DNA of 64,000 nucleotides from Bugula neritina (lineage: Eukaryota; Animalia; Bryozoa). Each line of letters starts with the position of its first letter. Within the stretch, counting starts at the first letter, position 1. This document shows, one piece after another, positions 1 through 64,000 of the stretch. Location of the stretch: contig OZ037766.1 in assembly GCA_964035545.1 (NCBI GenBank), forward strand, positions 3,224,001 through 3,288,000. Direction: 5' to 3'. A model generated the notes under the pieces. The model made no database searches and had not been told where the DNA came from. It saw only the letters and a program-made list of their open reading frames with translations. A program made the position numbers and the translations under genes.

Positions 1-2968
1 GGTCATTTTTCTAGACATGCAATTTTTAATTGCGTTTTATAAACACTTAATTTAGACATTTTAAAAAATCATTTCAAGAGTCATCAATTTAAGATATGAA
101 ATTAAATAATGCATGAAAAAAAAGTTGCACAACTAGCTTTTAGAAGCATGCATTTTGCAATTGAACTTGCAGAATTTTATATCAGTTACAATGGTAAGAC
201 ATTGACCTGGTACACTTCGCTGATTGGCTGAGTTTTACATGGTCTATTAGAATATAAGTGTTGAAAAATTAATGATTTAATAAAATTATATTTTTTAAAA
301 TGTTTATACACTGTATGTTATTTTTTCTCGATTTTGGCCAACAAGTAACAGCAACATTCTTCAAATTTCTATCTTAAAATATAATTGGTTTATCATGCGT
401 GGTGATAATACGATGCATATATATGCCTATATAAAGTTTCCACTATAGCAATTTCATATCAACTGAGATAAAAATTCTGAAGTCGATGCAGAGTCACTTC
501 TAGCAAAAAATAGTTTTTGATAAAACTAAACAAAAATATTAAACTTTTATCAGTCCTCCATTTCTTAAATGTTTTGAGGTTTTTAAAATCGCATTTTAGC
601 AAAAATATTCTTAAGGTTGTACGCAGTAAAATTCAGTAATCTACAAAATCTGAAAATTTTTCTAAAGTTAGTACCGTATTGAGCTAGCACCAGACACGCG
701 GTTTAGAAATTCTATCGCACTTCTACAGCTGGAATTCTAAAGTTATAACTACTGGAAACAATTTATTAACTTAGCATTTTTTTTGATATTATTTTCTAGC
801 AGCCCAAATATTTAAAGTACCTAAACAACGATATATACTGATATAGCTGGTACAGGTGAGAAGTAATTACAGGTTATAATTCAAATGACAATAATAAAAG
901 TTGTATTTATACCTTCAAATGCTTGTAGCTTACGCAAGATTTGAACATAAGTTAAACATTTGAAAAGATGATATACTTGTAGCCTGTAATTTACTCTATG
1001 CGTAAAGCGTTATAATAGTTTAATGATAGAATTAAATTTTCAGGTGTATAACAGTGGGGAACTAACGATAATTTACCCATTCAAGCTGTTAGAACTGTTG
1101 ACCACATACTAAGTTGTTGTAGAAATGTTTTACACTTGAGGTAGAAGCTTGTTACAAATTACGGACTCCTGAACAAATTTTACAAATAAATATATATGCT
1201 ATAACTTTAGCTGTAAGTACGAAAACTTTAGTTTAATTTCTTGTAAAACTACGCCCCTTTAATTGTGTAAGAGCTAAAAGTTGATGCTAAGCTAAATCGA
1301 TGCAAACCTTTAAAGTTTGGTTCTAAAATAACAAGCATTGTTTAAAATAGTTACTTGAAGTATCGGATTTTCTTTAGCTACAGATATTTGAACACTTATA
1401 ACTGCTTTTATGGTTTTATCAAAAGTTGTTTTTTAAAACTATTTTTAGTTGCAAGCAAAAACATAAACTCTCAGTGCATGAGTATTGATTTGGTGGCCTT
1501 GAAAAACTTTCTACATAGGTGCGGCAGAGCTTTTATATTACCTGTCTTAATTCCGTGATGGTATATAACCCTAATTTGCATAAAGTACTTTCTAAGCTGT
1601 AAAATTAAGCCGGTAACTTATAACTAGCATTTTCAGGATGCTGGGATATTTCCAAGATGGCATTTTTAGTTTTAAATATATTTAGGGGCTTCATCCCAGA
1701 TAGACACATCTCAGTTATAGAACCTATTTTCATTTTGATACAATATTATATAATGTAGTAATATATTTATATATAGCTATATGTATGAATATATAGCTAA
1801 TATAAATTATATCTGGAATAATATTTCAATTTTCACTGACATGCAGTTGTCTTTTTTAGATTATCATTAAATTTAAGCAAAAACATAAACTCTCAGTGGG
1901 TATCGATTTGGTGGCCCTGAAAAGGGCCGTTGTGGTTATAGTAGAAGTCAAGAGCTATCTTCACGGTATCTTTTCCTCAATGCCTGTTGGAGTCTCTGAG
2001 ACATTCTGCAGAGATTTGTGCTCGTTACTCTTCTACTCTGCAACACTTTGCTGTTACAATCCTTCCTCTCACTAGCAGCAACTTCTGGTTGGTCAGAAGT
2101 GCTGCTGATAGTTGAGTCTTGTAGTTGTTTCTCTCCAGGCATCTTGAGCGGGTATGAAACATTTCTGGGTTCAATGGGGTTTTTATCTTGCCGGTCATCC
2201 AATCAGAACATTGTAACCCCTAATTTGCATAAAATATACTTTTAAACCCGTGAAACTAAACTAGTAACTTACAAGTGTTTAGAAAATACATCAAGATTTG
2301 AGAACTGGAGAAGGAAAAAGTTTTGTTTATGTAACTTTTATCTGAGTAATTACGTGGGTGTTTTAATCTAAAATATATATAGCATATGAACGGTAAAACT
2401 AATTCAAATAAAAACACTTATTAATTAGCTTTTGTTTATATACCAAAATTAGGTTCAATAAAAAAACATAGCAAGGTAGTTTTTATAACTTAGGAGATGA
2501 AATCTGTTGATTAATCTCTAGTATAAGGTGAAATGCCAAAAACATTTTTGACAATTATGAAAAACTCTTATTTCAACTGTCACTAAGAATTTAGCAAAAT
2601 TTTAATTTCTAGTCAATAAACTTTTGAACTAATTTATACAAAAATATGCTATAATTGATGGTGCAGTTATATAACTTATATAAAGTGATAGCGTCCTGAT
2701 GTAGATACAGTACATCCAGCAGATCTGTTATTCTCAGTGTTAGCAGATAATTTACTTTGCCGACTCTTACAACTTATACTTGTTGAAAAACTATACTACT
2801 AACAGTTAATATAAATTATCTGGAATGATATTACAATTTTCATGAGTTTGTGCAGAACAAAAAACCAGTAATACATTAATAATAGACATGATCTTTAAGG
2901 AAAAACTATTATTGAAATTTTTTTTAAACAATTCAAGACAATGCAAAGTTATTAATTTAATGCAGATT

Positions 2969-3421
2969 AAAGGAATTAAAAAATCTAATTTAATGCCAAA
3001 ATATACATAATATATTTTAGTAATATTCAAATAAGTTACAAGTATAAAATACATATATATTGTAGCAAAATAAATATAAATAGTAGATCTAACTGGGAAG
3101 TTATATCTATATCTGGAATGGCACCCTTGGAATGTATCTGTATTAATCTAATAGATGTATTTACCCTTATTTAACAAACGCAAATTTAGAAGAACAAATG
3201 GAAATGCACCATCTTTTACAATATATATATATTTTAAGGATTCTATTTTTAAAATTTTTGCATCTTTGCCTAGAATGAAACTTTATTTAGACAAATTTTC
3301 AAATTAATAATAACATTGCAACCAGAGTGGAGCTAGTGCACTACTTGTAATATATTTGAATATTACTAAAATATATTAATTATGCATATTTTAGCATTAA
3401 ATTAGATTTTTTAATTCCTTT
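2969..3421. repeat. Inverted repeat with arms of about 75-80 bp (possible MITE remnant)
   Basis: 2969-3043 AAAGGAATTAAAAAATCTAATTTAATGC...TTACAAGT is the reverse complement of 3343-3421 with a few mismatches; spacer about 300 bp. Confidence 0.7.
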
Positions 3422-4619
3422 GATAGTGGTGTACTTTTCTATTTCTAATGAGGTGGTTATTATATACTCGTAGTTATTATCAATTTTTAAATATGAAGCA
3501 ATTGCCAGCTTCAACTTCCTGCTGGTAATTATAACTATCAAAAATATTTATTTCAATTATTTTCTAACAATTATAATACCCTTGGTTTAAAGAATAGAGA
3601 TGCAATCTTTCTTTAAATTTGAGAAAATTTAAATGTACTTATTTTTTCAGAGACAACTAATTTCTGCGCTAGAGTTCAAAGAAAAACTCCATGTTTGATC
3701 TTTTGGCTAATTTCCAGCAGCTATTTTAATGACCAGATAAATACAGGTTACCTAACTGTAAGCTGGACAATAGTAAATGCAGATTACAAGACAATTATCG
3801 AAGTTAAGCTGTGTAATAGCTGAGCTTGTTGAAACAATCTTCGGATTTTGAGGTGACTCAAGAAATTTTATTAAATAGCATTTTCTCATCATTATTAGTA
3901 GTTACATAATAAGCGGTCATTAAGTGAAAATGGAAATTATGTGCTACATTAATATAGCAATTAAAGAATTTGGCATATGCGGTTACTTTCGTTTATTAAA
4001 GTTAAGGAATGGAAAAACAGCAGATTTTAATGTCAACAATCATTAATATAGCAAACAACAGCAAAGGTAGTGGGACATAAAGATAAATTAAAAACTAAAC
4101 AATACTTTAGTTATATAAGGCAGGTCAGGCAGCAATATCAGTCCAGAGTTCATCTCAATAATGTTCTAAAATGTAAAACATATCTTATTCTAAATTTAAG
4201 CTTCAAGTTTAAAGTTGTCTTATAAAAACTTAAATTATTAATATAATTATTAGGTTGCATAAATTATAAACTCTTTCAGCTGCATACAATAACTGCCAGT
4301 AAACTCAATATGCTACAAAGTTTGAATGATTATACAGTTATGCTTCAAAATATTCTAAACTTTTTTTTAAAGTTTATTTTTAACAAAGCACCAGCAATTG
4401 ATTTTAGTATTTATTAAAATTTTTTGATTTTTTAGTTTGCAATTTAATTAAACATAACTTTATGTTATAGTAGGCTATAACTTATACAAGACAAAAACAT
4501 ATAAAAGGCTGCAAAGTGAGCAATTACTATAATCAGAGCTCACTTGTTAGCTAGATATTTTCAAAAACTGATTTTTATATTATAGGATGTAGCTAACTAC
4601 ACGTACCAGGTGTTACCAT

Positions 4620-4838
4620 CTAGTATCTTCCATAGTAAGAAGAGAGTTTGGATGGGTATAAGTTATAGCCCTTGCCAAAGTTGTATCCTCTGTAATTGTT
4701 GTACAGACCTCGGTTGTATAGACCTCGGTTGTAGTACTTGTAGTTAGATAGTCCGTATCCTCCATAGAGATAGTTGTTGTAGTAAGTAGCAGAGGTAAGT
4801 GCTAGGCAGACAGCCAATAGAATTGCAATGACCTTCAT
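4620..4838 (-). CDS. Secreted Tyr/Asn/Gly-rich cationic peptide, subfamily A (A1), 72 aa
   Basis: ORF MKVIAILLAVCLALTSA|TYYNNYLYGG...SSYYGRY with a hydrophobic signal peptide; mature part 17 Tyr/55 aa. Predicted structure on -: TATATAA 5495-5501, Inr TCATTC 5466-5471, donor GTAAGT 5412-5417, acceptor AG 4854-4855, 3'UTR donor GTACGT 4601-4606, acceptor 4166-4167, AATAAA 3992-3997. Confidence 0.93.
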   Translation of the reverse strand: MKVIAILLAVCLALTSATYYNNYLYGGYGLSNYKYYNRGLYNRGLYNNYRGYNFGKGYNLYPSKLSSYYGRY

Positions 4839-5465
4839 GTTTAGGTTTAAGTTCTGTAAAAAGAAGGAACTAGGTATAAAAGTTAGAAAATTACTTACAA
4901 CCTATTTCATTTTTTAAAACATATTTAAAAAAATCAAATTTGAACTTTTTAACCAAAAAATTACAATCTTTATTTTATCAAAATTTAACAAAAGACATTT
5001 TCAATAAAAATGAAAAAAAGTATAATTAGATATGAGTGAAAAAAGTTTTTACCCCTGAATAGCAATGTCTTTATATATATTATTTGTTAGATGCAAATAA
5101 GATGCTTTCAATAGTTCATAAGCAATTAAAGATTTTTTAAGATTATGATATTATCATAATCATAATGTTTTTGACATTTGGATTTTGTATTTCCAAATGC
5201 AAAAAACGATAAACACTGAACAAATTTCAAAATCAAAATTGTGATTTATAGGTTATATATAAAATGCCTAATTTTGCAATTACTTTTCAATTAAACAAAC
5301 AATGCAGTAAAATCAATGTCTATAAAACTTTTCTATTAAAATACACACTGCTAATTCTAATAAGAACAAAGTATTATATTATTATCTATTATACTATAAA
5401 ACAATGAAGTAACTTACTTTTGAGTTCAGGTAGATCACACTGTATACAGCTGATGTTCAACAAGT

Positions 5466-5554
5466 GAATGATTTATTCAAACAAACTATCTCTCTTATAT
5501 ACTTTTGGAGCTAGCTAGAGTTATTCCCTGCCTTTATCCTAGGTATGACTTGGC
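5466..5554 (-). promoter_or_regulatory. Core promoter of A1 (RTGAC motif, TATA, Inr)
   Basis: ATGACTTGGC 5545-5554 (+ strand reading), TATATAA 5495-5501, TCATTC 5466-5471; 32-bp spacing from TATA to +1. Confidence 0.75.
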
Positions 5555-8500
5555 TGTTTTGATTATAATTAATTTCTCATTAATTGCTACAGCTTATAAA
5601 ATGAGGAAAACACCTCAACCAACTAAATTACATTCAGATCACCATCATATTGATTTCCTCCATTTTATTTTTAATTATTCAACACTTTTCATTACTTTAG
5701 CCAAGGGGTATGGAAATGGAAAAATTCCAATTGCATAATTATTTTTTCTGCCTGGCTACAAAACATAAATTATTGTATCATTAAAATACAAAAAACAATT
5801 TCTAAGATTTTGATAACTGTCAGTACACACATGTATTATTTCATAGTGCTGTATAGATAATTATATGCATGGCTGTCAAATTGTAGTTAGAAATAAATAA
5901 AAGATTCTTATACAATTCAATCTCAGTCAAACCAACATAGCGAACACAAGTTCAACTGGCAGTTGCATTTCATTGGCCAAAAATACTGTCAATGAATATT
6001 TCCCCTAAACAACGGATTATAGAAGCATAAAAGAATGGAAGTTTTCCTACCATTAGGATATACAATACTCTTATATAAATAATGAACGAATTATCAGTAG
6101 CACTGCTTTAGTAGATTATAAGAGCATATGAGATTGCAGGGTGTTATGAATTTATCAGAGAGAATGTTTAAAAACTCCACAGCATAAGATCATTATTAGA
6201 TAAACTATAATGTAAGAAAACAAAAAAAGATGTTGTGAAGCACCAAAATGTACAAAATCAACAATAAAAAAGTATAAGGATATTTATTGAATATTAACCT
6301 TAACATGCTTCTGCATGTTACTACAGTTTCAAATAGTATTTAGTTTTCTCACTCTTTACATCTACTATATAGATAGTACAATTTTAAAGACCAGTTGAAT
6401 ATGTGTGATGAAAATTTTTTTTCCAATCAAAACCTTAAATAAAATAAATATATTATATATTAACATTACATAAAAATGTAAATAAGATTGTTTGTTTTTA
6501 CTGTATTTCATAAAACGTTTCTTCAATTTATAAAGCACTAACTAAACAACTATATAAATGCATTCATGCAAGTTATAGCAACCATCTATGTTTTTAGGAA
6601 ATAATTTAAAATATTTTGCATTGAATGTTGAAAAGGTAGCTGTAAAATCTGTTGATTAATTATGCAACACAATTCTCATTTTTAACAATTGCTGTGTCTT
6701 TACAAGTTATTACTTTTGTGACTCTGTTTTCCTATAATATGAATATAAATAGTATACTTGATTGTTGGTATGCCATTATATTATATGTTTTGCCAGAACA
6801 AGCACTAACTGAAATAAAATTGCCCATGCACTTCCTAGACTTAAGGCTTCAATTCTTTGCAAAAATTGCCTTTTTGCAGATGAAGTAATAGAATATGTCA
6901 TTTTCTTATTACACATGTCCAAACTGAAGCTTCCAATTTCCAAAAAATATAGATTTTTTAAGAAGTGCCTGTAAAACATTTTTGCAACTTTTAGTTTAAA
7001 CAACTCATGTACATTGCTTTATATAGCGCAAGAGTTGTTTTTAAGATATTGTGATTTTATCAAGCATTTTTTGAAACTGTAGGAAAGAAAACAAAAATCT
7101 TTTGTATCGAGATATTAATGCTTAATATACAATAATAATATATATACTTTGAACAGCAACAGGGAATAACACTTAAAACTAGAAAAAGAGTTTTATTCAG
7201 CCTGCTTTTTAATTGTAATTTATAATTGTAATTTATAGAATTACTGTAAAGATATAATAGTCATGTCTCTTAGTTCACTCCGGCTACCCCAGGCTTTGTG
7301 GTTGGAAGAGCTTGGGTTTATGGATTGCCTGCTGCTCTACTCGCTGCTATACCTCATCCATGCTTGCTTGTGTGGCTTTTAAATAGCATGTGATTCAATG
7401 AGCAATGGAGTTCTGTTGTGTAGCCAACTGACAGATGTGTACTGGTTTAGTTGCAGCTTTTAGAACAGTCACTCTCAGATCTCTGTTGTAAATAGTCAAG
7501 AATTTTGCATAACATATTGTGTATCAGCAAGAGACTAAAAGTTCTACTGTATATAATATAAGTAACTAAAGAACCAGTGAACCACTCCATGCAACACAGT
7601 GACGCACATACTCAATAGAGAATTCTCTATAAAATTACTTTTACTAAAAATACAAATCAATACTGAGCCTCCGAGCTTATGAAAAAATTGTAAATATATG
7701 GTCAGTAATTACCAGTATATAGTTGCATTATATAGTATTAAACTGTATCAATTTTAACAGCAATAACTAACTGTATTGTTGAACTCAAAAAATACAATAA
7801 AATAAAAAATTATGTAGATGAAAAGCATGAATCAGTGTTACAACACTGACAAAACAATTATAATAAATTTAATTTTTTTAATTAAATTGCAACTTTAGAT
7901 CGTCTAAATTAAGTTATTTACTTGGTAGCCAATTAAAATGAGCGTATAGGCTATTATTTTTGCAATATGAACAGCTAACAAACCTGCAATGACAATGCAT
8001 ACTAAATGCATAGAACATTGAGTGTGATCATACACTGCGGGATAATTTTTGGAAAACCTGGTTAATTATAGTAAACAACATTTAAATAGTAGCAGCTGCA
8101 ACTACGATTTGACTGCAAGAACTATTTTTCAGGTTTCAATAGTTGATGCATAAGTCAACAATGATTACAAGTAGTTTGATTACACTATATATAAGACTAT
8201 TAATAAAAAGCAGTCTGTAATTTCTTTTGTTATATATATACAAATACTATAACAACTCATTAGCAGTTATATCTGTCATATTAGTAAAGTTAGAAGTTTA
8301 AACTGAAATCTGTTCTAATTACACATATAGTAGCTGCTGCTTCATGTTTCAAATATATGATGCATGCATGAAAGCTTACTCAAAGCATAATATTATATAC
8401 GACTTTGAAATATATTGCACTTATAGTTGTTTGTATTTTTTTAAATAATAGTGGAAAATCTAAAATATTTTTATGTGCTAGAAAAAGAAGAGAATTAGTA

Positions 8501-9818
8501 ATTTTATAATTGATAATGTTGACAGGAATTAACTTAGTTTTAATAAAAAGCCTGTTTTTTATAATAAGATATACAAAGTTGTTGATTTAGCGTTTTGCAG
8601 ACAAACTGTGCCTACACCGCTGTGAAAGCTGCTATCAATTTAATCGTTTAGCAAGAAGATGTACTAGTGAACAGGTTCTAGGTTTTGTTATAGCAAAGTA
8701 ATTATTTTCTACACTAACATTTGGTGCTTTTGATTTTATATTTTGTCTTTTCTAACTTGCTGCAAATTTATATTTGTTATGAAGCATGCTTCTTATAGTT
8801 ACCACGTGCAAAAGCATTTGTTTGCAATTGTTTTTTGCTAAATGAATTTGCTATTGATCTTAGCTTTGACAGACCAGTGTAGAGTCAGATGCTGTGAACC
8901 AAGTGTAGACCAAGTGTAAACAATAAAATGAACATCCAGTGAAGATTCACAGCACTTGACACCAACCTCTACTGTGTAAGCATATTATGCATATTATATA
9001 GTAGACTGCAGTCATAACATTTTAGCATCATAAAGTGTTTTGTAAATGTACAGCCAACAGTTATGTTGTCAAAATATTTTGCTTGCTTCACTTGTGCAGT
9101 GTGATAACCATTAGTGAAAAGCTTGCTACTCCATTCGCTGTAATATAGTTACTTTAAAGTAAAATACCGTTATGCAACTTCGGATTATTCAGGAGTTATG
9201 AGCTCATAACTCCTGATGAGTTATTTACAAAATAACAATTAACACTGAATGTTGGTACTTCATATTGTGATGTAATACCCTGTTTTAGTGATAGTAAAGG
9301 CAAGTAAGAATTTGCATTGAGATTATTTTTTTATTAACAGCTAGAACAAGTTCTAATGTCAATACTTATAATTGTAACGATTACAACAATAAAATGGCAC
9401 ATTAAATAGACGTAAAGAAAAGTTTAACAAAATATGATTTTTGAGTTGGGCAGGTCAAGCAGTGAAATGGGTCAATAGAGTTCATCGTTTCAGTGTCCTG
9501 CAATGTAACATAAAAGAACATAAAAGAAGAGTGTTCAGTGTGGAGTTTCTGTATAATGATTAACAACATAAGTGTAATATATGTATAGGTTTAAAAAAAT
9601 ATGAGCCATTATAAATATTAAAAAATAAGCACAATGTAAGCTATTTGATAACAAAGTCATTATCAGTCGATATTTTTGGAAAACAAATGCCGATGAAATT
9701 TACTAGCTATATTTAATATACTTTTGGAACTTGCCTTTAAAACCAAAATTGCATTACCCAGCAGCTGCTGCAAAAAACCTGGACTCTGGTTTTTAGCTTT
9801 AGCAACTGCTGCATATGT

Positions 9819-9852
9819 TGATTGATTGATTAATTGATTGATTGATTGATTA

Positions 9853-9890
<38 letters not shown>
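9819..9890 (+). repeat. (GATT)n microsatellite in the 3'UTR intron of A2
   Basis: Direct reading. Confidence 0.95.
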
Positions 9891-10240
9891 GTACTTATAC
9901 AGCTCTGCTGCAAAAGGAATCCTTTTTTAGTATTTTTACAAGTTCATTTAATGGAAGCACAAAGAATTGATTTAATATATATGCTTAACTTTTTTCTTGG
10001 GCTGAATAAGTGAACAAGTGAAACCAACTTTAAAAAAATTATTTTTAAATTATTTATAATTTTTAAAACATTAAAAGTAATACGCAGCATTTAATCACTA
10101 TATGAACTATACAAGGCAAAAACGCTGCAAAGCAAACTACTGAGAAATTACTGAAAAACCTTGGTTCATATAACTTAGCTAATTACACCTACCAGGTGTT
10201 ACCATCTAGTATCTTAGTTGCACTTACCAGGTGTTACTAT

Positions 10241-10474
10241 TTAGTATCTTCCATAGTAAGATGAGAGCTTGGACGGGTATAAGTTATAGCCCTTGCCAAA
10301 GTTGAAGCCTCTGTAATTGTTGTATAGACCTCGGTTGTATATACCTCGGTTGTATATACCTCGGTTGTAGTACTTGTAGTTAGATAGTCCGTATCCTCCA
10401 TAGAGATAGTTGTTGTAGTAAGTAGCAGAGGTAAGTGCTAGGCAGACAGCCAATAGGATTGCAATGACCTTCAT
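10241..10474 (-). CDS. Secreted Tyr/Asn/Gly-rich cationic peptide, subfamily A (A2), 77 aa
   Basis: Start placed at the shared MKVIA ATG (CAT 10472-10474); the ORF-track extension lies in intron 1 (acceptor 10490-10491). Three YNRG(I/L) repeats. TATATAA 11098-11104, donor GTAAGA 11014-11019, 3'UTR donor 10222-10227, exon-3 acceptor 9498-9499, AATAAA 9330-9335. Confidence 0.93.
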   Translation of the reverse strand: MKVIAILLAVCLALTSATYYNNYLYGGYGLSNYKYYNRGIYNRGIYNRGLYNNYRGFNFGKGYNLYPSKLSSYYGRY

Positions 10475-11068
10475 GTTTAGGTTTAGGTTCTGTAAATTAG
10501 AAAGTATATCAAACACTTGAAAGTTGTTTATGTTAAAAATTACTATCTCTATTTTATTAAAATTCAACAGAAAGTATTTTCAATAAAAATAGAATAAAAA
10601 CATCAGTTGACCAGTAAAAATTACATTTTAATACTTTTCTATAGCAGTTTATATTTATTTTTTTATTAACTTTGCAAATAAGATGCCTTTAAAAATTCCT
10701 AGGCAATTGAAGACTTTTTAAGATTAAGATATTATGTTTGAAAAATTTAGAATTTTTCATGCTCAAGGTAGTCATGTGTATTTCTAAAAGCAAAAGCAAC
10801 ACACACAGAATGAAGTTCAAAATTGAAAAATACTAATTTTTATAATTATTTTGCCTATTTCTGCATGAAATTACTTTTCAATAAAACAAACAATGCAGTG
10901 AAAGTGATGTCATTATAAAGGTTTTTTTTTTCAAAATACACATTGGTAATTAATTCTAATAAAATCGAATTACATATATTATAATCTATACTACAAAATA
11001 ACAGAAATATATATCTTACTTTTGAGTTCAGGTTATAGATCACACTGTACAGCTGATGTTCAACAAGT

Positions 11069-11147
11069 GAATGATTTATCCAAACAAACTATCTCTCTTA
11101 TATACTTTGTGCGTTACCTCTTGTCTTATTCCTAGGTATGACTTGGC
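11069..11147 (-). promoter_or_regulatory. Core promoter of A2
   Basis: ATGACTTGGC 11138-11147, TATATAA 11098-11104, TCATTC 11069-11074. Confidence 0.75.
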
Positions 11148-11464
11148 TCTTTTGATTACAATTAATTTCTCATTAATTGTTATAGTTTATAAAATGAGGA
11201 AAATACATCAATCAGCTAAATTACATCTCAGATGACCATCATATTGATTTCCCCCATTTTCTTTTTAATTATTCAACACCTTTCAATACTTTAGCCAAGG
11301 GGTATGGAAATAGAAAAATTCCAATTGCATAATTATTTTTCCTGCCTTGCTACCAGAGAATGGTAGGTTATTGAATTATTAAAAACGCAAATGACAAGTT
11401 CTAGAATTTTGATAGCAGAAGCTATTGTCAATATACCCATGTATTATTTTATAAAATTATATGC

Positions 11465-11626
<162 letters not shown>

Positions 11627-12575
11627 GTCAAATTGTAGTTGGAAATCGATTTAAAAGATTTCTATACAATTTAATTCCAGTCAAGAAATTTCAATGGCAT
11701 ATTTTGTTGATCAAATCTCATTGTATATTTTCTCTAAGAAGTGTAGCTATGAACGACTATAAAAACTGTAATCTGTAAGCAAGGCCAATTAGGTCGAGTG
11801 CACGTGCAAGTGTACTATATTAAACAACAAATACTGTTTTTATAGTAAATATACTTAACTTCTTTCCTTGTATATTGATGTTTGTGATTATTACTATATA
11901 TATATCTAAACAAGCTCATGCTTATCTACATTCAATATAAAAAACATAATTTTAAATTGTTTAATTTTTATCATCAAGCATAGAAAACAACTGATAGATA
12001 ACAGTTTAAACAACGAATGCGCTTATAGATTTTCAGTGTAAGGTAGCTATAGCAGCAAATATGTAATAATTATGCTGAAGTATATAGTAGCAAAAAATAA
12101 AAAATTGACATGTTTTCACTGTTAAAAATACATTTCAATAAGAATAACTGAATTATCATAAGCACTGTATTATTAAATGAGAAGACATAGAATTGGAGTT
12201 TATTTCCTTAATAAGTATACTTATTAGAACATGTCGGTTTGCAACGTATTCTCATTAATATAATATTTGTTGTACAAGTAACAAAAAGTCTTGGGAAACT
12301 AAATATGCTTATAGATAAGTATAAAGATAAAACAGTTTTGATTTATTAGTAAATATATAGTCTGTTTTTGTCACTCTAGTGCCAAACAGTATTAAGCTCG
12401 TTTACTTTTCACATTTCTTTATAGACAGTGAAATTTAAAAGACCAAGTAATTTCGTTTTATGTACGATTGAATACGCATGGCAACGGCTTAACTTAAGTA
12501 TATAAAAATTTACTCGACATTTTTTTCACAATTTTGCATTAAATGTATCAACTTCTTGTAAAAATATAAGTAACA

Positions 12576-12712
<137 letters not shown>

Positions 12713-13720
12713 ATTTATGGCCTTCCATGCATATAATATTCTTTTAATTTATAAAGTCATAAACAAATAATTGGTAATTTATTTATGCCTTAGCAAAAGT
12801 CAAAGTATTTTAAAAGGTATTTTGTATTCAATGCTGCGGCAAAATAGCTATAAGATTTGTTGGCCATGACAATGCAAATTTTATCATTGTTGTGTCATAT
12901 TGCACTATAATTGCTTTGTTTGTAATTATATTTTTCTAAAGCATATATAAGTTATACAAATAGTAGCCTATGCTTAATTGTTGGTATGCTATATTAGCGC
13001 CGGGAGAATTGCCTGCTTTCTAACTCTTTAAGGCATTAATTTTTTGTAATATTTGCCTTTTGGCAGATAAAATAATAGACTGTCACTTTCATGTCACATT
13101 TCCTATCTGATGGAAGCTTCAAATTTCTTAAAATAAAAAATGATAAAATTGTTCAATATGTAGTTTTTGCAAATCTCATTTAAAACATATAAATAACCAT
13201 ATCTATTTTTAGCAAAACTTGCTTTTAAAATATTCTGATTTTTGTTTATTGTTTTATTGCAAATTGCTAATTGAAATATACAATTAATGTATATTGAGAA
13301 AGATATATGTAATGTTTTTGATAATATTTCAAAAAACAATAAATGAAAGTCAAAATATTTAAAAGTATAACTCTTGCTATATATATATATATAAAGTAAT
13401 GTAATTCTTGAGTTGTTTTGATATAAAATTGTATAAAACACATTATTCAAACATTTTTCATAATTTCTCATTTTAAAAAACTAAGTATAGTAAATGGGAC
13501 ATAAAAGTGACATGTTCTACTATTTTATTGACAAAAAGTCAATATTGCAGAAAAATGAAGCCTAATTAAGTCTAGGAAGTAGGCAATTTTATACCAACAT
13601 GTATTTATTTATTTTGACAAAAAATAGCATATATACTAATTTTAGAACTGAAAATGAGAGTAAAATAACATAAAAAAAGTTATGCAAAGTCACCACAGCA
13701 ATTATTAACAAATCTAACTG

Positions 13721-13854
<134 letters not shown>

Positions 13855-14624
13855 TTTGCTAACGTTGAATGCAAAATATATGAGCAGTTAATTGTTAAAA
13901 AGCATTATTGGTTGCATTACCATGCATGAATTTATGTTTTTTTTCATTTAATTCTTTATAAATTGAAACCTACTTATGCAAAAGTTAGTATATTTATGAA
14001 AGAAATGAAAAAAAATGTTATCTTTTACTTAGAAGGAGTTGCTGCATATTACATATATTTAATCAAACATTATTGTATTAATCGTAAACTGGTCTGTTAA
14101 CTTGATTGCCTTAAAGCTGCAAAAAGTCGAAAACTATAAACAGTGCACGCTTAAAAACAGAGGAAACAAAAGCAGAATAAACTTGAAACGATAAAACACA
14201 ACTTAATATTTATAAAATTTTGATGAAATTGTTGATTTTCAATTCATGGCAAAGCTTTGAATTACATTAAACAAAATTGCTTGGTTCATAATATTTAACT
14301 AACAGTTGATAGCTAAATCATAAACAGGCATATAATTCTATGATATTACATTACATAATCTCCACTTTATTTCCTTTTTCTGGTCACTAATGTATATTGG
14401 CCATAAAGTTTGTTTACATTGTTTAAACTAGTTTAATTTGTCAAATTTAGGTAGTGACAAATATTAAGCTTGCAATTACCAACTTTTATTTCTATATATC
14501 TTGGTAAAGGCAAATGTGAAATAAAATGAAGGAAGTGGATATATACGGCAACTTAGCTGATTAATATGTTTTTCTCATTTTATAAACTATTGCAATTAAT
14601 GAGAAATTAATTATAATAAAAACA

Positions 14625-14703
14625 GCAAAGTCATAACCAGGACAAAAGCAAGGAATAACTCCAAAAGTATAAAAGAAAGATAGTTTGTTTGGATAAATCA
14701 TTC
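14625..14703 (+). promoter_or_regulatory. Core promoter of A3
   Basis: GCAAAGTCAT 14625-14634, TATAAAA 14668-14674, TCATTC 14698-14703. Confidence 0.75.
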
Positions 14704-15088
14704 ACTTTTTGAACATCAACTGTACAGTGTGATCAACCTGAACTTAAAAGTAAGATACTTCATTATTTTATATTTTAGATTAGTTTTATCATTCTACCTA
14801 TATGTTTGTGTAAACATGCTAAATTATTTTTGACACTTAACTAGATGCTTAAACACCATTTTTACTATTCGCAAGCTATAAAAGCTGTCATAGAAAAATA
14901 ACAATATGTTACTTATTTTTTGTTTACTAAAGATTTTATTCTTTTATCACTAAAAACCTTTTTTTGATATTAAGATAAAGTAATTGACTCATTTTCGATA
15001 CAAGCACCTATAGCTGTAGCATTATGTCCTAATAAATTAAACTTTATGATTTCATAATTTCATATTTCTACAGAACTTACACCTAAAC

Positions 15089-15322
15089 ATGAAGGTCATT
15101 GCAATCCTATTGGCTGTCTGCCTAGCACTTACCTCTGCTACTTACTACAACAACTATCTCGATGGAGGATACGGACTATCTAACTACAAGTACTACAACC
15201 GAGGTCTATACAACCGAGGTCTATACAACCGAGGTCTATACAACAATTACAGAGGATACAACTTTGGCAAGGGCTATAACTTATACCCATCCAAACTCTC
15301 CTCTTACTATGGAAGATACTAA
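15089..15322 (+). CDS. Secreted Tyr/Asn/Gly-rich cationic peptide, subfamily A (A3), 77 aa
   Basis: Intact ORF with three YNRGL repeats. TATAAAA 14668-14674, Inr TCATTC 14698-14703, intron 14750-15073 (GTAAGA...TACAG), 3'UTR intron 15337-16135 (GTGAGT...TGTAG), AATAAA 16300-16305. Confidence 0.93.
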   Translation: MKVIAILLAVCLALTSATYYNNYLDGGYGLSNYKYYNRGLYNRGLYNRGLYNNYRGYNFGKGYNLYPSKLSSYYGRY

Positions 15323-15774
15323 TTTGCAACACCCTGGTGAGTGTAATTAACTATAAGTTCTAAAAAATTGAGTTTTATTAAAAACCTAGGAAAGTATAAT
15401 AGTGAGCTCTCTGTATGCATTCTTCAAAATCTTTTTTTGCTTTTTTCTCGCAGTTTATAGTAAATAAATCCTGCATACTACTATAACTTAAACAACCGCC
15501 TTAGCAAGTTTCATCTACGACAAGGGTTATGTTGCTTTAGTTAAAATAAAAAATGTTTATAGGAGATATTTAATGTTTATATGCTCTTTTGAATAAGCTT
15601 GCAATGCAAAAGTTAGCATATATACTTTTGCTGGAAGATGCAGAATGATTCGCCATTCAATATTTGTAAAATATTAATTTAAACTGTTATTAAAGCTAAA
15701 GATATTTACATACATTTAAATTAATTAAAATGTGATTTTTGTACTTCAGCTAAAGTTGCGTTTATACCTCTATT

Positions 15775-15866
15775 GAAAATCGTGAAGGTATAAAAGCAAC
15801 TTAAGTAATTTTCTGTTGCGTGCAACGGAAAATTACTTAAGTTGCGTTTATGCTTTCACGATTTCC
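15775..15866. repeat. Near-perfect palindrome/hairpin of about 92 bp in the 3'UTR intron of A3
   Basis: GAAAATCGTGAAGGTATAAAAGCAACTTAAGTAATTTTCTGTTGC-GT-GCAACGGAAAATTACTTAAGTTGCGTTTATGCTTTCACGATTTCC. Confidence 0.85.
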
Positions 15867-16669
15867 AGCTGATTAGTAATTCGCAGTTTTGGCTTCATAA
15901 AAATTAATAATAGATGATGTATATAATTGAAACTGCCCTATATGTTTTGAAATTTTCTTATGATTATCAGCACTTGAAATACTCTAAATTATAATTTGTT
16001 GGTGGTTTTAATATTTAAAATAGTTTATATTTTATAAAACCTAAATGCATTCCTATTACTGTAGTCTTTACAGGACAACTTCGCAACAAACCTTTCTATA
16101 CTTTTCATGTTATAAAATATTTCTATATATTGTAGAAAGCTAAAATGATGAATTCTGGACTGATTTTATTCCCTGAAACCTGTGCTATATTAAATATATA
16201 TTTATTTTGTTGAAATTTTTATGTTTAATTAGCACTTTTTGTTGTCATATTGATAATAGTTGACACTAAAGTTTGTTGTGTTCTCATTTCTTAAGCGTTA
16301 ATAAACAAAATTAAATGCCCTATAACCTATTCTTACTTGTTTCTGCTGTTAATAAATTATAGGGTATCACATCACAGCGTAGAGTATAGAATTTATAGTG
16401 TTATTCTTATTAATTTGAAACTCACTTATCAAGAGTTATCAGGCCTTGCCATGCATATTTTTTAGGTGAAACAAATCCTACTTGTTGACATCCTTATTAT
16501 AATAATATTTTACCATAGAGTCAATTATAATAATATTATTCTCTTTGAAAATATTTAAGAGAATATATGTAAAGTAAGAAGAGACAACTCTACACATCAT
16601 ATCAAAAAGAGTTTTAAAATACTTCCATACGCGTTACTGTAGGTAGCTTTGTTCTGTTTCTAAGTATCT

Positions 16670-16850
16670 TATATCATATGATAATATAATATGATATGAT
16701 ATAAGATAATATATTATAGCATGATATACTATAATATTATATAATATAATAAAATATTATATTGTATAATATAATATATAAGTATAGCATGATATAATAT
16801 AATATAGTATTATATAATACAATATAATATAATATTATATAACAATATAT
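16670..16850. repeat. Degenerate (TAATA/TGATA)n low-complexity repeat
   Basis: Direct reading. Confidence 0.85.
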
Positions 16851-17944
16851 ATTTCTCAAAGCAGACCATGCAGATGTTGTATTACGTTTATTAATAACAT
16901 GCTTAAGGCTTTTGAGGAGTTATGTTTCATGTAGATATATTGTTAGTTGTTTTATTACTTTTTAATATTATTCAGTGCGAATTAAATATTTGCAGATTAT
17001 CAGTGTAGTTTAGAAATAGCATTATTTATTTACTACATAATTTTTTTAATAATTATAGGACTGTCTTTCTACTAATAATTTAGGTCTTTTAATAATAATA
17101 TCCCTGTGATTTGAAACCAAAACCTGTATTAATAATTGCAAAGTTTTCAACTTTGTCGTAGATTCTATATTTAATAAGTTTGAGATAACTTCAAAAGTTT
17201 TAATTCATACTTTTAAATAAACATTTTTCTTTCTATAAGTTTTAATCTTATACTTGAGTTAATTACTACTTTGTAATCATTATAATATTATGAGGTGGTA
17301 TGCAGGGTGACCTTTGAACTTGGTTTTATTTGAGCTCATCAAGGCCTATATCTGACACTGTTGATGAATGGTAATTAAGTTTTTTACTTTGAACAAGCAA
17401 TGTTGTCTGATTATTATGCATTTTGCTTTGTGATAGAAGTTTTAAAATTAAATAAAATGTTGAGTATATAGCATGCAGAGCTGATTTATTAAAGTCAACA
17501 AACAAAATCTAAATTAAAGTTTTAACAACAAAATTTGTAACAAAAAGTGTGAAAATTAAAGAGAGAGCAAGGCAGAGGGTAGAAAGGCAGTCCAGGGTTT
17601 ATTTTCAGGGATCATCTAAAATAAGAGTGGAATAAACAATAATTTTTGTCAACAGTTTGTGCGCAAGAATTAAGTTGAAATTTTTTTTAACTTTTATATG
17701 AGTTCATCAGATAATAAAATATACAAAGAATATTCAGAAAAAGCATTTATGAAACGTTTATTAAATTATTGAGTAAAACTCATTTAATTGATAATATTGT
17801 TTTAAATAGTCAGATACAGAAAATCTTAGTAGCTAAGCTATTTGATGTGCAATTGGAAAGTTTAAATGCACACCTGCATATTACAGGATAATTATATGCA
17901 AAGTGTTTCACTTACTTAGAGTTATCTTCACATACAAGAGTTGC

Positions 17945-18157
17945 TTAATATTTTCCATAGTAAGAAGAGTATTTGGGTCTGTAGTGGCTTCCGTAGTTGT
18001 ATCTTCTGTTGTAGGGTCTGTAACTGTTGTAACGCCTGTTGTAGTTGTTGTATCGCTTGTAGCTAGATGGCCTGTAGCTTTTGTAGCGGTAGTTGTTGTG
18101 GTAGGAAGCAGCAACAAGAGCAAGGCAGACAGCCAATAGGATTGCAATGACCTTCAT
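17945..18157 (-). CDS. Secreted Tyr/Arg/Asn/Ser-rich cationic peptide, subfamily B (B1), 70 aa
   Basis: MKVIAILLAVCLALVAA|SYHNNYRYKSYRPSSYKRY...SSYYGKY; two R->K changes relative to B2-B5. TATAAAA 18670-18676, donor 18599-18604, acceptor 18177-18178, 3'UTR donor GTAAGT 17910-17915, acceptor 17616-17617, AATAAA 17485-17490. Confidence 0.93.
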   Translation of the reverse strand: MKVIAILLAVCLALVAASYHNNYRYKSYRPSSYKRYNNYNRRYNSYRPYNRRYNYGSHYRPKYSSYYGKY

Positions 18158-18640
18158 GTTTGAAATGATAGAGTTTCTATATAAAATAAAATAAAAAAAC
18201 ATAAATAGCTGCAATATATTTTCATCAACAAAAAACAAAACCATACGAACCCCTTTTCTGCCCTAATCACAGTATCATAAATTATAGATTGGCTATTAGA
18301 GACACATTATACATGTAAAAGCTTGGTTGAGTAAATTTTTTTCTTTCTTGTTTAAACCTCATATAAAATGCAAAAAATATTTTTACCTGACTTGCAATAT
18401 GTAATAAACTATTAATATAATTATGCAAAAGTATAGGAAAATAATATGATTGTTATATATATTTTATATATAGCAGTGTCTGCTAAAATATGCAAACTAT
18501 ATTGTCTAAAATTTAATATTGATCATGTTGAAAAATGGAAATTTTGTGTCTAAAAATGACAATTTAAACTGTAAAAATATTGTAAAAGAAGTGAACAATT
18601 TTACCTTAACAGCTAATGTGCAGTTGAGATTCTAGAGAGT

Positions 18641-18727
18641 AACTGTTTTACCTGAGTCGATTCTCTTTCTTTTATACTTTCTGGAAGTCGAGCCGTCAGA
18701 AGTTTTTTATATTCATAATGACTTGCA
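18641..18727 (-). promoter_or_regulatory. Core promoter of B1
   Basis: ATGACTTGCA 18718-18727, TATAAAA 18670-18676, ACAGTT 18641-18646. Confidence 0.7.
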
Positions 18728-19217
18728 AGTTTCATTTTTTTCTAGTTATTTATAAGCATTAGTTGCTACCGATAGTTTAGGTAAAAATAGTCTTCCTTAT
18801 ATAATGTCCTTATACATAGTGGCATTAAAATGTTCCATATTATTACAGTTTTTATACTATTAACATGATGCTAACATAGTAAACATTTATATTAAGATGA
18901 ATTAGGCAAAAAGTCAATAAATCCCCATAATTTTGATATCCATACTGCTTGGTCACTCCATTATATACTTTTTATATTATTAATGTTATGGAGATAAATT
19001 TCATGGACTTCCTAAATAACAAAGTTTCAAATTGTACGTTTGGGTAATGAACTCATTGTTGGTCACATATGATAAAAATAAATCATGAAGTTGTTTATGT
19101 TCATTAGTTAAGTCAAATTTACTATATCTGGGCTAATAGCTCAAAACATATTTTAGCAACCTTATCTTCTCCGTTTTTAATTTCATGATTATAACCAAAT
19201 ACTGTATATATAGACCC

Positions 19218-19810
<593 letters not shown>

Positions 19811-22714
19811 TATAGAAATCAAACAAAGTACTATTCGAGTTGAGCTCAAACAGAGAAGCAATGTATTTTGATAAATATTTTGCTGCTGCAAAGTTAATCA
19901 ATAAGCAATGTCATCCGTTAATTGTAAATCAAAACTAATAACAAGTTTTTAGTCTTTCAGACCTATCACCTGCACGCATGTGTATTTGTTTAAGAGTAAT
20001 AATTATAGTGTGCTTGCACTCCTAAACTATATACAGTACAAACCGCTCTATGAAAGTATACTCATTATAGACTTCTTAAAAGTATTGCAATTGATGCCAT
20101 TTTGTATTTGAACATTTTTCAGTGCAGCTTATATAAACAGGCTATTAAAAATTGATGTTTCTTATAAATTTTAGGTAAAAATTAATAAAAACAAACTACA
20201 TTCTTAATTCTTGCTGTTATACTTGGAACAGTAAATATTTTTAGAGATATAAATTTTAGAACTATAATAGAAAATCATTCTATAGTTCATAATATTAGTG
20301 CTTGATAACTTGCCATATGTATACATCTCATTTCTCAAATAAGTTGCTCTAACCAAATCATTATTTTATCTATAGGGTAATGAAGTTTTACATGCATGAC
20401 TGTAATAATTATCTGCATGACCTATATAATATATTATATTGACCTATATCAGTTTATTTGTTGTATTTTGTCTCAAATCCTTTATTTACTTCAAAGTTTG
20501 CAACTTTAATTTAATGTTTTAAAATACTGCTTTTCTAGTCTATATATTTATATAATAATTATATAACTCTACAATTTTAGTTGATGCAAGAAAGTTGAAA
20601 TGTGGAAATTACTAAATCATATTGAAACTAGGAAATGTTGTCTATGAGGAAATGATATAATAACTTTAATCCTATGAGCCAAGTCCTGCATTAAATTCCA
20701 AACACAACAGTCAATATTTGAACTGGCTGATGGACAACATGACATAAGAGAAAAGGAATGTGCTAGAAGATATGATGGGGAACTTTCAAAGATTCTGATA
20801 GTATGACTAATTTATTGAAGTATTGGAGACTAATTGAAATATTATGCTTGAAGCATCTTGAAAGCATCTCTATTCGTACTTATTTTACAACTTTTGAAAA
20901 TGAAAATACAGATTATAACTGTAATAATTAGTCAGCGTGTATTGTAAATAAAAACAAATATTTACATTCACTCAAATATGCTATAAACTAAAGAATACAA
21001 ATTCTTCTATTTTATTTAAATCTGGAAAAATAGTTTTAGATAAAATGGGAGTCCACCTCGTAACTTTTTGTTAACTTTTATATGTTTTTGAAAGAATACT
21101 GAAAAACTGCAGAGTATAAATATAGTTGAATGCATCATGCATGCTATAGAACTCTATACATTAAAAAAATGTAATAGCCTGTTATAATGTAAACTTTACA
21201 AAAGCTAATAACAACTTTATAATTATGCACCATGATCACATCATGTTATAAACAAACCATAAGAGTTATTTTTTGGCCTCATGAATAAAATTAGCAATGA
21301 ACTAAATATATTACTTAGTATATATTAAAGTATAAGTATATTTTGTATTTTGATCACTTTTTATTCATTGATTTATATTCAATCTCAAAAACGAAGGAAG
21401 GTAAATTTGAGTTATCTGCAAACACGTTTTATTTCAATAAAACTATATTTATAAATTTTATAGCTATTACATTAAATGCGTGTTAAGTACATCTGATTTG
21501 AATGCATATCAGGATTATAATATACTTTTATGCTTTTGTATAAAATTTTGTTGCTAAATTTTTTTTAACTAAAGTTATTTTTATTTATAACAATTAACGT
21601 ATACAATATTATGAGAAACAAAAGCATTAATAGTTGCAAATTTGAAATGTTTACAATGCTTCAAGCCATCGATAAAAATAGTTATTATAGTTACCACTTT
21701 TTTACATTTTTTCTATCTAAGAATTTCCGTTCTCTAAAGTGACTAGTCATGACAAATGATAATATTTTTTAACATCATACTGGAATTTTCCTAAGAATAC
21801 AAATAAAATTTCCATAGTCATCAAAAAATATTGGAATCTGGAAAAAAAACTGATATATTGAATAGCTATTGTTGTTGACAAAAAATGCTACATAAATGCA
21901 CAAAACTTCTCCAGCTGATTTTCACGGCAAATGTAAGCTGTGGTCAAACTAATATTTAGGTTAAACCGTCCAGCAGGTATTTTGGGAAACTATAAGTCAT
22001 CTAGAAAGTGGCAGTAATACATCCTGATTCAACTTTTCTGCTAGCTGTAGATGAGCTTGGAATTTCTCTGCTCTTATAAGCATCATGAACTTAATTATAT
22101 CACCAGGTAACTATAGCTATATTTAAAATGTATTGTGGAAATATATAATTAATGTATTTATGATTGACAGGCTTATACAGTAGGCAGTATTCACTTTAAA
22201 AATAAAGCTATGGTATATGCATAAATTATAAATTGATTATAAATTATCTCTTGTGATCCTTTTTATCTCCAATAAGTACTAATATTCCTATATTTGAATG
22301 TTTACAGAGTTTCCAATTGCTTATTACCTAATTCTATATAGTACATAATCTAATTGTTTATAATTCCTGTCTTACTTTGTGAATTAGCAAACACAATTAT
22401 TATTGCCAAAATGAAGTGGAAGTTCACATCTATCTCTCCAATTCCAAATTGATAAAAGTGGTTTTTATGAAAATAATTTTTCTTTCATAATATTTTGAAT
22501 TTGAAACGCATTTGACTTATTAAGCTGTATTAAAAATTTGTTATAAAACTGGTTTACAAATTCTAACGATTGAAACTAAATAAAACTATTCAAGACATTT
22601 GCACTTAAACATTTTATCGTAGCTCATGTGTGTGAATTTATTTCCCTTTTAGAATCTTTAGCTTATATGAGCTTTATATATATCATTATAGCTATATAAG
22701 CTGACCGCAGTTAA

Positions 22715-22760
22715 ACATATAAGGCTTCTTGAATATATATATTCAAAAAGCCTTATATGT
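22715..22760. repeat. 46-bp palindrome
   Basis: ACATATAAGGCTTCTTGAATATATATATTCAAAAAGCCTTATATGT, one mismatch. Confidence 0.8.
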
Positions 22761-23328
22761 AAGCCTTATATATAAAAACAAACAAGATAGCACATGTGAG
22801 TTAAAAGTACTTCAATGAATATAAGCCAATAAGTTGAGAAGCAAAAATAGAATAGTTCTCTGTATAGCAATAAGGAGCTTTTCCAGCAGCAACATGGCAT
22901 ACAAAAATGTTGAGGGATTTTAATGCTTAAAATAGTATCATCTTTGTAAGAATTGCAAAAAAGGATATGACATAAGAAGGACATAAAAAGAACTTATACA
23001 ATTTTATTCTTTTTTTTTTGGTGTGATGGCTGAAATACTCTGCTTCCAGCAAATAATTTTTACCACTTTGAAAGTATGTGTTTGTAGCATTTAATTTTTC
23101 TTAGTAGCGCTATAATATTATATGTAACAGTGCTTTATTTAATTCTCAAAAAACATTTGATTACTACTAGCAATTAGTGTAAGTTAAAAGATAAACATAA
23201 ATATTATAAACTGTTATTTGGAAATATTGCTTTTAAACTTATTGGTAGTGATTTTGATATTTTATATATTATTAGTTTTTGCATTGCTTCATGCATAAAT
23301 AGCTTTAAGAAAAGTAATTTCTCTAGCA

Positions 23329-23418
23329 AAACTATTACTTTATATTATTATTTAATTATATTACTACCTATCTAGATAGGTAGTAATATAATTAAATAAT
23401 AATATAAAATAATAGTTT
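23329..23418. repeat. 90-bp spacer-less palindrome
   Basis: Centred on TCTAGA (23371-23376); one mismatch (23338/23409). Confidence 0.9.
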
Positions 23419-24515
23419 ATATTCATAGTCATATCTGAGTTATTACCTCAATTTTCAAAGATTAATTTAGTATTGTGCGCCATAATCACATTCAGTATAC
23501 ATACTTTATTTAATATATATAACATCTGCACTCTAATAGATTTTTTACAGCAAAAGTATTATGTATTTCAGGTAGATTCTAAACGCATGCTTCATAGTTA
23601 AGGTAAGGGTGCAGTTTAACAATAATGTTTTTTTTCATATTATATTTGCTTTATTTCTGCTTCATAAGCTAAAGTATTATTATACATGCATCGTTTATAC
23701 CAATTATCATAATATAAAATAACATTTAGTAAAACATTTTACTTTAATCTTTTTTTAGTCTCATGATTGATAAACTGTTGGTAAATTAAAAGTTATGCTG
23801 AAGCATTTTATGCTTTAGTTTGTAAACTTGAGGTCTCTTAAACTTAAAATTTTACTGCTTCTAATTATGTGATCACGCAATGCTTTTACAAACAAACATT
23901 ATACCATGGCTGTGCATGCGAGAGAGATAGTTGCATATAGTATGTTTTGAGAAAATTAAATGCCGAGCTATAATTAGAATATGCCTTTTTACTTAGTCTC
24001 AGAATTAATCAAACCAATAACACATTTTATACTTGCTAAAACTGAGCTAATTTATTATATTCAACAAAACAATGGAATTCAAATTTTAACATCAACAATT
24101 ACAACAAAAAGTATAGAAATCAAAGAGAGAGCAAGGCGGAGGGTAGATTTACAGTCCAGGGTTCAGTTCCAGGGGTCATCTACAACAAAGGGTATACCAA
24201 AATATCCAAAAACCATTATGTTATATAATCATCATGTGAAATATATGAACCTTTATTGTTAATGGAATTGCAATGATTTTATTATGCAGTTTATTATAAA
24301 GCTTTTTCTTGTTCCTGATATATTAGAGTCATATTGACAATTTAAAAAATGAAAGCACAGAAGTTACCAAACAATTGAGTAAGAATTTCATAATATTGCT
24401 CAACAGAAATTATGCAACCAAAGATCTCACTGAATAAGTTAACCAATAAAATGTCACATGATCATATATGTAACTGTTTCACTCACTCGGAGTCATCCTA
24501 TCATATGTGAGTTGC

Positions 24516-24728
24516 TTAATATTTTCCATAGTAAGAAGAGTATTTGGGTCTGTAGTGGCTTCCGTAGTTGTATCTTCTGTTGTAGGGTCTGTAGCTGTTG
24601 TAACGCCTGTTGTAGTTGTTGTATCGCCTGTAGCTAGATGGCCTGTAGCTTCTGTAGCGGTAGTTGTTGTGGTAGGAGGCAGCAACAAGGGCAAGGCAGA
24701 CAGCCAATAGGATTGCAATGACCTTCAT
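24516..24728 (-). CDS. Secreted Tyr/Arg/Asn/Ser-rich cationic peptide, subfamily B (B2), 70 aa
   Basis: Mature 53 aa: 17 Tyr, 11 Arg, 2 Lys, no Asp/Glu. TATAAAA 25234-25240, Inr TCAGTT 25205-25210, donor 25151-25156, acceptor 24745-24746, 3'UTR donor GTGAGT 24481-24486, acceptor 24180-24181, AATAAA 24051-24056. Confidence 0.94.
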   Translation of the reverse strand: MKVIAILLAVCLALVAASYHNNYRYRSYRPSSYRRYNNYNRRYNSYRPYNRRYNYGSHYRPKYSSYYGKY

Positions 24729-25204
24729 TCTTACAACTGAGTTTCTATAAAAAGCAGAAAAAGTTGTTGCCAGAATGTTTTCATGAAACAATGAAGTGTA
24801 AAATTTTGTTGCATGAAGTTTTACATTTATTATTGCAAATCGTTGTGATTCACTGTGCCCAATATAATAGAAATCATGTGTTAATGACTAAACTCAAATC
24901 TTGTTTAAAAATGCTCATGCAAAGAAAGGTTTATGATGTTCAGGCTATTTTTTATAGACTTAAGTATTATAATATACCCTATATTTAATACATTCTTTGT
25001 CAGTTACATAATATATACCTATATATTATTGTAATGGCTCAGCAAATTTCTATAACAGATTGCTGTTGCAGGAACATTATTTAAGCTGGATTGTAATAAA
25101 ACCTGTTCATAAACTTATAACTATAAAAAGATGAACACAAAAGTATTTTTTCTTACCTTAACAGCAAATGTGTTCAAGTATGTAGTTTGAGCTCTTCTAT
25201 AAGC

Positions 25205-25297
25205 AACTGACTCAAACTAGCAAATTCCTTCCTTTTTATACCTTTTGGAAATGGGATTTTTTTCTAGGCTAATTATTTCATAATTTTAATGACTGCC
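25205..25297 (-). promoter_or_regulatory. Core promoter of B2
   Basis: ATGACTGCC 25289-25297, TATAAAA 25234-25240, TCAGTT 25205-25210. Confidence 0.75.
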
Positions 25298-26331
25298 TTT
25301 TTTTCATTTCAACATAATATCCGTATGCTTTGTTTATTGTAGCTGGTTTATAAAAAATGTCAATTGAGTTACATAAATCCTGTAACAAATATCAATGTAA
25401 TTACATTATTATGGCTCATTTCCTATATCTACAACACCATTTGGCAACACAGTAAACAATTTGATTAGTTAATGAAGTGAGCAAAAAATGCTAGAATTTT
25501 GAAAAAATATTGTTACAACCTGTGTTTGGTCACTTCAACAGGTACTATACTTTGATTAATCACTGATATTGGAAACATTGGATATTGGATATTTATGAAA
25601 TTCTTTAATCAGGAATTTACATATTATAATTAATTGATGGGAAACCGTGCATCAAGATTGTTCATCACACAGCAAAAACACAGTCACGTAGTACTTCATG
25701 ACTGTTTAGTATAGGAAAGCTGTTAGAATTTTTTGACAGTATTTTTTTTCATAAATTACTTTTATAGTTAAGATATATTTCGTTATAACTGCAGTACCTT
25801 ATGCTACCTGTTGAACATCAGACAGTTTTTTCTTTTAAAGTTTGCTTTTGCTTTAAGTTGATCTCAATCTAGAAAATAGTTATAGGTGTCTATTAGGTTG
25901 TATAATAAAAAACTTTTTATTATTTAAATTTGTTAGACCAGCTGTTTAGCTAGTTTGATGCTAAAATAACGCTACAAATATTTACCTTTTTATAAAAAAA
26001 TCTGTGAAAGTTTTAGATTATTTTACCTAATTGAAATTTTAATTATTTCTATATCAGCTATAGGATACAAAGTTTGTACAAAAATGTGTTGCATTACTAA
26101 TCCATTACCACCTGTATTTTTGTTTACCACTTTTTTGAACTTATTGGTGGACAGAATGACATGAATAGAACCATGCATTTAATAGGTATGAAATTACTAG
26201 AAAAACTAGCATCATTGTATTCATTTTGCAAAAGGAATGTTTTTTACTCTAGTATATAACTTTTATTTTTTTTTAAATTTATTTACATACTTACTCAAAT
26301 AATTGTAAATCTCATAGGCAGATTTCTTTAA

Positions 26332-26385
26332 GATTTCTTAATAGCCAAAATTATTCCATGGAATGATTTTGGCTATTAAGAAATC
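26332..26385. repeat. 54-bp palindrome (further copies at 30914-30967 and 36506-36559)
   Basis: GATTTCTTAATAGCCAAAATTATTCCATGGAATGATTTTGGCTATTAAGAAATC, centred on CCATGG. Confidence 0.85.
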
Positions 26386-28270
26386 AATTCTAAATTTTCT
26401 ATATAGATCAAAATCTGTAACTATACTATGTGCAAAGAAACTTTAGCAGTTGCTTTCTCTTACTCTATTCTAAATTTGTAGCATATTTTTAAATAACCAG
26501 GCATAATATGATAACAATGGTTGTCATGGGATACTTGTTTGATTGTTGCAAACAAATATTTTACAAACCTAGAAAAATCACTACAATGCAATTCATACGA
26601 TTATTTTCCACAGATCAATATATTAGTATTGGGTGAGTAGATTTGTATCATATATGTGTAGATAATGTCAGAAACAGTTCTTGTCTTATTGCAACTTTTA
26701 TAAGTTTCTTTTAAGACATTCTTATTAGATAAAGTATTAGAATTATAAGATTAACCCTATAATGAGATCACATGCAAGTTACAAAACTCAATCTGTCCGT
26801 TATAGAAAATACTCTATTCACAGCTCAATTAACGACACGTAAGTCTCTAGCTGTAACTATCCAAACAGTAGCGCATACTTTAAATTACTTACTTATATTT
26901 ACTTATTTACTTACTTAAAACATTACACTTGTTTGCTATTAGAGTAATAATTACTAATATATGGCTGACTAGCAGCTACTCAACTTTTTCTATATTATAC
27001 TATAAGCATATCCAGTTAATCTATTACATGAAATGTAATAATGCAGTAAAAGCCAATGCCTGCATTAATTCATCTATGATAGATAGCCTTTGAAAAAGTA
27101 ATTTGTAGCGAAATCTATATTTATTATTATTATTTAAATTTATCAAATTATGTTGTTATACTGATGTATGTAAATAACTCGACTTCAAAATATTAGTTTA
27201 ATACTGTACACCATGATAATCAAATCCATATACATATTCTTTATATATTCAATGTAACATCTGCAACCTAATAGGTTTTTTATAGTGAAAACATTGTATT
27301 TCAAGTAGATTTTAAACACATGCCTCATAGCAATGTGAAGGTGCCATTTAACTTATATTAGTTTTTATATTATATTTCATTTATATTTCCTATTCATAAG
27401 TCAAAGTATAATTACGTGTGCTGTTTACAAATTAATATAATATAAAGTAGTATCCAGCATAAACTTTTACTTTAGTCAATATTCATTCATCATACCAGAT
27501 ACTGCTGATAAATTAGAAGTTATTTTGCAGCTTTTTCTGCTTTGTAAAATTATTGTGTCTTAAACTTAAAAATTTACCAATAGTGATTGTAAATTATTAT
27601 GTAACTCTTTTACAAACCAACACTACCATTTGGCTGTGTGTGTGAGTTGAGAGAGAGCTGCATATATTATAAGTTTATGAAAATAATAAATGTAGAGCTA
27701 ACGTACATTAGATCATGCTATTTTACTTATATATAGTCAAAGAAGTAGACAAATCGTTAACAGAAATTATCTTGCTAAAACTGAGCTAATTTATTATATT
27801 CAACAAAACAATGAAATTCAAATTTTAACATCAAAAATTAAAAAAAAAAGCATATAGACATTAAAGAGAGAGAGAGCAAGGTAGAGGGTTGAATTGCAGT
27901 CCAGGGTTCAGTTCCAGAGGTCATCTACAACAAAGAGTAGAACAAATGGTAATTTTGTTATTCTATAATAAACCATTAATATGTTATACACTCATGGTAA
28001 AGTATATGAACTTTTATCAATAGTGGAATTGAATAGTGATTTTGCTATGCAGTTGATATTCTAAAGTTTGTTCTTGTTTATTTTACTCGACTTACATTGA
28101 CAATTTTCAAAGAAAAAAAAGCACAACAGTTACTAAAAAATTATATAATATTGCTCAAGAGAAATTATGCACCCAAAAATGTCACTGAATAAGTTAACCA
28201 ATAGAAATGTCGCCTGATCATATGTAATGTGTCTCACTCACTCGGAGTCATCCTATCATATATGAGTTGC

Positions 28271-28483
28271 TTAATATTTTCCGTAGTAAGAAGAGTATTT
28301 TGGTCTGTAGTGGCTTCCGTAGTTGTATCTTCTGTTGTAGGGTCTGTAGCTGTTGTAACGCCTGTTGTAGTTATTGTATCGTCTGTAGCTAGATGGCCTG
28401 TAACTTCTGTAGCGGTAGTTGTTGTGGTAGGATGCAGCGACAAGGGCAAGGCAGACAGCCAATAGGATTGCAATGACCTTCAT
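28271..28483 (-). CDS. Secreted Tyr/Arg/Asn/Ser-rich cationic peptide, subfamily B (B3), 70 aa
   Basis: Protein identical to B2. TATAAAA 29021-29027, Inr TCAGTT 28992-28997, donor 28938-28943, acceptor 28500-28501, 3'UTR donor 28236-28241, acceptor 27925-27926, AATAAA 27790-27795. Confidence 0.94.
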   Translation of the reverse strand: MKVIAILLAVCLALVAASYHNNYRYRSYRPSSYRRYNNYNRRYNSYRPYNRRYNYGSHYRPKYSSYYGKY

Positions 28484-28991
28484 TCTTACGATTGGGTTTC
28501 TATAAAAACAAAAAAAAACAGGAACAGTAGTTATAACGAGAAAGTTTTTATGGAACAATAAAATGTGAAGTTGCATGAAGTTTTACAATTATTATTGCAA
28601 ATAGTTCTGACTCATATAATATATTGACTATTAAAGTTAAGAACTTGAAAAATCAAATTTTGTTTAAAAGTGCTCATGCAAATAGAGTCTTTTATTGTTT
28701 AAATTTGTTTTTATACCTAACCACTATAATATGTTTTATACGCATTACATATATTTGTCTGCAATATATATACTAAAATAGCTAGAGATTTTGTTATAAC
28801 AGGTTGCCATGATAAATGTTATATAATTATTCAAATTTATATTAATCCATTGCTTTACAAACTCTTCAAGTTAGAATGTATTAAAACCTGCAGTTCGATT
28901 TATACCTATTAAAAGTAAACCAAAAAGCAAACCTAATTCTTACCTTAACAGCAAATGTGTTCAAGTATATGTAGTTTGAGCTCTTCTGAGT

Positions 28992-29073
28992 AACTGACTC
29001 AAACTAACAAGTTCTCTTCTTTTTATACCTTCTGCAAACAAGATTTTTTTTCTCATTATTCTAATGACTTTGC
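28992..29073 (-). promoter_or_regulatory. Core promoter of B3
   Basis: ATGACTTTGC 29064-29073, TATAAAA 29021-29027, TCAGTT 28992-28997. Confidence 0.75.
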
Positions 29074-32000
29074 TTTTTCCATTCCAACATAATAAACATA
29101 AGCTTTGTCCAGTGTAGCTGATTTATGAATAAATGTCAGTTTACATAAATCCTGTAACAAATATCAATCTAATTACATTGTTATAGATCATTTCCTACAT
29201 TTAAAACACCATGGTAACATAGTAAGCATTTGGATTATAGTGAAGTAAGCAAAAAGTGCTAAAGTTTTAAGTATTATTACAACCTGTGTTTGGTCACTTC
29301 AACAGATATTATTTCGATTAATTACCAAAAGTGGAGACATATTTTTGTGAAATTCTCTAATCAGGAACTTACAAATTATAATTAATTGATGGGAAATTAT
29401 GCATCAGGATTGTTCATCAAACGCAGCAAAGACACAGTCACGTATAGTTACTTTATAACTGTTTAGTATAGGAAAGCTGTTGAAAGTTTTTTGACAATAT
29501 TTTTTTCCATAAATTACTTTTATATAGTTAAAATATATTTCGTTATAACTGCAGTACCTTATGCTATATCAACTTTTATTATAACGACATTATTTGTCAC
29601 CTGATTATTTGTTAAACATCAGACAGTTGGTTTTTTATTTGAAAAGTTGCTACAAATATTTACCTTTTTATAAGAGATCAGCAAAACTTTTAGATTATTT
29701 TACCTAATTGAAATTTTGATTATTTCTATATCAGCTAGGATACAAAGTTTTTACAAAAATGTGTCACATTACTAACCCATTACTACCTGTATTTTTTTTT
29801 ACCAATTTTTTAAACTCATTGGTGGACAGAATGACATGAATAAACGATGCATGTGCTAAAAGGGAAACATATAGTTTCACCATCGCCAAAATGCTGATTA
29901 TCAAAATTAAGTATATATATAATGCAGCCTACAAGAACAGAATCTTATACAGTTTTCAATAATAATTGTTATAAGTGTGCAGTGTATTGCAGTAAAATAT
30001 ATACAAATATATTATTATTAAAATTTTATTAACCATTAGGTAGCATATTTTTTCAAATGAGATAAAAATACATTATAACTTGTCAAAGTTCATTAGGCTC
30101 AGCAACATTGCTTAGTGTAAGCTTCATTTCTGAAACCTAGAATAATGGCATACGATATCTTGGTTTTCTTGTCCGTCATCCCTACAACGCAATTTAAACA
30201 TATATGTAGCTATCTGAATAATTGTTATGTGTTAACACATAACAATTATAGGGCTTGTAAACACAACAGATATATCCATATGCCTATGCTATGCGTTTTT
30301 TGGGAGTTATAGTTGCATGTTGCTGTAGCTTCTTAAAGGATTAATTCTTCTGGATCTTTTTGGATATCAACTTAATTATTATTTTTGCTGTTAATCTTTA
30401 AAATGAGAAAAGCAACTCAACAAGTTAATGCTTACGCGTTGCATTTTGGATCATGCAGCAAATGTAACTATAAAACTATGTTGAAAGGAAAAACTAACAT
30501 TTCAGGATTTTTGTCTTTTTCAATTACCAATCTGATACCCTATTTAATAAGCAATGTCTGCCACAAGTTGCTATTTGAAAGACTGGAAGTTTTAGATGGG
30601 AAAATCAAAATAGAAAAGTGGAAGTTAAATTATTATCAAAGACTGGAAATTTTGTAAACATTCTCCTGAACTTATATAATATAGCCACCTCTTGCCATAT
30701 TTCTACTTGACTTATGGGAATTTACAAATAATATATGTATGGTATATAATGTTTCAAAATATCTAATCAATTTTGAAAATATTTAAATGTTAATAGTTTT
30801 GTAGCTTATAAAACTTAATATTCTATTATTACTTCTATGCCAAAAAGCTAAGGAAATTTTTGCTAAAAATTTAATAAAACATATGTACATTTATTAGCAT
30901 GGGCACAATTTTTGATTTCCTTATAGCCAAAATTACTCCACTGAATAATTTTGGCTATTAAAAAATCAATTCTAATTTTTTTATAGAATAGATCAAAATA
31001 AATCTGTAACTGCTATGTGCAAAGAAACCTTAGCAGTTGCTTTCTCTTACTCTATTTTAAGTTTGTAGCATGTTTTTAAGTAATCAGGCGAAGGGTAACA
31101 ATGGTTGCCATGAGCTACTTGCATGATTGTTGCAAAAAATATTATTACAAACCTAGAAAAATCACTAGTACAATGCAATTCATATGATTATTTTCCACCG
31201 ATCAAGTATATTTATAGTATTGGGTAAGTAGTTTTGTATTATATATGTGCAGATAATGTCAGAAACAGTTCTTGTCTTATTGCAACTTTTATAAGTTTCT
31301 TTTAAGACATTCTTATTAGATAAAGTATTGGAATTATAAGGTTAACCCTCATGCAATCACAGAGACAAGTTTCAATCTGTCCGTTATAGAAATTACTCTA
31401 TTCACAGATCAATTAATGACACGTAAGTCTCTAGCTGTAACTATCCAAACAGTAGCACTTACTTTAAATTACTTACTTATTTACTTATTTACTTACTTAA
31501 AATATTACACCTGTTTGCTGTTAGAGTATTAATTACTAATATATGGCTGACTAGTGGCTACTCAACTATATTTGTATACTATAAGTATATTCAGTTAATC
31601 TATTACATGAAACGTAATAATGCAATAAAAGCCAATGCCTACATTAATTCACCTATAGATAGCCTTTGAAAAAGTAATTTGTAGCAAAATCTTTATTTAT
31701 TATTATTATTTAAATTCATCAAACTATGTTGTTATACTGATGTATGTAAATAATTGACTTGCAAATATTAGTTTAATATTGTACACCATGATAATCAAAT
31801 CTATATACATATTCTATTCAATGTAACATCTGCAACCTAATAGGTTTTTTATAGTGAAAACATAATTTCAAGTAGATTTCAAACACATGCTTCATATAGC
31901 AATGTGAAGGTGCCATTTAACTTATATTAGTTTTTATATTACATTTCATTTATATTTTCTGTTCATAAGTTAAAGTATAATTACATGTGCGTGTTTACTA

Positions 32001-32808
32001 ATTATCATAATATATAAAGTAGTATCCAGTATGCAACCTTTTACTTCAGTCACCATCCATTCATCATACCAGATGCTTCTGATCAACTATAATAAAAGAT
32101 GTTGTGCAGCTTTCTCTGCTTTTTAGAATTATTGCACCTTAAACTTAAAAAATTACCATTTGTGATTATATAAATTATTTTATGTAATTCTTTTACAAAC
32201 CAACACTGTATACCACATGGCTGTGTGTGTGTGCGTGTGAGTGTGTGAGTAAGTGTGTGGTATTATATATAGTCCAAGAAGTAGCTATAAATCATTAACA
32301 GACTTTATCTTGCTAAAACTGAGCTAATTTATTATATTCAACAAAACAATGAAATTCAAATTTTAACATCAAAAATTACAACAAAAAGTATAGAAATCAA
32401 AGAGAGAGCAAGGTAGAGGGTAGAGTTACAGTCCAGGGTTCAGTTCCAGAGATCATCTACAACAAAAAGTAGAACGAATGGTAATTTTGTTATTTTATAA
32501 TAAACCATTAATATGTTATTTAGTCACCAAGTAAAGTATATGAACTTATATCAATAGTGGAAATGTATAGTGATTTTGCTATGCAGTTGATATTCTAAAG
32601 TTTGTTCTTGTTTATTTTATTGGACTTACATTGACAATTTCCAGAGAAAATAAAAGCACACAAGTTACTAAAATATTATATAATATTTTTCAAGAGAAGT
32701 TATGCAACCAAAAATCTCACTGAATTAGTTAACCAATAGAAATGTCGCAGCTAGATCATATGTAACGTGTTTCACTCACTCAGAGTCATCCTATCATATA
32801 TGAGTTGC

Positions 32809-33021
32809 TTAATATTTTCCATAGTAAGAAGAGTATTTGGGTCTGTAGTGGCTTCCGTAGTTGTATCTCCTGTTGTAGGGTCTGTAGCTGTTGTAACGCC
32901 TGTTGTAGTTGTTGTATCGCCTGTAGCTAGATGGCCTGTAGCTTCTGTAGCGGTAGTTGTTGTGGTAGGAAGCAGCAATGAGAGCAAGGCAGACAGCCAA
33001 TAGGATTGCAATGACCTTCAT
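32809..33021 (-). CDS. Secreted Tyr/Arg/Asn/Ser-rich cationic peptide, subfamily B (B4), 70 aa
   Basis: Mature peptide identical to B2; V->I in the signal peptide. TATAAAA 33525-33531, Inr 33496-33501, donor 33444-33449, acceptor 33038-33039, 3'UTR donor 32774-32779, acceptor 32457-32458, AATAAA 32328-32333. Confidence 0.94.
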   Translation of the reverse strand: MKVIAILLAVCLALIAASYHNNYRYRSYRPSSYRRYNNYNRRYNSYRPYNRRYNYGSHYRPKYSSYYGKY

Positions 33022-33495
33022 TCTTACAATTGAGTTTCTATAAAAAGCAGAAAAGTTGTCACCAGAATATTGTTTTTATGAAACAATAAAGTGTAAAATT
33101 TTGTTGTATGAAGTTTTACAGTTATTATTGCAAATTGGTGTGATGCACTGTGGCCACTATAATAGGAATCATGAGTTAATGACTGAAATCAAATCTTGTT
33201 TAAATATGCTCATGCAAAGAAAGGTTTATGATGTTTAGTTAATTTTTTCAGACCTAACTATTATATAATGCCCTATATATTTAATGCATTCTTAGTCACT
33301 TACATAATACATATCTATATATACTGAAATAGCTCAGTAAATTCCTATAACAGATTGCCGTCAAGAACATTATTTAAGCTGGATTGTAGTAAAACCTTTT
33401 TATAACCTGATAATTATAAAAAGATAAACACAAAAGCATATTTTCTTACCTTAACAGCAAATGTTTTCAAGTATCTAGTTTGAGCTCTTCTAAGC

Positions 33496-33586
33496 AACTG
33501 ACTCAAACTAACAAATTCTCTCCTTTTTATACCTTCTGGAAATGGGATTTTTTTTCTGGGCTCATTTTGTAATTCTAATGACTTGC
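33496..33586 (-). promoter_or_regulatory. Core promoter of B4
   Basis: ATGACTTGC 33578-33586, TATAAAA 33525-33531, TCAGTT 33496-33501. Confidence 0.75.
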
Positions 33587-35940
33587 TTTTTTATTCCAAC
33601 GCATAATATCCGTAAGCTTTGTTTATTGTAGCTGGTTTAGGAAAAAAAGTCAATTAAGTTATACATAAATCCTGTAACAAATATCAATCTAATTGCATTA
33701 TTATGCGGTTCATTTCCTATATTTACAACACCATATGGTAACACAGTAAACAATTGGATTAGTTATTGAAGTGGGCAAAAAATGCTAGAATTTGGAAAAA
33801 ATATTGTTACAACCTGTGTTTATAGTCACTTCGACAGTTGTTATTTCGATTAATCACTGATATTAGAGATAGGTATTTATAAAATTCTCTAATCAGGAAC
33901 TTACAAATTATAATTAATTGATAAAAAATTGTGCATCAGGATTGTTCATCAAACAGCAAAAACACAGTCACGTATATAGTACTTCATGACTGTTTAGTAT
34001 AGGAAAACTGTTGGAAGTTTTTTGACAGTATTTTTTTTCATAAATTACTTCTATAATATAGTTAAAATATATTTTTTATAGCTGCAGTACCTTATGCTAT
34101 ATCAACTTTTACGACATTATTTGTCACCTGATTTATACCTGATGAACATCAGACAGTTGGCTTTTTCTTTTAAAGTTTGCTTTTGCTTTAAGTTGATCTC
34201 AATCTAGAAAATAGTTATAGGTGTCTATTAAGTTGTAATAAAATTTTTTTTATTTGAATTTATTAGACCAGCTGCTTAGCTAGTTTGATGTTAAAATAAT
34301 TTTATACCCACACATTTAAATTTTACAAATATTTACCTTTTCATAAAAAATCTGTGAAAGTTTAAGATTATTTTACCTAATTGAAGTTTGATTATTTCTA
34401 TATCAGCTATAGGATACAAAGTTTGTACAAAAATGTGTTACATTACTAACCCATTACCAACTGTTTTTTGTTTACCAATTTTTTGACTTTCTTGATGGAC
34501 AGAATGACATGAATAAAACCATGCATGTGCCAAAAGGGAACTAGATAATTTCAACATGGTCAAAATGCTGATTATCAAAATTAAGTGTATAATGCAGCCT
34601 ATAACATGAACAGAATCTACAGTTTTTGAATAATAATTTTTTAAGTGTGCAGTGAAATATATACTAATATATTATTATTAAAATTTTATTAACCATTAGG
34701 TAGAATATTTCTTTTAAATGAGATTAAAATACAATACTTGTAAAAGCTCATTAGGCTCATGACAACATATATTGCTTAGTGTAAGCTTCATTTCTGAAAC
34801 TTAGAATAATTGCATACAATGTCTTCTTTTTCTTGTCCATCGTCTCTACAACACAATTCAAATATATATGTAGCTATCTGAACACGCAGCAATTATAGGG
34901 CTCGTAAACACAGCAGGTATATCCATATGCCTACACTATGCATTTTTGGAAGTTATGACTGCATGTTGATGTAGCTTCCTAAAAGATTAATTCTTCTGGA
35001 TCTTTTTGGATATCAACTTAGTTATTATTTTTGCTGTTGATATTTAAAATGAAAAAAACAACTCAACAAGTTAATGCTTATGCGTTGCATTTTGGATCGT
35101 GCAGCGAATGTAACAATAAGACTATGTTGAAAGGAAAAACTAAGATTTCAGGATTTTGTTTTTAATTACCAATCTAATACCCTATTTAATAAGCAATGTC
35201 TGCCACAAGTTGTCATTTGAAAGACTGGAAGTTTTAGATGGGAAAATCAAAATAGAAAAGTGGAAGATAAAATTATCAAATTGACTGGAAATTTTGTAAA
35301 CATTCTCCTGGACTATATTATATGGCCACCTCTTGCATTTAACTGCCAAATATTTCTAATTGATTCATGAGAGTTTACAAATAACATGTTTATGGCAATG
35401 TTTCAAAATATCTAATTAATTTTAAAAAAAAAATTAATTTTAATGTGTTAATCACTTTTATATATGCCAAAAAGCTAGAGGTTTTTTTTAAAAAATTAAT
35501 TAAACATACATGTACATTCATTAGCAGGCAAAAGTCAAATAATATATAGAATATGTAATAATGATAATACAATGCATCTATTTTTTTCTATGAATTGATG
35601 TTCATCATTTGAACAATGAAAGCTGTTTACAAACATGTGAAAAAAGTTTCAAAATGAACTTTCAATGAACAAAATTTATAAAAAGAACTAATTTCTTTTT
35701 CAAGTTAAAGAAGTTAGGTACTAAATTATAAATAAAAACACAGTACTGGCACCTGTTGTAATAAAAATTTTGAAAAATTAGAAATTTCAGCAAAATGAAT
35801 CATTATCTTTTCTGACACTTTATTTTATAAAAGCACTGTGCTAGATTTATTAGTACGTATACTGCTAAATACAGTATACGTAAATTGGTATATATAGCTG
35901 CTTTTTAAATATTCGATTATTTCAAATGTGAATACTATAT

Positions 35941-36172
35941 ATTGCAATCCTATTATAGCTGTCCACCTTCCACTTGTTTCTGCTACCTACCTACTATACA
36001 ACAACTATCTCTACAGAGATTACGGTAAAACCTTTGTTTTCGTCTAACTACAATTGTACTACAACAGCTACAGCAATCGTCATAATAGTTGCATAGTCCT
36101 AAAAATAAGATCCTATAGATATTGCAAAAGAGGCATTACTCAAATACTCAGTTTATTTTACTGGCAATACTA
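35941..36172 (+). pseudogene. Decayed Tyr-rich peptide gene (A-like 5' half)
   Basis: ATTGCAATCCTATT..GCTGTC..CCTT..CACTTGTTTCTGCTACCTAC matches the signal-peptide sequence. TACAACAACTATCTCTAC...TACGG...TCTAACTACAA..TACTACAAC matches subfamily A. No ATG, several indels. The 3' end is approximate. Confidence 0.75.
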
Positions 36173-38432
36173 TGGAGCACTGCTATAATTTATTAATTGT
36201 TCTGATTATTTAAATTGGAATAATATTGAGCTTGATTTAAAGTATTACATGTTTTTGGCCGTTTTCAGAAAATTTTGTCGTTGTAAGGGTATATTAAAAA
36301 AATTGCTCGTTGTTTTATGTCAAATGCAAAAAGTGCAAACCAATTTAATAGATATGAAATTACTAAAAAAACTAGCAGCATTGTATTCACTTTGCAAAAG
36401 GAATGTTTTGTTACTTATAAATTAGTATATTATAACTTTCATTTTCTTTTTAAATTTATTCACATAATTGGTCAAAAAATTGTAAATCTCATAAGTAGAT
36501 TTTTTGATTTCTTAATGGCCAAAATCATTCCATGGAATGATTTTGGCCATTGAGAAATCAAATCTAAATTTTCTATATAGATCAAAATCTGTAACTATAC
36601 TGTGTGCAAAGAAACCTAGCTTAGCAGTTGCTTTCTCTTACTCTATTCTAAATTTGTAGCATATTTTTAAATAACCAGGCATAATATGACAAAAATGGTT
36701 GCCATGGGATACTTGTTTGATTGTTGCAAACAAATATTTTACAAACCTTGAAAAATCACTACAATGCAATTTATATGATTATTTTCCACAGATCGATACA
36801 TTAGTATTGGGTGAGTACATTTGTATCATATATGTGTAGATAAAATGTCAGAAACAGTTCTTGTCTTATTGCAACTTTTATAAGCCTCTTTTAAGACATT
36901 CCTATTAGATAAAGTAATGGACTTATAAGTTTAACCCTTACTCGATCAAATTGACAGATCTCAATCTGTCTGTAGAAATTAATCTCTTCACAAATCAATT
37001 AACGACACTTGTGTTTTTGTAACTATCCAGACAATAGCGCTTACTTTAAGCTATAACTTACTTATTTATTTACTTATAATTTACTTACTTACATAAAACA
37101 TTGTACCTGTTTGCTATTAGAGTATTACTATGGCTGACTAGTGGCTACTCAACTATTTCTATATACTATAAGCATATCCAGTTAATCTATCACATGAAAC
37201 GGAATAATGCAGTAAGAGCTAATGCCTACGTCATTAATTCATCTATGATAGATAGCCTTTAAAAAAATACTTTGTAGAAAAATTATTATTTCTTATCATT
37301 ATTTAAATTATCAAATTATATTGTTACTGATTTAGGTAAATAACTCTACTTATTGCAAATATAAGTTTAATATTGTGCACCATAATCGAATTCGCATGCA
37401 TATTCCATTCAATGTAACGTCTGCAATCTAATTAGGTTTTTTATAGTGAAATTATTGTATTTCAAGTAGATTTTAAACACATGCCTGATAGCAATGTAAA
37501 GGCGCCAATTAACCTATATTATTTTTCATATTATATTTCATTTATATTTCTTGTTCATAAATTAAAATATAATTGCATGTTTTGTTTACTAATTATCATA
37601 ATATAAAGCAGTATCCAGTATAAAACCTTTTACTTCAGTCACGATTCATTCACCATTCCAGATACTGTTGATGAATTAGAAGTTATTGTGCAGATTTTTT
37701 TGCTTTGTAAAATTATTGTGTCTTAAACTTAAAAATTTACCAATTGTGATTGTAAATTATTATGTAACTCTTTTATGAACCAACTTCGTACCATGTGGCT
37801 GGCTGTGTGTGTTCTGAGTGTGTGTGAGAGAGAGCTGCATGTAATAATTTTATGAAAACAATAAATTAAGAACTAATTAGATGATGCTATTTTACTCAGT
37901 TAAAGGAGTAGCCAAAGCATTAACACGCTTTACTTGCTAATACAGAGCTAATTTATTATTTTCAACAAAACAATGAAATCAAAGTTTAACATCAAAAATT
38001 ACAACAAAAAGTATAGAAATCAAAAAGAGAGCAAGGTGGAGGGTAGAGTTACAGTCCAGGGTTCAGTTCCAGAGGTCATCTACAACAAAGGGTGCAACAC
38101 ATGATAATTTCTTTATTCTAAAAACAATGCATTATGCTATATTACCTGGTAAAATAAATGAACTTTTATCACTATAGTGGAATTGTAATAAATGTGCTAT
38201 GCAGTTTATTATAAAGCTTTCTCTTGTTCTTGCTATTAGATCTATATTGGAAATTTTCAGAAAAAATTGAAAGCACAGCAGTTTCTAAACAATTGAGCAA
38301 AAAATTGTATAACATTATTTAGCAGAAATTATGCAACCAAAATCTCACTGAATAAGTTAGCCAATAGAAATGTCACAAGATCATATGTAACTGTTTCACT
38401 CACTCGGAGTCATCCTATCATATATGAGTTGC

Positions 38433-38645
38433 TTAATATTTTCCGTAGTAAGAAGAGTATTTGGGTCTGTAGTGGCTTCCGTAGTTGTATCTCCTGTTGT
38501 AGGGTCTGTAACTGTTGTAACGCCTGTTGTAGTTGTTGTATCGCCTGTAGCTAGATGGCCTGTAGCTTCTGTAGCGGTAGTTGTTGTGGTAGGAAGCAGC
38601 AACAAGGGCAAGGCAGACAGCCAATAGGATTGCAATGACCTTCAT
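38433..38645 (-). CDS. Secreted Tyr/Arg/Asn/Ser-rich cationic peptide, subfamily B (B5), 70 aa
   Basis: Protein identical to B2. TATAAAA 39169-39175, Inr 39140-39145, donor GTAAGC 39086-39091, acceptor 38662-38663, 3'UTR donor 38398-38403, acceptor 38080-38081, AATAAA 37952-37957. Confidence 0.94.
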   Translation of the reverse strand: MKVIAILLAVCLALVAASYHNNYRYRSYRPSSYRRYNNYNRRYNSYRPYNRRYNYGSHYRPKYSSYYGKY

Positions 38646-39139
38646 TCTTACAATTGAGTTTCTACAAAAAGCAGAAAAAATTATTATACCAGAACGTTTT
38701 TTATGAAACAATAAAGTGTACAATTTTGTTGCATGACGTTAATTACAATTATTATTGCAAATCGAGTTGACTCACTGTGACCACCAAAATAGGAATCATG
38801 TGATAATGACTAAACTCAAATCTTGTTTAAAAATGCTCATGCAAAGAAAGGTTCATGATGTTTAGGTTATTTTTTTTATAGACTTAACTACTATAATATG
38901 CCCTATATATCTAATACATTTTTATTGTCACTTACATAATATATATCTATATACTATATATACTGAAATAGCTCAGCAAATCTCTATAGCAGATTGCCAT
39001 CAGGAACATTATTTAAGCTAGATTGGAGTAAAACGTTTTTATAACCTTATAATTATAGAAAGATGAACATGAAAGCATAATATTTGCTTACCTTAACAGC
39101 AAATGTGTCCGAGTATGTAGTTTGAGCTCTTCTTTAAGC

Positions 39140-39234
39140 AACTGACTCAACCTGACACATTCCTTCCTTTTTATACCTTCTGCATGGAAATGGGATTTTT
39201 TTCTGGGCTTGTTTCGTAATTCTAATGACTTTGT
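39140..39234 (-). promoter_or_regulatory. Core promoter of B5
   Basis: ATGACTTTGT 39225-39234, TATAAAA 39169-39175, TCAGTT 39140-39145. Confidence 0.75.
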
Positions 39235-41954
39235 TTTTTTCATTCCAACATAATATCTGTGAGGTTTGTTTATCGTAGCTGGGTTATGAAAAAATGTCAA
39301 GTTACACATAAATTCTGTAATAAATATCAATATAATTACATAATTATGGCTCATTTCCTATATTTACAACACCATTTGGCAACACAGTGAACAATTTGAT
39401 TAGTTAATGAAGTGAGCAAAAAATGCTAAAATTTTCACTATTGTTACAACCTGTGATTGGTCACTTCAACAGATATTATTTCGATTAATTACCAAAGGTG
39501 GAGACACATTTTTATGAAATTATCTAATCAGGAACTTACAAATTATAATTAATTGATAAGAAAATTATGCGTTATTATAATTGTTCATCAGACAAGCAAG
39601 AATACAGTCACGTAGCTATAATAACTCATTGACTGTTTATAGTTGAAAAGCTCTTGAAAGTTTTTTTCAACAATATTTTCCTCCAGTTGAAATTTTGGTC
39701 ATCGAAACTAAGCTATACGCTGTATGATATATGCATATATCAACTTTTAAATTGAAACACCACAATTATGTCAATTATAATAGGCAAACATGCAAACATG
39801 TGGTTTTTTTTCGTTAGGCTTAAGTCATCGCAATATTAATGCCTTTATATAGAACTAATATGAAAGTAGCTATAATATACTGTTCATCAAGTTATAAAGA
39901 AATTTTGTTCATTTATCACACCATGCAGCTGTCTAGTTTCACACTAGAGTAACATTAAACTCACACTTTTAAATTTCACAAAATATGTAGTTTTTTACAT
40001 AAAATTTAGATGTGCTATCAATTGATAAATTACTTTCTACCTGATGGAAATTTTAATAATTTTTTCATTGGGATACAAATTTGTAAAAAAGATGTATGAT
40101 ATTACTAACTTATCACTGTTAGTTTGTTGAAGAATATATTTTACAAATAGTTGAATTTAAAGCAATTGTACAAATTAAAGCGTTTCTATGTATAGTTAGT
40201 TTAATATGCAGTTTATACAATATATATATGACGTACGTGGGATAATAACTACGAAGTGTGCTATGTCTTCTAATACCGCAACCAACTATATTTATCAACT
40301 GATGGTATATCAGTATATAAGCAAAACAGTTTTTGTTGCTATGTATATAACTCTTATGCAAACTACTTGGCTTTCTATGTAATTTATATAAACAGTACAA
40401 ACCTTGAAATTATTTGCTTATATGCATGATAGGAGTTGAATTTGTAAAAGTCATTCTTTTTACTGGTTATATAGTTCTTTTACAGCTGCTAAAATGTACT
40501 AGCTACTGCAATTGCAATTCTTAACATACTCCGTTTTATTTTACTTTTTACTTGCATATTATTTTTATTATACAGAGCATAATTTAACCTTTCATATGGC
40601 AATTTTTTTGTGCAAATTGAAAGGTGTTATATAATTCTGCAATGTCCGATCCATGTTTAAATCAAAATGAATTATCATCAGTTGTAATGTGGATATTTAC
40701 AGAGCTGCAGCTGTGCCGTCTATGAGGAAGTGAAATGATCACTTTTAATCCTATGAGCCAAATCCTTTGTAGAATTTCAATTATGTATAGTATAGCCTTT
40801 ATTTTCTCGTTTGTTGTGCCTAGAATACAACGTTAATTATAGCTAGCTATATACAGCTACCTGCAGGTCATGTAAAGTTTATTATATAGTGCTCGTAAAC
40901 ACAATAAAACTCCATGCCTAAAGTATGAAGCAAAAGTTAAAATATGATCAATCAGTGCAGCCAATGCTCCTGAGTTTTGGTAGTTTTAAGCAGTTATTCT
41001 GCGGCTTACCTATAGAAAGTGAGAAGAGTAATTCAACAGGTTTTGCATTCATATATATATAGCATATTTTGCATCAAGAACTTTAACAAACCTATTCAAT
41101 TATAAAGCTATTTTTGTTAGGAGCAAAGATATTTGGAAAGCAGAAAACTGAGATTTTAGTGTTATTTTTCGATCTTTAATTAACAGTCAGTAGTAGTGGA
41201 ATATTTGTCAGATAATGTCTGCCGTATATAAGCTGTTATTTTAGAGATGGGAAGTCTTGGATGAAAAAATTAAACTAGACAAAAATGGAAGAACAATTCA
41301 GGTTCAATAATGACTGGAAGCTTTTTAGACCAACAAAAACCAACTCCTGAATTATTTTATAACTTCTTTTTGCATTTAGCTGCCAATACTTAATAATTTA
41401 TGACAGCTTACAAAAAATGTTGTTGCAGCTAATTAACAAAATTTTAATCAATTTTTTAAAAGAAATTAAAAAAATTTAATCAATTTTTTAAAAGGATTTA
41501 AAAAATTTTAAAATTTCATCAATCATCAATCAGTTATATCTGCCAAATAAAACAATAAGTTTTTTCATAAAAACTTTAATTGGTGTAAATTCATAAACAA
41601 AGCACAGATCAAATTATAAAATACAAAAGATAATACAATGCATCACATTTTCCTTTCAAAACTGAATATTTTTCATTTGAACCAAGATAACGGTTTAAAA
41701 ATATGTTAAAAAAGTTTCAAAATAGTTTTTAAATAAACCAGAATTGAATATATGTACAACTTGCAATAAAATAAAAGTCTGTTTTTAAAGTTGAAGTAAG
41801 TAGGTAACAAGTTTGAAATTATAGCAGAGGACTGAGAATCTTTTAAATAAACTTTTTTGTAAAAGATATAAAATTTCGCCAAATGAAGTATCTCGTATAA
41901 AAGCATGATGTTTAAACAGTGTTGCTGCTTTATAAAAACTCAATCATTTCACAC

Positions 41955-42110
41955 ATTAAGGTCATTGCAATCCTATTGGCTATTTGTGCTGCCTTGCCTT
42001 TGCTTCCTACCACAACAACCAGATTGCTACGAAAGCTACAGACCATCTATAGTTACGCATGCAGGTGCTACGGCTGCAATTAGTGGATGCTGCAATAGTC
42101 ACAGATTTTA
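41955..42110 (+). pseudogene. Decayed Tyr-rich peptide gene (B-like)
   Basis: ATT(for ATG)AAGGTCATTGCAATCCTATTGGCT...GCCTTGCC..TGCTTCCTACCACAACAAC...AGCTACAGACCATCTA matches subfamily B. The start codon and the upstream acceptor (TATAA for TATAG, about 41931-41935) are mutated, and the frame is shifted. Confidence 0.8.
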
Positions 42111-44085
42111 GGACGAGAGGATATCCTGTAAAAACTGCAGAGGCCAGTAGCTGCTCAAACTATACTGAAAATCTAGTTAGAGCATACTATACGTTTTTAT
42201 ATATCAATTTTCCTGGTTATTTTAATTAGAATCATGTTTAGTTTTCTTTTAGGAAAGAATTGTTGGCAATGTCTGTATAATATATGTATGCTGAAAATGA
42301 GATAAAATTGACATTGCTGGTTTTAATGTCAGGAGTAATTAATGTATACCAATTAAATATATATCACATTACTTGAAAAAACAAATAAGCGTTTCATTCA
42401 CTTTTTAAAAAGAAACACTTTTAATTTATAGTTGAATCTTTATTTTCCTTTTGTGCTTATTTACATGCAAACTCAGACTAAAATCTCTGAGTTTGTAAAA
42501 TAAAATTATTGCAACTTAAACTTCCTTTATATATGATAATTTTGAGCTATAAGTTTTACTATTAAAAACTTCCCAATACAAAGAAAAAAGACATTTAACT
42601 ATTAAAGTCAGTTTGTTTCAAATAAGTAGAATATTTGTAAAATAACTATGCATGTGATGACAATGGTTGCCACGGGATATTTTTTTGATTGTTGCAAACA
42701 AATTAATAACAGACTTAAAGAAATCAGCACCATGATAGTGGATTATTTCTCTGAAGAAAAGTATATATTGATTGGGTAAGTAGATTTGTAACATAGGATG
42801 TGTAGATACAGAGTAAACTATAAATGCACTTGTCTCAATTTAAACCTTTGCTTGTGTCTTTTAAAACTTACCTTATAAGATCAATAGATAAAGTAACGTA
42901 CCTTTGAATTTGAAAAGAAATATTACAGTTTTTTATTACTATAACATGCATGACTTATAGCTGCTACTCAGCTATTTCTGAATTGCATGCAGTTAATTTA
43001 TTATTTATTATCTGATCATCTCCACATGACACTTATAGTTTATAAAATAAGGTTTCAAACAGAGCACTGAAACAAGCATTATATGTTTAGCATTACACTT
43101 TGAAAATTCAAAGGCACAGACATTTTTCACTGTACTACATTTATAGCTTAAATAATGCACAAGTTTAGCAACAGATAAAAACAAAAAGCTGGTTTATTCA
43201 AATGCATGAAGTAATTTTATTCTATTGGCATGCAAAATGTAAACCATCATTTAATGATGTACCTCAATGTCTCTCTGAGTTTGAATATATTTTAATGGCA
43301 GATAAAGCAGTCCTTCATTTGCTGCAATTACATTGCTTTATAATTACCAACAAATAAAGTTTTGTTATAAAGTTTCATGATTGATGCCAGTTTATTTGCC
43401 AACTTGTATTGATAAGCATAATTGCAACATTATCATGATGTAATTGAAATTTTTTTTTGTTTTTCCAACACAAGAATTAAATACAACTAACTTAAAAGGT
43501 TATATATAAAGTGAACTAAAAAAATTATAAGATAGGTTGACTAGATTAATAGAGCGTTTGAGTCAGGCAGCCAGAAGAATTGAAGGGTGCAGATTCCAAT
43601 GTCAGAAGTCACCTGCAACACAAAAGTATAAAAAGCAAAACAATACATAATAGTAGCATTATATATGCAGAATTATGCTTTAAAAATAACACATACAAGT
43701 ACAATTTATTGTATTTAAAAAAGTAACCACCCACAATGTTAAGAATTCAACATATGCAGCTTAAAAACAATTCTTTGTTGTGTTAATTTATAGAAACATT
43801 GCTTTTACTATAACAATTTAAAAATGACTAAATATTTTGTTTTTATAATTGAACTCTCTAACTAAAATCTTGTTTGATTTATTGCTTATATAAAGGCAGT
43901 TATTATTAAAAACTAAAACTTTAATAAAAGCATTGAAGATCTGAGATAAACATATCGTAGAAAAAATGGGTAGATCTAGGATTTGAAAGACAAAAGTCTA
44001 ATTCACGGAAAATTATAATCATAATGTGTATAAAAACACAGAAAATATCTTTTCAATATAATAACTTACTGAGATTTTGGTTGGT

Positions 44086-44328
44086 TTACTTGCCAAACAG
44101 AAAACCGGATCCAAAAAGGCCATTGTTGGAATGATGTTTGTTGTGGTTGTTGTAGTACCCATAGGGTCCGTGACCTTTCTTTTGGTTACCATAGTAACCA
44201 TAGTTGGATGGTCCATGGTAACCGTAGTTAGAAGGTCCGTAGCCCTTATTATGGTAGTTGTGGTATGGGTAGTAGATAGCAGAGACGAGTGAAAGGCAGA
44301 CAGCCAATAGGATTGCAATAACCTTCAT
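44086..44328 (-). CDS. Secreted Tyr/His/Gly/Asn-rich peptide, subfamily C (C1), 80 aa
   Basis: MKVIAILLAVCLSLVSA|IYYPYHNYHNKGYGPSNYGYHGPSNYGYYG...GFLFGK; mature 63 aa with 13 Tyr and 7 His. TATAAAA 44984-44990, Inr TCACTT 44955-44960, donor 44908-44913, acceptor 44345-44346, 3'UTR donor 44064-44069, acceptor 43613-43614. Confidence 0.93.
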   Translation of the reverse strand: MKVIAILLAVCLSLVSAIYYPYHNYHNKGYGPSNYGYHGPSNYGYYGNQKKGHGPYGYYNNHNKHHSNNGLFGSGFLFGK

Positions 44329-44954
44329 GTTTACAGTTGAGTTTCTACATGTAAAGCATAGAAAGCTACTTTTACACACAAAATATTACTGCTATAAATT
44401 ATGAATTGTTTGTCACACCATAACAATACTGCAAAGCACATATTAGCTATAATCTTTTATTTTCAATCCTGAGTATTTTTCCGTAAATTTTATAAAATAA
44501 TACATCTAGACTTTAATTTATTATCGTATGCATAATTTAATTCAATTCATTTTATAAGTTAAAGAAAACCTATGGCCCTGAACTAACTTCAAATAAACTA
44601 ACCACATATAACAACTTTCAAAATAATTTTTTTCAGAAACCTAATTATTATCAAGTAGGAAAACTCGTGCATGTAAATCTTATCCCCAAAACAACTTAAT
44701 ATGGCATTTTATATCTGCTTTATTTTCATCCAGTTGAAATATAAAAAGTAAAAATATATTCTTCAACTAACATATTTATATATTATGGTATGAGAGAAGT
44801 TATAAGTGTCAACATTGCAATGCACTTGTGTTTATTATTTATAAATTAATTTTAGTTATACCTATAAACTCTAAAAAAGCTGAATGAAAGAGAAAAAGCA
44901 AAAATTAGCTTACCTTGAATCTGGCTGTACTGAAATGTTTACGATGTGTAAAGT

Positions 44955-45041
44955 AAGTGATTTACTGATCCGAGTTACTTCTCTTTTATACCTCATGCAT
45001 TTGATAATTTTTAGAGTCTAATCCCAATCTTGTGACTTGGT
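44955..45041 (-). promoter_or_regulatory. Core promoter of C1
   Basis: GTGACTTGGT 45032-45041, TATAAAA 44984-44990, TCACTT 44955-44960. Confidence 0.7.
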
Positions 45042-45733
45042 TATTGCAATTATTGCCGCTGATTATTCCATAATGTGCTTATTACAACAATATCGATTGA
45101 AATTAAAATAAGCCAAGCTTAGCACCTTTCAGTCATGATGATGCAAAACAATATCCCTATAATCAGCTACTTGTAAAACGTGACTTTAATGAAGAAAAAA
45201 CTGGCAAAAAAGTGCTAAATGAAGTTTTGCTTCATCATTCAAGTAGATCGTTTTTAAGCTATTTACAACTTGCTAGAAGGACAAGATCTTATATGCTAAG
45301 TTTAATTATATCACTTATTAATATTATTCACACTTCTCTATCACAAAACTTCTCTGAACAAAATGTGTCTATAAAGAAGTTTTTAAATAAATATCTTGTA
45401 TCTAGTAATTCCGGCATGAAGAAGTATACAAAGCTATGTAAAAACTGTAAGTGCACAAACAAGCTAATCATGCAAAAAAAAACTATCTGAAAATGCTTTA
45501 CAATACAGATAAAATATTTACAGATTTATACTTTCAACAGTTACATATTAGTGTTTATGTGAACTCATAACTAATTAAATGCTAAAGATAAGCAGCAAAA
45601 TATGGAGCCTACATGATATAAATTAGTTTTACTCCTTAGAGCATATTAAATGCTTTTTAATTATATATTTTGACACAACACATAATTCAGCCTAAATATG
45701 TTGTGTTTAAATAGTTTATATCTATAAAACCTT

Positions 45734-45806
45734 TGCCCCATACTGAGATTCAAACCTGAGACCTCTGAATTGCAAGCAGGCACACTAACCATTACACTAC
45801 AGGGAC
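45734..45806 (-). mobile_element. tRNA-derived remnant (tRNA pseudogene or SINE head)
   Basis: The minus strand reads TCCCTGTAGTGTAATGGTTAGTGTGCCTGCTTGCAATTCAGAGGTCTCAGGTTTGAATCTCAGTATGGGGCA: about 72 nt, with A-box TAGTGTAATGG and a decayed B-box GGTTTGAATCT. Stems are imperfect, so it is not called a functional tRNA. Confidence 0.65.
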
Positions 45807-46969
45807 CCCTGGGTAATTAACTCGTCATCAAAAGACCCTATAGGAGGCATAAAAATAGAAGTAGCTATATATTTCATTGAAAATTCCATCAAAGTTTATA
45901 TTCCAAGAATATTTTTGTTGGTAATTCTGGTGAATAGATTCTACCACTGAAGCACTTGTGTTTATATATCTTTTAATAATTTTATATTTTAGCTGAAATA
46001 AAGATGTTCAAATTTTTATATGTATCTAAAAGCAAAGCCTTGCAGCTTGAGCTTGCAAAGTAGATAATAGTGCTTAAATTTATTAAGACTCTATAGCAGA
46101 AATTGTGACATGAAAAAATTAATAAAGCATATATTTGTTATTCTGATATCTTTTAGAACGGATGATTTTTATAATTTCATACGAATCACATGACTTGTCT
46201 ATTTTGTCATCTAAGCAAAGTATTTCCTGATGATCGGCTCTTATTTTGGGATTTCTTCTGTCACATTCTAATCCAAATAATCTCTCAATTTTGCTGATCG
46301 TGCTTCCTGAAGTGGTGGCATGCAAGCACACTCCGTGATCAGCTTTACGGGAGTTATCTTTGCTGAGTCATGCAGGTAAATCTTTTTACATCATCAAAAC
46401 TCTTTCCTAGCAACACAGTCTCTGAGATTTTGGAATATTCCTCCATTACCAGATCTTTATAATTTCTATACTATGGAACTCTGGGAAAAATGTTTAATTT
46501 GCTATAGGCATAAGAACTATTATTCATATTATATTATAATATATTAAAATAAACATTTTATTATGTATGTGTACAAACATCTCAACAGATCAAACAACAT
46601 TTAACTCCATCCACATAACACCACTACTTGACTGCAATTATAAAAATGTGCAAAAATCCAAGTAAAAAGACTTCAATTTAGTTATACATTTATCTTTAAA
46701 TAAGTTTAACAATTACCACTATTCCAAATCACACATTTGGATAAGAATATAATACATTGATAATTGTTTACCTTTTGCAGTTTATGCTGCATTCAGTAAT
46801 AATTGCGTCAATTTGGCAGTTTATGCTGTGTTCAGCTATACATTTTATTATTTCTGCACCTTATATGGCAGCTCAATAAACAAGAATGATAAAACAGTTT
46901 TAAATCTTCAATATCGTGAGTTTGATACGACGTAACATATATATGATGAATAAATAAATAAATAAATAA

Positions 46970-47353
<384 letters not shown>

Positions 47354-48911
47354 ATTATATTTGTTTCAGCAACATTATTAATTGATACTGCATCATTGCA
47401 AGTGTAAAATAAAGTAATTTTGTTTGAAGAAAACACAACTCTAACAATGAAGATACTCAATAGATAGTTATTAAAACTGGTTTGGCTTAAATATAAACCT
47501 AAATCTTGAAAAACCTCTAGAAAAAGCTCCTTAAAGCAGTTGTCTACTGCTGTAGATAATTTTACAAGATAACACAATTCTTTTGTGCAAGCATGCAGCA
47601 ATATTGGTTTGCAAATAAAATCTGGAGCTTTTAAACATATAATGCACTTTTTTAAAGCATGAAGTTAGGTTAAATATTTTTCACAAATCCATAAATTTTG
47701 TTTAGCTGTGCAGCATGTCTATGAATTCTAAATCGTTTATAGAGCTACAATACATATTAAGTCTTCACCATTTTATTTGACTTTAAATAGGACTATACAA
47801 TTTGTATAATTGTGCTGGCACACATCATTATTTCTAAAATATCTTTCCTATTGTTTTTTTAGATTTTGGCTCAAGAAACTCATATGCTTTAATTCTCAAT
47901 ATACTTCATTTATCTGCAAATTTTTTAGTTGTGGTTGGTATATATATAGAAAATTGTTCTATTTACTTGATAGCTATATAGTAAGCTGTCTTAAAATGGC
48001 AGATGTAATGAATGTCAAATAAACAAGTAATTAAATAACAATGAATACATTTACTCAAACTAAATATACAATCTGCACATATAATTTTGACGATAGAAAA
48101 AACACGTATCACTGCTACAATTATATTTAGTATACTAAAAGCAATTGTTTTCATTGCTAAACTAGAATACTCAATAAAGCGTTTTTCATGAAACACCTGC
48201 TAATTTACTCTTATTTCACAGCTACCGTAAACCCCAAACTTGAACAGGTAGATATATATTATATGCAAAGTACAAGAACTTAAACACACTAGTGCAATAG
48301 CTCCATAATATTATTATGGTAACAATAAGGTAGATCAATAATTGAAATGAGCAGAAATTTATTTGGATAAATTTTATTGAAAATAACAATCAACAAGATA
48401 ACTAAACAAAAAACAAACTTTCAACCAAAATTTTTAAAATTATCAAGTAACAAAGTATAACCATTAGTTAGAAAAACTTGTGTAGTTGTCAGGATCCTCA
48501 GGCAGCATCGGTTCTTCAAAGTCAGCATTCCTGCATAAAGCAGAAAAAATTATAAACCACATTTTTTATGAATAAATGCAAATGTGATTTTGTTATTCAA
48601 CTATAATAATTATGATATTTCATGAAAAAGAGGAATTTTTTATAACTTTTTCTCAATATAGAATTATTTCAGCTGTAACTAGAGCAGAAAATGTGAAACC
48701 TTGATGAGTCTAAAAGAGTTTGATATTATTGGAGCAAATATATATCAAATTAAATTGAATATATGAAATTGAAATAAAATTGAATAATTAATTATAATCA
48801 CCCAATAATAACTGTATATGCGTGCATATATATTATACAATAATATTGTATTATAGCAAACCCCTTCATTTATAAATGTTACTTACATTTATCAGGTTTT
48901 AAAACAAAAAT

Positions 48912-49121
48912 TTATCCTCTGTAATAATAGCTGCCGCGTCTCCTGTGTGTGTTGTGGTATCCCCTGTTGTTGTAAGATCTGTAGCTGTTGTAACCCCTGT
49001 TGTAGTTGTTGTAGCGTCTGTAGCTAGATGGCCTGTAGCTGTTGTAGCGGTAGTTATTGTAACGGTATGCAGCCGAGGCAAGCACAAGGCAGACAGCCAA
49101 TAGGATTGCAATGACCTTCAT
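48912..49121 (-). CDS. Secreted Tyr/Arg/Asn-rich cationic peptide, subfamily D (D1), 69 aa
   Basis: MKVIAILLAVCLVLASA|AYRYNNYRYNSYRPSSYRRY...HRRRGSYYYRG; mature 52 aa with 15 Tyr and 12 Arg; shares SYRPSSYRRYNNYNR with subfamily B. TATAAAA 49839-49845, donor GTGAGC 49767-49772, acceptor 49138-49139, 3'UTR donor 48881-48886, acceptor 48531-48532, AATAAA 48373-48378. Confidence 0.93.
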   Translation of the reverse strand: MKVIAILLAVCLVLASAAYRYNNYRYNSYRPSSYRRYNNYNRGYNSYRSYNNRGYHNTHRRRGSYYYRG

Positions 49122-49810
49122 GTTTACAGTTGGAAGTCTAAAACACAATAAATAAAAGTTGATACAGTGAACGAAACAGGTTATATTTCTCATAATTAAT
49201 TATTAAAAATAATGGTTTGTAGCTGGAACTGTTAGGCCAAATACATTAGTGCATGTTAGAGTTGGATTCCAAATATATTAACTAAACTCTATCAGAAGTT
49301 ATAAACCCAATTAATATTTTTTTAATTTTGTAGCCAGACTGTGGTATTTGCGCAGTTTAGAGTTTTATTTAAAAAGTTGTTTATTTGAAAGCTGCTTTTA
49401 AAAATTTATACAATCAAATTATTATTATTAAATCTTTGCAATTGCTGTGCTAAAAGCTCCCTTCATTAGAAAAAAATTAACTCCTATAGATTGAAACAAT
49501 TATATTGCACTCATTTATAATGCATCTCTATAAGTGAAACAAGTAACTTACATGCAATGCCTAAAATATGACTATACAGTACAACGGAAACATAACATTA
49601 TTTCATTGTTGCTTATATGCATGAATATTATAATCATTTTCTTATGAAACAAAATAAATCTTTTATTTTTTAACGTATAAAAAGAAATACATTTTGAATT
49701 TTTTTTAAATACACTCCAAAAAATATTCTATTAAAAAAATTAAAAGAAGTATATATATAACCGATAGCTCACCTTGGAGAATGATGCTGTAGTAAAACAA
49801 GTATAAAACT

Positions 49811-49895
49811 CTGTGAAAGCTTTTGAAAATTTCTCACTTTTTATACTTCTTTCAAACAGGACACAGAACTTTCTAATTAACCTAAATGACTTGCC
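49811..49895 (-). promoter_or_regulatory. Core promoter of D1
   Basis: ATGACTTGCC 49886-49895, TATAAAA 49839-49845, TCACAG near 49811-49816. Confidence 0.7.
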
Positions 49896-52808
49896 AAAAT
49901 GTAGGAATTATTTATTGTTTCCTATTTGTGTTCTTGCATAAATCAGTTTTACTAATTGAAAGTGCACATCGGGAATGTTTCCAATACACTAATCCTGTCA
50001 TTGATGTTTATTAGCATGACCAGGTGACCAGACGGGCCGGCGTTAATAGCCAAATGTGGCATTTGTTACTCATCAGCTTGTCTGTCTCTGCATCTTTTTA
50101 ACAGAAGTACAAACGTTTTGAAATGTCAACTCTAATTGATTTGTTTATTGCACATATCCTAGCTAGTGCAGTATATCAACATATATATAATTATGCTCTT
50201 TTGATAGTTTAGCTTTCCAACTTAACAACATAGTAAGTAATAAAATAATTATGATATAGAAGTGGCTACCTAATTGATACATCTATGGCATTGATGAGTG
50301 TGAGCTTTGCATATATTGCTAAATTGCATTTTGGGCTTATTAAGGAACGCTTGTTTGTATTATTTACTCCTGCTGATCAGATTAAACGCAACTTTTCTCT
50401 GAACAGATGCGTTTCCAAAATTGGCATATTATAGTTTAAGGGAAATCTTGCATAAAACATTAAAAATCTTTTAACACTTTATACTGTACTATGACTGTAT
50501 CAGGTAACTTTTATAAATTAATATACTTGGGAAGATTTCAGATTGAAGGTGCAAGTAGATTATTTATTAATGCTAATGTTTTTAAACATCAACACACAGA
50601 CCATATTGAGAATAAAACATACTCACTATATATTAACTGTATGAAGTTTGGTTTTCTCAACTGCATTTCCCATCTAAAATTCCAAACTCATCGTGCTAGT
50701 TGATTCTTGGTGCTCATACTTTTGATAAGAAACCATAAATTGTACTATTTGCCACTGGATTTTAATCAACGACACAAAAATTCAAATTATAAAATGCTAT
50801 TTGTTTATGCAGATCATTTTATATTAAAGCCCTTCTCAGCATATATTATATATAACTGTGTTACTCTTTTAAGGAACTACACCTGCCATAAGTAAAATAA
50901 ATCCCGCTGTGCCTTAAAGCAAACATTCTAACCCTAAATATAATGCATAGGTTCATATCAACACAGCTCTCTCCTCACCATTAACCAGAGAATATTAATG
51001 CATGCATGTGTGTCAGCAAAGAATTGTTACTGTGTCAGCACGGATGCTGTATGGCACAGATGCCTAAATGTAGTGATAGCACGGATGCTGTATACTGGCT
51101 ACACATGCAGATGCAGGGTGAATGGATGGAGAACACAACTCAACCTTTTACCTAATGCCTCCAGTTTATTTCTCTCACAAAACTCAAACTGTAACCTAAA
51201 ACCGTAAAAAAGTCTTGTTAAATTAACATTAATCAACACAGCTATATTTCTGACAAAACATTTATTTAATAACGTTAGAAACAAAAGATAGTATGATACT
51301 TGAAATAATTAAAATTATTTGGACAATAAAGTTTAAGTTGCCTGCATCTTTGACAAGAGGAAAATTGAGCAATACTGACTCATTTAAACAAAAACTACCA
51401 GTAAAAAGCTTTCATCACACAATACTTTTTTTAAAGCTACAACAAAAAACTCCTGCAACAATTTGTGTTTATATAATAGCAATTGAACCTATATTGGTAG
51501 ATTTCAACAATCATTGCCCAACAATACTTTTTCAAATGTTATTGCTGCAGCTGCCATTATATTGCGCAATGCTAATTCTTCCATAATTCTACAGGCGTAC
51601 AATCTATCATGCAGATGGGGCTCATTTGTCTATAGGAAGACAGCTCATCTAGGAAGAAGAAAAACTGATTTCTCCATCTATTAAGGTGATTGTAATATTA
51701 TAGGCCTATATACCTTTAATTCGTGTAGTATTTTGAGTGACAAATGTGAGAGCTTATTAACTTGCATAGGTAGGGTCGAAAAGTTCAATAGTTTCGGTTT
51801 TACACATGTTTAATTGCAAGTAAAAGTATATTTTTAAAACTTCATAACTCTAAGGACCTCCATTAGAAAGTGTTAGAAAACATAGAACATTTGTTGATAT
51901 ATAAATCATAAATTTATATTGTCAGTCAAGTACTCAATTTATGTTGTTGTAAGTAAATAATGAATGTTAGAAGCGTTCAACACCTAAATCTAGCTCGAAA
52001 GCAAGATTATTGAGGAAGCAACTCCTGGCTGACTACAACACAAGCTAAAGCCTGCTTTAATACCCCTTTCTAAAAGTACTAAAGAATCTTGGAATTTATT
52101 ATAATTTGTAGCATTCTACTCTTTAGTTCGATGTTATGGTTTTGTATATTTGAAATCCCTCTACTACAATATTGAACCAAGATACAACCTGATCTATATA
52201 TAAGTCTAAAGTGCAATTATATAATGCTCTATTTATTATAAAGTGTTGTAAAATAGAGAGAAATATAGTTTTAATGATATGATTTTAGTTTATTGAAGTC
52301 AGCACAAAAAGTAGAGTTACAAGTTTCAAAATTCAGAGATCTAACAATATGTAACATAAAGAGAGCAGCAACTTAACAATGTTTTATCAAAAAGGAGTTT
52401 TTAAGTAGAGTAAGGAAATCATAAGAATTTTAGGAGCGAAAGGCTTCAACGTCAGGAGTTATCTGTAAAATAAATAAAAATAATTTTGATATTATTGCAT
52501 AGTATTAGTAATTTATGAAGATGAAATTTGTTTTTGCGGACAAATTATAATAAAAATGTTTTATTATCATTATTATTGTTAAAAAGCGAACTAAAGTAAA
52601 TTTTTTAACTTGCATGAATAATATATGCAGAAGTAATTGCAAATTCAGCACTATAAGTTATAAATACTATCATTTTATCAATTATAATATATTTTTACTA
52701 TATATCAATACATCTCAGTCCAGTTCACTATACCAAAAGTAATATTATATAGCTGAATCCGGTAACACTCACCCAGGGCAATACGTACACTGCAGTTTCA
52801 AGAATGGC

Positions 52809-53054
52809 TTATTTTCCAAAACCAAAGTTATTTGAGCCAGAAAAGCCAGTCTTTGGATGATGTTTGTTGTGGTTGTTGTAGTACCCATAGGGTCCGTGAC
52901 CTTTGTTTTGGTTACCATAGTAACCATAGTTAGATGGTCCATGGTAACCATAGTTAGAAGGTCCGTAGCCCTTATTATGGTAGTTGTGGTATGGGTAGTA
53001 AATAGCAGAGACGAGTGAAAGGCAGACAGCCAATAGGATTGCAATAACCTTCAT
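52809..53054 (-). CDS. Secreted Tyr/His/Gly/Asn-rich peptide, subfamily C (C2), 81 aa
   Basis: Start at the shared MKVIA ATG (CAT 53052-53054). TATAAAA 53698-53704, donor 53623-53628, acceptor 53071-53072, 3'UTR donor 52767-52772, acceptor 52463-52464, AATAAA 52289-52294. Confidence 0.93.
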   Translation of the reverse strand: MKVIAILLAVCLSLVSAIYYPYHNYHNKGYGPSNYGYHGPSNYGYYGNQNKGHGPYGYYNNHNKHHPKTGFSGSNNFGFGK

Positions 53055-53668
53055 GTTTACAGTTGAGTTTCTACAATGTATAGAATATAGAATTATAAAA
53101 TTTCCATAATCAACCAGTAATATATAATTAAAAAATAAAACTTTTACAACATTATTACAACTCCTTACTTTCAACATTCATAATTTATTAATTAAAGAAC
53201 TTGACAGAATGTGTCTCTACTCTTAAATCAATAAACAATGTAACTTTTCTTATCAATTTAAAGTTTACAAAACACTCTGTTGCAAACTAAATTTATACAT
53301 AAGATTGTGAAAATGTTATGCTTTAAAACTTTCTACTTGATATGTTTAGGTTTTTAAAAAAAAACCTGAATAATATCTGATAATTTCATACTCTTGTTTA
53401 GTTTTATTATAATATGGGTTTACATAAAAGAAATAAAAGTGACAGTGTCATTTTTACATTAAAAACAACGAAGTATAATTCACTATTTATCATTAAATTA
53501 GATAATAAAACTATAGACATTGTTTCATACATGTTCTTTCTGATCATTGTTTTTTAATAATAAATTTTTTAGTCCTTTTTTTTCAAATTGCTAGAATAAT
53601 AATTATATTAACAAAGAAAAGTTCTTACCTTGAGGCTGGATGTGTTGAAGTGTTCAAGTCAATAAAGC

Positions 53669-53760
53669 ATCTGATGAAAAAAAGTAGACCCACGCCTTTT
53701 TATACCTTCTGAAGCTGACCATCTCTTAAAGTCATACCCTAGCTAATCTCATGACGAAGC
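53669..53760 (-). promoter_or_regulatory. Core promoter of C2
   Basis: ATGACGAAGC 53751-53760, TATAAAA 53698-53704, TCAGAT 53669-53674. Confidence 0.7.
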
Positions 53761-56486
53761 TATTTTAATTACTGCAACAGGCCAATAATGTTCCAATTTC
53801 CTTATCACCAACAGCCTTAATACTTCAATCAAATGTAGACAAGACTTGGTGCTCATCAGCTAAATAATGATGCAAATTATAATCCAACTATAATCTTTCT
53901 CCCAGTGCTGAGGATCAGGCTACCTGCAATATCAGACTCATGGATTCTGCTAAATAAGAACCAAGAAAGGATACTTAGTGCATAGCTTAAGGAAGCCATA
54001 CTTGCCGAGTCATTTAGGTAGACTTTGCTGTATCATAAGGACACACATATATTTCTTATAAACATATCTGATACTTTAAGTTAATATTATATACCCAAGT
54101 AAAGACTAAACAGTTTGTTTTATCAAGAATATCTCGCAAAAAATGTATACAGTATCTCATAATTAACAACAAAAATAATATTACTGGCCATAATTATAAG
54201 ATGCTATATTTTATATTAAATTAATATTATGCAATGTGTACCATTGAATCAATAATTTTTCGTTTAATCTTTTGAGAACTAAAATCAATCATAATATGTC
54301 TTTTCAGTCACATATGATACATAAGTAGCTAAAGTGCACCTTAGTAATGCTATACTTTCTAAAGCTATATATGCTGGTATGAAGTTGCTAGAATTTTCAC
54401 ATGTGTTCTGCATGGCTTTTTTTATAAATTAGACTGCATAAAAACTACTTAAGCAGAATGTAATATGATTATAATATATTTCGAAATATTATATTACAGT
54501 TAATCTTTTTCTAGATCTTAGTATTATGAGTCAGAATAAACTAAAACAGCATAATTCTTGAACTTGTAGTTGGACAAACTAGCAATCTAAAGTGATCTTA
54601 AGATACAGCAGTCAAAAGAGCTTGTAGTTCAAAAACATTTATGTAGGCCTAATTAAAAGTTCGCAGTAAAACCATGATTTAAACAAGGCAGTCTTTTTGT
54701 TTAATTGATTTCATTTGCATAAATTTATATTTTTGTTTTAAATTACATAAACTAATATGTCACTAAATTATTCTATGTGTAAAAAATATTCAAATACTAA
54801 AAATATTTCAAGCATTTATAATAAAAGACATTAGGCTAAAAGTTTTACGGTCATACAGTTTAAATTGGTAAGAGATCTATTCAAACTCACAAAAAAATCA
54901 TTTTAATTTATTTAGTACACATCAACAAGTTAGGACCAAAATTAAAGTTTGCTCAAAATTTATTGTAAGAATTTACTACATATATATGGGGTAATTTTAT
55001 GTGCTGATTCTAACTATACATAGCAAGATAAGAGTTAGTAATGAGGAGTCCTGCAACGTATTAAAGCGCAACATTCTTGTCATATATGAGCTAAATATAT
55101 AATAAACTGACCGTGATGGTTTTTCATTTGGAAATACTAAATTTTATCAACAATTATTACAAAAACTACATAAGATTATGCAAATTATATTAATGCATAA
55201 AGAAAATTTCTATTTTTGTCAAAATATAATTTTCATCATTAAAGTTTTATATTTTAATTTTATATATATAATGAAGAACTTCCTTAAATATGACAAAAAC
55301 TTTTTTCTGTTGCTTTTCAAGCAGATTGTTTGACTACCGGTTCAAGATGTTTATATACAGATTTAATTTAGTCTTAGTACTAAGTGCTATAAGTATACTA
55401 ATTTCTTATTGGTCTAGAACAAGATTAATTATAATACCCTACGTCATATGATATATTATAATCTCATTACACTATGTCATAAACAGTGAGACGACATATT
55501 TAGCATTTCTAATTTCTATGCAATCTAGTACAAAAATAAGTACATTTGCATGTTAAAAATATCCAAGTAGTATAACATTAATTAAAGTAACATATATTGG
55601 AATTTAAACTTTTATTTCAAAATTGAATATTTTTTTCTGCATGCAAATCACGTTGTGGTAGAACTTGAAAACAAAAGTTTATTTTTTATTCGAAAGTTTT
55701 TTTAGTACTTGCTTAAAAAAAGTGTAATCATTTTTTAAGTTGTATTTGCCTATAAAATCTCAGATATGTTTATTTTCAGTAACATGTGTGCTGCTGTGTG
55801 TAGCTGTAAACATTTTAAATTAGACTAATCAATATATCTAGCCAGCTATAAGTAAAATAATTTTTTTGAAATTCAGTGGTAATAATATGGTGAACAAATT
55901 TAATAATTGAAGTTTGATTTATTTTAATCTCTATAAGTTTGTGCTGTTAAAATACACTCAAACAACATATGTACACATAATATATTATAGAAAGGCATTG
56001 ATATAATAATTGTTAATGTTATTTGGAGTCAGTTATGTGAATATTGTATATATATACTTTTTGTATAATATTATTGATGAAAAAAATTTTCAGCCTGTAC
56101 TTATATCTATAACAATAGCCTAAAACATTGAATCTTTTTTAGACAAAGTTTTGTTACAATACAGAAAAGTCTGCTTAAATGACTCAGCAAGTTTGACATC
56201 CAACAATCTGTGCACTAAGTATCTTGTTTTGCTTTTTATTTAGCAAAATGAATGATTCTTATATTGCAGGTAGCCTGATTAATAATACTGAGAGAAAGAT
56301 TAGCTTATAGATTATAATTTTTACATCACTATTTATAGCTGAGCTCATGAGCACCAAGTCTTGTCTGCATTTGATTGAAATATTAAAGCTAATGATGATA
56401 AGCAAATTATTACAGCATTTTTGGCTTCTTGCAAATAGTAGAATAGCTGTAAGATGATCCAATGGCGGGTAAGTTAATTTCACATA

Positions 56487-56574
56487 GCTACGTCATGAGA
56501 TTAGGGTATGACTTTAAAATATCAACAGGTTCAGAAGGTATAAAAAAGGCTCGAGTCTGTTTCATTTCATCAAA
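56487..56574 (+). promoter_or_regulatory. Core promoter of C3
   Basis: GCTACGTCAT 56487-56496, TATAAAA 56539-56545, TCA initiator-like sequence near 56570. Confidence 0.7.
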
Positions 56575-57121
56575 TGCTTTATTGACTTGAACACTTCAAC
56601 ACAGCCAGCCTCAAGGTAAGAACTTTTTTTGTTAATATTAATTTAGCAATTTGAATACATTATAGGAGTAGAACTAAAATAAAAAAAATGATAAGAAAGA
56701 ATATGAACCAATGTGCGTTAGTTTTATTATTTAGTAATGCTAGAAAATAAACTATGTTCCCAATCGTTTTTATTGCGAAAAACATTATACAAGTTTATAT
56801 TTTTATTTTAAATGCATATTAAAACCATAAACAGTGGTATAAAATTATCAACAAATAGTTAGTTTTATTCTTAAAAATATTTAAAACTTAAACAATATTC
56901 TATGACCATGTGTTGTGCAAATTTATTTTCTTGCATTAATAGAGTGTTCTGTAAACTTCAAGTCAATAAGAAAAGTAACAACGTTTATTAAGGAGTAAAA
57001 ATATTTTGGTTTTTTTAAAGTAATTCGTGAATGCAAAAATTTAAAACTTGAAATTTTGCAATAAAAAAAATTTTGCTATAGACTTTTATTCTATGTATAT
57101 TGTAGAAATTCAACTGTAAAC

Positions 57122-57364
57122 ATGAAGGTAATTGCAATTCTATTGGCCGTCTGCCTTTCACTCGTTTCTGCTATCTACTACCCAAACCACAACTACCATA
57201 ATAAGGGCTATGGACCTTCCAACTATGGTTACTATGGACCATCTAACTATGGTTACTATGGTAACCAAAACAATGGCCACGGACCCTATGGGTACTACAA
57301 CAACCACAACAAACATCATCCAAAGACTGGTTTTTCTGGCTCTAATTTTAGTTTTGGAAAATAA
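57122..57364 (+). CDS. Secreted Tyr/His/Gly/Asn-rich peptide, subfamily C (C3), 80 aa
   Basis: Intact ORF. TATAAAA 56539-56545, intron 56616-57105 (GTAAGA...TGTAG), 3'UTR intron 57397-57699 (GTGAGT...TGCAG), AATAAA 57866-57871. Confidence 0.93.
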   Translation: MKVIAILLAVCLSLVSAIYYPNHNYHNKGYGPSNYGYYGPSNYGYYGNQNNGHGPYGYYNNHNKHHPKTGFSGSNFSFGK

Positions 57365-60351
57365 ACCATCCTTGAAATGGCAGTATACTGCCCTGAGTGA
57401 GTGTTACCTCATTTAACTAATATTTTACAGTGTATTGAGCTGGACTGGGATGTATAATTGATGTAGTAGAAACCTATAATTAATAGCATGAATTTATTGC
57501 TACTAGTGCTGAATACACTATTGTGTCTGCAAAATATTCATGCAAGTTGAAAAAGTCACATTAGTACGTTTCTTAACAATAATATCGATACATAAATTAA
57601 CAATTTTATTATGACTTCAGTCCGCAGCAATAACTTCGTCCTGATGCTTACTCTAATATTGTGCAACATATTAATTTTTCTTTTTAATTTATTTTGCAGG
57701 TAACTCCTGATGTTGAAACCTGGATCTCCTTATTCTTCTAATTTGTCATAACTACGTAAATTTTAAAGCTTCTTTGTTATAAAATATGTTTAAATTGCTG
57801 CTCCATTTGCACTATGTTGTTATATCTTTTAATTATGAAACTTTCAGCTCTATTTCTGTAACTTTAATAAACTATAAATATTTTATAAAAGTAATTTTTT
57901 TTTTTAAAACACTTTTTAACAAACAGAGCGCTTTATAATAATAGCATTGCAAACTTATATAGATGAAAGAATACAGACCTATAAATATTTCAATATATTC
58001 ATAAATAACTTAATTAACTTACAAACCTTGGTGTTTCTAGCAACACTGACTAAATAGCAGAGCAATATATATAATAATTAAACTCGAAAACTTTCTAGGA
58101 CTTTTAAAATTTAATCTTATACATGGTATATAATAAAAGCATCGGCTGGTATTGTCATCAGCTTGGAGTTGTTCCTTCAATGTTATTGATTTTAAGTCAG
58201 CTTTAGGAGTTGAAGTTTTCTGAAATGCAATGTTTATTAACAACAACATATGATTTTAACTAATATTACATTAATCTATACTGTATACAGTTTAGATTAA
58301 TATAATATAATATATTATATATAAAATAATACATATAACTTCTTGTATGCTTCCTGAAACATTCTAAAGGTGGGCTCTAGCTAGAGTTATGAAGTTTTAA
58401 AAATAAGTTTTGCAAAACAACATTAGAACATATTATAACAATCAACTTTCCTACAGAACTATCAACTTTTTATAATCTTACATTTGTCACTGAAATTATT
58501 ACATAGTTTGTTGAAATTAGTATATCATTATATAATCGTTCTTATAGATGCAGACCTCATTCTAAAATTTTCAATTTGCTAGATCTCAGTTTTAGTTATT
58601 TTTATATTTTTTGTCATCAAAGATTAAATTAACTCTATATATGATCATAAAACATTATTCATCAGTGATCTCATATGTGAACAAAATTGTATAGTTTGTT
58701 TTAACACAACAATTAAAATTAGTGATGCATTTCAATGTTTAATATTATATTATTAAGCTACATCAATCACTTATGGTGCTGTTCTAGGATAATGCAGTAA
58801 ATTGAGACTTGCTATATTTAATTTATTTTTGATGCAATATTGCGTCTTGAAGTGAAATTTGCACAAGTTTTTATAATCATTATCTTACAGATTCTGCTAA
58901 TGCATATAAACAAAGTTTATAGTTAATTCCTCAATTGCATTGCAATTATGTGAGCCTTAATATTATATCTTTTTCAAAAATATTCTAATTTCTAGCTTTT
59001 GTGTTGTTCTTTATCAGTTGTTAAAAACATAAAAAGTGCTAATTGTAAAACAGTTAAATGCATGATATATTGCATTGTATAATTTGCTCTAAATTCAAAT
59101 GTAATTATTTAAAAACTGTGAATAAAAAAACAAATCTTGTCAATTTAACTCTGCATGGGTTCTTTTAGCTAAAAATTGTATTCTTTATAGCATTTATAAT
59201 AATAGAGCTCATCATCAAAAGACCCTATAGGAGGTGTAAAAATAGAAGTAGCTATTTCATTGGAAATTCCATAGAAGCTTATATTCCAAAAATATTTTTG
59301 TTGGTAATTCTGGTGAATAGATTCTACCACTGAAGCACTTGTGTTTATATATCTTTTAATAATTTTATATTTTAGCTGAAATAATGATGTTCAAATTTTT
59401 ATATGTATCTAAAAGCAAAGCCTTGCAGCTTGAGCTTGCAAAGTAGATTATAGTGCTTAAATTTATTAAGACTCTATAGCAGAAATTGTGACATGAAAAA
59501 ATTAATAAGACATATATTTGTTATTTTGATATCTCTTAGAACGGATGATTTTTTATAATTTCATACGAATCACATGACTTGTCTATTTTGTTATCTAAGC
59601 AAAGTATTTCCTGATGATCGGCTCTTATTTTGGGATTTCTTCTGTCACATTCTAATCCAAATAATCTCTCAATTTTGCTGATCGTGCTTCCTGAAGTGGT
59701 GGCATGCAAGCACACTCCGTGATCAGCTTTACGGGAGTTATCTTTGCTGAGTCATCCAGGTAAATCTTTTTACATCATCAAAACTCTTCCCTAGCAACAC
59801 AGTCTCTGAGATTTTGGAATATTCCTCCATTACCAGATCTTTATAATTTCTATACTATGGAACTCTGGGAAAAATGTTTAATTTGCTATAGGCATAAGAA
59901 CTATTATTCATATTATATTATAATATACTAAAATAAACATGTTATTATGTATGTGTACAAACATCTCAACAGATCAAACAACATTTAACTCCATCCACAT
60001 AACACCACTACTTAACTGCAATTATAAAAATGTGCAAAAAACCAAGTAAAAAGACTTTAAATTAGTTATACATTTATCTTTAAATAAGTTTAACAATTAC
60101 CACTATTCCAAATCACACATTTGGATAAGAATATAATACATTAATAATTGTTTACCTTTTGCAGTTTATGCTGCATTCAGTAATAATTGCGTCAATTTGG
60201 CAGTTTATGCTGTGTTCAGCTATACATTTTATTATTTCTGCACCTTATATGGCAGCTCAATAAACAAGACTGATAAAACAGCTTTAGATCTTCAATATCG
60301 TGAGTTTGATACGACATAACATATATGATGAATAAATAAATAAATAAATAA

Positions 60352-60785
<434 letters not shown>

Positions 60786-62335
60786 TTATATTTGTTTCAG
60801 CAACATTATTAATTGATACTGCATCATTGCAAGTGTAAAATAAAGTAATTTTGTTTGAAGAAAACACAACTCTAACAATAAAGATACTCAATAGATAGTT
60901 ATTAAAACTGGTTTGGCTTAAATATAAACCTAAATTTTGAAAAACCTCTAGAAAAAGCTCCTTAAAGCAGTTGTCTACTGCTGTAGATAATTTTACAAGA
61001 TAACACAATTCTTTTGTGCAAGCAGCAATATTAGTTTGCAAATAAAATCTGGAGCTTTTAAACATATAATGCACTTTTTAAAGCATGAAGTTAGGTTAAA
61101 TATTTTTCGCAAATCCATAAATTTTGTTTAGCTGTGCAGCATGTCTATGAATTCTAAATCGTTTATAGAGCTACAATACATATTAAGTCTTTATCATTTT
61201 ATTTGACTTTAAATAGGACTATACAATTTGTATAATTGTGCTGGCACACATCATTATTTCTAAAATATCTTTCCTATTGTTTTTTTAGATTTTGGCTCAA
61301 GAAACTCATATGCTTTAATTCTCAATATACTTCATTTATCTGCAAATTTTTTAGTTGTGGTTGGTATATATATAGAAAATTGTTCTATTTACTTGATAGC
61401 TATATATAGTAATCTGTCTTAAAATGGCAGGTGTAATGAGTGTCAAATAAACAAGTAATTAAATAACAATGAATACATTTACTCAAACTAAATATACAAT
61501 CTGCACATATAATTTTGACTATAGAAAAAAACACGTATCACTGCTACAATTATATTTAGTATACTAAAAGCAATTGTTTTCATTGCTAAACTAGAATACT
61601 CAATAAAGCGTTTTTCATGAAACACCTGCTAATTTATTCTTATTTCACAGCTACCGTAAACCCCAATCTGGAACAGGTAGATATATATTATATGCAAAGT
61701 ACAAGAACTTAAACACACTAGTGCAATAGCTCCATAATATTATTATGGTAACAATAAGGTAGATCAATAATTGAAATGAGCAGAAATTTATTTGGATAAA
61801 TTTTATTGAAAATAACAATCAACAAGATAACTAAACAAAAAACAAACTTTCAACCAACATTTTTAAAATTATCAAGCAACAATGTAACAATTAGTTAAAG
61901 CAAATTGTGTAGTTGTCAGGATCCTCAGGCAGCATCGGTTCTTCAAAGTCAGCATTCCTGCATAAAGCAGAAAAAATTATAAACCACATTTTTTATGAAT
62001 AAATGCAAATATGATTTTGTTATTCAACTATAATAATTATGATATTTCATGAAAAAGATGAATTTTTTATAACTTTTTCTCAATATAGAATTATTTCAGC
62101 TGTAACTAGAGCAGAAAATGTGAAGCCTTGATGAGTCTAAAAGAGTTTGATATTATTGGAATAAATATATATCAAATTAAATTGAATAATTGAAATTGAA
62201 ATAAAATTGAATAATTAATTATAATCACCCAATAATAACTGTATATGCGTGCATATATATTATACAATAATATTGTATAGCAAACCCTTTCATTTATAAA
62301 TGTTACTTACATTTATCAGGTTTTAAAACAAAAAT

Positions 62336-62545
62336 TTATCCTCTGTAATAATAGCTACCGCGTCTCCTGTGTGTGTTGTGGTATCCCCTGTTGTTATAGG
62401 ATCTGTAGCTGTTGTAACCCCTGTTGTAGTTGTTGTAGCGTCTGTAGCTAGATGGCCTGTAGCTGTTGTAGCGGTAGTTGTTGTAACGGTAAGCAGCTGA
62501 GGCAAGCACAAGGCAGACAGCCAATAGGATTGCAATGACCTTCAT
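62336..62545 (-). CDS. Secreted Tyr/Arg/Asn-rich cationic peptide, subfamily D (D2), 69 aa
   Basis: Protein identical to D1. TATAAAA 63268-63274, donor 63196-63201, acceptor 62562-62563, 3'UTR donor 62305-62310, acceptor 61958-61959, AATAAA 61802-61807. Confidence 0.93.
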   Translation of the reverse strand: MKVIAILLAVCLVLASAAYRYNNYRYNSYRPSSYRRYNNYNRGYNSYRSYNNRGYHNTHRRRGSYYYRG

Positions 62546-63239
62546 GTTTACAGTTGGAAGTCTAAAACACAATAAATAAAAGTTGATACAGTGAACGAAA
62601 CAGGTTATATTTCTCATAATTAATTATTAAAAATAATGGCTTGTAGCTGGAACTGTTAGGCCAATACATTAGTGTTAGAGTTGGATTCCAAATATATTAA
62701 CTAAACTCTATAATCAGAAGTTATAAACCCAATTAATATTTTTTTAATTTTGTAGCCAGACTGTGGTATTTGCGCAGTTAAGAGTTTTATTTAAAAAGTT
62801 GTTTATTTGAAAGCTGCTTTTAAAAATTTATTCAATCAAATTATTATTATTAAATCCTTGCAAATTTGCTGTGCTAAAAGCTACCTTCATTAGAAAAAAA
62901 TTAACTCCTATAGATTGAAACAATTATATTGCACTCATTTATAATGCATCTCTATAAGTGAAACAAGTATATAACTTACATGCAATGCCTTAAATATGAC
63001 TATACAGTACAACGGAAACATAACATTATTTCATTGTTGCTTATATGCATGAATATTATAATTATTTTCTTATGAAACAAACTAAATCTTTTATTTTTTA
63101 ACGTATAAAAAGAAATACATTTTGAATTTTTTTAAATACACTCCAAAAAATATTCTAATAAAAAAATTAAAAGAAATATATATATATAACCGATAGCTCA
63201 CCTTGGAGAATGATGCTGTAGTAAAACAAGTATAAAACT

Positions 63240-63324
63240 CTATGAAAGCTTTTGAAAATTTCTCTCTTTTTATACTTCTTTCAAACAGGACACACTACTT
63301 TCTAATTAACCTAAATGACTTGCC
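63240..63324 (-). promoter_or_regulatory. Core promoter of D2
   Basis: ATGACTTGCC 63315-63324, TATAAAA 63268-63274. Confidence 0.7.
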
Positions 63325-64000
63325 AAAATGTAGGAATTGTTTATTGTTTCCTATTTGTGTTCTTGCATAAATTAGTTTTACTAATTGAAAGTACACATCG
63401 GCAATGTTGGCAATACACTAATCCTGTCATCAATGTCTATAAACATGGCCAGGTGACTGCAGACGGGCCGGCGTTAATAGCCAAATGCGGCATTTCTTAC
63501 TCATCAGCTTGTCTGTCTCTGCATCTTTTTAACAGAAGCACAAAGGTTTTGAAATGTCAACTCTAATTGATTTGTTTATTTCGCATATCCTAGTGTATAT
63601 CAACATATATACGTTCTTTTGATAGTTTAGCTTTCCAACCTAAAACAACATAATAAGTAATAAAATCAGTATTATATAGAAGTGGCTACCTAATTGATAC
63701 ATCTATGGCATTGATGCGTGTGAGCTTTGCATATATTGCTAAATTGCATTTTTGGCTTATTAAGGAACGCTTGTCTGTATTATTTACTCCTGCTGATCAG
63801 ATTAAACGTAACTTTTCTCTGAACAGATGCGTCTCCAAAATTGGCATATTATAGTTTAAGAGAAATCCTGCATAAAAAATTAGAACTCTTCTAACACTTT
63901 ATACTGTACTATGACTGTATCAGGTAACTTTTATAACATAATATACTTACGAAGATTTTAGATTGAAGATGCAAGTAGATTGTTTATTGATAGCGTTTTT

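Follow-up and report, generated by a model that had tools for sequence, protein, structure and literature searches.

What is secreted from the dense array of small tyrosine-rich genes in this 64,000-nucleotide stretch of DNA (the window), and does it help to build the cuticle or glue of Bugula neritina? For B. neritina, a model organism for fouling, our literature search found no identified glue or cuticle protein. A preliminary description had proposed a DOPA-based adhesive or sclerotization system. A six-frame scan and BLAST agreed with its gene content, recovering 13 intact ORFs of 69–81 aa and two degenerate copies that are pseudogenes. All 13 precursors have the same 17-aa signal peptide, of typical type. 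As had been described, their mature parts (52–64 aa) contain 20–32% Tyr, no Cys and a single acidic residue, an Asp in A3; net charge ranges from +4 to +13. The four proposed subfamilies, A (n = 3), B (n = 5), C (n = 3) and D (n = 2), were recovered as separate clades in the tree (support 92/94 for B; A, C and D starred). The genes share one layout, consisting of a TATA box, a non-coding exon 1, a single coding exon and an intron right behind the stop codon.

The coding exon of A1 (72 aa; 4620..4838, minus strand), rich in Tyr, Gly, Asn and Leu, is accompanied by a TATA box at 5501, an exon 1 donor at ~5417 and a donor 13 nt after the stop codon. A2 (77 aa; 10241..10474, minus; TATA 11104, donor ~11019) and A3 (77 aa; 15089..15322, plus; TATA 14668, donor ~14750) complete the subfamily. 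The five B coding exons, each encoding 70 aa on the minus strand, are the Tyr/Arg-rich B1 (17945..18157; TATA 18676), B2 (24516..24728; TATA 25240), B3 (28271..28483; TATA 29027), B4 (32809..33021; TATA 33531) and B5 (38433..38645). The promoter and 5′ structure of B5 span 38662..39175, with the TATA box at 39175, a non-coding exon 1 ending at 39092 and an intron at 39091–38662. C1 (80 aa; 44086..44328, minus; TATA 44990) is Gly/Tyr/His/Asn-rich and ends in Phe-Gly-Lys; C2 (81 aa; 52809..53054, minus; TATA 53704) and C3 (80 aa; 57122..57364, plus; TATA 56539) belong with it. D1 (69 aa; 48912..49121, minus; TATA 49845), Tyr/Arg/Asn-rich and ending in Arg-Gly, is paired with D2 (69 aa; 62336..62545, minus; TATA 63274). 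Both pseudogenes lie on the plus strand: the first (~35941..36090) is without a start codon and contains an in-frame stop, and the second (~41955..42050) has lost its start codon and is frameshifted.

A 4.8-kb segment carrying D1 (45821..50571) is 95% identical to 59208–63991, which carries D2. An assembly artefact was rejected as the source of the copies because the B introns are 74–88% identical compared to 95–98% for the B coding exons, and because contig depth in the DNA run X2 was 437 and 526 over B and C coding exons versus 135 in unique intergenic DNA (3–4 times). The window copies are genuine duplicates; B2, B3 and B5 differ at silent sites only.

Lack of transcripts had been named in advance as evidence against the proposed role, and spliced transcripts are present. 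Run X1 covers exons only, including the coding exon of B5, contains C-type contigs and shows the exon 1–2 splice; the genes are therefore transcribed and spliced. At B5, contigs depart from the genome at 38663 into B-type exon 1 sequence (the loose-end consensus letters come without a reference and were matched to exon 1 by eye only), and two bins within or adjoining the intron have zero depth. Within 6 kb, two genes and one pseudogene collect 1,889 of 501,730 X1 contigs, suggesting very abundant transcripts as judged from contig counts, not a measured level. Apparent X1 depth over pseudogene 2 was attributed to cross-mapping from the shared signal-peptide region rather than to transcripts of its own. 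Since X1 is not tied to any stage, the peptides could also serve reproduction or brooding, as part of the egg envelope, the lining of the ovicell or the provisioning of embryos. Tanned Tyr/Gly-rich egg-coat proteins do occur in other invertebrates; nothing speaks directly for this assignment in B. neritina, and we regard it as very improbable.

With genes outside the window included, the family numbers at least 31 intact members, all on a single scaffold and divided among six subfamilies, plus one acidic Ser-rich relative; this count leaves out three to four signal-peptide matches at 19.85–19.87 Mb and one at 2.365 Mb of G000 C2. Precursors range from 63 to 100 aa, and the pooled mature composition (1,847 residues) is 24% Tyr, 17% Asn, 14% Gly, 11% Arg and 10% Ser, with Asp/Glu in traces. 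Newly recognized are paralogues rich in Phe, a Trp-rich homologue from plastic debris dominated by bryozoans, and the acidic Ser/Asp-rich gene of the same layout. Across Tyr-, Phe- and Trp-rich members, the aromatic fraction (20–35%) and the Arg/Lys fraction (12–24%) are similar; the conserved trait is aromatic plus cationic residues rather than Tyr as such. Named matches in profile searches all came from B. neritina and the remainder were unnamed metagenome proteins. Pfam scans at E values up to 1 and 10 returned insignificant signal-peptide matches only, and no close match to a characterized family emerged. A lone unnamed arthropod cluster in the ESM Atlas, at 0.76, counts as no evidence, and the candidate P0014 from the search with representatives was discarded because it is a repetitive ORF with no relation to these genes. 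A literature search on bryozoan adhesive, cuticle and tyrosinase, covering few subscription journals, found no paper on the family. The view of a lineage-specific, secreted, multi-component and undescribed family is thereby upheld, while the expectation that such genes escape annotation is only partly right: several members already stand in the B. neritina draft genome and GenBank as hypothetical proteins.

The mature regions are under purifying selection, with pN/pS values of 0.25 (A), 0.05 (B), 0.20 (C), 0 (D) and 0.40 (E), so that amplification has served dosage, not diversification. This pattern bears on the possibility that the products are cationic peptides acting at the surface against microbes or fouling, perhaps amidated and perhaps DOPA-modified, and thereby controlling the biofilm or the symbionts on the colony. 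By description, they resemble linear antimicrobial peptides such as the ascidian styelins, which are DOPA-modified, the clavanins and Gly-rich arthropod peptides in size, charge, aromatic, His and Arg richness and possible C-terminal amidation, as well as in being secreted and Cys-free. The Phe-Gly-Lys ends of all eight C genes and the Arg-Gly ends of all three D genes can yield C-terminal amides by established processing rules; the Phe- and Trp-rich members fit, as do the tandem arrays, which are common among defence peptides. Diversifying selection, common though not universal among antimicrobial peptide paralogues, is nevertheless replaced here by strong purifying selection: B2, B3 and B5 are near-identical products of old duplicates, with no sign of an arms race. 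The precursors also have no acidic pro-piece, match no antimicrobial sequence or Pfam family and have a strongly acidic relative of the same layout. We consider a defensive role unlikely on balance, at perhaps one chance in a few, although composition alone cannot tell structural from antimicrobial peptides. Cleavage into neuropeptides or hormones would find three dibasic sites each in B and D; A has none, C has at most one, repeated Gly-dibasic units are absent, and copy number and apparent abundance far exceed signalling needs, making such precursors the least credible of the readings considered.

In composition, the family recalls mussel foot proteins, as had been pointed out. mfp-3 is small, secreted, Cys-free, cationic, rich in Tyr, Arg, Asn and Gly, and occurs in multiple variants with Trp-rich forms; the bryozoan peptides share these traits with mfp-3 and mfp-5, being small, secreted, cationic and Cys-free with 20–30% Tyr and abundant Gly, Asn and Arg. 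The likeness does not extend to homology: the phylum differs, the signal peptide is not shared, Pfam gave no mfp-3 match even at E values of up to 10, and homology searches gave no named mollusc sequence. The bryozoan peptides are not members of the mfp-3 family, and any likeness would at most be convergent. UniRef names the B. neritina protein EB796_004446 'Foot protein-3', most likely by automatic naming.

The acidic gene (G000 C2:2449332) lies beside a satellite cluster, with ~7 kb between it and an A gene there. It encodes 32 Ser and 10 Asp among 77 mature residues, was found as a single copy, is tied to the family by position and gene layout only, and had no homologue in a search within its length limit. 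The genome encodes both polycationic and Ser-rich polyanionic secreted proteins, candidate partners as in the coacervate cement of sabellariids, where basic Gly/Tyr-rich Pc-1/2, acidic Ser-rich Pc-3 and His-rich Pc-4/5 are combined (PMC12621633). The acidic relative strengthens this tubeworm-cement parallel. In contrast to the 63–100 aa of the bryozoan family, the Sabellaria precursors tabulated in that paper measure 128–405 aa. The bryozoan types also appear to share one layout and signal peptide, the acidic type is one copy, and profile searches gave no named annelid match that would indicate homology to the cement proteins Pc/Sa-1 to -5. A Ser/Asp-rich protein could alternatively bind calcium within a basic Tyr-rich framework, as organic matrix of the calcified skeleton; the epidermis is the source of the calcium carbonate as well as of the cuticle (PMC3133996). 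The other 31 intact genes, however, are essentially free of acidic residues, and the idea overlaps with a cuticular role; we rate it as improbable.

We favour, with a probability of roughly 0.6, the reading that the peptides are bulk precursors of an extracellular material, cuticle or cement, that condense in granules and are later cured by oxidation. The large number of intact copies, purifying selection, transcription and the signal peptide support it, as do the tyrosinase, multicopper oxidase and haem peroxidase loci of the genome, and the species produces a pellicle and an attachment disc as well as a cuticle (PMC3133996). Against it, none of the oxidase genes is linked to the peptide clusters. 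The material may belong to the cuticle or sclerotized parts of the zooid, to the pellicle or attachment disc of the larva, or to the cement of rhizoids; a cuticular or sclerotizing role is tentatively put somewhat ahead of a strict glue, which taken by itself is rather unlikely. Aromatic residues (Tyr, also Phe/Trp) and Arg/Lys, spaced by Gly, Asn and Ser, would drive granule condensation by cation–π attraction, the acidic relative perhaps acting as the polyanion and the His-rich C peptides perhaps binding metal. After release, Tyr oxidation would cure the material, either through tyrosinase, DOPA and quinone, to which we give somewhat less than an even chance within the cuticle or cement reading, or through cross-linking by peroxidase or laccase.

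A strictly DOPA-based reading is weakened by several results. First, Tyr is replaced by Phe or Trp in paralogues and homologues. Second, adjacency of Tyr to Arg/Lys/His, described as frequent, exceeded that of shuffled sequences in B (12/17, p ~0.04) and marginally in D (p ~0.08), but not in A or C. Third, tyrosinases are expanded in mussels and sabellariids (PMC11667028), while searching with one exon and the Pfam model gave a single B. neritina locus (G000 C7, near 2.09 Mb) as a lower bound, with no paralogue detected in this weak exon-wise test; multicopper oxidases (~11 loci) and haem peroxidases (~17) are numerous. Fourth, the C-terminal residues of C and D are possible amidation signals, like those of many antimicrobial peptides.

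A bolder and doubtful proposal is that bryozoans, on their own, assembled a full toolkit for wet adhesion or tanning from a single gene cassette, proposed as one signal peptide plus a lone coding exon with an intron on either side. Arg/Tyr peptides would be interfacial, Gly/Tyr and His-rich peptides bulk, and the acidic Ser/Asp protein the polyanion of coacervates in which Tyr, Phe and Trp are interchangeable and curing relies perhaps on peroxidase or laccase rather than expanded tyrosinases. If true, this would add another convergent origin to those in mussels and sandcastle worms and, within reach of our literature search, give bryozoan attachment its first molecular description. With a make-up resembling mussel and sandcastle-worm glues, the peptides are good, if unproven, candidates for B. 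neritina cuticle or glue, and they are named and PCR-ready. Should they prove antimicrobial instead, they would form a new bryozoan peptide family in an animal that tolerates a defensive symbiont. RNA-seq sets from larval B. neritina (SAMN02724736-8; PMC4192642) and zooid types of Bugulina stolonifera (PMC7534450) could assign them to stage or tissue directly, and the naturally occurring variants rich in Tyr, Phe or Trp, built on one scaffold, are informative as to whether wet adhesion and coacervation are driven by DOPA or by cation–π attraction.

A six-frame scan of the window returned 13 intact open reading frames of 69–81 aa with one common 17-residue signal peptide, and BLAST located two disrupted copies, one around 35941 and the other around 41955. 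The mature parts of the 13 genes measure 52–64 aa, contain 20–32% Tyr and no Cys, carry net charges of +4 to +13 and include one Asp overall; the preliminary description of 13 genes and two pseudogenes, with this composition and a shared signal peptide, was accurate. Its statement that Tyr often lies beside Arg, Lys or His held against shuffled sequences in subfamily B alone (12/17, p about 0.04), with D marginal and A and C at or under chance level. The GC content of the window is 28%, versus 35% for the published B. neritina genome. Long microsatellites occur at 46970–47349 and 60352–60780 (AC, both within the 4.8-kb segmental duplicate) and at 19218–19814 (TA).

All window genes share one layout: a TATA box 420–730 nt upstream, a splice donor 71–85 nt past the TATA box, an acceptor 15–19 nt ahead of the ATG, the entire reading frame within one exon and a second donor 13–36 nt past the stop, the 3′ intron being predicted from donor motifs. 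A 3′ untranslated region (UTR) intron so near the stop evades nonsense-mediated decay under the usual 50-nt rule. Transcripts of the family were sought and found in X1, an exon-only sequencing run from 2015 that shares its organism label with the DNA run (a single run from a single study). Across a 6-kb stretch, X1 depth was present over B and C coding exons and exon 1 and was zero in 23 of 30 bins, all over intron or intergenic DNA, and contigs departed from the genome at 38663 into sequence that, compared by eye, agrees with exon 1 of B5 (coding exon 38433–38645, −) in 24 of 26 letters. The exon-limited depth and the departing contigs show that B/C-type genes are transcribed and that the exon 1–2 splice is made. 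The stretch drew 1,889 of 501,730 X1 contigs with a summed depth of 1e5–1e6, which suggests that family mRNA is very abundant, though genes cannot be ranked by contig depth.

Searches of a 216-Mb B. neritina genome (published genome, 214 Mb; PMC7576161) placed nearly the whole family on one scaffold, in a main array (3.23–3.35 Mb), a satellite cluster (2.37–2.44 Mb) and a gene pair (15.78 Mb). The intact genes that we read total 31 (eight A, five B, eight C, three D, five E and two F), a count excluding three or four more genes with a related signal peptide at C2:19848036–19866392 (19.85–19.87 Mb). Outside the window, the five E genes encode longer peptides of Tyr/Arg/Asn type, and F is an Arg/Gly-rich pair, one member of which has more Phe (18%) than Tyr (8%). 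One weak signal-peptide match lies at C2:2364760. Named homologues are B. neritina hypothetical proteins (EB796_003886, EB796_020104, EB796_002701, EB796_002702 and others) at no more than 94% identity; unnamed JGI copies reach 96–97%. In the draft genome, the D protein EB796_020104 continues for 11 residues beyond the stop of D1 (48912–49121, −), through what is 3′ UTR in the present assembly, and the extension may be either a stop-loss allele or an error.

Coding exons of B copies are 95–98% identical versus 74–88% for their introns, and B2, B3 and B5 encode an identical protein despite 4–8 silent differences. Mature-region pN/pS values, simple counts over non-independent pairs, rose from 0 in D through 0.05 in B, 0.20 in C and 0.25 in A to 0.40 in E. 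The mature regions are under purifying selection, the pattern of a product required in quantity and not of a diversifying immune family. It counts against the main rival reading, antimicrobial surface defence, which is supported by peptide size and charge and by the potential amidation signal that every C and D gene carries, but which we consider less likely than a structural role. We favor, with a probability of about 0.6, bulk precursors of the cuticle, the pellicle, the attachment disc or the cement of rhizoids; B. neritina produces all four, the first three as documented in PMC3133996. Skeletal matrix, brooding secretion and neuropeptides are minor alternatives.

When family profiles were searched against sets of 1.84 and 5.8 billion proteins, the matches were confined to B. 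neritina and a few unnamed genes from marine metagenomes, with no mollusc or annelid homologue. Our literature search found no paper naming the family genes. The signal peptide is retained in three metagenome proteins (P0018, P0026 and P0027), which are encoded on contigs with the same splice layout and have mature parts with 14% Trp and 8–9% Tyr. One carrier sample is labeled BRYA16-1, a name that we take to mean the plastic-debris set of Bryant 2016, in which 30–90% of eukaryote rRNA reads came from bryozoans (PMC5069773); a second bryozoan species therefore likely carries the Trp-rich homologue. A marine biofilm sample yielded P0017, whose gene is laid out similarly and whose mature part is of Tyr/Phe/Arg/Gly type. 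The family is real and expressed, and is apparently specific to bryozoans. Across tabulated members the aromatic fraction is 20–35% and Arg+Lys 12–24% (lower in His-rich C), and the aromatic residue itself varies. What is conserved is the combination of aromatic and cationic residues, spaced by Gly/Asn/Ser; this is consistent with cation–π condensation, for which DOPA is not needed.

The resemblance to mussel foot protein 3 (mfp-3) noted earlier stands for composition, which is also like that of sabellariid Pc cement proteins. Membership of either family is ruled out by the lack of mollusc or annelid homologues and of any Pfam match, including to mfp-3; the name 'Foot protein-3', given in UniRef to one B. 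neritina member, is most likely automatic. Secreted families of this Tyr-rich, cationic kind have evolved repeatedly in marine invertebrates.

Some 7 kb away from A5, a gene of the satellite cluster, lies an acidic Ser/Asp/Gly-rich gene (L020:1332–1622, at C2:2449332, +), found as a single copy. Its secreted 96-aa product has a mature part of 77 residues, 32 of them Ser and 10 of them Asp, with Tyr/Lys/Arg-rich ends, and a search outside B. neritina found no homologue. It has the family's layout (TATA box, donor about 87 nt on, acceptor 10 nt before the ATG, second donor 29 nt past the stop), Met-Lys start and Cys11, and probably shares its ancestry. The protein may be phosphorylated and co-secreted with the peptides, a candidate polyanion or mineral-binding partner. 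The B. neritina gene set, with its basic, His-rich and acidic Ser-rich products, parallels sabellariid cement, in which basic Gly/Tyr-rich, His-rich and phosphoserine-rich proteins are joined by complex coacervation (PMC12621633).

As structural precursors, the peptides would condense inside granules and be cured oxidatively after release. Exon-wise searching, which gives lower bounds, found one tyrosinase locus (L021, C7 near 2.09 Mb) and no paralogue of its copper-A exon in the genome, weak evidence for a single gene in contrast to the expanded sets of mussels and tubeworms (PMC11667028). Exon matches grouped into about 17 haem peroxidase and about 11 multicopper oxidase loci, so dityrosine or laccase curing is as open as the DOPA curing first proposed. 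Many lie in tandem arrays, candidate sources of the curing enzymes: peroxidases at C9:8.06–8.14, C3:1.19–1.24 and C7:9.24–9.28 Mb, and multicopper oxidases at C3:22.33–22.39 and C5:7.14–7.18 Mb; none of the loci found lies at the peptide clusters. An exon upstream in the tyrosinase locus encodes a Cys-rich, VWC-like segment. One multicopper oxidase match, at C13:35207–35560 on a small contig, lies in a 619-aa intronless open frame and may be bacterial.
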